This document shows, in pieces, positions 1-64,000 of a DNA stretch of 64,000 nucleotides (position 1 is the stretch's first letter; the number at the start of each line of letters is the position of its first letter). The position numbers and the translations under genes were made by a program. This DNA comes from an uncultured virus (IMG/VR IMGVR_UViG_3300033143_002397) (lineage: Duplodnaviria; Heunggongvirae; Uroviricota; Caudoviricetes). The stretch is from IMG/VR virus record IMGVR_UViG_3300033143_002397; one strand, written 5' to 3'. Under the pieces are notes generated by a model that searched no databases, was not told where the DNA came from, and saw nothing but the letters and a program-made list of their open reading frames with translations.

Positions 1-98
1 TCTCTGGGTCGGCCCGCCACCATCGGGAAGCTTGGCTTCCGCTTGTGGGGTCCTCGGTCGGCCCCCTCCATGGGGCGAACGGGTCACGAGCGGTTGCT

Positions 99-881
99 TC
101 ATGCCTTCCAGTCGGAATCGCCGCCGAAAATGGCCTCGTGGTTCCTCCGGCCAGCCTCGTGAAGAGCCTCAGCTCGCTCAGGGTCGATCCCGACACCCTC
201 CCACATGTTGGCCTTCTTGTTCATGAGCGCTTTGAGGCCAGCCAGCTCGCCCTTCCAGGACTTCTGCCAGTTCTTGAGGTCATCCTTGGCCGCAGCCGCG
301 TCAGCTCGCTCCGAAACGGGCATGTACTTCTTGATGATGGGGGAGAAGATCTCGACCACAGTCCCCTTGACCCGCGGGGGGTTCTTGGAGAGCAGGGCGT
401 GGGCTTCCTCGTAGGTCGAGGCGGCCTTCTTGTCCTTCTTGAACTTGTCCCCGTGCTCGTCGGTGTTGGCCTTCCACTCTTCCTCGGCCTTGGGGTCCTT
501 GATGTTGTCCGGGACACCGTCATTGTCCTTGTCGGCGTCCTCACCCTTCTCGAACTTGGCAAGCTTGGCGATCAGCTTCTGCTTGTTCTGGACGACCGCT
601 TTCAGGGCCTCGATGGATGCCTTGGCTCCCTCGATGGACAAGTTGGGGACCTTGCCACCACCCTTGAGCGTCTTGAGGTCTGCCTCGTACTGGCGCAGAG
701 CCTTCTGATCCATCTTGAGCGCCTTCTGCCAGTCGCCCTTGCTGATGGCAGCCTCGACCTCAGCCGCTGATCGCAGCTGGGGGTGATCCGCCAGCGAGTT
801 CTTGGGGATCGACTTCTTCATGTAGCGCAGGATGTCGTCGTGGCTCTTGTTCCCACCCGGACTCACGATGTGGATCTTGCC
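99..881 (-). CDS. C-terminal part of a putative internal head protein, probably a frameshifted continuation of 760..2571
   Basis: Frame has G/C-ending codons from 881 (GGC AAG ATC CAC ATC) and no RBS before GTG866. It shares EEWKANT-x4-DKF and a DxDWKA motif with the upstream ORF. Confidence 0.6.
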   Translation of the reverse strand, partial: GKIHIVSPGGNKSHDDILRYMKKSIPKNSLADHPQLRSAAEVEAAISKGDWQKALKMDQKALRQYEADLKTLKGGGKVPNLSIEGAKASIEALKAVVQNKQKLIAKLAKFEKGEDADKDNDGVPDNIKDPKAEEEWKANTDEHGDKFKKDKKAASTYEEAHALLSKNPPRVKGTVVEIFSPIIKKYMPVSERADAAAAKDDLKNWQKSWKGELAGLKALMNKKANMWEGVGIDPERAEALHEAGRRNHEAIFGGDSDWKA

Positions 882-2571
882 TCAGCAGGTAGCCCTCGGC
901 CGTCTCCTTCTCGTAGAAAGCGTCGACGACCTTCTTGTCCTTGGGCTTGAGGGCCGCGGTGACTGCCTTGGCTTCAGGGGCCTTCCAGTCATCGTCTACC
1001 GAGGCTCGACGAGCATACTCCGCCCACTCGGGCTCCGACATAGCCTCGTCAGGGTTGATGTCCTGAGCGATGCCCAAGAGGTTCTTGGCGATGACAGCAT
1101 GGAGGGTCCTCAGCTGATCCTTGGTCCGGGCCAGCCCGAGGCGGATCTCCGTGAACTCGTCCTCGACGGGGCCGAGCCGTTGCATGAGCCACTTGCTCTT
1201 CATACCGTAGGCGGACAGCCCGTTGAGGACCTCTTTGGCCTCTTCCAGGTACTTCCCCTTGCCCCAGCCCCTGTTGAGCTTCTTGAGGCGCTCCAGGTAC
1301 TCCTTGAACTTGATGGCGTCATCAGCCCCACGAGCGGCTTCCTTCTTGTCGAACTTGTCCTTGTACTTCTCGGTGTTGGCCTTCCACTCCTTGGCCTCTT
1401 CCTCGGTCATGTTCTTCGTGGGGTCAGCCGGCTTGCCTTCCTCGAACTTGGTCTGCTTCTCTTCCTCGGCCTTCTTGTCGAACTTGTCCTTGTACTTCTC
1501 GGTGTTGGCCTTCCACTCCTTGGCCTCTTCTTCGGTCATGTTCTTCGTGGGGTCAGCCGGCTTGCCTTCCTCAAACTTGGTCTGCTTCTCTTCCTCAGCG
1601 ACCTTCCGTCCCAGGGTTCGCAGGATGACCCGAGCCGAGGTGTACACGCTGTTGGCGTCCGTTCCGACGTTCTCCAGCTGAGGGGCGTATTTGCCGGGGT
1701 CCTTCTTGTACTTGTCGAAAGCCGACTTCATGCTCTTGGCGACCTCGCCGATGTTATCGACCTGGCGCTCCAACCGACCGACGTTGACCTTGTCCGCGGC
1801 CGTCTTGCCCCCATCATCGTCGTCCTCATCCTCAGCAGCGATACCGGGCGGGACCGCTTGCTTCTTGCAGGCAATACCGGGTGGGACCGCCTGCTTGTCA
1901 CCCTTGGCGACCGCCAAAGACGCCTGATGACCCTTGACGTGAGTGTCGCCCACTAGACGACGAAGCACAGCTGCGAGCCGGAGCCGACTGGGCTCTTTGC
2001 CGACCTCAACCGGCTGCTCCAGCAGGTCTGCGAACTTGTTCAGCAGCTCGACCTGAGGGGCCTCAGCCTCCGCCTGCTTCTGACCTCGCTCTAGGGCTGT
2101 GATGAGCCCTACCACCTCGTCCTGGGGGAGTTGGAACTCCTGGGTTGTAGCGGCGATCTGTCGTAGCTTGGCGGCAACTTGCTGGGGGGTCATGAGCGGC
2201 TCCGAGTGTCGATTGATTTGACGGATGCGAACATCTTCGAGGACCTTCTCTAGCTGCTGAACCTTCTCTGGGCGCAGGTCCGTCTTGATCTCTTCGTAGT
2301 CGATACGGTTGGCCGCCAAAGCGACAGCCTGGAGGGCCTTTTGCAGCTTGAAGAGGGTGAGGGGTACCGCATGAAGCAGATGTCCGGCTACCTCGTAGAA
2401 CTTGTCCCTGTTGGGAGAGCCCTCGACGAGCCGGACACCCTCGGCGACGTAGCGCACGAGCTGGTCGCAGCGGAGCCGGGCATCGCCCAGCTCTTCCACG
2501 AGATAGATGGTGGCACTGGCCTCCTTGGGGTGGCCAGGCGCTTGCTCTGTACGACCTTCGTCTTCAGACAT
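760..2571 (-). CDS. Lys/Glu-rich modular protein, putative internal head (virion) polyprotein
   Basis: 603-aa ORF with motif B upstream (2604-2613), a 43-aa tandem duplication and many KxA/RxA boundaries (KEA, KQA, KTA, KVA, KKA, RRA). Confidence 0.6.
   Translation of the reverse strand: MSEDEGRTEQAPGHPKEASATIYLVEELGDARLRCDQLVRYVAEGVRLVEGSPNRDKFYEVAGHLLHAVPLTLFKLQKALQAVALAANRIDYEEIKTDLRPEKVQQLEKVLEDVRIRQINRHSEPLMTPQQVAAKLRQIAATTQEFQLPQDEVVGLITALERGQKQAEAEAPQVELLNKFADLLEQPVEVGKEPSRLRLAAVLRRLVGDTHVKGHQASLAVAKGDKQAVPPGIACKKQAVPPGIAAEDEDDDDGGKTAADKVNVGRLERQVDNIGEVAKSMKSAFDKYKKDPGKYAPQLENVGTDANSVYTSARVILRTLGRKVAEEEKQTKFEEGKPADPTKNMTEEEAKEWKANTEKYKDKFDKKAEEEKQTKFEEGKPADPTKNMTEEEAKEWKANTEKYKDKFDKKEAARGADDAIKFKEYLERLKKLNRGWGKGKYLEEAKEVLNGLSAYGMKSKWLMQRLGPVEDEFTEIRLGLARTKDQLRTLHAVIAKNLLGIAQDINPDEAMSEPEWAEYARRASVDDDWKAPEAKAVTAALKPKDKKVVDAFYEKETAEGYLLRQDPHRESGWEQEPRRHPALHEEVDPQELAGGSPPAAISG
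1341..1598. repeat. 129-bp (43-aa) near-perfect tandem duplication, 2 copies
   Basis: CCTTCTTGTCGAACTTGTCC begins at 1341 and 1470; encodes EEEKQTKFEEGKPADPTKNMTEEEAKEWKANTEKYKDKFDKK twice. Confidence 0.95.
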
Positions 2572-2603
2572 ACAACACCCTACGGTTTCACCGGAAGGAG
2601 TCG

Positions 2604-2613
2604 CACAAGAAGA
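2604..2613 (-). promoter_or_regulatory. Motif B (TCTTCTTGTG), putative late promoter element
   Basis: Intergenic, 32 nt upstream of ATG2571; recurs upstream of about 10 structural-region starts. Confidence 0.6.
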
Positions 2614-2916
2614 CTAGGCACCTGGGAAGACGCCGTGTGTCAGCATTCCAGCCAGCTCAGCTCGGCCAGCAGCCGTGCAGAACAAGGTGGAGAGCTGCTG
2701 GGAAGCCTCTTTGTCCTCGATGGCGATGAAGTCGCCCCTGAGCCTGGTGAGTGGAAACTTCCACTGCCCAGTGATCGCAGCCCCCTCACGGACCGCGAAG
2801 CCCATGGTGCGCTTCACAGGGTCGTCGAAGACCAAAACCTCGCCCCTCACCCGCTTGACGTAACCATGGATGTCCCGAAACATCTCCAGGACATTCGTGT
2901 AATCGTCTGCCGGCAT
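2614..2916 (-). CDS. hypothetical protein
   Basis: 100-aa ORF coupled to the upstream gene by a TGATG overlap at 2916. Confidence 0.7.
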   Translation of the reverse strand: MPADDYTNVLEMFRDIHGYVKRVRGEVLVFDDPVKRTMGFAVREGAAITGQWKFPLTRLRGDFIAIEDKEASQQLSTLFCTAAGRAELAGMLTHGVFPGA

Positions 2917-4094
2917 CAGAACGCCTCGGGGAACTCTTCGACCAGGCGAGCCTTGATGTTCATGTCCGACTCAGCCGCACACACCGCCCGGATGATGTCC
3001 GGCCGGTCATCATAGTCCGCCTGGAGCCTGGCGATCTTCTTGCGAGGCGGGTCAGTGAAGACGTAGTTGGCCGGGAAGTCCTTGCAAATCGCCGTAGCGA
3101 TCTTGCGACAAAGGTCGTCGTCCGCTTCGGTAGGCTCTCGCGAGGCCGCTTTGCTCACGAGGCGAGTCTGGGGCTGAGGCTGGGGCTTCTTGGGTGAAGC
3201 CGTCCTGGTGAAGGTCATTCCCTCTTCCGTGACCTGCTCCACCTCGCCCGTCTGACCCGTGCCGCCCATGTCGGCGATAGCAGTGCCGCCGCCCACGGAC
3301 AGGTTCAGGTCGAACCCCTCACGCTGCTGGTTCTGGGGGGTCGGCATCTGGCGCACGACCTCGGGCTCGACGTAGCCGTGGATGGCTCGCATCGAGGCCA
3401 GCTCTTCCTGGTACTCCGCCAGCTCATCCGCCGTGAGGCCACCACGTTCGATGGCATCCCGGATCAGCTCTTCGCGAGTACGACCCTTGCCCGGTCGGAC
3501 CTTGACCTTGTTGGCCGCCGCAATGGCCGAACCCGCGTGGGTGATGTCAACAGACGCATCCCGAGACTCCTTACCAGCCTTCGTCTGGAAGTGAGAGCCA
3601 GGCACTTCGACACCATCCTGCTGCTCGACAGCCACGCCGTGGAATCGCTGCCCAGCAGTTGATTCCTCTCGGGGAGTACGGTCACGACGATAGTTGGTGC
3701 GATTGCCTTCTCGGGTAGCCGCTGCATGCTGGGCCACGTTGCCGACCTCACGCTCTTCCTCATCGACCGACATGCCGACCGGACGCCGAGGCTTGGGATC
3801 CATGGGGTTGCCACCCTCGGCGTCCCGCATCGTCATCCCAGCAGGCTGAGGCCGCTGGGCCGGAGCGTTCGGATCGTAGCTGGTCGCGGGCACGACCCAG
3901 CCAGCCCTGATGGCCCCTCGTAGTTGAGGCATCACCGTGGGAGAGAGTCCTGCGTAGGAAACGGCTGTTCCGTCGAACTCCAGCTCAGAGCCTTCAGGGA
4001 CCGTGATGCCACTGGCGCCGAGCGAGAAGGAGCGGGTGGCAACGAACGTCTGCGACTGACCGGCTCTGTATTTGATCTGGTTCTGGTGACTCAT
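2916..4094 (-). CDS. hypothetical protein
   Basis: Start refined to ATG4094 (MSHQNQIK) with SD AGGAG; phage-like codon usage. Confidence 0.8.
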   Translation of the reverse strand: MSHQNQIKYRAGQSQTFVATRSFSLGASGITVPEGSELEFDGTAVSYAGLSPTVMPQLRGAIRAGWVVPATSYDPNAPAQRPQPAGMTMRDAEGGNPMDPKPRRPVGMSVDEEEREVGNVAQHAAATREGNRTNYRRDRTPREESTAGQRFHGVAVEQQDGVEVPGSHFQTKAGKESRDASVDITHAGSAIAAANKVKVRPGKGRTREELIRDAIERGGLTADELAEYQEELASMRAIHGYVEPEVVRQMPTPQNQQREGFDLNLSVGGGTAIADMGGTGQTGEVEQVTEEGMTFTRTASPKKPQPQPQTRLVSKAASREPTEADDDLCRKIATAICKDFPANYVFTDPPRKKIARLQADYDDRPDIIRAVCAAESDMNIKARLVEEFPEAF

Positions 4095-4166
4095 TTCAAT
4101 CTGTCTCCTAATTTGAGGTAGACAACCCCATACTAGGGACAAATCAATCAATAGATCCGCAAGGCC

Positions 4167-4586
4167 CTAACTAGGATCAGGGCACAAGGCGGCCAAAGCC
4201 CCCTGAGCCAGAGCGAGGCCCTCTTGATACTGGACCATCTTCTGCTCCAGCTCGACGCGCACCGTTTCGATGAGCTGAGCCATGGCCTCGTCGAAGCTAG
4301 GTCCTACCCCCTCCCACGAATAGGCAGCAACCTCGATGGGCTCGGCACCCTCCAGGTAGTCACCCCCTTCGGGATCGACAGCCTCTTCGGTCTTCAGGCC
4401 CCCGAAGCATTGTAGTGTGGCCTTGATGGTCCACCCAGGCTCGGCAGGCCGTTGCATCGTGAGGGTCGTCTCAGGCCCGTAGTCAGGCTCCAGCTCGAAG
4501 CCGACCTTGACGACGGCCACCTCCGGCAGCGAGCGGGCGTACAGTTGCAGGGTAGTGGTGAGGGCTGGGAACTGTGAATCCGGCAT
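4167..4586 (-). CDS. hypothetical acidic protein
   Basis: ATG4586 lies 10 nt after motif A (CCGGTGTA, 4597-4604). Confidence 0.7.
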   Translation of the reverse strand: MPDSQFPALTTTLQLYARSLPEVAVVKVGFELEPDYGPETTLTMQRPAEPGWTIKATLQCFGGLKTEEAVDPEGGDYLEGAEPIEVAAYSWEGVGPSFDEAMAQLIETVRVELEQKMVQYQEGLALAQGALAALCPDPS

Positions 4587-4596
4587 AGCCGGATCA

Positions 4597-4604
4597 TACA
4601 CCGG
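4597..4604 (-). promoter_or_regulatory. Motif A (CCGGTGTA), putative early/middle promoter element
   Basis: One of 13 minus-strand copies, nine of them 9-11 nt before an ATG. Confidence 0.7.
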
Positions 4605-5126
4605 TCAACAACGGACGCCTGGACCCACGTACTCGAACCACGGAGGGAACCAGAGCCCCTGGCGGTTGTAGCTCTTGGCTCGGGCCGCTTTGGCCTTGGC
4701 CGTGTGCTTCTCGATGGCCTCAAGCTTGTCGTAGTACGTGGCGTCCTCGGTGAGGTGATCGTAGACGATCTCCAGAGCCAGGTCAGGATCACTCGTGTGC
4801 TCCTTCTCGACCTTGAGACCCTTCTCGACCTGCTTCGGGTCCACGTCCTTGGGAGGCCCCTTGTCGGCGAGCCCGCCGGGAAGGCTGTCCTGCCACTCCT
4901 TGGCTGCCCGAGCGGGCTCGAAGGGGAAGGCCGCGCCCTTGCTCTTGAAGAACTGAACCCGAGCCTCGGCCTTCTGGACCTGCTCGTCACTGGGCTTGTC
5001 CGGGCCGAACCACTCCAGGACCCTCTCGCCCTTGCGGTCGAACAGAGCCCATTCCTGCCGGTCCGTGTCCTTGCGGTAGTCCTCCTTGAGGACCGCGACC
5101 CGCTGACGGTCGTAGGAGTACATCAC
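4605..5126 (-). CDS. DUF5661-like domain protein, candidate internal head protein
   Basis: GLKVEKEHT...ALEIVYDHLTEDATYYDKL resembles the DUF5661 pattern; N-terminal YSYDRQRVA; motif B at 5138-5147. Confidence 0.6.
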   Translation of the reverse strand: MMYSYDRQRVAVLKEDYRKDTDRQEWALFDRKGERVLEWFGPDKPSDEQVQKAEARVQFFKSKGAAFPFEPARAAKEWQDSLPGGLADKGPPKDVDPKQVEKGLKVEKEHTSDPDLALEIVYDHLTEDATYYDKLEAIEKHTAKAKAARAKSYNRQGLWFPPWFEYVGPGVRC

Positions 5127-5147
5127 CTGGACGATCCGACAAGAAGA

Positions 5148-5654
5148 CTAGAGCGTAGCCTCGATGACGCAGAGCCCACCGATGCGGCAAATGGCCACCC
5201 GCGAGAACACCGCAGAAACCTCCGGGACGTAGCTCGGGAGTTTGCGGTTCTCCTGCCAGCCGTCCCTCGTCTGCCGTCCCACCCCCGAGCTGTCTCCCTC
5301 GTGGATCTGGACATAGACCACCTTCGCCTGGACTGCGAGCTGGAGAAGCAACGCCCGTCTCTCGGGCTCGGCGATGACGTTGAGTGTGTTGGCCAATGTC
5401 GCCGTCTCGACCCCCTGGAAGATGCGGTCGAGTGCTCGCTCGTTGTGCTGCTCTGACCGGTTGAAGCGGTCGTAAACGACGTTCTCGACCCCGTGCCGAG
5501 CCAGCTCGTTGGTGGCCAGGTCCCACTTGCCCCCGCCTATGTCTGCGTTGACATCACCTCGCTGCCAGCGGCCGGCTCGAAGCAAGGCCCGGATGAGAGC
5601 AGAGACCTGCTTGCGGCAAGTCCTCTCCGAAGTGTAGCGCTGAGCCTGCTGCAT
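5148..5654 (-). CDS. small class I SAM-dependent methyltransferase-like protein
   Basis: Motif I-like ADIGGG, YD after strand 2, and NTLNVI; SD GGAGG before ATG5654. Confidence 0.6.
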   Translation of the reverse strand: MQQAQRYTSERTCRKQVSALIRALLRAGRWQRGDVNADIGGGKWDLATNELARHGVENVVYDRFNRSEQHNERALDRIFQGVETATLANTLNVIAEPERRALLLQLAVQAKVVYVQIHEGDSSGVGRQTRDGWQENRKLPSYVPEVSAVFSRVAICRIGGLCVIEATL

Positions 5655-5669
5655 CCCCCTCCAGTAGCG

Positions 5670-6134
5670 CTACTCAACCTCGTCCGAAGGACCATCCTCC
5701 GAGCCGTCGTAGAGCGGATCCAGCAGCTCGAAGAACTCCGCCTCAGCGTCCTCATCGAGGAAAGCTGCATTGTCGAGGAACTCGAACAGATCCCGCTCAA
5801 TCAGCTCGTCGCCTACCTCGATCTGGACCTTGTCGTCCTCAGGCAGCACGGACCACACGCCACCCTCCTGGTCCTTCTCGGTATCCCAGAAGGGGACCTC
5901 ACCGGAGAAGGTTATCTCGGAGGCCCGCTTGTGCAGCCGATGCTTCTGAGGGTTCTTGTCCCGTCGCTTACGAGTCCGCTTGACCCTGGTGGGGAACTTG
6001 GCCCGGTATTTGGCAGACTGCCGCCGGCTCTTGTTCTTGGTCTGCCGGTAGCGCTTCTGTCGCTTCCGCAGAGCCTTGCCCTTCTGCCGGTAGCGCTTGG
6101 CCACCCGCAAGGCCATTGCCGTGATGACTGCCAT
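5670..6134 (-). CDS. protein with a very basic N-half and acidic C-tail
   Basis: Start refined to ATG6134, just after the TAG of the upstream gene; LRVAKRY followed by an Arg/Lys-rich tract. Confidence 0.7.
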   Translation of the reverse strand: MAVITAMALRVAKRYRQKGKALRKRQKRYRQTKNKSRRQSAKYRAKFPTRVKRTRKRRDKNPQKHRLHKRASEITFSGEVPFWDTEKDQEGGVWSVLPEDDKVQIEVGDELIERDLFEFLDNAAFLDEDAEAEFFELLDPLYDGSEDGPSDEVE

Positions 6135-6135
6135 G

Positions 6136-6468
6136 CTAACGATCTTCACGAAGGATCTTCCCGATCCCCTTGGCCGTCTGCTCCAACTCCTTCCGGCCCT
6201 TTTCGAGATCCTTCTGGACTGCTCGCTGAGCCCTCTGGAGAACCTCACGCTGTTGCTTGGGGCTCAGACCCTTCAAGGCACTGAAACCAGGGAGTTTCGA
6301 CAGGTCTTGTGTTGCGGATACGATTTGCGCTCGCTCACTCACTCGATAGGCAAGTTCATGGAGCTTGCTCGCAACCACCTCGCGATCAGGCTTCTCAGAG
6401 TGGTGGATGAAGGTCCTCAAGGACAGAAGTTCAGCCTGAAGATCCTGGGGAGCAGCAATTCTTTTCAT
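6136..6468 (-). CDS. shared-leader family protein 1 (MKRIAAPQDLQAEL...)
   Basis: N-terminal ~44 aa match those of ORFs 10287 and 32876; motif B 16 nt upstream. Confidence 0.8.
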   Translation of the reverse strand: MKRIAAPQDLQAELLSLRTFIHHSEKPDREVVASKLHELAYRVSERAQIVSATQDLSKLPGFSALKGLSPKQQREVLQRAQRAVQKDLEKGRKELEQTAKGIGKILREDR

Positions 6469-6543
6469 GGCACCGGAGCGAACGCACAAGAAAAGTCTCG
6501 ACGGCTCTCAACAACAGAAGGGCTGGCTCGTAGTAGAGGTCCA

Positions 6544-6921
6544 ATGAGCAACACCACCGACAACACCGCGAACTACGTAGCTGACACCCTCTGCGAGGTC
6601 CGTCGGGCCGGTACCACCGAAGATGGCGAAGATCGCCTTGCCGACATCTGGGTCGTTTTCGTGACCAACGAAGAGGGTCGTCGCTTTCGGGCTCACCGGG
6701 TGTTTCATTCGGACAGCTACCGCACCCATCTCGGTGAGAAGGCAGCTGCTGAGAGCTTCGTTCTGGTCGTTCAGAACGCTCTCGACGCCGGTGACGATCC
6801 CGCAGCTTCGGGTAAATGGTTCGAGGTCGATCCGGCTTACGGCTCGATTGAGTATCAGCGCCTGGATGTCGATGGTCACGAAGCCGCTCGGGAGCGCATG
6901 GACGCCGAACTGGGCCGCTAA
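6544..6921 (+). CDS. hypothetical protein (plus-strand islet)
   Basis: Start refined to ATG6544 (MSNTTDN); fills a gap with no credible minus-strand gene. Confidence 0.7.
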   Translation: MSNTTDNTANYVADTLCEVRRAGTTEDGEDRLADIWVVFVTNEEGRRFRAHRVFHSDSYRTHLGEKAAAESFVLVVQNALDAGDDPAASGKWFEVDPAYGSIEYQRLDVDGHEAARERMDAELGR

Positions 6922-6952
6922 CCCCTCCCCCTACCCCGCAGGAGAACTCAAA

Positions 6953-7243
6953 ATGCCCAAAGGAACTCGGAACATCAAGGTGAGCTACCGGTCGGTTGAC
7001 CGTTACTCGAAGACCCGCAGCTTCAAGACCCTCGAAGGGGCTCAAAAGTTCGCCCAGGAGTGGGTCGGTAAAACCCCCGAGCTGGGGACCGGCTACGCTG
7101 TCTCCGGTGACGGCATCGGCAAGGTCACCGTCGACGGTGCGACCCTCACGGAGCTGTTCCCCAAGCTGGCTCCCTCGGACAGTGGCACTCGTCGATGCAC
7201 CCGCTACAACGAGTACATCGACTCCTACGACCAGCCCTTCTAG
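6953..7243 (+). CDS. hypothetical protein (plus-strand islet)
   Basis: ATG6953 (MPKGTRNIK) with SD AGGAG; converges on the vWA gene stop. Confidence 0.75.
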   Translation: MPKGTRNIKVSYRSVDRYSKTRSFKTLEGAQKFAQEWVGKTPELGTGYAVSGDGIGKVTVDGATLTELFPKLAPSDSGTRRCTRYNEYIDSYDQPF

Positions 7244-7246
7244 GGC

Positions 7247-9625
7247 TCAGAGATTGATCTGGACTTCCTTCATCTCGACCGTGCAGGACAGCGGCTTGTC
7301 GCCCCCTACGTCGATATCGAGACTGTTCTCGTCCAGACTGGCGAACTCGGTGAACCAGGTCTGGCCCACGACGACCGCGAACTTGATGCTCGCCAGCTCG
7401 AACATGAGCTTGCGGGCATCACCGCGGGCTGACTTGAGCTGGCCGTCCAACCACGCCTCAAAGACCTGACCCTTGTCCTTGGCCTTCTTGTAAGCGTCTG
7501 ACCTCTTGAACTTCGCGACCTCTTCAGTGAAGGGGGTCATGAGGGCCATCGACGGCGTGTGCTTCTTGCCACTTGCCGTTCGATCCTGCACCGCCTTGAG
7601 CGACGGCAGCGAGCTGAGCCCCTTGAGCTTCACGTTCAGCTCCTTGCCCAGGTAGTAGTCCAGAGCCTCGGCCTGACGAACCCTCGGGTTGAAGCCATTG
7701 TAATCCGTGAGCCCCTGCTCCTGAAGCCACGCTGCGGCCTCGTCACTGTAGATGAGCTTGAAGCCCTTGCTCTCGCGAGGGAACTCAGCTTTTTTGACAC
7801 TGTTGAAGACCTTCTGGGCTGCCTTGGACTCCATCATGGCGTGCGTCTTGAGGAAGACCGCCTCGGCACTCGTGTCCTTGACCATCTGCCGGTTGATGAC
7901 CGGGAGGGCTCGCAGGTCGATGACGATGTTGACCGGGCGCCCCTGAGCCGCCTTCTTGACCCGAGTGAGGGTCGTTTCCAGAGTCTCGCCCTTGGGGTTC
8001 CGGATGGCACTCAGCGGGAAGCCAGCCTTCCGCAGGGCCATGATGGTGCCCTTGGTCATGCGGACCGGGAGCCGATTCACATTGACCAAGCCATCCTTGA
8101 TGATGGCGTAGTTGCGGTGGATGTGCGTTGGGAACTTACGGGGCACCTTCTTGTGCTCACCCTTCTTGAGCCGCTTGCTGAGATCGACCGTCCCCTCCTT
8201 GCGTACCAGGACGCTGATGTTGGGCCTCGACTCGTTGAAAGTCAGGTTGCTGACCGCGTAGCCGTTGGGCTCGGGGTCAGCCTCGAACTTGAGCGGTGGG
8301 GTCTTCTTGAGGGCCGCTAGCTCGTCCTTCAGCTCCTTGAGCTTGTCCTTGTCCTTCTCGACATCGATCTGCTCTTGCAGCTCTTCCATCTGCCGGACCG
8401 AGGCATCGACCGTCCCCCGGCCGATGCGGCTGTAGGCGAAGTCGTCGCTGTCGAGCAGCAGGCGGTTATCCTCATCGTCGTTGAGGATTCGTAGCAGGTC
8501 GAGCACCGTGAAGGCGTCGTCCTGGGGGACCTTCTTGGGGTCCCAGCCTTCCTCCAGACGGTCCTCAGCCGAGAACGCTGCGACCTTCGCTCGATCCATG
8601 AACTCGCTGTACTTCTGCTTGCCGAAGCAGCCTGAGAAGGCCGAGATGAACCCCACGTCTCCCAGAGCCTTGAGCAGGGAGTAGACCACGTTGGGCTTCA
8701 TCCGCTGAGCATAGAGGCTCACGGCGGCGTAGATCGCTGCCATCGCCTGCTCGTTCTTGTGCGTCCCCTTCGAGGCCGCCTTGGCGATGTTGGCGATGTC
8801 CTCACCGTTCACGTTGCCCACGGCGTTGGGGCTCATGTACCAGACCTCAGCGATGTCCTCAGGCACCGCCACCGAGTCTCCCTCGATCCCGTAAGCGATG
8901 AGGTCACCGTCGGACAGGGCAAACGCGAACCCCTCGATGGGGTCGCCACCTAGCGTGACCTCCTTGCGGGGAGCACCTGAGATCTTCTTGCCCATGGCCG
9001 CCTCGAAGGTCGGGGCATAACGGTCGAAGTCCTCGTTGAAGATGAGGGTGCCGCCCGCTTTCTCAGCCATGCGAGTGAGCAGGGGTCGGTCCGCGTAGAA
9101 GCCGTACTCGACGAACGTGGCCGAGGCGAGACCGCCAGCGACCTCTTCGGTGGCCTTGATGATCTCCTGCCGACCCCACTGATTGTCGTGACCGTCGCTC
9201 ATGAAGAACAGGCTGAAGACGCTCTTGGGCCGCTTCTTGCCGATGCGCTCAACCAGCGCACGAGCCTCCTGGAGGGGTTCCTTGAAGCCGGTGAGGCAGA
9301 CGGGGCGTAGCCATCGGTCGATGGCCTGGTTGAGGGCCTGGAGGTCCGTGAGGGTCGCTACAGGCTCAGCCTCCAACAGGGTACCGAACTGCCCTCGACC
9401 ACTGAACCAGACGATGCTGATCGTGTCGTCTTGATCAAGGAGCTTCGGGAGCTTCTTCTTGAGCTGCTCACGGATCTTGGGCAGGTCCCAGCTCATGCTT
9501 CCGGAACAGTCGATGACCAGGATGTGGTTGGTGGCCACCTTGGCAGGCTTGGCCGTCTTCTTCTTGGACCCTACTTCCTGCTGAACGAGGAAAAGTGAGT
9601 CCGCTACCTTGTACGATGTCGCCAT
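7247..9625 (-). CDS. large von Willebrand factor A (vWA) domain protein
   Basis: MIDAS motif ILVIDCSGSM and FFMSDG; start ATG9625 with GGAG SD; motif A at 9666-9673. Confidence 0.85.
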   Translation of the reverse strand: MATSYKVADSLFLVQQEVGSKKKTAKPAKVATNHILVIDCSGSMSWDLPKIREQLKKKLPKLLDQDDTISIVWFSGRGQFGTLLEAEPVATLTDLQALNQAIDRWLRPVCLTGFKEPLQEARALVERIGKKRPKSVFSLFFMSDGHDNQWGRQEIIKATEEVAGGLASATFVEYGFYADRPLLTRMAEKAGGTLIFNEDFDRYAPTFEAAMGKKISGAPRKEVTLGGDPIEGFAFALSDGDLIAYGIEGDSVAVPEDIAEVWYMSPNAVGNVNGEDIANIAKAASKGTHKNEQAMAAIYAAVSLYAQRMKPNVVYSLLKALGDVGFISAFSGCFGKQKYSEFMDRAKVAAFSAEDRLEEGWDPKKVPQDDAFTVLDLLRILNDDEDNRLLLDSDDFAYSRIGRGTVDASVRQMEELQEQIDVEKDKDKLKELKDELAALKKTPPLKFEADPEPNGYAVSNLTFNESRPNISVLVRKEGTVDLSKRLKKGEHKKVPRKFPTHIHRNYAIIKDGLVNVNRLPVRMTKGTIMALRKAGFPLSAIRNPKGETLETTLTRVKKAAQGRPVNIVIDLRALPVINRQMVKDTSAEAVFLKTHAMMESKAAQKVFNSVKKAEFPRESKGFKLIYSDEAAAWLQEQGLTDYNGFNPRVRQAEALDYYLGKELNVKLKGLSSLPSLKAVQDRTASGKKHTPSMALMTPFTEEVAKFKRSDAYKKAKDKGQVFEAWLDGQLKSARGDARKLMFELASIKFAVVVGQTWFTEFASLDENSLDIDVGGDKPLSCTVEMKEVQINL

Positions 9626-9682
9626 GCGATGTCTCCGGATGTTCTGAAGGTTCTGAGGGGGTACATACACCGGCGGAACCCC

Positions 9683-10222
9683 TTATGTGTCTGGCGGTTG
9701 TGCCGCAGCGATAAGCTGGATGATCGCGGAGATCGACCCGGACGTTATTGAGGTGCTATGGAGCGAGACCCCTAGGGCTTTGGCCGTCTTGCCCAGCTGC
9801 TCGGGAGTCACTTCTGGAAGAGGGGCCTCAAGTACCTGCTGAGCGTCCTCGATTCCTGCCTGAACGCGAGAGATCAGCTCAGAAGCTCTGGGCTGATCTA
9901 TCCAGCGCTCCATGATGGCAGGGAACGTGGTCATCGGAGCCTGGCCGTGGCAGAAGGAACACAGAAGCACGAGGTTGCTAGGCTCGTTCGAGCCCCCAGT
10001 GCCCTTCGCAATGATGTGAGCCCGCTCCAGCTCAGATCGGTTCCACCGATCCGGAACCCTCTTCCTTCTGTCCCAGCTTTCCTTGAAGTGGCCGCAGGCA
10101 AAGCAAGCAGGCTCTCCCAAGTCCACCACCCAGAGGGGCTTCCTCGCGGCCCAAAATGAGGCGATCTCCCAACGACTCGGAAGTGCCCGCCCCACACCCT
10201 TCGTACCCTTGCGGACTGACAT
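9683..10222 (-). CDS. HNH endonuclease
   Basis: CFAC...ERAHIIAKGTGGSNEPSNLVLLCSFCH, a zinc-binding HNH pattern; motif A 9 nt upstream. Confidence 0.85.
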   Translation of the reverse strand: MSVRKGTKGVGRALPSRWEIASFWAARKPLWVVDLGEPACFACGHFKESWDRRKRVPDRWNRSELERAHIIAKGTGGSNEPSNLVLLCSFCHGQAPMTTFPAIMERWIDQPRASELISRVQAGIEDAQQVLEAPLPEVTPEQLGKTAKALGVSLHSTSITSGSISAIIQLIAAAQPPDT

Positions 10223-10286
10223 TCACGTCCATACACCGGTGAGCCCCCTCGAATGACGACTGATCCTCTTGTGCAGCCGCTTGGGC

Positions 10287-10880
10287 ATGAAGAAGATCGC
10301 CACGCCCCAGGACCTTCAGGCTGAGTTGCGTCAGCTCCTTGCCTACAGCCAGGGCGAGACCCCCGAGCGTGGGCGTATCGCAGCTGCTCTCACCTCGATG
10401 GCCGACCGCCTGGCCGCCAGCGATTCCAAGCTGGAGAAGGCCCTCAAGGGCTACCTTCACCACGTGAAGGGCACCAAACCGAAGTACCAGCCTCCCAAGT
10501 CGCTCACAGAGCACGTGAAGCGAGCCCTGGCCCAGGGAGAAGACGAGCAGCGGAAGGCCCTCAAGGGGATCATCCACCACAACCAGGGCACCAAGGAAGA
10601 GTACCAGCTCCCCAACTCTCTGATGCGGCAGCTCCAGGGCGTAACGGCGAGCACCAAGACCGCCATGGACTCCGACGAAGAGGAACTCTACGACGCTGTC
10701 TGGATGATCGCCTCCAACGACGGCGCCTCCTACAAGAAGAAGGACGCCAAGGGAGCTGTCTCGAAAGCGTGGCGAGAGTGGCAGAAGCTCGAAGGCCAAC
10801 GCAACCGTGAGAACTGGCGGAGCGTCGAGAAGCAGATGGTCAAAGACCTGACCGAGCGGTGGAACAAGGGCGAGGTCTAG
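10287..10880 (+). CDS. shared-leader family protein 2 (MKKIATPQDLQAEL...), inverted orientation
   Basis: Leader homologous to 6468 and 32876; plus-strand motif B at 10264-10273; internal repeat KALKGxxHHxxGTKxxYQxPxSL with 39-aa spacing. Confidence 0.8.
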   Translation: MKKIATPQDLQAELRQLLAYSQGETPERGRIAAALTSMADRLAASDSKLEKALKGYLHHVKGTKPKYQPPKSLTEHVKRALAQGEDEQRKALKGIIHHNQGTKEEYQLPNSLMRQLQGVTASTKTAMDSDEEELYDAVWMIASNDGASYKKKDAKGAVSKAWREWQKLEGQRNRENWRSVEKQMVKDLTERWNKGEV

Positions 10881-10886
10881 ACCCCC

Positions 10887-11111
10887 TCAGAGCCCCTCTG
10901 AGGGCTCCGTGGGCTTGGACGACCTCTGAGCCCACTCTTGCTTCCAACGACGCTCTAGGGCCACGCAGGGCTCGCAGATGATGGCTCTGCGGCCGTTGAC
11001 CCAGAAGCAGTCACGGCAACAGTGGAAGCCGTTGCTACAGAACTGGATGAGGTCGTAGTGCGGCTTCTGGTAGGGCTTGCCGCAGGTGGAGCACAGCCCA
11101 AGCTGTGTCAC
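10887..11111 (-). CDS. small Cys-rich (zinc-binding) protein
   Basis: GTG11111 overlaps the upstream TGA (GTGA); CSTC, C, CCRDC, CEPC. Confidence 0.55.
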   Translation of the reverse strand: MTQLGLCSTCGKPYQKPHYDLIQFCSNGFHCCRDCFWVNGRRAIICEPCVALERRWKQEWAQRSSKPTEPSEGL

Positions 11112-11266
11112 TTGTCCTTCTTGTCCTTCTTGTCCTTCTTGTCCTTCTTGCCTTTTGGATCGAGCCCAGTCGGGATCTCCAGGTACGGGTGCTTCTGCAC
11201 CAGGAGTGCCATCTCTCCCTGAGCTTGCTCGGGGTAGCATGTCTGTGCTCCGTGTTTGATCAGCAT
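11108..11266 (-). CDS. 52-aa small protein ending in (KKD)4K, absent from the ORF track
   Basis: MLIKHGAQTCYPEQAQGEMALLVQKHPYLEIPTGLDPKGKKDKKDKKDKKDK*; motif A variant TTCGTGTA exactly 10 nt upstream. Confidence 0.55.
   Translation of the reverse strand: MLIKHGAQTCYPEQAQGEMALLVQKHPYLEIPTGLDPKGKKDKKDKKDKKDK
11111..11150. repeat. 9-bp tandem repeat (CTTGTCCTT), about 4 copies
   Basis: Read directly from the sequence. Confidence 0.9.
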
Positions 11267-11273
11267 GAACCCT

Positions 11274-11313
11274 AAATACACGAAGGCCCCGCCCCCGTGA
11301 AGGGACAGGGCCT
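11274..11313 (-). terminator. putative intrinsic terminator after the major capsid gene
   Basis: Minus-strand AGGCCCTGTCCC-TTCAC-GGGGGCGGGGCCT stem followed by TCGTGTATTT (weak U tract). Confidence 0.6.
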
Positions 11314-11335
11314 AGGTGGGCTCACGCCGCGAGGG

Positions 11336-12214
11336 CTAGAACCTGGTGATGACCATCCTGGTCAGACCGCGGGGGTTGAACGCCCCGATGCCCACGTTCT
11401 GGAAGCAGCTGAACCCGATGGTCCGTGCCTTGGGATCGTCGGCGCTCAGAACCGTCAGCTCGGTGCGGACGGGGAAGCGGCCGAAGTTCTCGGGCTCTGC
11501 GCAGATGTAGACGAAGCCGGCGGGCACGAGCCGACTGGTGATGATCTGAGCGCCCCAGAGGGTGGCTTGCAGACCGGTCTTCAGCAGGGTCGCCTGAGAC
11601 TCGATGTCCAGGATGTCCCGACCGAACTTGCGGATGTCGGCGTAGTCGACGGCGTTCATGTAGATTCGCGCTACACGAAGGTCGTGACGCTCCACCTCGG
11701 CGAATGCATCCGCGAGGACGCTCGGAGAGATGGGGGCGACGACGGCCACGTCGGGGTTCGTCTGCCCAGGCAACGTATCGAAGCCCGAGACAGCGATGCT
11801 GTCCAGAACTGCGAAGACACGCTCGTCCTCGGCGGCCTGGATCTGGGCCTTGGCGAGGTCCTGCGACCTCTCCACCAGATCGAACCGACGCTCCTTGACC
11901 TGGGTCAGGGGGATCTCGGGGTTCGAGGCGATCTCGAACAACGGGAAAATGACCCTGCGAGGCTTCTGGATCGCGAGGATGTTCTGGCCCTCTTCGCCGA
12001 CGACAAAGGCCGTAACCTCTGGATCTTTGTCGTAAATCGGGAGTGCGCCGTCTGGCAAACTCTCGACGAGGAATGTACGTCGACCTACGGCCGTGTAGTC
12101 CCTCCTGAGTCGAAGTGGTTGGATCATCGAAGCGGCCAACTTGGCCCGGCCCGCGGCCGTCTTGATGTACTCCGAGATGATCTGCTGCTTGGCTTGGTTG
12201 CTGATGCGATTCAT
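11336..12214 (-). CDS. major capsid protein (HK97-like fold)
   Basis: Follows protease, scaffold and decoration genes; strong SD and biased codons; IYMN...GLQATLWGAQIITSRLVPAG is typical of HK97-fold A/P domains; terminator downstream. Confidence 0.85.
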   Translation of the reverse strand: MNRISNQAKQQIISEYIKTAAGRAKLAASMIQPLRLRRDYTAVGRRTFLVESLPDGALPIYDKDPEVTAFVVGEEGQNILAIQKPRRVIFPLFEIASNPEIPLTQVKERRFDLVERSQDLAKAQIQAAEDERVFAVLDSIAVSGFDTLPGQTNPDVAVVAPISPSVLADAFAEVERHDLRVARIYMNAVDYADIRKFGRDILDIESQATLLKTGLQATLWGAQIITSRLVPAGFVYICAEPENFGRFPVRTELTVLSADDPKARTIGFSCFQNVGIGAFNPRGLTRMVITRF

Positions 12215-12241
12215 CGTCGTGTTCTCCTTCCCTCTCGCCGA

Positions 12242-12862
12242 TCAGACCCGAAGGTCAAGGACCATGAGTGAGTTGTCGGCGTCAGGGGCGACCTTGACGA
12301 TGCCCATGAGGGTGATGCTTTCGAGTGCGGCAACAACCTGCCACTCGTAGGCGTCCGCTGCTCGGTTGGTGAGCAGTCCGTTGACGGAGGCGTACAGAGC
12401 GTCGCCGACCGCGTAGGTGAGAGCGGCGGAGCCACCACCCATCTGTTCTTGCGTCTCCCAGAGCTGCACACCGATGGTCCCTTGACCACTGACGTACGGC
12501 CCGCGCCCACTGGCGACGCCAGGGGTGTTCTCGAACGCATTGCCGACGGAGTCGTTCAGGAAGACGCCGAGGGGCTTCTGGCCAGCGACGTATGCCGCTC
12601 CGACCAGGACTGGTCCGCCGTGATGCCCGTTCCCGGAGTCGGGGCGGGTGAAGGCGATGGATGCGCTCAGAACACCAGTCTTGGTGATGCCTGAGAGCGT
12701 GGTTGAGACGTTGGCTGCCGTAGTGACAATCGGGGGGGTTGCCTGGGTGAACGCATCTGCCGAGAGAACTCCCAGCGCGTTGCGAATCCCCATGTGGTAG
12801 AGCTGGACTCGCCCACTGGTTTCTCCGAAGTCACCCGAGCCTTGGCCGAGGGATAGAGGCAT
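12242..12862 (-). CDS. head decoration/cement protein
   Basis: Between scaffold and capsid; Gly/Ala/Val-rich with YAVGDALYASVNGLLTN; SD AGGAG. Confidence 0.7.
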   Translation of the reverse strand: MPLSLGQGSGDFGETSGRVQLYHMGIRNALGVLSADAFTQATPPIVTTAANVSTTLSGITKTGVLSASIAFTRPDSGNGHHGGPVLVGAAYVAGQKPLGVFLNDSVGNAFENTPGVASGRGPYVSGQGTIGVQLWETQEQMGGGSAALTYAVGDALYASVNGLLTNRAADAYEWQVVAALESITLMGIVKVAPDADNSLMVLDLRV

Positions 12863-12942
12863 TTGCTTTTCTCCTGATACCTAGGTTGCTGGGGTCACTC
12901 TCATCTACATCTACATCTGGGGGATTCGCGGGGACTCGCTGG

Positions 12943-14283
12943 CTACTCGCCGTTGAAGACGCCGCTCATGTCGGGAGCCGACTTCCACATGCTGGAAAGC
13001 TTGTCGATCTCATTGCCCTCAGAGGGAGCACCCGCAGCTGCGGCACCGCCGAGCTGAGAGACGCCGCCAGTTGGGCGGGTTCCGACCGTTCTCGTGGAGG
13101 CGGTACGGGTGGTGCCCGTTGCCGTCACCGGAGCTTGTTGCTGCACGGGGATACCCGTGCGGAGGGCCTCTGCCTGCTGGGCGTCTTGGACCTCTGGGTT
13201 GGACGCGAAGAGCTGGCCAAGGACTGCGTCCTCGGGACCGAGGGGTGTCTCGCCGATGTCCATGACGGCACCGTCGAGCTGGATGTCCATGGGCTCGCCC
13301 TGGATGACCTGCTCACCCTGAGCCATCTCGTCCTGAAGCATCTGGTCGAGCATCTGGTCGTCGCTCAGGACCTTCGAGTCGATGGCCTGCTGAGGCATCT
13401 GCTGCTGCTGCTGCATACCCTGCTGCTGCTGAACGGCCTGCTGGACCATCTGCTGAACCTGCTCAGCGATGGTGAAGGCGGTACCAGAACCGGTGCCCTG
13501 CTTCTGCTGGGTCGCGTCCTCTTCGTCGGCCTCTTGGCCCTTCTGCTGCTGACCCTGGCCTTGACCCTCGGCCTGCTGGCCTTCCTGGTCCTGCTCCTGG
13601 TCTTGCTGCTGCTTCTTTTGGGCAGCCTGCTTGGCTTCGGCTTCGTCCTCTTCCTCGTCGGACTCTTGCTTCTGCTGCTGGGCAGCTTGGACCTGACGCT
13701 GAACCATCGACGCGATGATCTGCTGGGCCGCGTTCTGGTCACCAGCCTGAAGAGCGGCGGCGGCCTTTTTGGCATCGTCGTCGTCCTTCTTGGCGTCATC
13801 GCCGTCCTTGGCCTTGTCCTTCATCTTCTGCTGCTGCTCCAAGAACTCGGGCGGGACCTTGCCCTTGGCGAGGCGGGTGGCCGTCTCGATCAGCTCGACA
13901 TCAGGAAGGTGCATCAGGGCATACGCCTGGTCCTCGACAGCAGCCTCAGCCGCCGTGGGGAGCATGTCGCGAGCGACCTTGATGCAGACCTCGGCCTTCT
14001 TGTTCAGGGTCTCTTCGTCGAGCCCCGCGGTCTTGGAGTCAGGCAACATCTCGGGCATCCCGATCTCGTTGCGCTTGGTCTCGCCGCCGGCCTGCTCCGC
14101 CTTCCAGTTGGGAGGGGTAACATCCTCAGCGAACTCCGAGGGGCCGCCAGTAACGTAGGCGTCCGCAGCGGGTTGCTGCGAAAGGTGATCTTGGTTCATC
14201 GCACGAGGGTCTTCAGCAACTCGGCCCTGACTGGCCCTCTTTGCGATCTCTTCACGGTTCCAAGTAGTGCGCTCGCGCGTCAT
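12943..14283 (-). CDS. putative scaffolding protein (Gln/Glu-rich)
   Basis: Low-complexity helical sequence between protease and capsid genes; motif B variant upstream. Confidence 0.65.
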   Translation of the reverse strand: MTRERTTWNREEIAKRASQGRVAEDPRAMNQDHLSQQPAADAYVTGGPSEFAEDVTPPNWKAEQAGGETKRNEIGMPEMLPDSKTAGLDEETLNKKAEVCIKVARDMLPTAAEAAVEDQAYALMHLPDVELIETATRLAKGKVPPEFLEQQQKMKDKAKDGDDAKKDDDDAKKAAAALQAGDQNAAQQIIASMVQRQVQAAQQQKQESDEEEDEAEAKQAAQKKQQQDQEQDQEGQQAEGQGQGQQQKGQEADEEDATQQKQGTGSGTAFTIAEQVQQMVQQAVQQQQGMQQQQQMPQQAIDSKVLSDDQMLDQMLQDEMAQGEQVIQGEPMDIQLDGAVMDIGETPLGPEDAVLGQLFASNPEVQDAQQAEALRTGIPVQQQAPVTATGTTRTASTRTVGTRPTGGVSQLGGAAAAGAPSEGNEIDKLSSMWKSAPDMSGVFNGE

Positions 14284-14300
14284 GGTTGATACCTTCCTCT

Positions 14301-14324
14301 GCCCTTTCAGGGGATATAAAGAGA
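14301..14324 (-). promoter_or_regulatory. Motif B variant followed by a CCC-TGAAA-GGG hairpin
   Basis: Minus strand TTCTCTTTATATCCCCTGAAAGGGCAGAGGAAGG upstream of ATG14283. Confidence 0.5.
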
Positions 14325-14344
14325 ATCACGACTCTTGGAGGCCA

Positions 14345-15829
14345 TCAGCGCCCAAGGTCGTACAATCTCCCTTTCACAGTCAGGGCATCCGCCTCGGAGC
14401 CCGTAAGCGTTCTTCCGACCACCCGACGACAAGCCGTCAGGTAACTTTCTACATCTCCATATGGGGCCAGACCTCCAACAGCGATGATCGTCCGATACAG
14501 ACGACCTTCGCCTGCGACCTTGGTTGTTTGACCAAAGAGGTCCAACAACCGGGAGATCGCAAGGATGTCTGAGCCCTTGAACTTCTTGGCTGCCTGAACA
14601 GCCTTCCAGCCCCCGCTGCGGTACAGGAGCAGCCCCAACAGCATCCGACGAGACTGACGGGGATCACGGACCTTGGCCTGGACCACCTTCGCAATTGCTC
14701 GCCACTGAGGGTTGCTGAACGCCTCTTTGACCATCGTCTCATTGAGGTTCTCGTGAAGGTCGGCGCTGGGGACCTGCTTGTCGGTCATCTCTCCGCGGAC
14801 CTTGTCGAGAGCCTTCTCGCGGATGAAATCAGCCATCTCACCGATGGCGGTATCCAGGGGATCGTCCTTCTTCTCTTCGTCGCCACCCTCTTCGCCGCCA
14901 CCCTCGGACTCATCACCGAAGTCGAACTGAGACATCCTTCGACCAGCAGCTCGGCTCATGGCTCCAGGGTCCACCAAGCGGGTCGGCTGATTGAAGGCCA
15001 CCTGGACCTTACCGCCGAGAGCAGCAGCCTGCTCAGGGGTGAGGATGCTGCGAAGAACAGCGCCGGTGAAGGCGGGGTTGGCTACCCAGCTCGCCTCGAT
15101 GAACTTGACGCTGCCGGGCTCGGCCGTGACGTGTCCACACAGCTCGGCGATCTTCCGTTGCTGTCCCAGGGCATCGACGAACGAGTTGCCCTTCTGGTAG
15201 CGAATGTGCGAGCAGAGCTGGGCCTCGTCCTCGGCCACGTTGCCGCATTTGGTGCAGATCGTGAAGCCGACCTGGCAACCCATCGAGAGGGTCTGAAGCT
15301 GACCGGACTGAACCGCCGCGATGAGGGGTCGGTGCTTGAGGTCCGTCGCGACCAGGATGTCGACGTAGACGCTGTCACCAATGTCCCTGGCGGCGGCGTC
15401 TATGATCTTGCCCTTGCTCAGCTCGGGGATCTGGAGATGCTCGACGTAGTTCTCACCACCAACGAAGGTGCGGAAGCATGCGAGCAGGAGCTTGCGCTCC
15501 CAGGCGTCGTTGTTGTTGTTGACGTACTTCGAGGTCTCTGGGGTCACCAGATAGTCGTTGAACTGGCGGTCGATCTGGAAACCCTCGACCAGCTGCCGCC
15601 CGAGGGTAGCGTTGACGGTCTTCTCGGTGTCGACCGAGGCAATGATGGTGCAGTGGCTCAGCAGAAACTGGTCCGGCTGGTACTGCTGGAGGATGACGTT
15701 GTTGTTGGCGGTCCGACTATCAAAGGCGGTCCCCATGGCCGTCGCCTGAGCACGAACGTCTGCCTCCCAATCGGCCATGGTGATGGCCGCTTTCGTGACA
15801 GTTGCTCGGGCGTACTTCAGAAAGGCCAT
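14345..15829 (-). CDS. prohead maturation protease
   Basis: NNNDAW, YVEH, KGKIIDA, LSMGC and EASWVANPAF match the HK97/herpes-type protease His/Ser arrangement with a Cys-rich insert; start refined to ATG15829. Confidence 0.8.
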   Translation of the reverse strand: MAFLKYARATVTKAAITMADWEADVRAQATAMGTAFDSRTANNNVILQQYQPDQFLLSHCTIIASVDTEKTVNATLGRQLVEGFQIDRQFNDYLVTPETSKYVNNNNDAWERKLLLACFRTFVGGENYVEHLQIPELSKGKIIDAAARDIGDSVYVDILVATDLKHRPLIAAVQSGQLQTLSMGCQVGFTICTKCGNVAEDEAQLCSHIRYQKGNSFVDALGQQRKIAELCGHVTAEPGSVKFIEASWVANPAFTGAVLRSILTPEQAAALGGKVQVAFNQPTRLVDPGAMSRAAGRRMSQFDFGDESEGGGEEGGDEEKKDDPLDTAIGEMADFIREKALDKVRGEMTDKQVPSADLHENLNETMVKEAFSNPQWRAIAKVVQAKVRDPRQSRRMLLGLLLYRSGGWKAVQAAKKFKGSDILAISRLLDLFGQTTKVAGEGRLYRTIIAVGGLAPYGDVESYLTACRRVVGRTLTGSEADALTVKGRLYDLGR

Positions 15830-15833
15830 GTGC

Positions 15834-16562
15834 TCACCACTCCACGGGGGCGCCGTCGGGGCCGAAGATGTCGTCCCGCTTGATGATGAAGAGGTCCGCC
15901 GGACAAGCAAACAGCTTCATCCGTGTCCCCTCAGCCATCTTGTAGACGGTCTTGCGCATCGGGGATCCGCAACGAGGACAGTTGGGCCTCTTGGAAGCGA
16001 TCTCTTGCCGAGTAGCCCGATGCTGTCGACCCGATGCTGCCCAGTAGGTCGCCGTCTTGCGGGCCAACTGTTGTAGGAACATGTCCGAGCTGTTGTGAGC
16101 GAAGAGGTAGAACTTCTTGACCTCATCGCGAATGGGCTCATCTTCCGCGAACGAAGCAAAGCGATGCCACAGCTCGTCGTAGGCTCGAACCTCACCGGCT
16201 CCCTTGTGGAAGAGCTTGGCTAAAGCCGGATGGAACCCGAGGGGGACCTCAGTCGTGCGCCAGAGGTTGACAGGGACCTTGGAGGCCGCCCGAATCTGGG
16301 CCTGCTGAGCGTCCTGACCAGGGTACCAGGAGAAATCGAGAGACGGAGGCAGGTACGCCGTGAACTCCGGATTGACCCGAATCAACTCTTCGGGGCTGAC
16401 GCGCTCATTGCCGAACGGCCACTGGACATCGAGGAATCCAATCCCTCGGAGGACGGCGGTCACCCGCCCGTAGTAGGGGGACAGCCCGCTGAAGCCCGGA
16501 ACGAACTTCTGCACGATGTCACCGGACTTGAAGTCCTTGGTCAGTTTCCAGTAGTCGATCAT
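15834..16562 (-). CDS. hypothetical protein with C-terminal zinc ribbon
   Basis: CPRC...ACPAD; KTA boundary before the C-terminal module. Confidence 0.75.
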   Translation of the reverse strand: MIDYWKLTKDFKSGDIVQKFVPGFSGLSPYYGRVTAVLRGIGFLDVQWPFGNERVSPEELIRVNPEFTAYLPPSLDFSWYPGQDAQQAQIRAASKVPVNLWRTTEVPLGFHPALAKLFHKGAGEVRAYDELWHRFASFAEDEPIRDEVKKFYLFAHNSSDMFLQQLARKTATYWAASGRQHRATRQEIASKRPNCPRCGSPMRKTVYKMAEGTRMKLFACPADLFIIKRDDIFGPDGAPVEW

Positions 16563-16653
16563 GAGCCCGTGTCACCCAAAAGAGAAGGCCAGCCGAGAAG
16601 GATTCCCCCTCGACTGGCAGACAACGGCAACAAGCCTGGGACCATCAAACAGC

Positions 16654-19617
16654 CTAGGGAACGAGCGCTTCGCCGTTCTCTTCCTTGCCGGTGTCGACCG
16701 CAGACGACTGATCGTCGCCGTAGGCGCCCATGTAGGGCTCGTCGGCGTCGGTCTGGACCGGCTGGTGGGGGTTCTGGAAGGTGTCCATGTAGGGCTCGTC
16801 CGAGTCCCTCTGGATCACTGCCGCGCAGATCTCGGCCTGCCGCTTCTGAAGGGACTCTTCGCCGAACGTGGCACGCTCGAAGTTGTCAGCGACCGAGTCG
16901 AGGCCGTTGACCACCTTCTTGGCGTCCTCTTGGGTCATGCCCCAAGAAGCGAACTTCGCCTTCACCGCCAAGGCCAGGTTGTCGAGATGGGTCAGGATGT
17001 CGCTCGCCTGCTTGGACTGCTCCGCCGAAAGCTTGGTCGTCATTGTCGTCTCCGTTGATTTCCCAGGTCCTTGCCCCGGAAGGATGTCTCCTGCCCCGGA
17101 AGGGGCACAAGTAGATCCCCGGACAGTCTGAAGTGTTTGCCCAGGGCCTGGCTCAGGCTCCCCCGCCAAACGGGCAAGGAGCATGTTGTAGACCGCGGGA
17201 TGGATTTTCCGGTTGTAGATACTGACCTGGATAGCAAGGTCCAGGGCGGCCCTGAACTGCTGATCCCGTTCCATACCGTCGGTGTTCTGCGTCAGGACAT
17301 TGGATCCCAACCACTCATTGGCCGAAGCCAGAATGGCCTCAAAGTCCGCCTCACCTAGATCACGTTGATGAGCGGGCTCCCAATCAGGGTAGGTCCCCGG
17401 ATCGTCGGCGTAAGGCTCGACCCCGTGGTACATCGCCGTCTTGAAGGACTGGTCCATTGCTAGCCACCCTGGATAAGTAGAAACGTAGCGTTGAGCCACC
17501 CGAGAGGCGGCCTTGCGACGACCAGACATCGTCTCGAACAGAGAGGTCTTCTTGTCCTTCTTGGCGTGCTCTCCATATCGAGCCGGCGGGGACGGTTCGG
17601 TAGGCTCGACATCCGGGAAAGGTATGCTCCCTTTGCCAGCTCCGCCAAAAGGCTGGGTCTTGAAGTGCTTGTCCCGAGCCTTCTTCCACTTGTCGTGAGC
17701 CTTGCCCCACTTCTTGTGTTCGGCTTCGTACTGCTTCGCCTCGATCTTGTCGGTCTTGGCCTGCACGATGGCGTGCTTCTTGGGCTCCAGCGCTCGGAGG
17801 CGATCCATTACTCGCTTCTTGAGCAGATCCTCTGAGCGATGGTCCCCGTCGTTGCCGAGGGACGCCTTGAAGAAGTCCACGACCTTCTTGAGACCACTCA
17901 GGATCGTGCTCGGGCTGTCTCGCTCCGAGAAGCTCTCCTTGTCTTCCGCTTCATCCGTGCCGTCCTTGTCGAGGAACTTGTCCTTGGCCTCGTGGTAGTC
18001 CCTCGCCTGGATGAAGCCCTGGACGATCTTCTTGCTGCCCGGATCGAGCGTCTCCAACAGCTTCTTTGCAGTGGCGTCGTCAGCGATGAACTTCTCACCA
18101 GACCCATCTCGGACGGCGGTGTCGTAGGCGGCCTCGGCCATCTTGTCCGCCAGCTCCCGAGCCTTGATGGGATCACTGGGCTTCGACAGCATGAAGTTGG
18201 CAACCCCAGCGGCCACGGCTGGATGCACACGAGGCTTGCCTGACTTGCCCGGCATGCTCAGCTCGTGGGTCAGCTTCTCCTTGGCCGCGAGGCTGAGTGC
18301 CAGCGTGTCGACCTGGTGCTGACGCATGGCCTCTGTCTTCTGCTCCGAGGACAGTAGGTTGAACGGCTTGCCGTCCCACTTCTGGGGTGGCTTGATCTGA
18401 GAGATGTTCGTCTCGTAGTGCTCAGCCGCCTTGGAGGCGTAGTCCTTGATGTCCTTGACGGGCTCAGACTTGGCGGAGTGGTAGCCCTTAGCCAAGTCCT
18501 TCACGTCGTCCGGATGAAGGTCCTGGGCGATGATGTCCGCGGCGGTATCCTCCGGGAAGGTCTCGGCGATCAGGAGGATGCTGGCCTGTCGCTCTTCAGG
18601 GGTAGGCTCCGACCTCTTCGGGGGCTTGATGCCGGCCCTCTCGGCTGAGGACAGGGCGTTGTAGTCCCTGGCGTTGTAGACGAGCTGAGATATCTTCGCC
18701 ACGCTTGCGATATTCTTGGGCAGCTTGCCTCTCAACTCAGGGAAGATCTTCTCGGGGCGAACGTCGGCGAAGTTGCTGCCCGAGTCCTTGATCTGCTCCC
18801 ATATCTCGGCGCTCTTTCGAGAAGCCTCGCTGTTGGGGTCCGCCAGGGTCTCAAAAGCCTCCCGAAGGACAGGGTCCAATTCCTCCATGGCAGCCGCCGC
18901 TGCCTTCCCCTGCTTCAGGGTATCCTTATCGGCTTGCGCGTCTCTCTGACGAGCGCTGTAGTCATCGATCAGGTTCTTCTGAGCTGCGGGCTGGAGCTTC
19001 TCGAAGGGGACACGCTTCTTGGTCTCAGGGTCAAGGACCGTGGGGTTGCCGAACTCATCCTCGTGACTGGTCGGGATGGCCCCTAGGAAGCGCTTGAAGT
19101 TGCTCTTCTTGCCCTCCCCCGTCTCCACCCAAGCAGCGACCTCAGCCTTGATCTGCTCGGGGTCAGGCTCGTCAGGATCGTCCTTCTTCTTGGACTCGCC
19201 CTTGCCCTTGCCCTTACCCTTGGCCTTCTCAGCCTTCTCTTGCTCCTTGGCCTTGGCCTCTTCGATGGCCTTCTTCTTCTCGTCGTCCTTGAGGGCCTCA
19301 TAGTCACCCGACTTTGGCCCCTTGAGGGTGTCAGGGGCGACCATGACGACTTCCTGCGTCTTCTTGTGACGGACAGGGATCAGCTTCTGCCCCGCGTCGG
19401 CCCACCGCATGAGGACACGGGCAGCTGAGCCACCCACATCCTTGTAGTTCTTGCTCATGTCGGGGTCGGACTCGCCCTCGGTGTCAGGGTCCTTCTCCAG
19501 GTCCATCTGCTCCCTGCGAAGGTCTCGCCGCGGAGGCTTGTCCTTGGGGGCTGGGCGAACGAGGCGCTCGGCCTCTTCGTCCTCACGCTCCAGGTCGTCT
19601 TTGGTGGCCAGACGCAT
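16654..19617 (-). CDS. large charged protein with probable nested in-frame starts at 17457 and 17043
   Basis: 987-aa ORF between portal and protease; internal motif B copies at 17472-17481 and 17106-17115. Confidence 0.75.
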   Translation of the reverse strand: MRLATKDDLEREDEEAERLVRPAPKDKPPRRDLRREQMDLEKDPDTEGESDPDMSKNYKDVGGSAARVLMRWADAGQKLIPVRHKKTQEVVMVAPDTLKGPKSGDYEALKDDEKKKAIEEAKAKEQEKAEKAKGKGKGKGESKKKDDPDEPDPEQIKAEVAAWVETGEGKKSNFKRFLGAIPTSHEDEFGNPTVLDPETKKRVPFEKLQPAAQKNLIDDYSARQRDAQADKDTLKQGKAAAAAMEELDPVLREAFETLADPNSEASRKSAEIWEQIKDSGSNFADVRPEKIFPELRGKLPKNIASVAKISQLVYNARDYNALSSAERAGIKPPKRSEPTPEERQASILLIAETFPEDTAADIIAQDLHPDDVKDLAKGYHSAKSEPVKDIKDYASKAAEHYETNISQIKPPQKWDGKPFNLLSSEQKTEAMRQHQVDTLALSLAAKEKLTHELSMPGKSGKPRVHPAVAAGVANFMLSKPSDPIKARELADKMAEAAYDTAVRDGSGEKFIADDATAKKLLETLDPGSKKIVQGFIQARDYHEAKDKFLDKDGTDEAEDKESFSERDSPSTILSGLKKVVDFFKASLGNDGDHRSEDLLKKRVMDRLRALEPKKHAIVQAKTDKIEAKQYEAEHKKWGKAHDKWKKARDKHFKTQPFGGAGKGSIPFPDVEPTEPSPPARYGEHAKKDKKTSLFETMSGRRKAASRVAQRYVSTYPGWLAMDQSFKTAMYHGVEPYADDPGTYPDWEPAHQRDLGEADFEAILASANEWLGSNVLTQNTDGMERDQQFRAALDLAIQVSIYNRKIHPAVYNMLLARLAGEPEPGPGQTLQTVRGSTCAPSGAGDILPGQGPGKSTETTMTTKLSAEQSKQASDILTHLDNLALAVKAKFASWGMTQEDAKKVVNGLDSVADNFERATFGEESLQKRQAEICAAVIQRDSDEPYMDTFQNPHQPVQTDADEPYMGAYGDDQSSAVDTGKEENGEALVP

Positions 19618-21401
19618 TAGAAGCGGCCTCCCCCCTCATCCTCCCCCTCGGGCTTCATCTTGAGCTTGAGGTACTTCGCCACCTGATCGACAACATCGGT
19701 CTTCTCAGCGAGCATTCGGCCGACCTCGGAGTAGATGCTCCGCATGATCTCGTTGAAGGTCGCGTCGTTGACCGTGAACATGTCCTGCTCGATCTTCACG
19801 CGGGTGTCGTCCGGATCGATGTTCAGCATCTCCAGGATGAGGTCGATGCTGATCGAGCCCTTCTGGTAGAGGTTGAACAGGGCGTCGAAGGTGTCCTGAC
19901 TGTCCCTGAGCGGCAGCCTGGTGAAGCTCAGCCTCGGGTAGAGCACGACCTCTTGGCCCCACTCGTCCTTCTCGACGAAACCCATGCGACGAGCCACCGG
20001 AGCGAAGAGGTATTCCTCAACGTACTCCTGGAGGATCTCACGCAAGTGGAGGTAGCGCTGGTTGATGACCTCCAGCTTGAGACGGTCACCCGAGTAGAGG
20101 CTCTCGCCGCTCATCAGACTCTCGGTCACGCCCAGGCCGGCGAGCAACCGACGCTCGGTCTGCTCGTACTCCACGCTGAGGTCGAGCAGACGGTCACGAG
20201 CCCCCATCTCTTCCCAGCGGATCTCGTAGTTCGCGACGATGCTGTAGTCGGGATCCACGAGGGCGAGATCGACCTGCTCACGGAGGTCCTCTACGTCGGC
20301 GTCAGAGAGGCCCTCAGCCCACACAACACGCTTCGGGGTCATAGCCCTGCTAGCGATGCTGGTCTGGGCCTGACGGAGCTTCTCGCGGTAGTACAGGGTC
20401 CTCATGCAACGGTCGAGGATCGACTGACCCAGCTCGTAGTCGGCGCCCTTTCGGCCGCTCAACAGGAAGACGAAGCTACCCTCGTCAGGGTCGGTCCCCA
20501 ACGGGATCAAGCTACCCTGCTCGATGTGCTCCCGCACCTCGATGGGGATCTCCTGCACCATCTCTTCGGCCGTGACATCACCCAGGTGAGCCTGCTCAAC
20601 GAGCTTCCGGTCACGGTCGGAGGGGATCAGCTCAGCCTTCACCTTATCCGTGAAACTGAAGGTGGTGATCTTGACCTGGTCGATGGGCAGGATGATGAGC
20701 CGAGCCCACCCGTTGTAGTTCCGTTGGTAGTGGTCGAACTCCTGCTGTTCCTTGTTCGTCCGCTCGACCCAAACCTCTTCCTCGACCTCGGCTGGGACGC
20801 CATCTTCTTGCAGGACCGACTTGGTGCCAACCTGGCGGCTGTAGCCAATGTCCTGGGGGACATCCACCACGTCGTCCTCGGCGAAGATCGCGCAGGTCCC
20901 ATCCAGCCAGTAGTGGTGGACCATGGTGATCAACCGCTGGAAGAGCTTGACTTGCTTGCACATGCGCTCGAAACGGTCGAGGATGAACTTGCCGTAGTCG
21001 TGAGGGTCCTTGAACCTCTCGGGACAGCTTCGTGGCTTGGGAGGTGCCAGGCGTACCTTACTGAGAGGCAGCTCAGTGTGCAGATCGATGGCCTGACCGA
21101 CCAGCTCGTCGGTGTTGTAGAAGTGCCGGTACAGCTCCCGCTTTTCACGAAGGGACTGCGGCAGCTCCAGGAAGTCCGTCGAGAGCTGAGGGCTGAAGAA
21201 GTTATCCCCCGAACTCTGGATCGTGTTCATGCCGAGACCCCCGGCGGCCCCTCCACACGCAGCCGAACGCGTGATCTGGCGAGCAAGTCGCTCCTTGTGT
21301 GTGAGCTGGTTGGAGAAGTTGCCAGCCACGTAGGGTCGAGTCCGGACCCTGGTCTGAACCAGGTACTGGGACCCCTTCTTGGCGTTGGTGAAGTCAGCCA
21401 T
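19617..21401 (-). CDS. portal protein
   Basis: 594 aa between terminase and protease; YRHFY...VGQAIDLHTELPLS and LLAGLGVTESLMSG are portal-like segments. Confidence 0.8.
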   Translation of the reverse strand: MADFTNAKKGSQYLVQTRVRTRPYVAGNFSNQLTHKERLARQITRSAACGGAAGGLGMNTIQSSGDNFFSPQLSTDFLELPQSLREKRELYRHFYNTDELVGQAIDLHTELPLSKVRLAPPKPRSCPERFKDPHDYGKFILDRFERMCKQVKLFQRLITMVHHYWLDGTCAIFAEDDVVDVPQDIGYSRQVGTKSVLQEDGVPAEVEEEVWVERTNKEQQEFDHYQRNYNGWARLIILPIDQVKITTFSFTDKVKAELIPSDRDRKLVEQAHLGDVTAEEMVQEIPIEVREHIEQGSLIPLGTDPDEGSFVFLLSGRKGADYELGQSILDRCMRTLYYREKLRQAQTSIASRAMTPKRVVWAEGLSDADVEDLREQVDLALVDPDYSIVANYEIRWEEMGARDRLLDLSVEYEQTERRLLAGLGVTESLMSGESLYSGDRLKLEVINQRYLHLREILQEYVEEYLFAPVARRMGFVEKDEWGQEVVLYPRLSFTRLPLRDSQDTFDALFNLYQKGSISIDLILEMLNIDPDDTRVKIEQDMFTVNDATFNEIMRSIYSEVGRMLAEKTDVVDQVAKYLKLKMKPEGEDEGGGRF

Positions 21402-21867
21402 TGCTCACGACCTCTCCGTACAGCTCTTCAAAGTCATCGTCGGAAGGGAGGCTGAGATTCTCGACCAACCGGTCATGCTCCCGAACTTCCTTGTCCTGAC
21501 GATCCTCTTCCTCTCGACGGCGCTCATCCTCTTCCTCCTGCTTGCTGACCACGAGGACGCGATCCATCGAGCCCGTACGCTTGAGGCCCTGGTTCAGAGC
21601 ACCGGCCACCCGCAAGTGAGCGTTCGCGTACAGGATGTACCCGCTGGAGGAAGAATCGAGCGTACGACGAGCCTTCGCACGCAAGTCCATGGCTAGCTGG
21701 TGAAGCTGAGTCACGGATGCTTCAAGGTCCACTCGGACCTTCTGCATCTGGACGACGATGTCATCGGCGACCTTGTCGCGCTGTTGACGTAGGTCGTCCT
21801 CTCGCAACCTCTGGGCTTCGACTCTGCTCACCTCTTCCGCAATCGCTGTGGGGGTCGCAGTCGCCAT
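21394..21867 (-). CDS. hypothetical coiled-coil protein
   Basis: 157-aa ORF in the operon, abutting both neighbours. Confidence 0.75.
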   Translation of the reverse strand: MATATPTAIAEEVSRVEAQRLREDDLRQQRDKVADDIVVQMQKVRVDLEASVTQLHQLAMDLRAKARRTLDSSSSGYILYANAHLRVAGALNQGLKRTGSMDRVLVVSKQEEEDERRREEEDRQDKEVREHDRLVENLSLPSDDDFEELYGEVVSNG

Positions 21868-22383
21868 CTACATCACCGTTTGCACTCCGAGGTAGTTGCT
21901 GTTCAAGGGCTTAGGGATCTGTGCCGCGATGCCCGCCAGAGGGGACGGGGCATCAGGGTCGCCCGAGGCTGTCAGTTCGTCTTCGTTGGTCCACAAGCCG
22001 CGAAGTGACAAATAGAGTTTCTGATCGGCCTGGTAGGTTAGAGCCACCAGCGGACCCACCTGACGGGACGCCCAGGTGTACTGCTCGTAGGACGAAGTCG
22101 AGAACAGAGCAGCCCCCGAGAGCATGGTAGCGAAGCGATAATGCGGCTGATTCCGGCTCATTGCCGTGAATCTATCGCCATCCTCGTTCGAGCCCCAGAC
22201 GAGGAAGCCCCCGAAGAGGCCCCGCGAGAAAGTCACCAGGAACTCGTCGCCAACGGTTCCGGCCCATTGGACTCCCTGTCCGCCGGCCCAGCCCTGCTGC
22301 ACCAGAGCGCTGTCCACGACAACGGTGTAGGCGTCGTCCAGATAGTAGACGATGCAGTCACGGGTGCGGAACAGCTCTGGCAT
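21868..22383 (-). CDS. decoration-like structural protein, paralog A
   Basis: Aligns end to end with 22383..22901; LTYQADQKLYLSLRGLWTN resembles the decoration protein. Confidence 0.65.
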   Translation of the reverse strand: MPELFRTRDCIVYYLDDAYTVVVDSALVQQGWAGGQGVQWAGTVGDEFLVTFSRGLFGGFLVWGSNEDGDRFTAMSRNQPHYRFATMLSGAALFSTSSYEQYTWASRQVGPLVALTYQADQKLYLSLRGLWTNEDELTASGDPDAPSPLAGIAAQIPKPLNSNYLGVQTVM

Positions 22384-22901
22384 CAGATCCGAGCCTGGAT
22401 GGTCAGGTAGTTGTTGTTGACGGTCGAGGGCGGTTGAACCACCACCCCCATGACATTCGCGTTAGGTGCCCTGGGGTCGCCCGAGAGCGTCCACTCGTCT
22501 TCGTTGGTCCACCGACCCCGGAAGGAGAAGACAAGCTCGTCCTGGGCCGCGTAGACGACCGGAACGAGGGGTCCAGCCAGCCGACTGGCGTAGGTGTACT
22601 GCTCGAAGGTTCTGGTCGAGAAGAGCCAACCCCCGAAACCCAGGACCCCATAGCGGTAGTGAGGTTGGCTCCGGGTCAGGGCCGTGAACTCGTCCGAGTC
22701 CTCTTCGGAGCCCCAGAGCAGGAAGCCCTGACCCGCCCCATCGGTGCTCTCGATGGTCATCTCATCACGTGACGAGTTGAACCACTGCATCCCCTGACCA
22801 CCCAGCCAACCATCGTTCGCCAAAGCTGGGCTGATAGCCACAGCGAAGATGTCACCCTTCTTGAAGATGACGAAGTCCCGAGTGCGTTGGATCTCAGGCA
22901 T
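22383..22901 (-). CDS. decoration-like structural protein, paralog B
   Basis: Shares MPExxRTRD, GWxGGQGxQW, GFLxWGS, QPHYR and RGxWTNEDE with paralog A. Confidence 0.65.
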   Translation of the reverse strand: MPEIQRTRDFVIFKKGDIFAVAISPALANDGWLGGQGMQWFNSSRDEMTIESTDGAGQGFLLWGSEEDSDEFTALTRSQPHYRYGVLGFGGWLFSTRTFEQYTYASRLAGPLVPVVYAAQDELVFSFRGRWTNEDEWTLSGDPRAPNANVMGVVVQPPSTVNNNYLTIQARI

Positions 22902-23221
22902 CAGACGAACTCGACCTTCCGCTCTTTACGCCGATTCCTGCCCCAGGCCGCCACGATCTTGGCCAGCAGGTTCACGTGAGGGACACCTCCAGCACCGACC
23001 ATCTCCCACGAGCCCCCACATTTCCGGAAGACCAGTCTCATGGTCATGTAGTCGTCCGGGAGGATCATCACATCCTCGCTCAACTGGTTGTTGGCGAACA
23101 GCCGGATGACCCGGTTGGCGAACACGAGGGGGATCTTTGCGCTATCGTCCACGATTGCCTCGCATACCCCTGAGTACAGATGAACGACCGGCCCCACCTG
23201 CCTTACGGTCCCCGAAACCAC
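22901..23221 (-). CDS. hypothetical protein (start uncertain)
   Basis: Fills the gap after terL; stop overlaps the next ATG. Confidence 0.55.
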   Translation of the reverse strand: MVSGTVRQVGPVVHLYSGVCEAIVDDSAKIPLVFANRVIRLFANNQLSEDVMILPDDYMTMRLVFRKCGGSWEMVGAGGVPHVNLLAKIVAAWGRNRRKERKVEFV

Positions 23222-25163
23222 CGTGCTTGCGGGCTCGCATGATTTGATAGCGCTCCGGGGTCATCCCCGTCGCTGCGTGAGGTCGATGAACCCCCTGACG
23301 AGCCGCGTGCTTCTGGTTGAGCATCGTCTGAGTCGACAGCCAGATGGCACGGATCAGGGCGTCGCTCATGTCGTCGTGGGACCCCTTCTTCTGGGGTGCC
23401 TCAACCATCACCAGGTTCTTACTGATCTGCTTGGCCTGGAGTGTCAGCAGCTCGGCAATGAGGGGGGAGTGTCGGCCGTCGTCCGTGGCCCGCTCCGGGA
23501 TGGGGTAGTCGTAGAGGACCAGTCGCTCATCGAAGAGGAACATCTTGGCCGACTGGAAGAGCTTGCTCGACATGTCGCGGGTGAAGAACTCGGCCTTGAA
23601 CTGCTTGTAGCCCCGCTTGTGGAGCGTCTGCTCCAACGGGATGCCGTTCCACCTATCGAAGAGCCCTGCCGTGATATGGAACCGCTTGCACAGGGTCATG
23701 ATCCACTCAGCGATCTCATCGAAGTCGAGCCGCTGGACATCACTCAACGTCTTGGCGTAATTCGTCGTGAACGCACCGTCCAAGTGAGGATTGGCCTCGC
23801 GCCAATCTCGCCCCGCATACCAGACCTCGTGGTAGTCCAGGACGACCTTGTCGGCCTCGGTGTGCGTGATGGCAACCCCTGTACCGTCACCTACCAGACC
23901 CACGTCAACCCCCATCTGGTGAGGCATCTTGGGACGGGCTCGCATAGCCGGTCGGAGGTTGGGATCGATGCAGACCGTGAGGTCCTCAGCACGCTCGATC
24001 CACCCACGGGCCTGGTCGCTGAACTGAGCCCCGTGTTCTGTCATGAACACGACCGGATCCGAGTGGTACTTCTCCTTGTAGTAGCTCGACGGAACCGTGG
24101 GGTTGATCTCCCAGGTCGGCGCCTGGATGGCCAACAAGTTCTCCGACCCCTCGCCACCCCTCATAGCCAGGTCGAACTTCTCGAAGAACTTGCCGCTCTT
24201 TCCCAAAGGCGAGCTGATGAGGATGATACGGGACTCGACCGCGGCCGTCTCCCCGGTAACAAGGTCGACAGCCGGACGACCCGACTTGACATCCTTGCGG
24301 CTGAAGGCAGCAGCTGACGGTGTGACCGCGTCGTAGATCTCCCTCGCCGAGCTACCGCCCCTGTCCATGAAGTGGGCGACCTCGTCCAGGATGATGACCA
24401 CGTTGCCGGCGCCACGGAGGCCCTTGGCGATGCAGCTCTTGAACGTGACTCTCAGCGTGGCTTTACCGTTGAAGCTGACGAATCGACCGTCTTCCTGACG
24501 GATGTTAGGGCCGTACTTCTCGATGTCGTAGGGGGTCCTGAAGTTGACCCAGCCGAGAGTGTTGTTGGCCACGAAAGGTGAGAAGTAGTCGCACTTGGCC
24601 AGATGGCTGGTCACCTCGTTGAAGAGCAGGCCGGCCTGATCCTTGTCGGTGGCGACCGAGATGATCTGGATGCGGTTGCCGTTCGGCAGCCCGTAGTACC
24701 TCTGGGGATTGTAGAGGTTGAGCAGCCGGTAGACTTCGTAGCTCGCGAAGATGCCCGAGAGGGTTGTTTTCCCAGCCCTCCTACCAATGGCGAGGATCAG
24801 CTCACGACGGTCGTGGTCCTGTGCGCCGATGTTGCACCGACCCTCGTTGTACAGGAAGGTCAGGTATTCACGCTCAGTGAACGTGTAGAGGATCTTCTCC
24901 CCGAATATATCGGGGATCTGGATCTGGTGATTGGGGTCCTCAGGCAGCTCTTCGTCGAGGGGGAGGTTGTAGTAGAGCTTGACGATGAAGCGCTGGGCTG
25001 GATACAGCCGCATGTCCAGGCCCCAAGCAGCCTCGATGTAGTCCAGCACGCTGTAGATGGTGTGCTGGGCAGTATCAATGGCTGCCTGACCCTGAGCGGT
25101 CTTGACCTCGCGGCCCGCCTTGCGGACCAGTGAAGCCAGACCTGTCCGACGCTTCTCCGCCAC
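23142..25163 (-). CDS. terL: terminase large subunit
   Basis: Walker A GRRAGKT, Walker B IILDE, coupling motif ISSP, RNase H-like nuclease MGVDVG...HDDMSDA. Confidence 0.93.
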   Translation of the reverse strand: MAEKRRTGLASLVRKAGREVKTAQGQAAIDTAQHTIYSVLDYIEAAWGLDMRLYPAQRFIVKLYYNLPLDEELPEDPNHQIQIPDIFGEKILYTFTEREYLTFLYNEGRCNIGAQDHDRRELILAIGRRAGKTTLSGIFASYEVYRLLNLYNPQRYYGLPNGNRIQIISVATDKDQAGLLFNEVTSHLAKCDYFSPFVANNTLGWVNFRTPYDIEKYGPNIRQEDGRFVSFNGKATLRVTFKSCIAKGLRGAGNVVIILDEVAHFMDRGGSSAREIYDAVTPSAAAFSRKDVKSGRPAVDLVTGETAAVESRIILISSPLGKSGKFFEKFDLAMRGGEGSENLLAIQAPTWEINPTVPSSYYKEKYHSDPVVFMTEHGAQFSDQARGWIERAEDLTVCIDPNLRPAMRARPKMPHQMGVDVGLVGDGTGVAITHTEADKVVLDYHEVWYAGRDWREANPHLDGAFTTNYAKTLSDVQRLDFDEIAEWIMTLCKRFHITAGLFDRWNGIPLEQTLHKRGYKQFKAEFFTRDMSSKLFQSAKMFLFDERLVLYDYPIPERATDDGRHSPLIAELLTLQAKQISKNLVMVEAPQKKGSHDDMSDALIRAIWLSTQTMLNQKHAARQGVHRPHAATGMTPERYQIMRARKHGGFGDRKAGGAGRSSVLRGMRGNRGR

Positions 25164-25172
25164 AGAGGACCC

Positions 25173-25880
25173 CTATCGAAGCAGGCTGTCCGCTTCGTCT
25201 TCCCAACCCTCTAGTTTGTTCTCCAGCTTGTTCCACATCAGGTCGAACTGCTGCGGCTCTAGCATCTCCTTGGCAACATCCCGGAAGGTGTTGATGAGCA
25301 GACCGAAGACCCTCTGGAGCCTCTCGTTCTTGAGGTCGATGGCGTCGACTCCCAGCTTGCGGATCTCCGCCTCGACAGCAGCGATCTCCTTCATGGCCGC
25401 GATCTGGCGGCTGATGATCTGAGGGATCTCGCGGTTGCTGACACCACGCTTCTGAAGCTCCAGTCGGTGGAACTCCAGTGATGCGGCAGACAGGGCAATT
25501 CGCTCCTTGATCAGGTAGAGCGTCTCGACCGATTCCGAGCGCTCCCGAGACACCTTGACGATCTCGTCACTCTCGACGAACTCGGTCTGCTCGGCCATGA
25601 CCTGCTTGTGGTATTCGAGGTCCGCAGAGGTCGGGGTCGTGTCGATCTTCTTGGGCCTGCCAGGGCCTCGCTTCTTCTTGGGGGCCTCGTGAATGGGGGT
25701 CACACTAGCGGCCTTGGCCTGACGCCTGGCGTACTGGCTGACCGGCTTCTTGGGCGCCTCGGGCTCGTCTGGGGCGTCGTTGACAGGGTCCGTGTCGTCG
25801 GTGTCATCGTCGACCGCGCCCAACAGGTCGTCCACCACGCTGTCGTCTATCTCGATCTTCTTGGCGGGGTCGTCACTCAT
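25173..25880 (-). CDS. putative terminase small subunit with an AT-hook-like motif
   Basis: Immediately upstream of terL; helical core; KKKRGPGRPKK. Confidence 0.55.
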   Translation of the reverse strand: MSDDPAKKIEIDDSVVDDLLGAVDDDTDDTDPVNDAPDEPEAPKKPVSQYARRQAKAASVTPIHEAPKKKRGPGRPKKIDTTPTSADLEYHKQVMAEQTEFVESDEIVKVSRERSESVETLYLIKERIALSAASLEFHRLELQKRGVSNREIPQIISRQIAAMKEIAAVEAEIRKLGVDAIDLKNERLQRVFGLLINTFRDVAKEMLEPQQFDLMWNKLENKLEGWEDEADSLLR

Positions 25881-26293
25881 GGCTTCTTTCCTTCTGGCCC
25901 GCCTTCACCACCACCCTCCGTCCGGACCAGGTACTCAGAAAGGTTGTTGACCGTCTCATGCCCCTTGTCCTTGGGGATCTGAGTGTCGAGCGCCTCGGAT
26001 AGGTCCTTGCCTGTCTCGACCAGATTCAGAACACCCGTGTCCTTCGGGAAGGGTTTGAACAGGTCCTTGGGTTGCACGTCCCGAGCATCGGGGATCGTGA
26101 TGTCATCCCCCTGGCTCTTGGACTCCGCGTAGTCCTTGGTGATCTCTGGTGAGATCCCCTTGGGCTTGTTGATGGGGGTCACCAGCTCCTTGACCTTCTT
26201 GCGCTGGCCCGGAGGCTGGTCCGCCAACTTCTGAGCGAAACGAGCGGCCACCCGACGAGCTAGCACTCGGTCCACGACTCGGCGTGCGCTCAC
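25877..26293 (-). CDS. hypothetical protein with an RRVAARF N-terminal motif
   Basis: 138-aa ORF coupled to both neighbours. Confidence 0.7.
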   Translation of the reverse strand: MSARRVVDRVLARRVAARFAQKLADQPPGQRKKVKELVTPINKPKGISPEITKDYAESKSQGDDITIPDARDVQPKDLFKPFPKDTGVLNLVETGKDLSEALDTQIPKDKGHETVNNLSEYLVRTEGGGEGGPEGKKP

Positions 26294-28503
26294 AGCCTAA
26301 CCTCTTGGTTGCCGAACTCGATAAACACCTCGGGGTCATCTTCGACAGCGGCGTTGAGGATGATCTCGCCTTCACCCTGCTGGATCTCGTACTCCTGCAT
26401 CATCGACAAGCCGTTGTTCATCAACGAGGCGTAGTTGACCTCGGTGCTTGGACCCGACTCCAACATAGCCCTCTGCTCAGCCGCCTTGTCGATGTAGGGC
26501 GGCTCGATGACGAGCTGCTTGTCCAAGACCGAGCAAGTGCCCGGCATCGACTGGTGGACACAAGAGCCACAAGCTGAACCGACCTTGGCGAACTTGACCG
26601 CCTTGCGGGACCGGTGCAGGGAGGCAGCCTTCTGGCAGCCCTTGCCGTAGTCATCGTAGGCGGTCGGGTCGACGTACTTGATGCCCTGAAGACCCTGCTC
26701 AGAAAGCACGGCCCGGAGCTGCTCCTTGGCAGCTGTGAGGTTCCGCAGCTCGAAACGGCCCTTGAGCACCGTGAGCAACTCATGGCCATAGAGTCCCTCG
26801 TTCATGTACTGGGACGCGGCCTTGCAAATGTTCCGGACAGTCAGGTCCGAGGTCTGATGCTCGGAAGCCCCGGCGCCGTAGAACGCCTGCTCGATACGTC
26901 CTCGAAGGCCGGAAGCAACCGCAGCCGTCTTCGGACCCGAGGCGGCCCGGTAGATGGCTCGGAGCTGCTCCCTGGGGTTGCCGCTCCACTTCTGCCGCTT
27001 GGCAGTCTGGGGCAGGTTGCCCACCATGTGCTGCTCGTCGAGCACGGCAGCGACCGTCCCAGCAGTCAGAATCTCGCCGATGTCCTTGACGAGCTTGCGG
27101 CCGTACATCATGCAACGGCCCACCTTGGAGAAGATGCAGCTACCGCACTTGTCGCCAGCCACGATGGCCCTGACCTTCGAGCTGTGCTTGTTCAAGAAGT
27201 CCGCACCGATGCGGCAGTCGTCGAAGCTGTCCTGAGTCGAGTAGACGGCCCCGTAGAGGCCCGCCTCGTGGAAAAGGGGCTCCCACTGGGGTCGAAGCGC
27301 CTGAAGCTCTCGAAGGTCGAAAGCCAGCCGCAAGCCGTGGATCAGCTCGGGCTCGCTGCGGCCCTTGAGCATTTCCCGTCGCAGCAGAGCGACGATGGGC
27401 CGAGCCCTGAGGACCGCGGCGGCCTGCTTGGCCGTTTCCTCAGCCGCTTTGGCCTCTTCCTGGGCCTCGGCAAGCTTCGCCTGAGTGTCGATCACCTCGG
27501 GCTTCGGAGCCTCCTGGTGGCGTCCTGTGTAGCCCAGGGAGCTGTCAGGGGTGTCCGACAGGAGAGCTGCCTGGATGCGCTCCCGAGCCGACTTCAGGGT
27601 CTTGCTCTTGAGCGTCTTGGCTAGGGCCATGAGGACCTTGGCGTCCCTCTTCTCACCCTCTTTGGCCGCCTCGTCCGCAAACTGCATCAGCTCGGACACA
27701 GCTCGACGAACATCAGTGTCGGAAGCGTCCATGTCCCGCACCCACCGACCCGCCAAATAGTGAGTGGCGGACCCGTTGTCCCCCATCCACTTCTTCAGGT
27801 CAGCGACAGTCCTCTTGGAAGGAGCAGGGATCTTGACGCTAGCCGCCACCTTGCCCTTGCCGGCCTGAGACTGCTCGACCGCTTCGGCCAGCTCTTCAGT
27901 GTAGGGCACCTCCAGCTCGATCTGCTTGTGGAAGACCGCGCAGTGGCCCTGACCGGCGGCCCACGCCGTCCGATGAACACAGCTTTCACAAGCGCTCTTG
28001 GCCTTGACGAACTTCGCCTCGTGGGCGAACCGCCGAACGAAGTCGGACGCCTGCTTGGAGCCCGTGTTGCACTTCGGGAAGTCCTCAGCGTCGATGTAGT
28101 GCCCACCCAACAGACCACGCTCAGCCAACACCTCACGAAGGGTCGAGGCGGCCTCACGAATCGTGGCGGGGTCGAACCGAGCCCGGAGCGCCCGGTAGAT
28201 ACGCCCCTTGTTGGTCGTCTGCATGAGCGTCAACCGAGCCAGACGCACGATGCTACCCAACGGGATCGGACCTGCCTGAGCCACGTCGAGCATGGTCTTA
28301 GGCGCACCCGTGTTGGGAACAAACCGCGAGGGGGGCTCATCTGTATGGCTCCACGCAGCTTCGAGTTCTGGGACGATGTCGAGGTTCTGCTTCGGGAGCT
28401 GGTCCAGCTCCCGATAGTCCTTCTCGTCGACATCCAACCAGTCGAGGTCAGCGACAGAGCTGTCCTTCATAAATTCGGTGAGGTCGCCTAGTTCGCCTGC
28501 CAT
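26290..28503 (-). CDS. large protein with three Cys-rich internal repeats
   Basis: GLxGxxY...C...CxSC...C units occur three times. Confidence 0.8.
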   Translation of the reverse strand: MAGELGDLTEFMKDSSVADLDWLDVDEKDYRELDQLPKQNLDIVPELEAAWSHTDEPPSRFVPNTGAPKTMLDVAQAGPIPLGSIVRLARLTLMQTTNKGRIYRALRARFDPATIREAASTLREVLAERGLLGGHYIDAEDFPKCNTGSKQASDFVRRFAHEAKFVKAKSACESCVHRTAWAAGQGHCAVFHKQIELEVPYTEELAEAVEQSQAGKGKVAASVKIPAPSKRTVADLKKWMGDNGSATHYLAGRWVRDMDASDTDVRRAVSELMQFADEAAKEGEKRDAKVLMALAKTLKSKTLKSARERIQAALLSDTPDSSLGYTGRHQEAPKPEVIDTQAKLAEAQEEAKAAEETAKQAAAVLRARPIVALLRREMLKGRSEPELIHGLRLAFDLRELQALRPQWEPLFHEAGLYGAVYSTQDSFDDCRIGADFLNKHSSKVRAIVAGDKCGSCIFSKVGRCMMYGRKLVKDIGEILTAGTVAAVLDEQHMVGNLPQTAKRQKWSGNPREQLRAIYRAASGPKTAAVASGLRGRIEQAFYGAGASEHQTSDLTVRNICKAASQYMNEGLYGHELLTVLKGRFELRNLTAAKEQLRAVLSEQGLQGIKYVDPTAYDDYGKGCQKAASLHRSRKAVKFAKVGSACGSCVHQSMPGTCSVLDKQLVIEPPYIDKAAEQRAMLESGPSTEVNYASLMNNGLSMMQEYEIQQGEGEIILNAAVEDDPEVFIEFGNQEVRL

Positions 28504-28505
28504 CG

Positions 28506-30146
28506 TCAGTTCCTCGGTGTGGGCTCACCTGGCGCGAGCCAGGGGGTCTGAAGGTCCTCGTGAACGTAACCCGTGTCCACTAGGCTCAAGTCTTCGTCTA
28601 CGGGTGCAGTAGCTTGTGACCAGCCGACGGCCTGCTGGACCAGGTTGCCCTTCTCGCCCTCGTAGTAGTCCGCCCGAGCAACAGGCTCGACGGTGTCGCC
28701 TGGAAGTAACGATTCGAGGGAGTGGCGTTGATTCAAGTTCACGTCCACCGACGGGGCGATGTCCCCAGACGATTGCGACGGAACTCCGGGAAGCTCGGCG
28801 TGCGGCCCCCACTCACCGGCGTGCTCTTCACCCTGACCACGAGCCCCATAGCCGAGGCCGAAGTCCCGGCCCTCGGTAGGGGTGTCGTCTGTCAGAGCAC
28901 CAGGCATCGCCGACTCACCCAGAGTGCTCTGCTTGGGCTGGTTCTTCCAGGGAGCCTTACGCTCACCGCCGACATCATCCTTGCCAGGCATCGTGTCGGC
29001 CCTGTCGATCTCGCCTCGGGTCAAATAGCAATCAGGGTCTTGCGTGCAGGTCCACTTGTCCTCGGACATGGGCTTCTCGTTCTTGCGCCTCTTCCTGTCC
29101 ACGTACTCCGGGTAGGTGCCCGCCTTCTTGTGCGAGGTGTCGTTCTCCCACTCACTCTGGTAGAGGTACTCGTCGCTGATACCCTCTTCGTCAGCCCAAC
29201 CGTCGCTGCCGGCGTCCTCGGGCGGGTTGAACGAGCCCCAGGGGCCGGTGCCACCGTCGGGGTCGCGGTTGTCAACTCGGGGACCACCAGGCGCAACTTC
29301 GGCCTTCCGAAGTCGCTTCATGATCCGCTCAGACATCGCCTTGCTGCGGGCTTTCACATCCGCGAGCATCTGAGGGTCGGCCTTCGCGCCCTCGACCCGT
29401 AGTTCGTCCTTGGTGATGAAGCGAGACTCGACCGCCTCGAACTTCTCCGGCGGATCGACCGCGTCGCAGAGCTGGTCAAAGGAAGCCGAACTAGCCTCCT
29501 TCATGACGGGCTGGGGCTTGCTGGCGTTCTCGGGCTCGTTGAAGCCACCACCTGGAAGCTGGGAGCCTGCTTCTGGGTCGTCCTCACCCTCGTCCTTCTT
29601 CTTGCCCTTGGAACCCTTGCCGTCGTTCTCCTTCTCGATGGCATCGAGCTGCTCTTCGGCCTCTTCCTCGGGGTTTTCCAAAACCTCTTGGGCCTCTCCC
29701 ACGAAACGGACCACGTCCTCCTGGTCGTTCTCGTCGAGCATGGCCAGCTTAGGCTTCCAGTGAGGCGCCTGGATCTCGTCGTAGAGCGTGTCCGAGACAG
29801 CGCTCAGGGCTTCGCTGGCGTCGTAGAGCTTCTGGCGAGCCGCCTGGATCTCCATGACGTAGCCTCGGCCACCGATCCGCCCATCAGGGCTGACGGTTGT
29901 CGACTTGAGCCGAGACAGGTAGCGGTAGGCCGTCAGGGCGTGCCCCAGGGCGGTGCTGCTCGCGAGCAGCGCCTTGCTCATGGGCTTGAGGGCCTTCGGG
30001 TCGAAGGGGTGTTCCTTGGGGATGTCCCGCTTCGACGGGGCATTCATATCATTGGGAGACGGAGGCGGCCCGTTCTTCGAAAACGGCGGGAAGGTCGCCG
30101 TCTTCGACATCGCCCTCTGCACTGCGTCACGAGCTTTACTGCTCAT
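28506..30146 (-). CDS. acidic, partly disordered hypothetical protein
   Basis: 546-aa ORF; KTA, KEA and KKA boundaries. Confidence 0.75.
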   Translation of the reverse strand: MSSKARDAVQRAMSKTATFPPFSKNGPPPSPNDMNAPSKRDIPKEHPFDPKALKPMSKALLASSTALGHALTAYRYLSRLKSTTVSPDGRIGGRGYVMEIQAARQKLYDASEALSAVSDTLYDEIQAPHWKPKLAMLDENDQEDVVRFVGEAQEVLENPEEEAEEQLDAIEKENDGKGSKGKKKDEGEDDPEAGSQLPGGGFNEPENASKPQPVMKEASSASFDQLCDAVDPPEKFEAVESRFITKDELRVEGAKADPQMLADVKARSKAMSERIMKRLRKAEVAPGGPRVDNRDPDGGTGPWGSFNPPEDAGSDGWADEEGISDEYLYQSEWENDTSHKKAGTYPEYVDRKRRKNEKPMSEDKWTCTQDPDCYLTRGEIDRADTMPGKDDVGGERKAPWKNQPKQSTLGESAMPGALTDDTPTEGRDFGLGYGARGQGEEHAGEWGPHAELPGVPSQSSGDIAPSVDVNLNQRHSLESLLPGDTVEPVARADYYEGEKGNLVQQAVGWSQATAPVDEDLSLVDTGYVHEDLQTPWLAPGEPTPRN

Positions 30147-30148
30147 CG

Positions 30149-30436
30149 TCAGCTGCCCTTCAGCGGCTCTCCATTGTCCTGGAAGAGACGCTCGATGAAG
30201 TAGTTGCCCTCGTTCTGGCGGATGGCCCAGAGGTCGTTGGTGGACTTGTGAATGAGAGTGTCCGAAGCAATCCGCTGGAAGGGTGCGAGTTGCTGGAGCG
30301 ACCCTATCCTGATCCTCGTGGGAGACGCCTTGACGACGTTGCTGACGGGGGAAACGATCTCGGGCTCAGAGGCCAGCAAGGCATCCATGCCCGTGGCCCC
30401 ACCCGTCTCGAACTTGTCCATATCGAAGTCGCTCAT
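30149..30436 (-). CDS. hypothetical protein
   Basis: 95-aa ORF in the operon. Confidence 0.75.
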   Translation of the reverse strand: MSDFDMDKFETGGATGMDALLASEPEIVSPVSNVVKASPTRIRIGSLQQLAPFQRIASDTLIHKSTNDLWAIRQNEGNYFIERLFQDNGEPLKGS

Positions 30437-30446
30437 GAGGTCTGTC

Positions 30447-31355
30447 CTACGTGATGACGAGTTGAACTAGGAGGTCTACATATGAGTTGTCGCTGTAGCC
30501 GCTGATCCGCAAGGTTTCCTGGTAGGTTCCTCGCGCCATCCCCTCGATGGGTGCGGTGGCTACGTTGACGATCTGCTGACCCCCTGAGGTCAGCGTGCCT
30601 GAGACGGGAGAGAACGACGAAAGCCAGTCGTCGGACAGGCCCGTGAGCCTCTGGATCTGGTATTCCAAAACCGAGCCCGCCGGCCCCGTGTTCTCCAGCG
30701 TGAACTGCTGCGAGGGGATCGGCGGGAAGGGACCCACGAGCGGCGCTATGACCGTGAAGCCGAGCTGCACTGGAGCGATAGCGACAATGGCCTTCGGACG
30801 AACGATGATGGAGACATCGAAAGTCTGAGGGTTGTTGGTCGCGTTGGGGTCCTGGACCGAGATCGTCTCATTGTAAGGACTGTTGAGGTTGAGCAGGTTG
30901 GCCGAGTCGACTGTCACGTCGAAGGCCCCGCTCTCGTTGGCCGCCAGGTTGCCGACGTTGGCCGGCGACGTGACGACGTGACTCGCCGAAGTCGAGAGCG
31001 TGACACCCAACAGAGAGCCGAAGACACCATCGTTGGTGATGACGACGTTCTGGGCATCGCTCCAACCACGACCCTCGTCGACCTCGAATGTGAGGCTCGA
31101 TGGCGGACCCATGAAGATGTTGGCCGGGAAGTTGGCTGTGATCTCGTCGATGGACGAGTTCATCGCCTGCACCACTTCTCCTGGGAGAGGGATGCTGTCC
31201 CGTAGGATGCCGTAGGGGCTGAAGATGTCCCGGATCGAAAAGACAGGTATCGACCCGGTCACGTCCATGCGGGTTGTCCAGCGCCAACTGCCCGTGGTGA
31301 TCACGTGTTGGAACTGGTAGTCCTGAAATCGGATGCTCGCTGCGGAAATAGGCAA
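30447..31355 (-). CDS. Ig-like (BACON-like) tandem beta-sandwich virion protein
   Basis: Two units of the type QxxxIxNxG...W..xSPxSGTL...GTYxETxxI; TTG start with SD GGAGAGG and motif B at 31382-31391. Confidence 0.6.
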   Translation of the reverse strand: MPISAASIRFQDYQFQHVITTGSWRWTTRMDVTGSIPVFSIRDIFSPYGILRDSIPLPGEVVQAMNSSIDEITANFPANIFMGPPSSLTFEVDEGRGWSDAQNVVITNDGVFGSLLGVTLSTSASHVVTSPANVGNLAANESGAFDVTVDSANLLNLNSPYNETISVQDPNATNNPQTFDVSIIVRPKAIVAIAPVQLGFTVIAPLVGPFPPIPSQQFTLENTGPAGSVLEYQIQRLTGLSDDWLSSFSPVSGTLTSGGQQIVNVATAPIEGMARGTYQETLRISGYSDNSYVDLLVQLVIT

Positions 31356-31430
31356 GGCGTACCTCTCCGCTTCAGCGAGGTGATAAGAGAAAACGCCAAG
31401 ATGGGCGAGGCCCCTGGACCTTTCTGGGGG

Positions 31431-32876
31431 CTACTCCTTGGGGCTGAAGCCCTCAGCAGCTTTCAGGGCCTTGATGAACAGGCGGAACTTGGCCTCGTAG
31501 GTGTGAGCCCTTATGCCCATGTTATCGACGATGGCTACGTTCCCGCCCCCCTTGGCCTTCTTGGCCGCAGCAGCTACCTCTTGGCAAGCCTCAACAACGG
31601 CGTTGGCCTTGGCTTCGAGCTTCGAGTAAGGCTCGGCGGCTGCCGTGCGGTCGGTCATTCGCTCGACCAGTCGCTCGACCATCTCACCGTTGGCCGCCTT
31701 GTAGCTGTGGAGACGCTTCAGCTGGGCAGGCTTGAGATCGACAGGGTGACCGTCCCAGGAGCCACTCGGACCAAAGGCCCTGATGTAGTGACGAGGCATC
31801 GACGAGTCAGGGCTGACCAGCATGTCGCCCTTGACCTTGTAGCCCTTTGAGGGGAGCTGCTCGACCAGAGCGGCCCCGCCGCCCTTCTTGATGAGGCGTA
31901 GGAGGCCCTTGGGGAGAGGACCGTCAGCGTCATCCTTGGTGGCGAAGACACGCAAGACCTTGAACGTCGCGTCGTCCTGGCCGTGGTACTTCACCTTGTC
32001 CTTCTGGCCGACAGAGGGTGCGCTCGCCGTCTTCTTGGCTCCCGGCACCTCTACCCATCGGAGATTCTCTTTGAAGTCAGGGGAGACCAAGGCCAGAGTG
32101 GCACCCCCAGGTGCTTCTGAAACGGCGTCGAAGTCCGCGATCAACCAATCCTTACCCTGGTACCTGTACTTATCGCCCGACTTGAGCCCGTTGGGGCCGT
32201 GATACCTGCCCTTGTTTCGCCGGAGGTCCTCCTTCCAAGCCTTGACCTCAGTCTCAGGGATCTTCTCTTTCCTGACTCCCGCGACACGGTCGTAGTCAGC
32301 AGCCCTCTTGCTACCGAGCCCCTCGACGATGCTGATGAGCTTCTTGTGGTCGTTCCACGCCTTCTTCAACTCCGGGCTGTCCTTGAGGTTGCCCTTGTCC
32401 ATGTGCTTCTTGGCGTACATCCGGGTGCGTTGGATGGAGTCCCGCCAATCACCATCGTGGTCGGGCTTGATGCCCTTGATGTCGACCTTCTTACCAGCAA
32501 CCCTGGAGGCGATGCGGACATCGACATAGCCCACATCTTCATTGGAGTGGCCGCCGGGATTCGAGCGAGACTTCTCCACGTCGACCGTCACCACGCCGTC
32601 CTTCTTCACACGCACGACCTTGCCGGTGACCTTTTCCTTCTTGGGCGAACTGGGCTTGGGCCACGGCGTGCCGACCTCGATCTCCACCATGTCCCCCTTC
32701 TTGGCCTTCTCGATGGGCACAAGACGGGCGGCGCACTTCGGGCCAGCAATCCTGTCGGCCAGCTCGTTCAGCTTGCTCGCGACTACCTGGCGGTCGGGCT
32801 TCTCAGAGGCATGGACGAAGGCCATGAGGGCCTGGATCTCGGCTTGCAACTCACGAGGACTGGCAATCTTCTGCAT
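31431..32876 (-). CDS. shared-leader family protein 3 (MQKIASPRELQAEI...), modular Lys-rich protein
   Basis: Leader homologous to 6468 and 10287; motif B 16 nt upstream; modules separated by RIA, RVA, KRA, KTA, RTA. Confidence 0.8.
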   Translation of the reverse strand: MQKIASPRELQAEIQALMAFVHASEKPDRQVVASKLNELADRIAGPKCAARLVPIEKAKKGDMVEIEVGTPWPKPSSPKKEKVTGKVVRVKKDGVVTVDVEKSRSNPGGHSNEDVGYVDVRIASRVAGKKVDIKGIKPDHDGDWRDSIQRTRMYAKKHMDKGNLKDSPELKKAWNDHKKLISIVEGLGSKRAADYDRVAGVRKEKIPETEVKAWKEDLRRNKGRYHGPNGLKSGDKYRYQGKDWLIADFDAVSEAPGGATLALVSPDFKENLRWVEVPGAKKTASAPSVGQKDKVKYHGQDDATFKVLRVFATKDDADGPLPKGLLRLIKKGGGAALVEQLPSKGYKVKGDMLVSPDSSMPRHYIRAFGPSGSWDGHPVDLKPAQLKRLHSYKAANGEMVERLVERMTDRTAAAEPYSKLEAKANAVVEACQEVAAAAKKAKGGGNVAIVDNMGIRAHTYEAKFRLFIKALKAAEGFSPKE

Positions 32877-32912
32877 GGTGTCCCAGAGGTGACACAAGAA
32901 GATCCGTCAACC

Positions 32913-33551
32913 TCAGAGACACTCGTCTCCGCCACGATCAGCCCATTGCGGCAATTTAACTTCCCGTAAGATGTTAAAACGCTTGCTGGCGATGGCCGAG
33001 AAGATCTTGTGATAAGGCTCGTACGTGTTGTCCTCTTCGGACGCGGTCTCCAACGTCTTGACGGCCTTGAAGAAGCGATGCCGGACGCGGCCCTGAGTCA
33101 GCTTCAGTCGGCTGGCGACCTCGGACTGGCAGGTCGTCTCCCACATGCCCACAAGGATGTCCACGTCGATGGCCTGCTCGAAGACGCCGGGTAAGTCACG
33201 CCGGAGGTCCTCTTCGGTGACCTGAGGGATCGACAGCAGGAACTTGATACGCTGGATGCCCCGGTCGAGCCGATAGGAGATGGCTGCCTGAGTCACACCG
33301 AAGATGACCGCGATGTCGGCCTGGCGCTTCCGCTGGATGAAGTAGAGGAAGATGAGGTCCGCTTCCCTCTCAGGGATGCGGTCGAGCAGAGGAACGATCT
33401 TGTTCTCGAAGTCGTCGCTGCTGAAGTAGCTCTGAGCTTCTTCAGTCGAGATATCGTCTTCCTCTTCGTCCTCGTCCAGCCGCGGGTCGTAGGCAGGGAA
33501 CCGATTGGCTAGCTCGTGGGGGTCTAGGGGAATGACGTATCCAGTGCTCAT
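32913..33551 (-). CDS. tandem sigma70 region-4-like HTH protein
   Basis: LDRIPEREADLIFLYF...QADIAVIFGVTQAAISYRLDR and a second QSEVASRLKLTQGRVRHRF; start refined to ATG33551. Confidence 0.7.
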   Translation of the reverse strand: MSTGYVIPLDPHELANRFPAYDPRLDEDEEEDDISTEEAQSYFSSDDFENKIVPLLDRIPEREADLIFLYFIQRKRQADIAVIFGVTQAAISYRLDRGIQRIKFLLSIPQVTEEDLRRDLPGVFEQAIDVDILVGMWETTCQSEVASRLKLTQGRVRHRFFKAVKTLETASEEDNTYEPYHKIFSAIASKRFNILREVKLPQWADRGGDECL

Positions 33552-33573
33552 GTATGGGGCTCTCTCCGAAGTC

Positions 33574-35388
33574 CTACCCCCCAAAGGGCTTCAAGATGGG
33601 GGTGGGGTTGATGCCAACACCGTGCAGCTTTGCAGCCGCGCCCTCTACATCTGGATCTGGATCTACAGTCAAGACCTCGACGTTCGCGAACGCCATCAAT
33701 CTCAAGTTGAGCCTAACTTGAGGCTCAGCAGTACGCAATCTTTCGTACTGCCCTTTCGATAGACCTGTCAAGCCGGATCCGTACACCCCCTGGACAGAAC
33801 CATGCTGCTGGACGAGGGATCGGAGGACCTTCTTCGGCACTCGCGGCACCCCTGGAATGTTGTCGCTGGGGTCTCCACAGAAGGCCCTCAGCTGCTGTAA
33901 TTGCTCGGGCGGGACCCCGAATAGCTTGGCCACACTGGTGGGGTCGTGGAGTATTTCCTTGCGCGTTCCGACCTTCGGAGTAAGCACCGAGGTCGTGCTG
34001 GTCACGAGGGCCAACATGTCCTTGTCCGTCGAGAAGATCAGGTTGTGCTGGGTCTTCAGGGGGCCTCGGGCCAACACCGCGATCACGTCATCGGCTTCCT
34101 CTTCGGGGTTGTAGACCTGCCAGCACCCAAACTTGGGGAGGATCTCCCGGAGGAAGCCCACCTGATCGAATCCCTCGACCCCGTGACTCGCAGAAGCCGA
34201 GGTCCTGTTGGCCTTGTACTCCCCGTAGAGGGTCTTGCGACGTTGCGACGAGCCGTCCCATGACACGTATAAGCGAGCCTCAGCAAACCGCTTCTTGAGC
34301 GCTCCCAGCGAACGGAGGAAGCCCAAGATCATACCCGTCGGGCGCCCCTGCTCATCGGCGAGGGTCGCCATCCCCGGAGCGTAGAGGCACCTGAACGCTA
34401 AGTTGTGTCCGTCCACCAAAATGTTCTGTACCACGTTGCCGCCTCCGCTCTTTCGTCGTCGGGCCACACGATGGCCCAGCCTCTCAATGTCACCTTCAAG
34501 GATCTTCATCCTCTCCAGCACGTCGTCGAACCAGTACAGCTCAACCAACTTGTCCCCAAGCACATCGAGCTGCATGTCCCGGTAATGGAACAGCACGAAG
34601 GCCCGCAGATGCTTAGCTCGCTCGTCCCAGACCGAGAGTTGCTCGGTCTTGGCTAGTTGCTGCCGCAGAACCTGCGGCCCACGACCAAGTGACCCGTGGT
34701 AAAACCCCACGAACGCACGCAGATGGTGAGCCTTGGTCACCCACTTCTCGAAGCGATTGAGCCGATTGAACCGACGCTTCAAGGGGGGCGGATTCTTCCG
34801 GGTCCACGTGAGAATAGGTTGGACCATACGAGTCCAAGCTCGGAGAGCCGTCAAGCGGCTGAACAGGGTCGACAACGGGGTACGTTTGACCACCTGGAGG
34901 AAGGACCGCGGCAGGGTGACAATCGTCTCCTTCGAGCGCAGCTTGACGTGGACCTGCACGGTCTGAGTCTCAAGGATTTCCTCAATGACCGTGGCCTCGA
35001 TGTGCCGGTAGGCCCCCGAGCTGATCATCACGGTGTCCCCGACCCCGATCCCCTGGTCGACCTGTTTAGCGATCTGGGCTCGCATCCGATTGATGTCGAC
35101 GTCCCTCACCGTCGAGAGCGCCTTCCGCCTGACCCCAGTGCTCAAGACCGTCTGGACGAACCGGCTCCCCTCCAGGCGCAGGTAGTCCACACTAGACTCG
35201 TGACGGACGAAGACGTAACCCTCGACCAGGTAGTGGACAACCCTGTCGTCACCCACCTGAGTGACAGCAGCAGGCACAAAGACCTCGATGTCCTTGCGCT
35301 TGAGAGTGTTGCGAATGGACCGCCGGATGAGATCCGGGTCTTCTCCCTCGCTACGGGGGGTCAGCTCAAGCACTACCCAATCAGACAC
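33574..35388 (-). CDS. NusG-like (NGN+KOW) domain fused to a Pol I-type 5'-3' exonuclease
   Basis: WVVLEL, EVFVP, LVEGYVFV, VGDTVMISSGAY; then LVDGHNLAFR, YKANR, EADDVI, STDKD, GDPSDNIPGV. Start refined to GTG35388. Confidence 0.85.
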   Translation of the reverse strand: MSDWVVLELTPRSEGEDPDLIRRSIRNTLKRKDIEVFVPAAVTQVGDDRVVHYLVEGYVFVRHESSVDYLRLEGSRFVQTVLSTGVRRKALSTVRDVDINRMRAQIAKQVDQGIGVGDTVMISSGAYRHIEATVIEEILETQTVQVHVKLRSKETIVTLPRSFLQVVKRTPLSTLFSRLTALRAWTRMVQPILTWTRKNPPPLKRRFNRLNRFEKWVTKAHHLRAFVGFYHGSLGRGPQVLRQQLAKTEQLSVWDERAKHLRAFVLFHYRDMQLDVLGDKLVELYWFDDVLERMKILEGDIERLGHRVARRRKSGGGNVVQNILVDGHNLAFRCLYAPGMATLADEQGRPTGMILGFLRSLGALKKRFAEARLYVSWDGSSQRRKTLYGEYKANRTSASASHGVEGFDQVGFLREILPKFGCWQVYNPEEEADDVIAVLARGPLKTQHNLIFSTDKDMLALVTSTTSVLTPKVGTRKEILHDPTSVAKLFGVPPEQLQQLRAFCGDPSDNIPGVPRVPKKVLRSLVQQHGSVQGVYGSGLTGLSKGQYERLRTAEPQVRLNLRLMAFANVEVLTVDPDPDVEGAAAKLHGVGINPTPILKPFGG

Positions 35389-36881
35389 TACATAGCCCCT
35401 GACCGTTGAGTCCAAGCCACCTCGAACTCGGACGACCACTGCTCAGGGGTCAGAGCATCCTGCTGCTGCCGACCGTTGGCCCCCTTGAACTTGGTGTCCT
35501 TCCGTTCCGGGTCAGCACCACGAGGTCGCTCCTGGGGGACCGTCTTGGCGTCGATGCTCGTGTGGGCCAGCTTGTCGGCTCCCCCCACGTTCCCGATGCC
35601 GTCAGACCGCGAGTCTCCATCGACTGGGGCCTTCTTTGCCGACGGGGGCGCTGGAGGGGACTCTACGGGCGCTGGAGAGGGCTCAGAAGCCTCTGCGGCC
35701 TTCGGAGGGTCCACTGGGGTAGGCTGGACCTCCGTAGCCTCTAGGAGACTCTCAGGGGCTGCTGGAGAGGACTCGGCTGGCGGCGAAGCCGCTGCCGGAG
35801 GCCCACTCACCTGGACAGACACCGGGGGAGCCTGCCCCACGGCCGAGGCAGGTGAGGGCACCCCACCCGCGCAACGTACCACGTCGCAGACCAACCCGAT
35901 CTTAGACTTGGGCGACTGGAGAAAGAACTGGGCGAGCTGCACGATACCGTCGCCGTACATGGCGTGGACCTGCCCAGCCAGCTCGCGGTCGACGTAGATG
36001 AACTCGGCAAACAAGCCATTGGCCAAGCGGTAGCTGTTCATAGCCGCCTCAGCGAGCCCAGCCAAAACCTCATCGGCCCCCACTCGGTCGCAGGCATCCT
36101 CAACCATCGGCACGGCCTCCGCTGGACGACCGAGGGAAAGCAAGACCTTGTAGTAGGTCGAGACGACCGACAGGTTCAGGTACTCACGCACCGTCTCCAG
36201 GTCGACGTTGCCCAACTGGGCGATCATCTCCAGACGATTGAGCACGTCTCGGACATGACCGCCGCTGTGGTCGATGATAGTCAACAGAGCGTCATCCTCG
36301 TACTCAACCCCCTCCTGCTTGAGGATGCCCTGCATTCGCTTCTGGATGTCCTCTCGGGTGATCTTCCGGACGGGGTATTCCTCGCACCTCGACCGGATGG
36401 TCCCCCGGATCTTGCCGGGCTCGGTGGTGCAGAAGATCCCGACCATGCGCTTATCTTCGAGGGGCTTGAGCAGAACGTCCTGGGCGTCCCGACTCATCCG
36501 ATGGGACTCATCGAAGACGTAGATCCGCTTGGTAGCTCCAGCGACAACGAACGACAGGTCGTCAACAATCCGTCGAATGTTGTCGATGGTGCCCTTGCTC
36601 GCGGCGTCCATCTCGAAGAACGCCTGAGAAGTCTCGGTGAGGACCGCCTGGCAATTGTCACACTCGTTGCAAGGCTCACAGTCCTCGGTCAAGTCCTGAC
36701 ACAGCAAAGCCCGACCGAGAAGACGAGCAAGGGTTGTCTTGCCTCGCCCGTGGCCACCCGAGAAGATGAAGCTCGTGTCGAGCCCCGTCCCCTTACGGAG
36801 GCGGGACTGGAGCACCTTGACGGTGCCCTCCTGACCCAGGACATCAGCGAACCGGGTCGGTCTGTACCGGACATCCCACAA
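35388..36881 (-). CDS. dnaX: DNA polymerase III clamp loader gamma/tau subunit
   Basis: RYRPTRFADVLGQ, Walker A GRGKTT, zinc module, EMDAAS, DESH, TIRSRC, GHVRD; Pro-rich tail. Confidence 0.92.
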   Translation of the reverse strand: MWDVRYRPTRFADVLGQEGTVKVLQSRLRKGTGLDTSFIFSGGHGRGKTTLARLLGRALLCQDLTEDCEPCNECDNCQAVLTETSQAFFEMDAASKGTIDNIRRIVDDLSFVVAGATKRIYVFDESHRMSRDAQDVLLKPLEDKRMVGIFCTTEPGKIRGTIRSRCEEYPVRKITREDIQKRMQGILKQEGVEYEDDALLTIIDHSGGHVRDVLNRLEMIAQLGNVDLETVREYLNLSVVSTYYKVLLSLGRPAEAVPMVEDACDRVGADEVLAGLAEAAMNSYRLANGLFAEFIYVDRELAGQVHAMYGDGIVQLAQFFLQSPKSKIGLVCDVVRCAGGVPSPASAVGQAPPVSVQVSGPPAAASPPAESSPAAPESLLEATEVQPTPVDPPKAAEASEPSPAPVESPPAPPSAKKAPVDGDSRSDGIGNVGGADKLAHTSIDAKTVPQERPRGADPERKDTKFKGANGRQQQDALTPEQWSSEFEVAWTQRSGAM

Positions 36882-36885
36882 GGAA

Positions 36886-37386
36886 TCAGCCCTCCGTCTG
36901 GTTGACTGTTTCGCCCTCGGTCAAGCCTTCCTCGACCTCTTCCTCGACGATGTCCTCGATGTTGACCTTCTTGGCCTGGAGCACGAAATCTCGGAGCCCC
37001 TCATGCCACGCCCCGTGCCGGAACAGCACGTCGGTGAACTCCTGGACCTCGGGGTCGGAAACCTTCCACTTGTATTCCCCCGTGTCCTCGTCTTCCTCAC
37101 CGGTGCAACGGGACAGAAGGTGATCAACCAGAGCCGTCCGCTGGGCCTCCGTCAGGTCGTTCCACTTCTCCAGGGCGACCGTGATGATGAAGTCCTTCTC
37201 GATGAGGTACTCGTTGAGCCCCGACAGCTTCTGGACCTTCCCCCAGACCTCCCGACCGTTCTTGCTCCAACAGTCGCTGGAGAAGCAATACTGGATGCGA
37301 GCGGTGGCTAGTTCCGCGTGGTAGTTGGGGATCAACCCCTGGGCGATGCTCTCGACGTTGGCAGCTTCTTCAAAGGTCCTGGGCAT
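36886..37386 (-). CDS. phage metallopeptidase-like protein with degenerate HExxH
   Basis: DFIITV...W..LT..QRTALVDHLLSRC...DPEVQEF.DV..RHG; SD GGAG. Confidence 0.6.
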   Translation of the reverse strand: MPRTFEEAANVESIAQGLIPNYHAELATARIQYCFSSDCWSKNGREVWGKVQKLSGLNEYLIEKDFIITVALEKWNDLTEAQRTALVDHLLSRCTGEEDEDTGEYKWKVSDPEVQEFTDVLFRHGAWHEGLRDFVLQAKKVNIEDIVEEEVEEGLTEGETVNQTEG

Positions 37387-37399
37387 GTTCTCACTCCGT

Positions 37400-38107
37400 C
37401 TAGTAGAAGGGGTCTAACTGTCGTTGCAGGAAGGGGCCAAGGCGGGCGTCCCCCCAGACCTCCCACAGCTCTGAAGGGTCTTTCGCTCGGCGCTTGCCGT
37501 CAAGCAACAAGGCCCTCGGGAACTTCACGTTGTGGATCTGGAAGTCCTGGCGGTACTCCTTGATAGCACGCCAAGCCGCTTCTTGACCCTTGGCGTCCAT
37601 GTCCCAGGCCAGCCAGATGTCGTTCACCAGCCGCTGCAAGAGAGTGGCGAACTGACGGCTCAACGAGTTCGTCAACGTGGGCACGACGTTCGGGCAGAAC
37701 CTCTGGATAGGGAACAAGTCGAACACACCCTCGACCAGCCAGATGCTCTGGGATTCCCACACATGGGGCATCGCCTGAGCGAGCCCGAACAAGACAGGCT
37801 CATCCTCGAAGGGGGTGAAGTCTGAGTAGCCCTTCCGGGCTGGGTCGACGTGGCGGAGCTGGAAACCCTTGACCTGCCCCACGGTGTTGGTGAGCGGCAG
37901 CAGGAACACGTCATGTAGCCAGTGGGTGTGAAGGTACTTCTCGATGAAGGCATCACCCTTGGGCAGCTCAGGCAGCTCACCATCGAGGTAGCCCAAGCGG
38001 AACAGCTCGATCTGCTCATCGCTCGCACCTCGGGACCAGAGAGCTTCCCGCGCCCTGCCTTCGAGCTGAGCATGCGCCCAGTCTACGAGTGTTTCAAGCC
38101 ACGTCAT
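37400..38107 (-). CDS. DnaG-type primase catalytic/TOPRIM domain without zinc-binding domain
   Basis: FRLGY, LPLTNTVGQVKGFQLR, LFGL, WLVEGVFD, WDMDAKG, KDPSE. Confidence 0.8.
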   Translation of the reverse strand: MTWLETLVDWAHAQLEGRAREALWSRGASDEQIELFRLGYLDGELPELPKGDAFIEKYLHTHWLHDVFLLPLTNTVGQVKGFQLRHVDPARKGYSDFTPFEDEPVLFGLAQAMPHVWESQSIWLVEGVFDLFPIQRFCPNVVPTLTNSLSRQFATLLQRLVNDIWLAWDMDAKGQEAAWRAIKEYRQDFQIHNVKFPRALLLDGKRRAKDPSELWEVWGDARLGPFLQRQLDPFY

Positions 38108-38720
38108 CTTTCCCCACCAGCACCAATGATCTGTTCGCCCGACGGATCAAGACCGCGAGGTGCCCCTCTGATCTGACGTATATCCCGGCCTGCGCCCTAG
38201 GGGAGGTGAGGATAGCCGTGCCGGTAGGCAGATCTGAGGCCAAGATCTTGAGCCCATCCACCTGCGCCACGTACCCCTGCATCAGCATCATCTTCTCCGC
38301 GTCCTCAACCGACAGAGCCTTACCGCAAGCCTCTTCCAGGAAGGAGCTGGAAACCACGAGGGCTCCTGACTCCATCCCCAGGGCCGCCATCCGTGCAGTG
38401 GCCTGGGATATGGAACTACACCGGTTGGGCCAGTTATGCTGCACAGATGTTGCCCATAACGTCCGATGCAGCTCGATCAGCATCAGGGATTCCTTGTCCA
38501 TGGGGCAGTTGACGAAGGCCATCCGGACTGTCCCATCAGACGAACGACGCTGACCCAGCACGAAAGAGCCCCGCGAGTTGCTCACGAAAAAGGGGGCGTT
38601 CGCCACGTCCTCGACCCGCTCACACAGGACGGGCCGCGCGAATCCTGCCCCTGTCTTTGAAGCCTGCCGCCGTTGACGCTCTGCGGTCAGGACCAGCTCA
38701 AGAGTCGAGATCCTCATCAT
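38094..38720 (-). CDS. hypothetical protein with capsid-like C-terminal segment
   Basis: QGYVAQVDGLKILASDLPTG...P...G..VR parallels the capsid C-terminus. Confidence 0.6.
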   Translation of the reverse strand: MMRISTLELVLTAERQRRQASKTGAGFARPVLCERVEDVANAPFFVSNSRGSFVLGQRRSSDGTVRMAFVNCPMDKESLMLIELHRTLWATSVQHNWPNRCSSISQATARMAALGMESGALVVSSSFLEEACGKALSVEDAEKMMLMQGYVAQVDGLKILASDLPTGTAILTSPRAQAGIYVRSEGHLAVLIRRANRSLVLVGKDDVA

Positions 38721-39261
38721 CGTTCGCTCCTGGTGGAAGTAGACCCAGGGGGTCCTTCACAACAGCCGGGGGCTCGATGCGAATCCGCAAGAGCCAGTAC
38801 CACAGCTGCTTCCACCAAGGCAACGAGGGGACCCTGGTCTCTTCGATGACCCAAAGCAGTTCGGCGGCAGCCGGTAGACGCTTTTCGAGCCCGCCGGGGG
38901 TCGAGAGCTGAATCTCGAAGTCGACCAAGATGTCGTCCTTCGAAGTGACGGGCTCGAAGAGAGGACACCGTTGAGCGTCGATGGGATCCTCGCAAATGTC
39001 CCCTCTCCAGTCCTCAGGAGTCAGAGCGTCCACCATGCACAAGCCGAGGGTGCGATCCACGGGCGTACCCTCGTCGTCAACAGCGATGCGGTTGTACATC
39101 TCGTTGGGCTCGCCATCAACGGTCTTCCTAGCATCGAGATTGTGCCGATGGTTGTGGACGCACAAATGCGGCAACCGCTTGGTGGCCAGCTCGACCCGTT
39201 GGTCCAGTTCTTTGACCAGCAGCGCTCGGACCCTCTTCCGGATCTCGGATTCTGACCTCAC
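38698..39261 (-). CDS. hypothetical Cys/His-containing protein
   Basis: Start refined to GTG39261 (SD AAGGAG, GTGA overlap); CVHNH...C...C...C. Confidence 0.7.
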   Translation of the reverse strand: MRSESEIRKRVRALLVKELDQRVELATKRLPHLCVHNHRHNLDARKTVDGEPNEMYNRIAVDDEGTPVDRTLGLCMVDALTPEDWRGDICEDPIDAQRCPLFEPVTSKDDILVDFEIQLSTPGGLEKRLPAAAELLWVIEETRVPSLPWWKQLWYWLLRIRIEPPAVVKDPLGLLPPGANDDEDLDS

Positions 39262-39941
39262 TTGATGCTCCTTAACGCCAAGCGTCGGGTCGTCCCATCC
39301 TCGTCGACGATCTCCGAGCACCGGTAGGCCACGTCCGCATGGTCCAGGAAAGCTTGCTTGTGCGTGACCAGCAAGATGTCGACGCCCATCTTCCGGGCAA
39401 GGGTCCGGAGGAACAAGGCTGTCGGGTCAGTGTACTCGTCGGAGACCGCCCCCAACGCCTCATCAAGCACCAGCATGGGGAACAGCTTGAGCCGCAACAC
39501 CGTGATGACCCGCAGCACCAAGGAGGCCACACTGGATGGCCCCCCGCCGAAGGACTCCAGGGGTCGGCCGCGGAACGACAAGGGGTCGTCCTTCTTGCCT
39601 TGCCGGATGAAGAAATCGACCGCGATCTTGTTGTACCGCGGAACGATATCGCTCTCGAAGCTCAGGTCGAGGTCGAAGAAAATCGACTGCAACCCCTCGG
39701 TGACGATCTCTTCGACGACCCGCACCTGCTTGACGACCATGATGTCCATCAAGGCACGGAACAGCTCCCCCACCTTGGTCAACAAATCGATGCGTTCCGA
39801 TAGGGTCGCAACCTCGGCCTGCTTGACCGACAAGTCCTTCTGCACCTGCCCTCGAAGAGTAGTCAGCCGGAGGGCCTGATCGCTCAGAGCCCTGACCCGC
39901 TGGCTCAGTCCTTCGACGGCATGAACCTCGTCACTCGGCAC
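39258..39941 (-). CDS. SbcC/Rad50-like ABC ATPase, C-terminal half
   Basis: Coiled coil, signature-like ESFGGG, Walker B/D-loop LVLDEALGAV, H-loop LVTH. Confidence 0.85.
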   Translation of the reverse strand: MPSDEVHAVEGLSQRVRALSDQALRLTTLRGQVQKDLSVKQAEVATLSERIDLLTKVGELFRALMDIMVVKQVRVVEEIVTEGLQSIFFDLDLSFESDIVPRYNKIAVDFFIRQGKKDDPLSFRGRPLESFGGGPSSVASLVLRVITVLRLKLFPMLVLDEALGAVSDEYTDPTALFLRTLARKMGVDILLVTHKQAFLDHADVAYRCSEIVDEDGTTRRLALRSIK

Positions 39942-41164
39942 TGATAAGCCTCTTCCTTCGTGTCTTCACGCGAGATCAGCTCCTTGCCACTCTCGCTAAT
40001 CCAGAACTCTTCGAGGGTCCGGAACAGGACGACCTCTCGCTTACCCTTACCCCCAGGAATCAAGGACACCCTCAGCTCGGCCTGGTTGCTCCGCATGGGC
40101 TCGAACAGATCCAGCAGGTAGTTGATGTTGACGTTGGCCGCGAAGTCGTCGGTCTTACCCTTGGACCCAGCTCCGTCATCGCCTTCCACGGGGACCACGC
40201 CCACCGGGACGCTACACACCTTGCCCTTGGTCTCGCTGGTGCGGAACCGCAGCGAGGTGTCCTCGTAGGTGTACTCGACCCTGATCTTGTCCTGCCGCTT
40301 GTCCAGCGAGCCCCGTGTGTAGCGCAGGGTCTTCAGGAGGATGTCCTTGTCCACCTTCAGCAGCCAGCCGTCCATCTTGTGGGAGTAGTAGCTGAACTTA
40401 CCGTGCGTCTTGACGTGATGAGCCCAACCCAAAGCCCAGCCCTTGGAGTTGACGACGTAGGTAACGCCCTCGCCCAGCTTCACCGTGACCTCGCCCTCGC
40501 TCTTCGCCAGGAAGGACAGCAGCACCGGGATGTGCTGGACATGGATGGTCAGACCCTTGCCCTTGAGGGCCTCGCAGTAGAAGTAGCAGACCCGTACATG
40601 GTCCGAGGCGAACATGTGGCCATCGCCACGAGCCCACTCCTTCTTCGACTCATCGAAGAGCTGGAGGATCTTGAAGTGGTCGCCGACCGCTGTGTCGTTG
40701 GCCTTCGCGAGGTAACCCTTGGACACCCCGAGGGCCTCCTTCAGCAGAGTCGACTGAAAGGTAAACTCCGTGCCTGCGCTGTCGAGGCCCTCGTCCATCG
40801 ACTGGACCAGCCGGGGGTCTTGGCTCAAGCGCTCGGACTCGGCGGCACCCTCAGAGCGATACGTCACCCAGTAACGGTCGTCGTCCTCGTCGTGACCCGA
40901 CTCAAACTCGATCCAACCATCGAGGAACTGAAGCTCCTTGATCTTGTCCGAGGGGTAGATGAAGGAACCCTCACCCTCCACGTCAGTGACAGCCACCTCA
41001 GACCGAGCTTGCTGTTGGGCGTCCCGCGAATGGATACGACAGATGTCCCCCTCAACGACGAAGAGGAAGCCGGCGTACCCCTGGGAAGTGATAGGACGTG
41101 GAGGCACAAGGGCCGCCACGTTCAGGGCCTCGTTCAGATCTTCTGCTTGTAGCCGAAACTTCAT
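39905..41164 (-). CDS. dnaN: DNA polymerase III beta sliding clamp-like protein
   Basis: MKFRL...L..AL start, ASDHVR, NINYLLD and C-terminal FMP; three-domain length; clamp loader genes nearby. Confidence 0.7.
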   Translation of the reverse strand: MKFRLQAEDLNEALNVAALVPPRPITSQGYAGFLFVVEGDICRIHSRDAQQQARSEVAVTDVEGEGSFIYPSDKIKELQFLDGWIEFESGHDEDDDRYWVTYRSEGAAESERLSQDPRLVQSMDEGLDSAGTEFTFQSTLLKEALGVSKGYLAKANDTAVGDHFKILQLFDESKKEWARGDGHMFASDHVRVCYFYCEALKGKGLTIHVQHIPVLLSFLAKSEGEVTVKLGEGVTYVVNSKGWALGWAHHVKTHGKFSYYSHKMDGWLLKVDKDILLKTLRYTRGSLDKRQDKIRVEYTYEDTSLRFRTSETKGKVCSVPVGVVPVEGDDGAGSKGKTDDFAANVNINYLLDLFEPMRSNQAELRVSLIPGGKGKREVVLFRTLEEFWISESGKELISREDTKEEAYQCRVTRFMPSKD

Positions 41165-41165
41165 T

Positions 41166-41441
41166 TCACTTTTCCTCGAACACAGCGATGGCAGCCTCTA
41201 CGTCCGACAGCTCCTTGTCGAACGACACGACCAACCCCTCCAACTCGCCATGGGCCTTGTCCCGCTCCTGCTTGAGGTTGCGGGGATCGTACCCGGCAGC
41301 AGTGATCTCCTGGCCAAGCTCAGCAAGCTCGGCCTTGCGAGCCTCCAACTGACCACGAAGCTCCGCCTTCTTTTTGCCAGCACCAGCGTGTCGACGAAGC
41401 AGCTCGTCGACCTGCTCTTTTAGTTCTTCTAGGGTTGCCAT
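41166..41441 (-). CDS. small coiled-coil protein
   Basis: 91 aa with heptad pattern; motif A 10 nt upstream. Confidence 0.75.
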   Translation of the reverse strand: MATLEELKEQVDELLRRHAGAGKKKAELRGQLEARKAELAELGQEITAAGYDPRNLKQERDKAHGELEGLVVSFDKELSDVEAAIAVFEEK

Positions 41442-41450
41442 TGCACTTCC

Positions 41451-42407
41451 TTACACCGGACGGCCGTACCGTCGTGCCATTTCCTTCACGATACCGAACC
41501 CTCGGCTACACGTTGTCGCCGTCGCGTACCGGCAGAACCGGCAGTTGTGTTCGTTCGGCTTGGGTTTGAAGACCTCTTGAGCAAACGACTGAAGCGTGTC
41601 CGCAGGAGTCTTCTCGGGGTTGGGTAGACTCTCCTGACCCTCGACGACCCCCCGGACCGAATCCAGGACCTGCTCCAGCAGCTGGTCCAGCTCGTACTCG
41701 GAGAACTCGACCCAGTCCACACTCTCTTCCGGGTTGAACGTCCTCGGCTTCGGGGGCCTGTTCCAATAGACGTAGCCGAGCTTGTCGGGGGACTGACTGT
41801 AACGCCTACGGTACAGCATCGCGTACCACTTGACCTGCCGAGGGTCGATATACAGCCCGTGGTGCCGAGACCCCTTGCCGTCGAGCAGGCAAAGGTCGAG
41901 GTGAGGTCTGGTGCGCAGGATGACGAAGTCGGCACGACCCCCGAGGATATGACCTTTGATCTTGCAGTTCAGGTCCACCTCGGCTTGAGCCCGCCGACCG
42001 AGGAAGCGGTGGTGTCGAATGATCTTGAGCCCTCGGGCCACAGCCTCACGAACATCCTCTTCGAGGTCCTCTTGGGTCTCGTACAGACCCTTGGGGTTGC
42101 AGCCATCACCCTCACCCTTCCAGAGCAAGACACCCCCCGGACGATTCCGCTTCTTGTCGTAGCTGATCTCTTCCTGGATGGTCTGGTTCAGGACCCTCTC
42201 GACCTGGGACATCATGTAGGTCTGGATCTGCTCCTTGCGCCACCACTCTTCGCTGTAAAATAGCTCGAAGAGCACCCCGATCACCGAGCCAAAGATCGAA
42301 CCCAGTCGGTCATCGGGCTTGTCGATGACCGTCTTGTGCAGGTACTCGTGCCAGTAGGCGTAGGGACACCCGTCAAGAAGCTTCCAGCCAGACCAAGAGA
42401 TGTACAT
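41451..42407 (-). CDS. PD-(D/E)XK nuclease (RecB/Cas4-like)
   Basis: ISWS...CP, GRADFV, LLDGK, QVKWY, CRFCRY...C. Confidence 0.85.
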   Translation of the reverse strand: MYISWSGWKLLDGCPYAYWHEYLHKTVIDKPDDRLGSIFGSVIGVLFELFYSEEWWRKEQIQTYMMSQVERVLNQTIQEEISYDKKRNRPGGVLLWKGEGDGCNPKGLYETQEDLEEDVREAVARGLKIIRHHRFLGRRAQAEVDLNCKIKGHILGGRADFVILRTRPHLDLCLLDGKGSRHHGLYIDPRQVKWYAMLYRRRYSQSPDKLGYVYWNRPPKPRTFNPEESVDWVEFSEYELDQLLEQVLDSVRGVVEGQESLPNPEKTPADTLQSFAQEVFKPKPNEHNCRFCRYATATTCSRGFGIVKEMARRYGRPV

Positions 42408-42410
42408 AGG

Positions 42411-43427
42411 TCAGCCTCTCGCCCGCTCCAGGTATTCCAGGGCCGTGGTCTGCACGTCCGCCGCGAAGTCCGAGAGGCTCTTGATGTTGCCCTCGATGCT
42501 CTCGCTAGGATCGTCAGCTACGTCTCGCTGCATGTGGGACACGAACTCTTCAATGACCTCGCTCTCCTTCTCCCGCCGAGCCTTCCGTTCGAGGTCGAAC
42601 ACCTCGGTAGCAGGCGCGACCTTCAAGGGGATCATCCCTACCATGATCTCGCCGTCGATGAACTCGATGAGTGCGACCTGAGGGATCCGTTTGAGGTTCT
42701 CCTTGACCAGGGCTCCCCGCGATACAGCCCCTGGGTTGATGAAGTAGGTGTTCTTGATGAAGCAGGACCCCTGGTCCTTATGCCAGTGCCCAAAGCACCA
42801 CACATCAGGACCGTCGTCGCTCGCGAGGTCCTCGTAGCGGAAAACCGGCTCACCGAAGAACTCGTCGACTCCAGGAGGTGGGTCCTCGGAGGCCAGGTTG
42901 TGGACGATGGCGATGAGATGGTCCTCGTCGCCCTTCTTGATAGCCCGCAGATCATCGACCGTCCTGGTCATGCTGTAGGGCACCCCCACGACCCGCACGG
43001 TCGGCCCTGACCCGTCGTCCGCCAGCTTGTCGTAACGACTCCCGTTGCTGCTCGGGCCAAACGTAGCCTCGCCCAAACGGTGGAAAACCCCACTGGCGAA
43101 CAGAACGCGAAGAGGTTGCTGTCGGTCTAGGGTGTCAAGGTTGTTGTAGGCGATGTCATGGTTGCCGGGCACAATCCATGTCGGACAGGGGTAGCCCGCA
43201 TGGATGTCGGCCGTCTTGGCCACGAGCCCGTGGCTGTTACGGGTGCTGGCCTTGACGTGGAAGAAGTCCCCACCGTCGAGCACCGCAGCAGCGTTGTGCT
43301 TGGCGGCCAGCTCTCCAATCTGCTCCAGGTTGGAGCAGATCTCATCGGGGTAACTTGCCTTCCACGAGACCGGATTCTTGTCCGCCGAATGAACATCAGT
43401 TCTGAAGATGAAAGCCAGGCGTGTCAT
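42411..43427 (-). CDS. SbcD/Mre11-like metallophosphoesterase
   Basis: TDVH, GGDFFH, PGNHD, VH, FGHWH, NPGAVSR. Confidence 0.9.
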   Translation of the reverse strand: MTRLAFIFRTDVHSADKNPVSWKASYPDEICSNLEQIGELAAKHNAAAVLDGGDFFHVKASTRNSHGLVAKTADIHAGYPCPTWIVPGNHDIAYNNLDTLDRQQPLRVLFASGVFHRLGEATFGPSSNGSRYDKLADDGSGPTVRVVGVPYSMTRTVDDLRAIKKGDEDHLIAIVHNLASEDPPPGVDEFFGEPVFRYEDLASDDGPDVWCFGHWHKDQGSCFIKNTYFINPGAVSRGALVKENLKRIPQVALIEFIDGEIMVGMIPLKVAPATEVFDLERKARREKESEVIEEFVSHMQRDVADDPSESIEGNIKSLSDFAADVQTTALEYLERARG

Positions 43428-44794
43428 GCCGTCTCCAGGTGCAGGCAGTGGTCAGCGTCGATGTCCTGCGTGCAGGTCGGACAGACCCCCAGCTCGTTGA
43501 TCTGATCCAGAATGTCGGCCACGGCCTTCTCGGCCTTGGCCAGATCCCGCTCCAGCTTAGGGACCGCCTTCTCCAACCGATCCTGCTTGTCGAGGAAGGA
43601 CTGGATCGCCATGACTTTGCTCGCCGCCACCTGCACTGGCGCAACGTCGGGTTCAGTCACGCTCAGGGCCTGCTCCAACTTAGGCACAACAGCCTTCAGC
43701 CGGGTCTGCTTGTCGAGGAAGGACTGAGAGGCCCCGAGCCGAGCCAGGGTCTTCCTCAACGGCGCGGGGTCGGGATCATCGAAGCTGGCCACCTTCTTTA
43801 GAGCTGGGATCTCGGCCTTGAACTCCCGCAGCCGAGCCAACCATACCCCGAGCTGGGAGCGCTTCTCAGCAACCTCCTTGAGAGGGGTGTCGTCAGGCAA
43901 CTCCACTTTGTCGATCCCGCTCAATCGCCGGACGACAGGAGCCCGCTCCACGACCGCCTGGAAGAAGCGGCTCAGCTCGGACAGCTTCCGGAGGGCCTCC
44001 CTCAACAGCGAATCAGCCGGGAGTGCTGGCTTCGTAGCGACCTCCAGGAGGCCCACAGAACCGTCGAGGCTCTCCCAGGCGTCCACGTAGCCATCGAGCT
44101 GCTCAGCGACCTTCTGGGCCGCCCCCAGGGCTTGGAATCGGTCCTCCATGTCCTGGGCGTCGGCAGCTACTTGGTCAAGGCCATCGAACCGGGCCAGCGT
44201 CTCTCCCAGCTCCAGGATGTCCCTCTCTCGGACGCTCCTGGTGGACATGGCGCCCTTGCGGTCCTTCGACACAAGACTCATGGCCACGTTGACCTGATCG
44301 AGCTGGGCCACATCGCTCAGAACATCGGCCACTGTGTTGCCCGACTGGTCGAGCAGGAAGATGGGGCTGAACTGCTCCGAGACCTGAATCAGGTCGTTGT
44401 CCTTGCCGACCTTGACGGGCTCGAAGTCGGGTAGCAAAAAGTCCGGAGTGCCCCGGTCGATCTTGCTGTAGACCGTCCCCTTCCCCGTCTCACCGGCTTG
44501 CCACACCGTGTACTGGTTGACCGCGTCACCCTTCTCCCAGATCAGCTTGAGTTTCTCCGTCTTGAGCGTGACCGTCGCCTGACACTTGCACTTCTTGTTG
44601 CCCCGCACCAAGCGTTCGCACTCGGGTCGATGGCGGACGAAGTCCGTCCCAGTGGCCCCCGTGAGGGCGCACTGAATCGCCCTCACGATGGCACTCTTGC
44701 CGATGTTGCTCCGACCCACGATGGCCGAGAAGCCCTCGACGTTCAGCGAGAGCTTCTCGACTGACTGGAAATTCTCGACAGTGACCTCAATCAT
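43424..44794 (-). CDS. SbcC/Rad50-like ABC ATPase, N-terminal half ending at the zinc hook
   Basis: VENFQS, Walker A GRSNIGKS, Q-loop EQF, coiled coil, terminal CPTC. Confidence 0.88.
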   Translation of the reverse strand: MIEVTVENFQSVEKLSLNVEGFSAIVGRSNIGKSAIVRAIQCALTGATGTDFVRHRPECERLVRGNKKCKCQATVTLKTEKLKLIWEKGDAVNQYTVWQAGETGKGTVYSKIDRGTPDFLLPDFEPVKVGKDNDLIQVSEQFSPIFLLDQSGNTVADVLSDVAQLDQVNVAMSLVSKDRKGAMSTRSVRERDILELGETLARFDGLDQVAADAQDMEDRFQALGAAQKVAEQLDGYVDAWESLDGSVGLLEVATKPALPADSLLREALRKLSELSRFFQAVVERAPVVRRLSGIDKVELPDDTPLKEVAEKRSQLGVWLARLREFKAEIPALKKVASFDDPDPAPLRKTLARLGASQSFLDKQTRLKAVVPKLEQALSVTEPDVAPVQVAASKVMAIQSFLDKQDRLEKAVPKLERDLAKAEKAVADILDQINELGVCPTCTQDIDADHCLHLETA

Positions 44795-46188
44795 CAGTTA
44801 AGATCCTCGCCCCCGTCGTCGTCCGACTCAAGGTCCTCGACGCCGATCTCTCCCGAATCCTCGTCATCATCGCCGCTACCGAACTCTTCGTCGTAGTCCA
44901 TGGCGATGATGTCTGCCTCAGTGAGGTCCTCTTCCACCATGTCCGCAGCAGACCCGGACATCCGAGCCAGGACCTGGCCTCGAACCTCATTGAAGAGCTT
45001 CTTGCTATTTTGCAGATGCTTCCGCAACGACTCGCGACCCTGGAAGCGCTGCTCCCCGAAGGTGTACCAGGAGCCATCGCGGCGGAAGACCTTGTACCAA
45101 AGACCAGCGGCGATCATGCTGTAGAAATCGTCGATCCCCTCACCCCAACGAATGAAGATGTCGTGGGTGTGACCGTTCTTGAGATCGATCTTGTTCTTGA
45201 TCATCTTGATCTTGGTATGGCTCCCGAAGGGGATGCTCACCTCCTTGCCCGAGAGCGAGTCCTTGCGCTTGATGTACTCCTGCTTCTGCGGCATGAACTG
45301 GAGCCGGATCGTGCAATAGAAGCGTAGGGCCTTACCGCCTGGGGTCTTCACCGCACCCTTCTGCCTGTTGCCAATGTCATCGCGGGTCTGGTTGAGCAGC
45401 AGGATGGGGGCGCCGTCAGGATTGCGCTGTCGAAACTTCTGGCTGTCGATCCAGTTGACCAGCTTGGGCAGGTTGCGGCCCAAGACACGAGGCAGAGGAC
45501 CCATGCGCCCCTCCTTGCTGATCTTGGCCTTCATTTCCTCTATCGGGACCATGGCCGCGACCGAGTCCACCACGATCAAGCTGACGCCTGCCTGGAGGGC
45601 GATGTAGATGATCTCGATCCCCTCTTCGAGGGTGTCGGGCTGGTAGAACAGCAGCTTGTCCTCACGGAAGGACACGCCCAACTTCTCGGCGTAGGGCCGA
45701 TCCAAGCAATGCTCGTAGTCGAGGTAGAGCGGGATACCTCCCTTCTTCTGCACCTCGACCACCGCGTGCAAAGCAGCCGTGGTCTTACCCGATGCCTCCG
45801 GACCGAACAGCTCGATGAGCCGGCCACAAGGGTAGCCGGGGCAGATACGATCCTTGCCGTTGCTGGAGAGGTTGCCGCCGATGAGGTCGTTGATGGCGAA
45901 GCTGCCGCTGTCGATGTGAGGCTTCTGCCCCATGCTTAGTTTGATGGGCTTCTGCTTGGTCTTCTGAAGAACCACCTTGCGGGTCAAGGCCGCAATGTCG
46001 GCGGCCGTCTTCTTCTTTTTACCCTTGGCCGGAGCTTTCTTGGTGGTGGCTTTCTTGGCTGGAGTCTTGGCTGGAGTCTTGGCTGGAGTCTTGGCTGGAG
46101 TCTCGCCGGGAGTCTCGGCGTCGGGAGTCTCGGCTGGAGTCTCGGCTGGAGTCTCAGCGTCGGGGGTCTTCTTGGTGGCAGGGGACAT
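44794..46188 (-). CDS. recA: RecA recombinase with a repetitive N-terminal extension
   Basis: ELFGPEASGKTT, QPDTLEE, VVDSVAAM, NQTR, TPGGKALRFY, KNK. Confidence 0.93.
   Translation of the reverse strand: MSPATKKTPDAETPAETPAETPDAETPGETPAKTPAKTPAKTPAKKATTKKAPAKGKKKKTAADIAALTRKVVLQKTKQKPIKLSMGQKPHIDSGSFAINDLIGGNLSSNGKDRICPGYPCGRLIELFGPEASGKTTAALHAVVEVQKKGGIPLYLDYEHCLDRPYAEKLGVSFREDKLLFYQPDTLEEGIEIIYIALQAGVSLIVVDSVAAMVPIEEMKAKISKEGRMGPLPRVLGRNLPKLVNWIDSQKFRQRNPDGAPILLLNQTRDDIGNRQKGAVKTPGGKALRFYCTIRLQFMPQKQEYIKRKDSLSGKEVSIPFGSHTKIKMIKNKIDLKNGHTHDIFIRWGEGIDDFYSMIAAGLWYKVFRRDGSWYTFGEQRFQGRESLRKHLQNSKKLFNEVRGQVLARMSGSAADMVEEDLTEADIIAMDYDEEFGSGDDDEDSGEIGVEDLESDDDGGEDLN
46057..46166. repeat. 12-bp degenerate tandem repeat (GGCTGGAGTCTY) encoding TPAE/TPAK
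   Basis: Read directly in the recA 5' end. Confidence 0.9.
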
Positions 46189-46874
46189 CAGGGGGCCTCA
46201 CGCGAAAAGGTGACGGCGACGTTCACGTCGCTGGGGTCGAGCAAGGAGAACTGGAAGAAACGGTCGTCCTCTCGGAAGACGAGACCCTTCTTCACGACCT
46301 GTCCGGCTCGTGCCCCTTTCTGGAGTGTGCGAGTACGTGCAAAGGAGTGCTTCTCAGAATGAGTCAGCTCGTCCTCGCACAAGTGCCCCTTCTGGAAGTC
46401 CCAGAAGCGAGCGGCCGAGCGGCCGACGATGAACGCATCGGCCTCGTTGTGGTTCCAACTCTTGATGCCGGTGTCCGCCTTGGCGGCGTCGATCATGTCC
46501 CTCTTATCCATGGTCCCTCGCCTGATGCGATTGTCCATCTTGGCCAAGAGCTTCACAGTCAGAGGATCGAAGAAGACTACGTCCTTGCGACGGAGGAAGA
46601 TGGCTTCGAGCACGTACAGGAAGAGGCCATAGAGACCCTCGCTGAACTGCTCTCCGAAGGGCGGAGACTCGACCCCGATGGCTTCCACCTCCGGGAACTC
46701 ATCGAGCAACCTCCCCACGGACTCGCGCAAGAACATGTACCGCCAGACGAACACCTGCTTGGTAGTTGTCGCCCATACGCCCTTGGCGATGACCCTCCCT
46801 GGACCAGCGACATCCGACCGGTGAACACACCAGCCGAACCCAGTCAAGCTCGGGTCAAGACCAAGGGCGATCAC
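46188..46874 (-). CDS. RuvC-like Holliday junction resolvase
   Basis: LGLDPSLTGFG, GVES, VK...DK..M, HNEADA. Confidence 0.8.
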   Translation of the reverse strand: MIALGLDPSLTGFGWCVHRSDVAGPGRVIAKGVWATTTKQVFVWRYMFLRESVGRLLDEFPEVEAIGVESPPFGEQFSEGLYGLFLYVLEAIFLRRKDVVFFDPLTVKLLAKMDNRIRRGTMDKRDMIDAAKADTGIKSWNHNEADAFIVGRSAARFWDFQKGHLCEDELTHSEKHSFARTRTLQKGARAGQVVKKGLVFREDDRFFQFSLLDPSDVNVAVTFSREAP

Positions 46875-46882
46875 ACCCCGAC

Positions 46883-47737
46883 CTAGACGTTTTCCAGGAT
46901 GTCGTCGAACTCGTCGTCGCTCACGTCTTCGCCGACCTCACCACCGAGGCCCAGCTTCATCTTGAGGTCCGCAGTCGACAGCTCACGGAAGGGGTTCAGG
47001 TCCTTGAAGAGCTTCACCGCTTCCGCCAGGACCTTGTCCCGGAACTTGTCGCTCTTGAGCCACACACCTCGACCAGCGCCATCGATCTCGAAGTTCTGGA
47101 AGTCAGTGTTGGTGCATTTCAGCGCCAAGTCCTGCGTGGCAATCGCCAGCTCGTTGGACTTCAATCCAGCAGCGACCTGGTGCAACCGTCCGTACACCTT
47201 GCCCGAGAACCGCCAGGGCTTGACGACCCAACCTTCCGTGAGGCGCGTCTTGTCGATCTCGCCCTCTCGCGTGGTGGGGTAGATAAGCAGGACCGTCGTG
47301 AAATACTTCTTCTGGTCCCCCATCATCGCCCAAACCTTGTCGCCCTCCTTGCCGTCCTTACCCAGACGGGAGACGACATAACCGACACCCTCCTTGTAGT
47401 GGGCGTAGAGCTTGCGGAACTGAATCCGACGCAGGTCCAGCTTCTCGTGGTCGCCAAGCTGATCGGGCGCCTTCTCACGTTCCTCGCCACGCTTGGCAAG
47501 GGCCTTCTTGCCTACCTCTAGTAGAGCCTCACGCTCGATCTCAGGGTTCTTCTTCTTGGCCGCCTTCATGGCGGCGATGTCGATGGGGTGGAAGTAGATA
47601 AGTGCCGCACGATACGTGTTGCCCTTCTCTCCCTTGAACCACTCCTGCCGATCCTGGGCAGCGTGCTTCTTGTCCTCAGGCTCCAGGCCCACGTCGTCGT
47701 CGAAATCGTAGTCACCAAAAACGTCGTCTTCACTCAT
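46883..47737 (-). CDS. putative single-stranded DNA-binding protein (gp32-like)
   Basis: Next to recA/ruvC; aromatic beta-rich core and acidic tail DDEFDDILENV; start refined to ATG47737; motif A at 47821-47828. Confidence 0.6.
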   Translation of the reverse strand: MSEDDVFGDYDFDDDVGLEPEDKKHAAQDRQEWFKGEKGNTYRAALIYFHPIDIAAMKAAKKKNPEIEREALLEVGKKALAKRGEEREKAPDQLGDHEKLDLRRIQFRKLYAHYKEGVGYVVSRLGKDGKEGDKVWAMMGDQKKYFTTVLLIYPTTREGEIDKTRLTEGWVVKPWRFSGKVYGRLHQVAAGLKSNELAIATQDLALKCTNTDFQNFEIDGAGRGVWLKSDKFRDKVLAEAVKLFKDLNPFRELSTADLKMKLGLGGEVGEDVSDDEFDDILENV

Positions 47738-47831
47738 TGTCTCGTAACTCCAGTTAGGGTCGCCCCGATCCCACAAATCAATGGAGGTGGGCCAGCGCGA
47801 TCAATCTCACGAGGGGTACATACACCAGCGG

Positions 47832-48905
47832 TCAGTTGTCCTTGTCCATTTCTGCGAAAATGTCGGAGAAATCTTCGTCGTCATCAAGGAAGCTTGCGAT
47901 GTCGGGATCTTCAGGCTCATCCTTCGCTGGAGCGACCTTCTTGGCCGGCTCCGGAGGGACCTCTTCAGTCTCACCAAATAGGTCTGCTGCATCGAGCCCA
48001 GGGTCCGTCTCGGGCTCGTCCTTCGCTTCGACGAAGGGCTCCTTGTCGGCCTTCTTGGCTGGCTCCTTCTCCCCATGACCCTTGGGGCACACTAGCCCCG
48101 TCTCGGTCTCCTTCTGGGGAGAGCCACAGACGCTGCACAACAACGAATCTGGATCGCCCAAAGCGACATCATCATCGAGGTCTTCGAGGTCTCCCAAAAG
48201 GTCATCCTCACCGTAGGGCTCGGGCTCATCCTCGGGCTCGGCCTCGGGCTCAGGCTCATCCTCGGGCTCGGCCTCGGGCTCATCACTGGCTTCGTCCTCG
48301 CCCTCTTCCTCGCCCTCTTCCTCACTAGCTTCAGCTTCAGCCATGAGGCGGTCAATCTCTTCCTCGTCGATGTCTTCGTCTTTGGGTGGTTGACGCCCCC
48401 AGGTAGAGCCTCGGGATTCCTCGCCCTCATCGCCGTAGAAGGACCCTGTCCTCAGCTCCGTCTGAATGAGGGTACGTTGGAGCCGGATAGCGCTCATCGT
48501 CTGCTCCAGCTCTCGGTGCCGATGCCGGATAGCCTTCTCGACGTAGCCTATGTCGTTGACACGCTTCTCCAACAGCAGGGTCTCTTCACGCTCTGCCCGA
48601 AGGATGAGGTTGATCATGGCCTCACGGTCTCGAATGGCCGGTAGCCTCGTCACCCGCTTATCACCGGCAAGCAGCTCATCGGAGCTGATCTGGAAAGCGA
48701 CCCTCTTACCCCCAAGGTCGGACTCCAGATCCGCTTTGACCTTGAGCACTCGCTGGAGGTAGATCCCCGTGTTGTTGAGGTACCCTCGGACCTTCGAGAT
48801 GGAGTTCTGGAGGTACTTAGGCCCCTTGGCCGAAGGATCGGGGTCCAGCTCCACAACAAAGTATGGGAGCCTCTCGTAGATCGCCTCAATGTCCGCGGGA
48901 GTCAT
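47832..48905 (-). CDS. coiled-coil protein with acidic tail and zinc ribbon
   Basis: Helical N-half, EPE repeats, CSVC...CPKGH. Confidence 0.75.
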   Translation of the reverse strand: MTPADIEAIYERLPYFVVELDPDPSAKGPKYLQNSISKVRGYLNNTGIYLQRVLKVKADLESDLGGKRVAFQISSDELLAGDKRVTRLPAIRDREAMINLILRAEREETLLLEKRVNDIGYVEKAIRHRHRELEQTMSAIRLQRTLIQTELRTGSFYGDEGEESRGSTWGRQPPKDEDIDEEEIDRLMAEAEASEEEGEEEGEDEASDEPEAEPEDEPEPEAEPEDEPEPYGEDDLLGDLEDLDDDVALGDPDSLLCSVCGSPQKETETGLVCPKGHGEKEPAKKADKEPFVEAKDEPETDPGLDAADLFGETEEVPPEPAKKVAPAKDEPEDPDIASFLDDDEDFSDIFAEMDKDN

Positions 48906-49273
48906 TCGTCGTCACCACCGTGCTTGAGCAGGTTCGCAATGTTGGCGTCGTAGCCGTCCCTGATGATCCTGGCTTCCTGGTTGGCCGCCGAGGCTGTCAT
49001 GGCCTTTCGACGAACGGCGTCCCGGTAAGTGACCATGGTGACGTGCTTGGATAGCAGGCACTCCACGATGGCTACATCATCGGTGCCCCACGGGTCGTTC
49101 CCCCTCCGAGAGACTGTGGCCGAGAACATGGTCCACCTCTTCCGACCTTCACTATCCCGCCCCTCGACAGAAAAAGCCTGGGACAGCTTGTCGAACTGAA
49201 TCTCAGCCTCAAGACGCTGAAGCCTCTCCTGCTGCGTCGGAGTCAGCGGCTGCGTCGGATCCTTCTTGCCCAT
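48902..49273 (-). CDS. hypothetical protein
   Basis: Motif A 10 nt upstream; ATGA overlap downstream. Confidence 0.75.
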   Translation of the reverse strand: MGKKDPTQPLTPTQQERLQRLEAEIQFDKLSQAFSVEGRDSEGRKRWTMFSATVSRRGNDPWGTDDVAIVECLLSKHVTMVTYRDAVRRKAMTASAANQEARIIRDGYDANIANLLKHGGDDE

Positions 49274-51458
49274 GACCCTTCTCTACACCGGCAGCGAGGC
49301 TCGTCGTGACAGCTTTTGAGAGGGCCGTGTTGCGCTTGACGACCTTGTTGTTCCGCACAGCCCGCTCGATGGCCGCGTCCTCCCCAATGAGCCACACCTT
49401 CTTCCGAGCCCGTGTCACCGCCGTGTAGAGCAAGTTACGCTGAAGCATCTGGCCCTGAGAGCGAACCACGGGCAAGATGACCGTGTCGAACTCCGAGCCC
49501 TGGCTCTTGTGGACGCTCACAGCGTAGGCCAGGCAAAGCTTTTCTTCAGCAGCCTCGTAGGAGAACGTCACCATCGTGTCGGGATCGGTCTCGCCGAGGC
49601 CATGGATACGAACCTCCAGCTCATCCCGAGTGATGCGGACGAGCTTGCCCATATCGCCGTTGTAGACCCCCCGCTCGTAGTCATTCTTGACGACCATGAG
49701 CCTGTCCCCGAGGCGAAAGTGCTGAGCCCCCCGCTTCCACTCACGACCCCCCGAGGGATTGAGCCTGTCCCGCAGACGCTCGTTGAGGTTGTCGACCCCT
49801 ACGTCGCCCGCGTACTTCGGCGAAAGGATCTGGAAGTTGGCGTTGCGGGCCTTGAGCTTCGCAGCCATCTCGACGATGAGTGTCACGATCTTGTCGTCAT
49901 CCGAAAGCCGGATGAACCGGAACTCCGTGTCCTTGTCGTCCGTCTCCAACGTGGGGATCTCACCGCGGTTGATCCGATGGGAGTTGAGAACGATCTCGCC
50001 CTTCACAGCCTGGCGGAAAATCTGAGTGAGCCTCACGTTGGGCACGCTGTCGCAATCGACCAGCTCCCTCAAGACGTTCCCCGGACCGACCGACGGGAGC
50101 TGGGCATCGTCACCCACTAGCACGAGAATGGTGTCCGGCCGCAGAGCGCTCAAGAGCCGGAAGAGCAACTCCTGATCGACCATGCTGACCTCGTCCACGA
50201 TGACCGCATCCACGACATAGCGGTTATGGGTATTGACGCCCCACTCGTTGCCATCGTAGCGAAGAGCCCGGTGAATGGTCGAGGCCGCGTGGCCCGTGAC
50301 CGACGACAGCCTCTTGGCTGCGATCCCCGTCGGAGCCATGAGGGCGAAGGACACTCTGGCCTCTTCAAACAACCGCACCAGCACACGGACAGCCGTCGTC
50401 TTGCCGGTCCCTGGTAGCCCGGTCAACACAAGCACTCGGTCGTTCGCCAGCTGCTCCACTGCCCGACGTTGGTCCTCGGACAGCGTAATGCGGTTCGCCT
50501 TCTCGTAGCGCTCCAGGAAAGGGTTGAGGTCTACGTCGATGTCCGCCGGTGCCAGAAGCTTCGCGAGCATGGTCGCCGACTCGCGCTCGTAGTGGAAGGC
50601 GTCGGGCAGATAGATCCCCGTCCCACTCTCAAGCACAACAGCCTTTCGCTTGGCCAAGGACCGAAGAGCGTTCACGAACTCCTTCTCAGGCAACGGGAGA
50701 AGCGAGTTGCGGTCGAACAGGTCCGCAGCCATGGTCGGGACCTGGCTCCGTTTGAAGTATAGGTGCCCCTGCTGCGCACCTTCACGGAGAGTCCACAAGA
50801 TGCCTCCAGCAGCTCGCCGGACATCGTTTGGCTTGAGCCCGAGCTTCATAGCCAGGCGATCCACCTTCCCGAAGTCCCGCAGCACTTCCATCAAACGATA
50901 GGGGTCCTTCTGGATGATGGAGGCGGCTTCCATGCCGAAGCGAGTCATGGCTGCTTGGATGTTCGCAGCTCCCAGACCGCCCGTTTGCAACAGGCCAGAC
51001 AGATCCCGGACCGCAACAGCTCGTTCCCAGCCCAGGATGGCCCCCTGGAGGACCTCAGGGTCAAACCCCAGGGGTAGCGCCCCCACCACCGCCTCAGAGC
51101 CCTCAGCGAGCCGTGAGAAGACTTCGTCCCCCAGGCTGGCCACCTGTTCGGCCAGCTCCCGATTGGCAAACCCGTCGACGCACGTGTGAAGGAACATCTC
51201 GACAGCCTCTGCGTCCCGAACCCAAGGCTCCCAGGACTGGATGGCGAGCTGAGGTCCAAACTTCGGGTGCCGGCGCATCACCCCCGTCAACGTGATGGGG
51301 ACCTCAGGCTTCACCTGGATGAGGCCGTAGAGGGAGCCTCGACCCACGACAGCCTTCTGGGTCGCTTCCTCGAACAGCTCCAAGATGTAGTAGTCCCCCT
51401 TGCAGTAGATGACCCGCCGAACCCAACCCGTGACTGAAATCGTCTTCGTAGACGCCAC
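49209..51458 (-). CDS. recD2: RecD2-like SF1B helicase
   Basis: N-terminal OB/HhH region (HPKFGPQ, DPYRL), GLPGTGKT, APTG, DEVSM, GDDAQLPSV, HKSQGSE, YTAVTRA. Confidence 0.92.
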   Translation of the reverse strand: MASTKTISVTGWVRRVIYCKGDYYILELFEEATQKAVVGRGSLYGLIQVKPEVPITLTGVMRRHPKFGPQLAIQSWEPWVRDAEAVEMFLHTCVDGFANRELAEQVASLGDEVFSRLAEGSEAVVGALPLGFDPEVLQGAILGWERAVAVRDLSGLLQTGGLGAANIQAAMTRFGMEAASIIQKDPYRLMEVLRDFGKVDRLAMKLGLKPNDVRRAAGGILWTLREGAQQGHLYFKRSQVPTMAADLFDRNSLLPLPEKEFVNALRSLAKRKAVVLESGTGIYLPDAFHYERESATMLAKLLAPADIDVDLNPFLERYEKANRITLSEDQRRAVEQLANDRVLVLTGLPGTGKTTAVRVLVRLFEEARVSFALMAPTGIAAKRLSSVTGHAASTIHRALRYDGNEWGVNTHNRYVVDAVIVDEVSMVDQELLFRLLSALRPDTILVLVGDDAQLPSVGPGNVLRELVDCDSVPNVRLTQIFRQAVKGEIVLNSHRINRGEIPTLETDDKDTEFRFIRLSDDDKIVTLIVEMAAKLKARNANFQILSPKYAGDVGVDNLNERLRDRLNPSGGREWKRGAQHFRLGDRLMVVKNDYERGVYNGDMGKLVRITRDELEVRIHGLGETDPDTMVTFSYEAAEEKLCLAYAVSVHKSQGSEFDTVILPVVRSQGQMLQRNLLYTAVTRARKKVWLIGEDAAIERAVRNNKVVKRNTALSKAVTTSLAAGVEKGHGQEGSDAAADSDAAGEASAS

Positions 51459-53398
51459 TACTCGTGCCCTACCATCTGGAGGAAGCTCTCTTCGGAGATG
51501 CAGTCGGTCCCGGCCTTTCGAGCCGCTTTGGCCTTGGTCGTACCCGAGGTCGGATCCGCCATCACGAGGTAGGTCAGACCCCTCGTGACACTCTTCTTCA
51601 CGTTGCCACCAGCCTCTTCAGCCAAGCGGATCAGCTCGACTCGCTTCATGGTGCTCTTGCCCGTGAAGCAGATGCTCTTGCCCGTGAGGGCTCCCGTCGC
51701 TCGCTCCTTGATCTCGATACCCACAGCGACCATGTCGTCGATCAAGTCCCAGTTCTTGCTCAACCACGCACTGAGGGCCAGGGCTCGCTTCGGACCGAGC
51801 CCTGGAGTCTCCATCAGATTGGGGCCACTGGCGATGTTGCGGAACTTGTCCAGGGAGCCCCAGCCGGCATCCACCAAGGCCGTCATGGTGGACCGACCGC
51901 ACAGAGGAATGCCCAGCGAGCCCAGGAACATCTCCAAAGGCATGGGAACGACCTTCCACAGCTCGTCAATGGCGTTCTGGGCAGAAGCCTCACCCATGCG
52001 CTCCAAAGCAGCTAGATCGTCCCGCTTGAGACGGTAGAGGTCGGGCACAGACTTGACCAAGCCCTCGGTGACGACCTTCTGGATGAGGACTGCACCCCAC
52101 TCCATGATCCCCTGCTTCTGCACCCAAGTCTTGATGCGGCCCTCGGTCTGGGCCGGACACCCGCCGACGTTGGGACAGATGACATACTCACCGTCTCGCT
52201 CCGTCTCGGCCCCGCACTCAGGACAGACAGCCGGCGGCTGGGACACCTCCGCAGCTTTGCCCGAGACGGACACAACCCGAGGGATCACATCGTTGGCCCG
52301 GCTAACAATGATGCTCGCTCCAATGCCAAACCCGATCTGCTCAACATACTTCTGGTTATAGAGGCTGGCCCGGCTGACCTCAGCCCCGAGGATGCGGACC
52401 GGCTTGAAGACGGCCACCGGTGTGATGCGACCCGTACCACCGACCTGGTCGATGCGGTCGAGGGCGACCGTCTCTCGGGTGATGGCCGTGAACTTGAACG
52501 CCACCGTTCCGAGTGGCCGGTCGTGCTTCTCGCCAAGACTCCACTGGTAGGCCAAGGCGTCGAGACGAATCACGAGCCCATCGATCTCGTAGGCCAGGTT
52601 CTCTCGAACGCTCTGCTGGTAGTCGACCCAGATGTCCTGCGGCGTCTTCATCCCCGGAGCCATCGCCGAGATCCGCCAGGGCGGTACCATGAACCCCATC
52701 CGCTCCAGGAACTCAAACTGCTCCTTTTCGGTCGTGAAATCCGGGCCTTCGAGCGCCTGATACATCAACACCGTGAGGTGCTCCGAGCCTCGGCCGTCGA
52801 GCCGTTTGGCTGTCCCACTCGCAGCGTTGCGAGGGTTGGCCATGTCCGGGAAGTGTCGCTTGAGGTCATCCTTGAACAACAGGATCTCGCCACGAGTCGT
52901 CACCGAGATGGGCTCGGGCAGCGTCTTCAGCACCCCCTTCATGCGTGCAGCATTCGGAGTGATGTCCTCACCCGTCTCGCCGTCACCTCGCGTCAGGGCC
53001 TGGATGAACTTGCCGTCCACGTACCGAAGACTGACGCTGATCCCATCCAGCTTCTCGGTGATCAACAAGCGCTCGTAGGAGAGCCCTCCCAAGGCGCCCT
53101 TGCTCCGGGTGATGGCCTGCACCCAAGAGGTCATCTCGTCGAGCGTCTGGACCTTGGACAGACTGCCCATCGGGATGAGGTGAGCTACCTTGGGCCACGC
53201 CGAGACAGGAGGGGCTCCGACGGCTGTGACAGCGGTACTGTCCTCCTTCAGCTCCGCCAGCTCGTCCACGAGGGCGTCGTATTCCTCGTCAGAGATGGTG
53301 GACTGAGCGTTGTAGTAGTCGTGACGAGCCTGAGCAATCCGCTCTTCCAGCTCATCGACTCGGGCCTTGTTGGCCAGCTCCATCAATTCGGTCGACAT
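51458..53398 (-). CDS. ligA: NAD-dependent DNA ligase
   Basis: YY...SDEEYD, EKLDG, TRGDG, RGE, NPRN, IDGLV, zinc finger, HhH, BRCT. Confidence 0.95.
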   Translation of the reverse strand: MSTELMELANKARVDELEERIAQARHDYYNAQSTISDEEYDALVDELAELKEDSTAVTAVGAPPVSAWPKVAHLIPMGSLSKVQTLDEMTSWVQAITRSKGALGGLSYERLLITEKLDGISVSLRYVDGKFIQALTRGDGETGEDITPNAARMKGVLKTLPEPISVTTRGEILLFKDDLKRHFPDMANPRNAASGTAKRLDGRGSEHLTVLMYQALEGPDFTTEKEQFEFLERMGFMVPPWRISAMAPGMKTPQDIWVDYQQSVRENLAYEIDGLVIRLDALAYQWSLGEKHDRPLGTVAFKFTAITRETVALDRIDQVGGTGRITPVAVFKPVRILGAEVSRASLYNQKYVEQIGFGIGASIIVSRANDVIPRVVSVSGKAAEVSQPPAVCPECGAETERDGEYVICPNVGGCPAQTEGRIKTWVQKQGIMEWGAVLIQKVVTEGLVKSVPDLYRLKRDDLAALERMGEASAQNAIDELWKVVPMPLEMFLGSLGIPLCGRSTMTALVDAGWGSLDKFRNIASGPNLMETPGLGPKRALALSAWLSKNWDLIDDMVAVGIEIKERATGALTGKSICFTGKSTMKRVELIRLAEEAGGNVKKSVTRGLTYLVMADPTSGTTKAKAARKAGTDCISEESFLQMVGHE

Positions 53399-53440
53399 CC
53401 CTTCTTCTCTACACCGGCGAAGGGATTGATCGGACAGCTT

Positions 53441-54073
53441 TCAGCTCTCACCACCCCCGATAGTGCCGACTCCCATGACTCGGCCGCCGCCCTGTTCCTC
53501 AACCATCTTGGCGAGCTTGGCCAGGTCTTCGAGGCTCACGAGGGTGAACTTGACCTTCTGACCCTTGAGGGCCTCGAAGGCTGCGAGGATGTCGAACGAC
53601 TCGGACTTGCCTTCCACGCCGGTCATCCTGATGACGTAGCGGTCGGTCATGGGGTCTTGCTCGACCGTGCCCTCTTTGAGATGGCCCAAGTTGAAGGGAT
53701 TGCTCATGATGATGCTCCTGGTCTTGCGGTCCTTGTGGCCCCTGAAGTCTGACCACTCACCCTTGTGGTTGCAGGTGAGGCATAACACGTAGCTCAAGCG
53801 AGGGGAGTCCATGGTGGGCTTGGTGCCCTCGGGGATATCGTAATGCCCAGAGAACACGACTCGCGAGCTGCCACAGAGGGGGCAGCCGTAGGGGGCGTCG
53901 TCGTACTCGGGCACGGGGCCGTACTCGTCCTCGCGGTGCTCATCCTCATAGCACTCGTAGCAACCACCATCCTGGGGCTCCTTCTCCAGCACCACAGGGC
54001 AGTCATCATGGTTGTACTTACAGCCATGGATGACACAGCAGTGGGAGGCACAAGAGGCGTGGTTGTCGTCCAT
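53441..54073 (-). CDS. Cys-rich protein with probable internal start at 53707
   Basis: HCCVIHGCKY...CP, CYEC, CPLC, CLTC; SD AGGAG before in-frame MSNPF. Confidence 0.7.
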   Translation of the reverse strand: MDDNHASCASHCCVIHGCKYNHDDCPVVLEKEPQDGGCYECYEDEHREDEYGPVPEYDDAPYGCPLCGSSRVVFSGHYDIPEGTKPTMDSPRLSYVLCLTCNHKGEWSDFRGHKDRKTRSIIMSNPFNLGHLKEGTVEQDPMTDRYVIRMTGVEGKSESFDILAAFEALKGQKVKFTLVSLEDLAKLAKMVEEQGGGRVMGVGTIGGGES

Positions 54074-54091
54074 GCCTCTGATCTACACCGG

Positions 54092-54334
54092 CTAGTCCTC
54101 GTCGGGGTCGCCCAGGAAGATCCGCATGATCTTGATGGCCTCGATTCGGGCCAGCTGCTTCACGCCCTCGGGCAGCTCTGCGTAGGAGCCCAACTGCTGG
54201 CTCCACTGCTCGACCTGCTCCCTCGGGATGGTCACCGACCCGTCGTCGTTCCGGGTGGACTTCTTGAGCAACTCCCCCGCCCAACTGGCCCACGCCTCAT
54301 GGGCGTAGGCCGCCAACTGCTCGTTGGCCTTCAT
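54092..54334 (-). CDS. hypothetical protein (80 aa)
   Basis: ATGA overlap with the nrdJ stop; MKANEQLAAYAHEAW. Confidence 0.75.
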   Translation of the reverse strand: MKANEQLAAYAHEAWASWAGELLKKSTRNDDGSVTIPREQVEQWSQQLGSYAELPEGVKQLARIEAIKIMRIFLGDPDED

Positions 54335-56271
54335 CGGATCGGGCAGGAGCCACCTTCGCAGCTCTCCACCAGGATGTCGCCACCCGTCACGAGCTTGCTG
54401 CCGTGGTCGATCTTCGAGGCCAGGTCCACGAAGGTAGACTCGTCGATGGCCTCGTAGGGAGCCTGCCTGTAGCCGTGGGCCTTGGGCATCACCGAGGTGC
54501 TCTTGAGCCGTGGAACGTACTCTTCCAGACACGCCGCTAGTTGCTTCTTCTCCGTCTTGGCGTCGAAGTTGAGCGTGGCACTGACGGCGTTGTCCGCCCA
54601 CCACTCTTGGAGGGTGGCCTGCCGCTCGAACTGGGCCTTGAGGGTGTCGGTGTCCTTGGTCACTCGGCTGTGGGGCGCCTTCATCGGGAACGCGAAGACC
54701 CAGGTCTGACCGCTCTGGTCGTACTCATCCTCTTCGTGGGGCACGCCGGCCTCGGTCAGGGCCTCGGTCATGGGGTCGTTCTTGGCCACACGAACGCGAC
54801 GGAGATAGTGATCCGAGTGGGGAGCGTGGATGCCGGGGCTGGAGCCGTTGAGCAGGCTGATGGTGCCGCTCGGCTTGACCGTCGTCACCGTGATGGGTCG
54901 GTTGACTCCCAGCTCGTCGGCGTAGTCGTCGGCCTCGTGCCGACAGACACCGAACCACTTGGCGAGCATCTCGGGTGTCCAGTCGAAGTCGCAGACACCG
55001 CCGATACCGACGCCGATCCGCATGTTCTTCTGACCAACCGCGTGGCTCTTCGGATCCGACAACGGCGTGAGACGCTGACGGAGGCAGTAGCGTGTGACCA
55101 ACCGGAAGACCGTGACCGGGTCGGTACCTTGCTCGAACAGAGCAGGGAACACCTCGGCCAGATTGCAAGCCTCCCGGTCGTGGAGTAGTTGCTCGCCGCA
55201 GGGGTTGACGCCCTTGGCCAAGGGATCAGTCTGACGGCCCAAGGGAAGGTTGAGGATGCCGGGCTCGCCGAACTCGATATTGTCCTCGACCAGGCCACGC
55301 CAATTGAAGCTCTTGAGCTGATCCCACGAGCGGAAGGCGATGGAGTTGTTGCTGGTGTGCCGATGGCTCAGGACCGCATCCATGTCCTTCTTGGCGTCAC
55401 GGAAGCCACGGTCCTGAGGCTGGCCCAGCACAATGAGAGCGCTACGGCGGACGTTGCCGGCCTTGATGCACAGACCGATGTGATTGGTGATGTCCAAGCA
55501 CTCAACGCTCGTGAGCTGGCGGCCAGCAGCACCGCGGATCAGCTCCCAGGTCGAACGCAACATGTGAGCAAGCGGCCCAGGGCCACAAGCCACGCCACCA
55601 AAGGTCTTGATGGGGGTGCCACGGGGTCGGACATCCGAGAGGTCCACGACCAGGTCCTTGCCCGAGAAGGCCGCTGTGAGGGCCTTACGGAGCGACAGGA
55701 CCCATCCCTCGCGGGAATCCTCACAGTCGTAGCGGTCGGTCGACCCGTTGAGGAACGCTGGACCCTCGGGTTTCACGTCCTTGAAGTTGGGGTGGTCCTC
55801 TCGGCACCAGACAGCGAAGCGTGACTGGTTGTCCCTGACGAAGGGCATCTCGTTGATGTCGCCCAGACCGACTCCAACACCGCCACCGAGCATGAGCTGG
55901 TTCGCCGTCCAGCACCAGTCATCAACCCCGTACAAACCGGTGTACCAACAGTTGAACCGAGCATCGGCAGGGATGCCGTCGATGCCACCCGTCCAGAGCC
56001 CCCGTCCAGGGGGCATGGCTTGCCCAGTCCAGAACAGATGGAAGAGTAGTTCCATCTCGGCCTCGGTCACACCGGGAGCTAGTTGGGCGTTGCCCTCGAC
56101 GACACGGCAGATGGTGTCCGTCCAAGACTCGCCGTCGCGGCAGTATTTGGTGAGGTACGTCGATCTCGCCAGCAGCGTTTTGAAGGGGTCCACCTTCTTC
56201 CGGTAGGGGGACAAGAACTCTTCTTGTAGTTCGATCCGGGAAGGGGTTAGCACAGTCTCGACGATCTCCAT
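54331..56271 (-). CDS. nrdJ: class II (B12-dependent) ribonucleotide reductase
   Basis: PPGRGLW, FNC, GNVRRSA, NPCGEQ, CNLAE, TTVKPSGT, C-terminal CEGGSCPIR. Confidence 0.9.
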   Translation of the reverse strand: MEIVETVLTPSRIELQEEFLSPYRKKVDPFKTLLARSTYLTKYCRDGESWTDTICRVVEGNAQLAPGVTEAEMELLFHLFWTGQAMPPGRGLWTGGIDGIPADARFNCWYTGLYGVDDWCWTANQLMLGGGVGVGLGDINEMPFVRDNQSRFAVWCREDHPNFKDVKPEGPAFLNGSTDRYDCEDSREGWVLSLRKALTAAFSGKDLVVDLSDVRPRGTPIKTFGGVACGPGPLAHMLRSTWELIRGAAGRQLTSVECLDITNHIGLCIKAGNVRRSALIVLGQPQDRGFRDAKKDMDAVLSHRHTSNNSIAFRSWDQLKSFNWRGLVEDNIEFGEPGILNLPLGRQTDPLAKGVNPCGEQLLHDREACNLAEVFPALFEQGTDPVTVFRLVTRYCLRQRLTPLSDPKSHAVGQKNMRIGVGIGGVCDFDWTPEMLAKWFGVCRHEADDYADELGVNRPITVTTVKPSGTISLLNGSSPGIHAPHSDHYLRRVRVAKNDPMTEALTEAGVPHEEDEYDQSGQTWVFAFPMKAPHSRVTKDTDTLKAQFERQATLQEWWADNAVSATLNFDAKTEKKQLAACLEEYVPRLKSTSVMPKAHGYRQAPYEAIDESTFVDLASKIDHGSKLVTGGDILVESCEGGSCPIR

Positions 56272-56282
56272 GGGGTTCTTCC

Positions 56283-57248
56283 TTACGTGGCGATAGACAG
56301 CACGGCCAGCTCGACCTGGGTTCGTTTGGAACGAGCTGAGCCTTTGACCAAGGCGTCCAATCTACATAGGGTCTTCATCTGCCCCCTCAGCTGGTCGACA
56401 GAGTGCAGTCGAGCCATCGGTAGGAGGTTCACTTTCAGTGGGTACTCGTGCATCCCCAGTCGCTGAGCGATGACCTTCACGGCATCTTTCGCGTCCAGCA
56501 TCGACCGAGCGATGATCAGCTTCTCGACAACCCGCACCAGGGCATGAGTCAGGGGCACCGCGGCCCCCTCGCCCAGGTTGCGGTAGACCAAACCCAGCTT
56601 GGTCATGGCCTGCTTGGACTGCTTGCTAGCAGCAGCCTGAGCTACCTCATAGGGCGTAGCCGGGAAGACATGAGGCACTAGCATCCCCACGTGCTTCCTC
56701 GTCGCTACCTCACCGTCCACCAGGTAGAACAGCTTCTGCAACTCGTTCACGATCAAACGCAGGTCGTACCCACGGACCTTGATCAGCAGCTCGGGGACAC
56801 CCTTGTCGAGCTTCAGACCCAAACGAGTAGCTTGCTCAACCACACGGCGTACGCGCTCCTGCTCTTTCCAAGGCTTCGGCTGGAGGTGCTCAACACAGCG
56901 ACCCTCACTCCGCATGGTCTTCAACCACGTGGGTGTAAGTCGAGGGACTCGAACGATAGCCACCAAGAGGACGGTCTTGTCCTCAGGATCCTTGTCCTTG
57001 ACGTATTCCTGAAGGGGTTCCGGCGCCTTGACCTTCTGGGCATTGTCAATGATGACCAGTCGAGGGCTGCCGTCGAACGACCGCGTCTCGCAGATAGACA
57101 CGACCTCTTGCCCGTCGATACCCTCACCGTCGAGCAACGTCACCGAACGAGTCTTGTGTGAGCGGACCTGATTCAGGGCTTGGTCAAGGAGCAGCTCTTC
57201 ATCACCGAAGAAGACACGAAAGGGGCTTGACTTCCTTGAGGCTGCCAC
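56283..57248 (-). CDS. holA: DNA polymerase III delta subunit
   Basis: VFFGDEELL, SFDGSPRLVII, DLRLIVNELQKL, LGMHEY, LCRLDALVKG; start refined to GTG57248. Confidence 0.8.
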   Translation of the reverse strand: MAASRKSSPFRVFFGDEELLLDQALNQVRSHKTRSVTLLDGEGIDGQEVVSICETRSFDGSPRLVIIDNAQKVKAPEPLQEYVKDKDPEDKTVLLVAIVRVPRLTPTWLKTMRSEGRCVEHLQPKPWKEQERVRRVVEQATRLGLKLDKGVPELLIKVRGYDLRLIVNELQKLFYLVDGEVATRKHVGMLVPHVFPATPYEVAQAAASKQSKQAMTKLGLVYRNLGEGAAVPLTHALVRVVEKLIIARSMLDAKDAVKVIAQRLGMHEYPLKVNLLPMARLHSVDQLRGQMKTLCRLDALVKGSARSKRTQVELAVLSIAT

Positions 57249-57255
57249 ATTGACC

Positions 57256-58197
57256 TCAGTCAGAAAAGGCTGCGAGGAAGCAGGACTTGACGTGGAACGG
57301 GAGGATGATCTTTGCGTGAGCCCGCTCACGAACTCGACGAGACTCCTGCAACAGCGCTTCCAGCTTGGCCTCGCCTATCTGGGTCCGCAGGCCGTCGAGC
57401 TGGTCGACGACATCTACGTTGGTCAGACGGCTGGGGTCATGTGGGAGCATGAGAAGGTCGCGAAGGAGATGGTCCAAAAAACGAAGACCGCGATCCAGAT
57501 CACTTTCAATTTCGTCGATAGTCGAAAACAGCGACGAAACATCCTGGGTGAGCCCAATTTTCAGCAAGCTCAACACTTTGTTCCGCAGCGTAAGACGCCC
57601 AGAAGCGAGGTACTGATACGCCCTCCCCACTGAGCCCTCTGCAAGGCGACAACAGACAAGTGCTTTAGCGTCGTCGTCGGTATGCTCACGAAGAAAATCA
57701 ACGATGAATTTCTCCGACAGCGGTCGATAGCGAACAACACCACACCGAGAGCGTATCGTGGGCAAAACCGAAGAGGCCGACTCGGTCAGCAGGAAAAAGC
57801 GTGACGTACGCGGGGGCTCTTCCAACGTCTTCAGCAGAACATTCGCCGCCGCGATGGTCATAGTGTCGGCGCCGTCGATCACGATATAACGAGAGGACAC
57901 CATCGAGGGGAAGGACTGTGCCTGCTCAACGACAGCTCGCATGGCATCGACACCGATCTCCTTGTCATCCTCAGGACGCACTACCACGAGGTCAGGATGC
58001 ATACCCTTGGAGATCTGAACACAGTGGATGCTCTCGGGGTCACCCTTGGAGAAGGCTTCCTTCGCGGCCTCGATGACCGAGAACCGTCGGCCAGTACCCT
58101 CGTCACCAACAAGCAGCAGCGGAGTCGTCAAACCCCCCTCGACGACCCGTCGGAGGAAGCGTACCCCCTCAGTCTGTCCTTGCACTGCGCTCAGCAT
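57256..58197 (-). CDS. holB: DNA polymerase III delta' subunit
   Basis: GQ, LLVGDEGTGR, HPD, IGVDAMR, AANVLLKTLEEPP, LPTIRSRC. Confidence 0.9.
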   Translation of the reverse strand: MLSAVQGQTEGVRFLRRVVEGGLTTPLLLVGDEGTGRRFSVIEAAKEAFSKGDPESIHCVQISKGMHPDLVVVRPEDDKEIGVDAMRAVVEQAQSFPSMVSSRYIVIDGADTMTIAAANVLLKTLEEPPRTSRFFLLTESASSVLPTIRSRCGVVRYRPLSEKFIVDFLREHTDDDAKALVCCRLAEGSVGRAYQYLASGRLTLRNKVLSLLKIGLTQDVSSLFSTIDEIESDLDRGLRFLDHLLRDLLMLPHDPSRLTNVDVVDQLDGLRTQIGEAKLEALLQESRRVRERAHAKIILPFHVKSCFLAAFSD

Positions 58198-58357
58198 CTT
58201 CGCCCCCCTCCAAGAGCAGAGTTGTTCGAGGCGCCTCTACGGGCACCAACTGCATTTGCAAGATGTAGTGCTGCCCGCAATCGGGGTTCGAGCACACGTG
58301 TCTCGTGGGCTCCTTGCCGCTCCGCTCCAGTGTACTCTTACACCGGAGACAACGCAT
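58169..58357 (-). CDS. small zinc-ribbon protein
   Basis: CLRC...CSNPDC. Confidence 0.55.
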   Translation of the reverse strand: MRCLRCKSTLERSGKEPTRHVCSNPDCGQHYILQMQLVPVEAPRTTLLLEGGEDAERSARTD

Positions 58358-58381
58358 GAGCCCAACCCCCTCACCCACAGC

Positions 58382-59191
58382 CTAGTCCCCCTCGTTGATG
58401 AAAGCGTGGACGACGGCGTAAGGGTGTTCGTTTTGAAGATCACCCGAGTTGGCCAACAGGTTGTAGCCCGTCACAGACACTCGAACCCGTGGGCCAGACC
58501 AGCACATGAAGAAGTAGTCCGGCCCAGTGAACTTCGAGACAATCCGCTCGATGTAGTCGGGCGTGAAAACCTTGTAGAGCCACCAGGCTAGAGCCACGTT
58601 CATACCGTAGCCCCGAAGCTCCCACTTGGTCCGCCAGTAGGCTGGCCAGGGGATCGCGAAAAGCACCACCCCTAGAAGTACCAAGGCCCACCAACCCGTC
58701 AACCACCAGGCCAACACCCCGGTCCCCCCAAGCAGCAAAGGCAACACCACCCAGAAGAGGGCCTTGGTCAGCCGGGCTGCACCACAAGCCAGCACGTAGC
58801 TCACGAAAGGCAGCAGCGTGATCCACGAATAGGGCCAGGCCAAGACCGCGTAGGCCAACAGCGGCAACAGCACGAGGATCTGCGGGAACATGTAGGAGAG
58901 CTTGAACGTGAGCGGGTGCAGCTTGGAGTCCGAAAGGTGAACGAACTCGTGGGCCAGGATCCGGAAGCTCTTCTCGGGTGTTTCCTCGTAGAACTCCTGG
59001 TACGGGAAGAAGACCGTGTCACCCCAGGTCGTCGTGTACCGTTCCATGAAGTCCGAGTTGAAGGGGTACGACAGGAAGCCCAGCAGGGCCATGAGCTTGG
59101 ACTCATCCTTGAACGCAACCTCGAACGAAGGGATCTCCCGACGGACGACCCCCTCGAAAGCTTTGAGGGCCTTGGCGTCCAAGGTCCTCAT
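58382..59191 (-). CDS. membrane-anchored HExxH zinc metalloprotease-like protein
   Basis: ILAHEFVH, several hydrophobic helices, downstream WELRGY; start refined to ATG59191. Confidence 0.7.
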   Translation of the reverse strand: MRTLDAKALKAFEGVVRREIPSFEVAFKDESKLMALLGFLSYPFNSDFMERYTTTWGDTVFFPYQEFYEETPEKSFRILAHEFVHLSDSKLHPLTFKLSYMFPQILVLLPLLAYAVLAWPYSWITLLPFVSYVLACGAARLTKALFWVVLPLLLGGTGVLAWWLTGWWALVLLGVVLFAIPWPAYWRTKWELRGYGMNVALAWWLYKVFTPDYIERIVSKFTGPDYFFMCWSGPRVRVSVTGYNLLANSGDLQNEHPYAVVHAFINEGD

Positions 59192-59403
59192 CAGAAGCCG
59201 GCCCCGCCACCCACGTTGACGGGCATCGTCATACCGCACTCGATGCAACGGTAGACACGCAGGCCCCCAGCGCCCTCGATCTTGATCTCCGTCGCCGTGA
59301 TCGAGGGGCAACCACTTCTACGGCACTTCATGTTGTGCAGGATCTCTTCAGGCTTGGCCTTGTTGGCCAACCCTGGGGTCGTTCCACTGGGATCAATCGG
59401 CAT
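59191..59403 (-). CDS. small zinc-ribbon protein
   Basis: CRRSGC...CIECG. Confidence 0.7.
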   Translation of the reverse strand: MPIDPSGTTPGLANKAKPEEILHNMKCRRSGCPSITATEIKIEGAGGLRVYRCIECGMTMPVNVGGGAGF

Positions 59404-59411
59404 GAATCATC

Positions 59412-59798
59412 TCACAGGTCAGAGGTGGGGTACTCTTCGGGAAACAGCTCCTGAAGCGTGTGCAGAATCCGTTCGTACAGGCGAGGATCGTTCTGGTCGA
59501 GCATCACATCGCTGTAGGTCACAGGGGGATGCAGGTAGCCGAACTTCATCGAGGACGGGTTGAACAAGCTGATCGTGCCATCCTCGATCTTGGGCAAGAT
59601 CAATGCCCAGTCCTCCTTGAGGATCACAGCATTCACGGTTGAGCCGAAGATACGGACGTAGCGAACATGCCCCCCAGCGGTGTACGTCCGAGCCTTGTAC
59701 CGCAACATCGCCTGAATGGCCTTCGCCACGTTGGGGAGGTCTTGTTGACGCAGTCGGTGAGGACGGCTGCCGTTGATATTGAAGAGACGAGTTTCCAC
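59412..59798 (-). CDS. hypothetical protein
   Basis: 128-aa ORF in the operon. Confidence 0.65.
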   Translation of the reverse strand: METRLFNINGSRPHRLRQQDLPNVAKAIQAMLRYKARTYTAGGHVRYVRIFGSTVNAVILKEDWALILPKIEDGTISLFNPSSMKFGYLHPPVTYSDVMLDQNDPRLYERILHTLQELFPEEYPTSDL

Positions 59799-59822
59799 CT
59801 CTCAAGCAACGGCACAAGTGGG

Positions 59823-60026
59823 TCAACGAACCAACGGCATCGTCACGCCGGGGGCGCCGGGGACGCCGACCCAGCCCTGAAGCACGACTTCCCTCAGCTT
59901 TTCGTCGAGCAGCCGGCTTGCAACCTCTTCCTTCGTCGAGCCGAACAAACCTTGCTCGACCAGCGTCCCGAGCAGACGCCACACCTCGTCGCGAACATCC
60001 AGCTCGATTTTCGTCGTATCCGCCAC
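59823..60026 (-). CDS. ribbon-helix-helix-like small DNA-binding protein
   Basis: Alternating strand KIELDV then LVEQGLFGSTKEEV. Confidence 0.5.
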   Translation of the reverse strand: MADTTKIELDVRDEVWRLLGTLVEQGLFGSTKEEVASRLLDEKLREVVLQGWVGVPGAPGVTMPLVR

Positions 60027-60029
60027 CGC

Positions 60030-62082
<2,053 letters not shown>

Positions 62083-62099
62083 CTCTTCAATTGTCGGCA

Positions 62100-63500
62100 C
62101 TAATCGGTGCCCTTGAGGTTCGCCACAGGGTACAGCCGACGACTGACCTTCGCGATGTCCTCTGCCTCCAGCACACCGAGAACCGCGTCGAGGTTCTTGT
62201 AGACGTGGGTGCATTCATCGAGCGGGACCTGTCGCGTGTTGCACAGAATGCCCTCGACCTCTGTCCCACCGAGGGTCCGCTTGACCTCCCGCATCTCGGA
62301 GTTGATCTCGTCCTGGCGCTCGGCCAAAGCCCTCTTGGCAGCCTTGCGGCCCATCGTCCGACCCGAGCCGTGGTTGACCGAGCAGGCCGTCTTGTGAGCC
62401 CCCTCCAACGGGAAGAGGATGGCGGCCCCGTCATACATCGAGCCCGGAATGAGGCACGGGTGTCCGGTGCTGGCCCACTTGGAGCCCACCAGGTCGGGGT
62501 GCCCAGCCGGCATAGCTCGCGTAGCACCCTTGCGGTGGACGAGGCCCTTCTTGGTCGAGCCGTCCGGCAGCACCAACGTCTCCTGCTGGATGAGGTTGTG
62601 GCTGATCTCGTAGTAGACCTGACCCGCGGCCCCGTAGACCTTCTCGGTGGCCTCTCGCACACCTGCCGCGATCACGTGGCGGTTGGCGATGGCGTAGTTG
62701 GCCGCCGCGTTGTGGCAGGCCCAGTATTGCTGCCCGACGGGCTCGTCCAGCCGGAGCCAGGAATCCCCGCGACGATTCTTGGCCAACCCTCGCTGCTCGG
62801 CCCCAGCGTAGAAGAAGTGCTCAGCCGTCTGCCAGCCGTAGCCGCGGCTCCCACAGTGGACCATGGCGAAGACCTCACCCGTGACTTCATCAACCTGCAT
62901 CTCGATGAAGTGGTTGCCGCCCCCGAGGCTACCCATCTGGGCCAAGACTTTGCCCTGAGCCCTCGGGATGGTGACGAGGTGGTCGTCATTCACCGGGATG
63001 AAGAGCCGCTCACAGTAGTCCGCTGGGACACCCAGAGCCTGAGCGCCGTAGTGGAGGATGTCGTCGGCCTTCTTCTGGTCGAACGTCGGCATCAGCTTCG
63101 GGCGATTCGAGCCCACACCCAGAGCGACCCGCTGCTCGATCTCTTCGATCCACAACCGACGACGAGCCAGGTCTCGGATGTCGTCGGCCATCAGACCGGT
63201 CGACATGTAGAGCACACCACAGGAGATGTCGTAGCCCGAGCCCGCCTGAATGAGCGTGTCCTCGGTCACGATGACGGAGCCGATGGGCACGCCGTAGCCC
63301 ATGTGGGCGTCGGGCATGATGTAGGCCCCGGTCACGCCCTCATAGGAGGCACCGTTGCGGAGCTGGTCCCAGAGGGTCTCGTCCGATGCCGCGTACAGGT
63401 CCTCCGACAGGAAGGCGTGGGCATCGACCTTCATCTCCTTGGTCTTGGGCAGGACGTAGTGGTCGGTGCCCACCTTGGTTGCGGCGTATTTGAGAGACAT
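62100..63500 (-). CDS. rtcB: RtcB RNA ligase
   Basis: MPDAHMGYGVPIG, YDISCG, GSLGGGNHF, HCGSRG, HN, HRKGAT, HGSGR. Confidence 0.95.
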   Translation of the reverse strand: MSLKYAATKVGTDHYVLPKTKEMKVDAHAFLSEDLYAASDETLWDQLRNGASYEGVTGAYIMPDAHMGYGVPIGSVIVTEDTLIQAGSGYDISCGVLYMSTGLMADDIRDLARRRLWIEEIEQRVALGVGSNRPKLMPTFDQKKADDILHYGAQALGVPADYCERLFIPVNDDHLVTIPRAQGKVLAQMGSLGGGNHFIEMQVDEVTGEVFAMVHCGSRGYGWQTAEHFFYAGAEQRGLAKNRRGDSWLRLDEPVGQQYWACHNAAANYAIANRHVIAAGVREATEKVYGAAGQVYYEISHNLIQQETLVLPDGSTKKGLVHRKGATRAMPAGHPDLVGSKWASTGHPCLIPGSMYDGAAILFPLEGAHKTACSVNHGSGRTMGRKAAKRALAERQDEINSEMREVKRTLGGTEVEGILCNTRQVPLDECTHVYKNLDAVLGVLEAEDIAKVSRRLYPVANLKGTD

Positions 63501-63523
63501 GTGAGGGTAGATACACCAGCCAG

Positions 63524-63853
63524 CTACGCCAGCCGGACGTTATCTTCCCGCATCTGGTCGATGGTCCGAACACCCGTCGACCAAAGCACTCCCTGGATGA
63601 AACCGAGCCACCGCATGGCCTTCTCCATGGCCGCCTGGGTTTCCGCCAGCTCGGGGACAGGCTCACCGATCTTGTGGTGAGGGAGAAAGCCCAGGACCTC
63701 CCGGCACATCCAACGAAGGTGCTGCTGCTGGGAGTAGGTGTCCGGAGAGGGGTCACCCATCGCCGAACACCGCTCGGGCTCACCCCCAAGAAGGTGCTTA
63801 TCCAAGAGCTGGTCGTACTCGTTGAGGACTCGGTGAAGCTGCTTGAGGGTCAT
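63524..63853 (-). CDS. hypothetical protein
   Basis: Motif A 9 nt upstream; KAMRWLGFIQGVLW. Confidence 0.75.
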   Translation of the reverse strand: MTLKQLHRVLNEYDQLLDKHLLGGEPERCSAMGDPSPDTYSQQQHLRWMCREVLGFLPHHKIGEPVPELAETQAAMEKAMRWLGFIQGVLWSTGVRTIDQMREDNVRLA

Positions 63854-63870
63854 ACCCTCATGTACACCAG

Positions 63871-63999
63871 CTACTCGGGATCGCCGACCGCTTCACTGGC
63901 GATCAACTCGACCAGAGTCTCGACCGCCCGGTCCGCGTTGGCCTGGGAGACATACAGCTCACCGTGCCCGATGACCTCGTAGTTGGCGGCCTTGAGCCG
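63871..63999 (-). CDS. partial YegP/DUF1508-like protein (3' end only)
   Basis: RLKAANYEVIGHGELYVSQANADRAVE*, translated by hand. Confidence 0.6.
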   Translation of the reverse strand, partial: RLKAANYEVIGHGELYVSQANADRAVETLVELIASEAVGDPE

Positions 64000-64000
64000 G

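Follow-up and report, generated by a model that had tools for sequence, protein, structure and literature searches.

What can one short N-terminal sequence do for proteins that have nothing else in common? The question is raised by three genes of an uncultured huge phage, which lie in a window of 64,000 nucleotides (the whole stretch of DNA analysed here, and most of a 72,775-bp, or 72.8-kb, contig). Each gene opens with the same leader of 43 or 44 residues and continues into unrelated cargo (Table 1, where the genes are numbered 1 to 3).

The three open reading frames translate as the sequence-only reading of this DNA had written them. Their leaders align unambiguously, with 16 of 44 columns invariant and identities of 47% and 61% to leader copy 1. 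A scan of the whole contig in six frames (1,580 segments) with an HMM built on the three copies recovered these alone (E 5e-30 to 3e-26), the next-best segment standing at E 4. Synonymous sites are near saturation between the three leaders (pS 0.56-0.82) while pN is low (0.23-0.37), which makes them old paralogues maintained as protein sequence and not recent copies. The cargos, described from the start as unrelated, are indeed not significantly alike (best pairwise BLASTP E 0.006, 0.028 and 0.92). Degenerate echoes of the leader had also been seen inside the open reading frame 760-2571. They fall below significance (E 8.4 with the three-sequence HMM, 0.14 with a 31-sequence HMM): this protein is the best non-member, its match being internal and split in two pieces.

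Table 1. Features of the window considered in the text, in order of position
Feature	Position	Strand	Basis or remark
Motif B box before leaderless ORF 760-2571	2601..2615	-	PWM score 18.1
Motif B box before leaderless DUF5661 gene 4605-5126	5135..5149	-	PWM
Very basic, protamine-like protein gene	5670..6134	-	ATG 1 nt past stop codon of leader gene 1
Cargo 1 and stop codon, 66 aa, pI 10.2	6136..6336	-	Predicted linker, then one long helix
Leader copy 1, 44 aa, of gene 1 (6136-6468, 110 aa)	6337..6468	-	HMM and alignment
Motif B box (ACTTTTCTTGTGCGT) before gene 1	6482..6496	-	PWM score 15.4
HNH endonuclease gene, divergent from gene 2	9683..10222	-	Same slot in G001 without HNH gene and without gene 2
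Motif B box (GATCCTCTTGTGCAG) before gene 2	10262..10276	+	PWM score 19.1
Leader copy 2, 43 aa, of gene 2 (10287-10880, 197 aa)	10287..10415	+	HMM and alignment
Cargo 2, modules X and Y	10416..10880	+	Sequence comparison
Terminator-like hairpin, 11 pairs, just past gene 2	10909..10935	+	Hairpin scan
Head-assembly genes, candidate destination	11336..15910	-	Four genes
Major capsid protein gene	11336-12214	-	
206-aa gene in head-assembly block	12242-12862	-	
Acidic Q/E-rich scaffold-like gene	12943-14283	-	
Protease-like gene	14345-15910	-	Type of head protease as far as PHROG matches indicate
Cargo 3, 437 aa, pI 9.7, module mosaic	31431..32744	-	Sequence comparison
Leader copy 3, 44 aa, of gene 3 (31431-32876, 481 aa)	32745..32876	-	HMM and alignment
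Motif B box (GATCTTCTTGTGTCA) before gene 3	32890..32904	-	PWM score 21.1

A profile search of the genome and of related phages had been expected to give many N-terminal matches with variable C-termini, and this is what was found: 579 cluster representatives at E<=1e-3, and 225 at E<=1e-10. The leader is not mainly an internal domain: of 152 representatives examined, 140 have it from residue 1 and eight from somewhere within residues 3-19, and the four with an internal leader all keep a Met at leader position 1 (P0016, a repeat-protein false positive, was left out). All 34 leader open reading frames from 32 loci and the window begin at the leader ATG. Over 496 pairs, mean pS is 0.66 against a pN of 0.30, and selection acts on the leader domain at the level of the protein. 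Only viral and metagenomic contigs carry it; among 185,579 prokaryotic species genomes, 15 pattern matches were obtained and none was confirmed as a leader.

Nor does the leader match a known stand-alone domain. With Pfam, neither a set of 29 leader proteins nor one of 143 reached a family cut-off, and 31 leaders taken alone had no match even at E<=10. In PHROGs, two of 143 members had single matches, both to families without assigned function, and none matched a family of known function. The best E in a PDB profile search was 0.077, which is not significant, the leader model had no Foldseek match at E<=0.001 in PDB or in BFVD, and the ESM Atlas gave no usable match. Text searching of the literature, where the sequence itself is not searchable, found no description of it. 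Judged by these comparisons, the leader defines a large unnamed family.

The leader had been thought helical, and AlphaFold2 predicts a helix-loop-helix hairpin. As regards the fold and INDEPENDENCE, the hairpin comprises helices H7-23 and H29-43 at pLDDT 77. In the full-length model of the 110-aa protein 1, the helices span H7-23 and H29-53, with a pLDDT of about 90 (90-92) over residues 11-40; confidence dips to 57 at residues 51-60, a low-confidence linker ahead of the cargo helix. Residues 1-6 are non-regular in the monomer models, in which a strand formed between chains would not be visible, and a two-copy complex prediction from a 143-row alignment scored 0.25 against a mark of 0.42 and carries no weight either way. 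The pattern of conservation is that of a helix and includes invariant polar residues. The N-terminal peptide M-x-K-I-A-S/T-P is invariant, as are the surface residues K3, Q11, E13, R29 and R42, and the leader itself is near neutral (pI 6.5-8.3). The R-x-A ending read from three copies extends to the family: among 143 aligned members, R42 is present in 94% and A44 in 80%, and the next residue is G or A in 64%, with a junction consensus A-D-R-V-A then G/A. Conservation stops sharply at A44-G/A45, past which no residue exceeds 22%.

Behind this boundary diversity is extreme. The cargos have a median length of 90 aa (n=150) and fall into 116 BLASTP components, 101 of which are singletons; the pI exceeds 8 in 109 of the 150, and 23 are acidic. 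Modules recombine: the two of cargo 2 occur singly elsewhere, each placed immediately after a leader (X in P0039, Y in P0007). Orthologues of cargo 1 occur in L011, L006 and P0029, and a word-indexed search returned only two long leader proteins, of 264-842 aa. More than 100 unrelated types of cargo, assembled from shuffled modules, stand behind the leader. The junction pattern DR[VIL]A[GA] recurs inside five of the 150 cargos where 0.2 would be expected, and cargo 3 holds two more R-V-A-G junction-like motifs, at residues 125 and 197. Four R[VIL]A[GA] motifs in structural-region proteins of the window, conserved or nearly so in the syntenic relative G001, lie in generally conserved blocks and so say nothing about cleavage.

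The leader had further been held to travel as one unit with motif B, a short box 13-16 nt upstream that was inverted together with the plus-strand gene. Distance and orientation hold, as each of the three window genes has its ATG 13 or 16 nt past the end of the TCTTGTG core and the box always lies on the gene's own strand. The single unit does not: the box also stands before two leaderless genes of the window (760-2571 and 4605-5126), and 10 of the 34 leader genes lack it, one of these having only 17 nt of upstream sequence to inspect. In G001, 24 of 59 PWM matches have an open reading frame start 17-28 nt on, against 8.6 +/- 3.0 (maximum 16) for random positions in 200 trials, and leader genes account for only two of these 24 frames. 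Such a distribution marks motif B as a general gene-start signal and not a private part of the leader cassette. Enrichment of k-mers was discounted here because the ORF caller starts at a TTG inside the box, which introduces a bias; that TTG was itself dismissed as a start codon, since in many copies a stop follows at once (TTG-TAG).

The box of gene 2 is placed back to back with a TACACCGG box facing the HNH gene, and that of gene 3 directly follows the stop codon of the sigma factor gene. The protamine-like gene downstream of gene 1 has a G001 orthologue with its own motif B. Terminator-like sites such as the one past gene 2 are not more numerous in the region than in shuffled sequence. Two fibre genes of G001 have motif B in front of them as well, one for a head fibre of Gp80 type (PF23140, 9e-47) and the other collagen-like, and a B-like box upstream of the scaffold-like gene is conserved in both genomes. 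These positions hint at late expression.

What, then, would such a leader be for? It is likely an address tag that would direct variable cargo to a single shared destination, which may be the virus head during assembly. More specifically, and by analogy with phage T4, the leader is a self-contained N-terminal domain that probably serves as a docking handle and would bring a rapidly changing set of small, mostly basic and modular proteins to one partner, most probably the assembling head; we favour capsid loading, tentatively, as the best single reading. The hairpin and the invariant N-terminal peptide would bind a partner, which would be a prohead component, the conserved R-V-A-G/A end would be a processing site, and the cargo would travel with the DNA into the host.

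The tag of T4 is a short unstructured peptide of about 10 residues, at the end of which the prohead protease recognizes L/I-x-E with Glu at P1. In the relevant passages of PMC3012670, this capsid-targeting sequence (CTS) loads the internal proteins IPI-III and Alt into the scaffolding core. Both systems place one conserved N-terminal element on unrelated, fast-evolving small proteins, many of them basic and encoded by separate genes. The leader differs from the T4 tag in its 44 residues, its predicted hairpin and its R-V-A-G/A end without an L/I-x-E-type site; it has 3-4 copies per genome, and its family has no cultured member. Folded and about four times as long as the T4 tag, it need not work in the T4 manner.

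Giant phages offer a second comparison. In the sections of PMC10052503 devoted to them, head-protein N-terminal propeptides of 20-254 residues are removed by the prohead protease, with cuts after A-x-E in the phiKZ/SPN3US type. The leader falls within the size range of the head and ejection-protein propeptides of phiKZ, 201phi2-1 and SPN3US, a likeness by length only; as described in those sections, unlike the leader, the propeptides are not one shared sequence on unrelated cargo. No kinship of the contig to phiKZ appeared in the searches made. Over 143 members, no conserved Glu marks the junction or its vicinity (the nearest, position 38, is E in just 30%), nor is there a conserved A-x-E within the leader or at its end, and a cut of the T4 type or the SPN3US type (A-x-E) is therefore not supported. 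Outside phages, the cargo-loading peptides of encapsulins, the encapsulation peptides of microcompartments and the N-terminal trafficking domains of polymorphic toxins each combine a conserved terminal module, a linker and interchangeable cargo. The leader shares this address-module logic with them, but those systems are cellular and have no sequence or family link to it.

The surroundings of the leader genes count against the head, as these genes do not cluster in the head module. In 23 metagenome loci, the genes found up to 2.5 kb away from them belong to many functional classes (among them sigma factor, exonuclease, HNH, PhoH, dCMP deaminase, RNR, methyltransferase and endolysin genes), and no capsid, portal or scaffold gene was found. 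With neighbours mostly from nucleic-acid metabolism and transcription, and with a recurrent insertion slot right after the phage sigma factor gene, the leader could instead be a docking or oligomerisation handle whose partner is not the capsid, holding variable basic modules, within the infected cell, to one another or to some component of replication, transcription or the host. The evidence of modularity serves this reading and head loading equally, and K3, Q11, E13, R29 and R42 would fit any conserved partner. That partner is hypothetical, however, the positions of motif B at fibre genes and of the B-like box at the scaffold-like gene hint at late expression, and basic cargo with extreme turnover fits packaged proteins accompanying the DNA at least as well; we regard a non-capsid partner as only slightly less likely than head loading.

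Leader genes are also accessory cassettes that differ between syntenic genomes. G001 (372 kb), whose major capsid protein is 95% identical, lacks all three leader genes of the window and has four at other places. Copy number is low (3 in 72.8 kb, 4 in 372 kb), and a related 485-kb phage with a large terminase 43.6% identical has no copy. The slot after the sigma factor gene has conserved flanks, with a 302-aa protein 75-86% identical on the downstream side. In five loci it is occupied by differing leader genes, and G001 has no leader gene there. Such exchange, with partial leader motifs at internal module joints and no evident Shine-Dalgarno sequence before most leader genes, would suit a box, start codon and leader that form chiefly a portable expression or recombination unit capturing coding pieces, the peptide having no targeting role. 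Its precedent is the PeSL, the promoter-stem-loop cassette of T4-type phages, proposed in the pertinent parts of PMC2839356 and PMC4122927 to capture and express new coding pieces. As characterized there, the PeSL resembles the present case in the short promoter-like box recurring before variable accessory genes that come and go in close relatives. It differs in that a stem-loop between box and ATG lacks covariation support here and that the conserved unit reaches into the protein. The candidate hairpin, drawn from inverted repeats such as GTGCCC..GGGCAC, was rejected: 58 of 78 cells paired against 56.1 in column shuffles, and the observed count was equalled in 229 of 1000 shuffles for the 23-nt class and in 507 of 1000 for the 20-nt class. 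The box is missing from 10 of 34 leader genes and most box-led genes have no leader, while the helical conservation pattern has invariant polar residues; since the 44 residues are kept while synonymous sites are near saturation, the constraint acts on the protein. A merely portable unit thus appears improbable.

Least credible of all is a small DNA-binding or regulatory domain, ribbon-helix-helix-like on dimerisation and yielding variable-tailed DNA-associated factors, since the invariant extended peptide of residues 1-6 followed by two helices (a layout that may resemble ribbon-helix-helix proteins) and the mostly basic cargo are set against a near-neutral leader, 31 leaders without a ribbon-helix-helix or other DNA-binding family match even at E<=10, and a PDB profile search with nothing below E 0.077.

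For head loading we count the family size, N-terminal position, protein-level selection, fold, cargo, junction, phage-only distribution, timing hint and precedent; against it, the diverse neighbours, missing junction Glu, low copy number, acidic cargos and the 485-kb phage without a copy. In its fullest form, which we consider somewhat unlikely, an uncultured huge-phage lineage would have a folded address domain of 44 residues, not described before and without relation to the T4 tag. This domain would load well over a hundred interchangeable, modular and DNA-compatible proteins into the head, to be injected along with the genome, and the head protease would release the modules at the conserved R-V-A-G/A end and at the repeats of this motif inside the cargo.

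Even without an assigned function, the leader family illustrates cleanly how modular proteins can be at the level of domains and how cassettes are swapped at fixed slots of huge-phage genomes. If it is a packaging or docking tag, hundreds of unnamed small huge-phage proteins would become one functional class with a shared destination, for which leader-reporter fusions and pull-downs would give a simple handle. The idea known from T4, a conserved address with variable injected cargo, would then reach another phage lineage and a folded domain without homology to the T4 tag, and attention would be drawn to cargo modules likely under arms-race turnover. Should the full scenario prove true, these phages would harbour a natural reprogrammable protein-delivery system together with a catalogue of unexplored effectors of the first minutes of infection.

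The three leader genes translate as the sequence-only reading had given them, and 16 of the 44 columns of their common N-terminal domain, the leader, are invariant. After residue 44 the proteins (110, 197 and 481 aa) show no significant likeness to one another in their remaining parts, the cargo. An HMM of the three leaders, run against the 1,580 six-frame segments of the contig, matched no others (E 5e-30 to 3e-26 for the three; next match E 4). Because synonymous sites are near saturation and pN is low (pS 0.56-0.82 and pN 0.23-0.37 among the three; mean pS 0.66 and mean pN 0.30 for 496 pairs of 32 leaders), the leader is conserved at the protein level and its copies are old. The leader echoes claimed inside the ORF of a 603-aa protein did not hold, the match lying below threshold at E 0.14. 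This match, in two internal pieces, is the best sub-threshold one of the leader HMM; within the protein a Lys/Glu-rich unit of ~41 residues is also duplicated exactly in tandem, and a box of motif B, the upstream element with a TCTTGTG core, lies 38 nt upstream of its gene.

A word-indexed search found four relatives, one of them a protein in which the leader is joined to nothing but the final module of the 197-aa protein, and scans with the leader alignment turned up 3 loci on viral and 23 on metagenome contigs. From DNA, 34 distinct leader ORFs were recovered, and every one of them opens with the leader at its ATG. Against 1.84 billion representatives, a profile search returned 579 matches with E<=1e-3, of which 225 reached E<=1e-10. 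The best 150 of the 579, together with P0006-P0008 and minus P0016, a repeat protein dropped from the family, were examined (n=152). The leader stands at residue 1 in 140 of these 152 and at residues 3-19 in eight, offsets that look like start-codon calls; it is internal in four, all with Met at leader position 1. Ten representatives that were looked up are all metagenomic, and none of 15 pattern matches in prokaryotes (one genome per species, n=185,579) was confirmed as a leader. The distribution of the leader is phage-only.

The leader corresponds to no known domain. No Pfam family passes its cut-off in 29 or in 143 members, PHROG matches are limited to 2 of 143 members, each to a family of unknown function, a PDB profile search with the leader gave nothing below E 0.077, and the ESM Atlas yielded no usable match. 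From a 143-row alignment, AlphaFold2 predicts helices at residues 7-23 and 29-43 (mean pLDDT 77). In the model of the 110-aa protein, the leader reaches a pLDDT of 90-92, which drops to 57 at residues 51-60 before one long cargo helix (pTM 0.42). Foldseek at E<=0.001 found no match to this fold in PDB or BFVD, as expected for a small hairpin. Fifteen residues are each at least 90% conserved (M1, K3, I4, A5, P7, L10, Q11, E13, P27, R29, A33, L36, L39, A40 and R42), A44 stands at 80%, G or A occupies position 45 in 64%, and every residue further on is at 22% or less. Fold and conservation together delimit an invariant N-terminal peptide followed by a hairpin, with a sharp end at R-V-A-G/A. The leader is one conserved N-terminal module, predicted to fold separately.

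The cargo is small and mostly basic, is built from modules and undergoes extreme turnover. Among 150 cargos the median length is 90 residues, and BLASTP separates them into 116 components, 101 of them singletons. Their median pI is 9.1 (above 8 in 109 and below 6 in 23), and the three window cargos lie at 9.4-10.2. The 197-aa protein consists of the leader followed by modules X and Y; in the cluster representatives P0039 and P0007 the leader is followed by X alone and by Y alone, respectively. In the 481-aa protein a small beta-rich insert is joined to a module that stands directly after the leader in P0010, P0012, P0052 and P0107, and the C-terminal module is common to P0063 and P0034. Inside five of the 150 cargos the junction motif DR[VIL]A[GA] appears again, against 0.2 expected and at most 2 in any of 500 shuffles, and R-[IV]-A-G occurs at residues 42, 125 and 197 of the 481-aa protein. 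We take these internal motifs for scars left where pieces were inserted behind the leader; they may instead be repeated processing sites. On a related contig (L025, 1011-1524), the 481-aa family's C-terminal module can still be made out 3' of the second leader gene, apparently in another frame or a separate ORF, and may represent a frameshifted or split cassette.

Of one virus contig of 72,775 bases, the window comprises the first 64 kb. Pfam and PHROG scans of 61 ORFs outlined two blocks, one for head and packaging on the minus strand and one for replication (clamp loader, primase, RecA-like protein, RecD-like helicase, NAD ligase, ribonucleotide reductase, GroEL), plus a sigma factor. The contig has its own GroEL-type chaperonin, B12-type ribonucleotide reductase and sigma factor genes, as is typical of huge phages. 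A very acidic, Q/E-rich product (pI 4.4) is read as scaffold-like from its composition and position. Two adjoining paralogues (171-172 aa), with three matching copies in G001, a 372-kb IMG/VR contig, are found in the interval from the terminase to the portal gene. G001 is syntenic with the window (50 of 59 proteins matched; capsid protein identity 95%). Among named records, an uncultured phage of 485 kb is the nearest (large terminase identity 43.6%).

Coordinates of window features
Feature	Coordinates	Strand	Basis or remark
603-aa protein gene	760-2571	(-)	
Protamine-like basic gene	5670-6134	(-)	
Leader gene 1	6136-6468	(-)	110 aa
Leader gene 2	10287-10880	(+)	197 aa
Major capsid protein	11336-12214	(-)	Pfam/PHROG scans
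206-aa gene	12242-12862		
Scaffold-like gene	12943-14283		composition, position
Head-maturation-protease-like gene	14345-15910	(-)	Pfam/PHROG scans
Portal	19617-21401	(-)	Pfam/PHROG scans
Two paralogues	21868-22901	(-)	
Large terminase	23142-25163	(-)	Pfam/PHROG scans
Leader gene 3	31431-32876	(-)	481 aa
Sigma factor	32913-33584		
B12-type ribonucleotide reductase	54331-56271		
GroEL-type chaperonin	60030-61754		

At the matching places in G001, all three window leader genes are missing. G001 has neither the leader gene nor the HNH gene in the interval from the capsid-side Cys-rich ORF to the vWA gene; between the sigma factor and the 302-aa gene it has ~300 bp; and immediately upstream of its protamine-like basic gene stands motif B, a uracil-DNA-glycosylase-like gene lying further upstream. 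The G001 orthologue of the basic gene is driven directly by motif B, and in the window 1 nt separates the stop of leader gene 1 from the ATG of the basic gene. G001 carries four leader copies of its own, at about 56, 63, 203 and 263 kb, that at 203 kb separating the protease gene from the next head gene; the 485-kb relative was searched and has no copy. Five loci share conserved flanks (downstream protein identity 75-86%) around the slot that follows the sigma factor, each with one or two different leader genes in it, and a terminator-like hairpin lies directly 3' of leader gene 2. The leader genes are accessory cassettes.

On other aspects of these slots, the uracil-DNA-glycosylase-like gene in the slot of leader gene 1 (G001 194974-195670) has GQDPYH and HPSP motifs recognised by eye, and the protamine-like protein combines an Arg/Lys run with an acidic tail. 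An HNH endonuclease gene and leader gene 2 form a joint insertion (window 9683-10880 versus G001 198093-198487). HNH genes also flank leader genes in the related locus L012, and one adjoins the ribonucleotide reductase gene in L028; such neighbours may point to homing-assisted spread of the cassettes.

Motif B, TCTTCTTGTG, had been taken as the leader's own. Its core ends 13 or 16 nt upstream of the three window ATGs, and among 34 leader genes the box lies 20-25 nt before the ATG in 23, at 36 nt in one and is absent in 10. A weight matrix from leader loci matches 14 sites in the contig and 59 in G001. An ORF (>=50 aa) starts 17-28 nt after 24 of the 59 G001 boxes, against 8.6 +/- 3.0 at random positions (maximum 16 in 200 trials), and after 5 of the 14 in the window contig, against 1.8 +/- 1.2. 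Since only 2 of the 24 box-led G001 ORFs are leader genes, and 10 of 34 leader genes have no box, motif B is not private to the leader. Of the other 22, 15 were scanned and 7, judged spurious by eye, were left out; the 15 include a Gp80-type head-fibre, a collagen-like fibre, a papain-like peptidase, an AAA ATPase and a DUF5661 protein, and nine gave no domain match. Upstream of the scaffold-like gene, the window contig and G001 both have a conserved box of similar sequence, GTGATTCTCTTTATA. We infer that motif B marks gene starts in general, in the manner of a promoter and perhaps one of the late class. A hairpin between box and ATG was not supported. Four genes, those for the HNH endonuclease, a small coiled-coil protein and NAD ligase as well as gene 53441-54073, each have a second box, CCGGTGTA, whose distance to the start codon is ~10-11 nt (window 10222-10245; before starts at 41441, 53398 and 54073 on the minus strand; also in G001); this box is probably another promoter class. 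The top enriched upstream 7-mer in the window contig and G001 together is CGGTGTA (14 seen versus 1.55 expected).

In logic, the closest known system is the T4 capsid-targeting sequence, to which the leader does not belong by length, fold and cleavage motif. The motif B box resembles promoter-stem-loop (PeSL) cassettes in behaviour, and the likeness does not extend to their stem-loop. Paper searches returned no description of the leader, and no database row names its proteins.

The leader module would dock to a conserved partner. Among the readings of that partner we tentatively put the assembling head first, because leader plus variable cargo follows the pattern of T4 internal proteins (PMC3012670), giant phages have propeptides of leader-like length (PMC10052503), and the box is common to fibre and scaffold genes. 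Against the head stand the diverse kinds of neighbours of leader genes, the lack of a Glu-type cleavage motif in the leader, its low copy number and the related 485-kb huge phage without it. Docking to a non-virion partner is only slightly less likely. That the leader block is a unit of expression and recombination with no targeting role is improbable, being weakened by a pS of 0.66 against a pN of 0.30 (496 pairs). Least probable, by a small margin, is a DNA-binding domain, to which a Pfam search of 31 leaders alone at E<=10, where no family recurs meaningfully, lends no support. With the assembling head as partner, the leader proteins would be candidates for packaging into the head.
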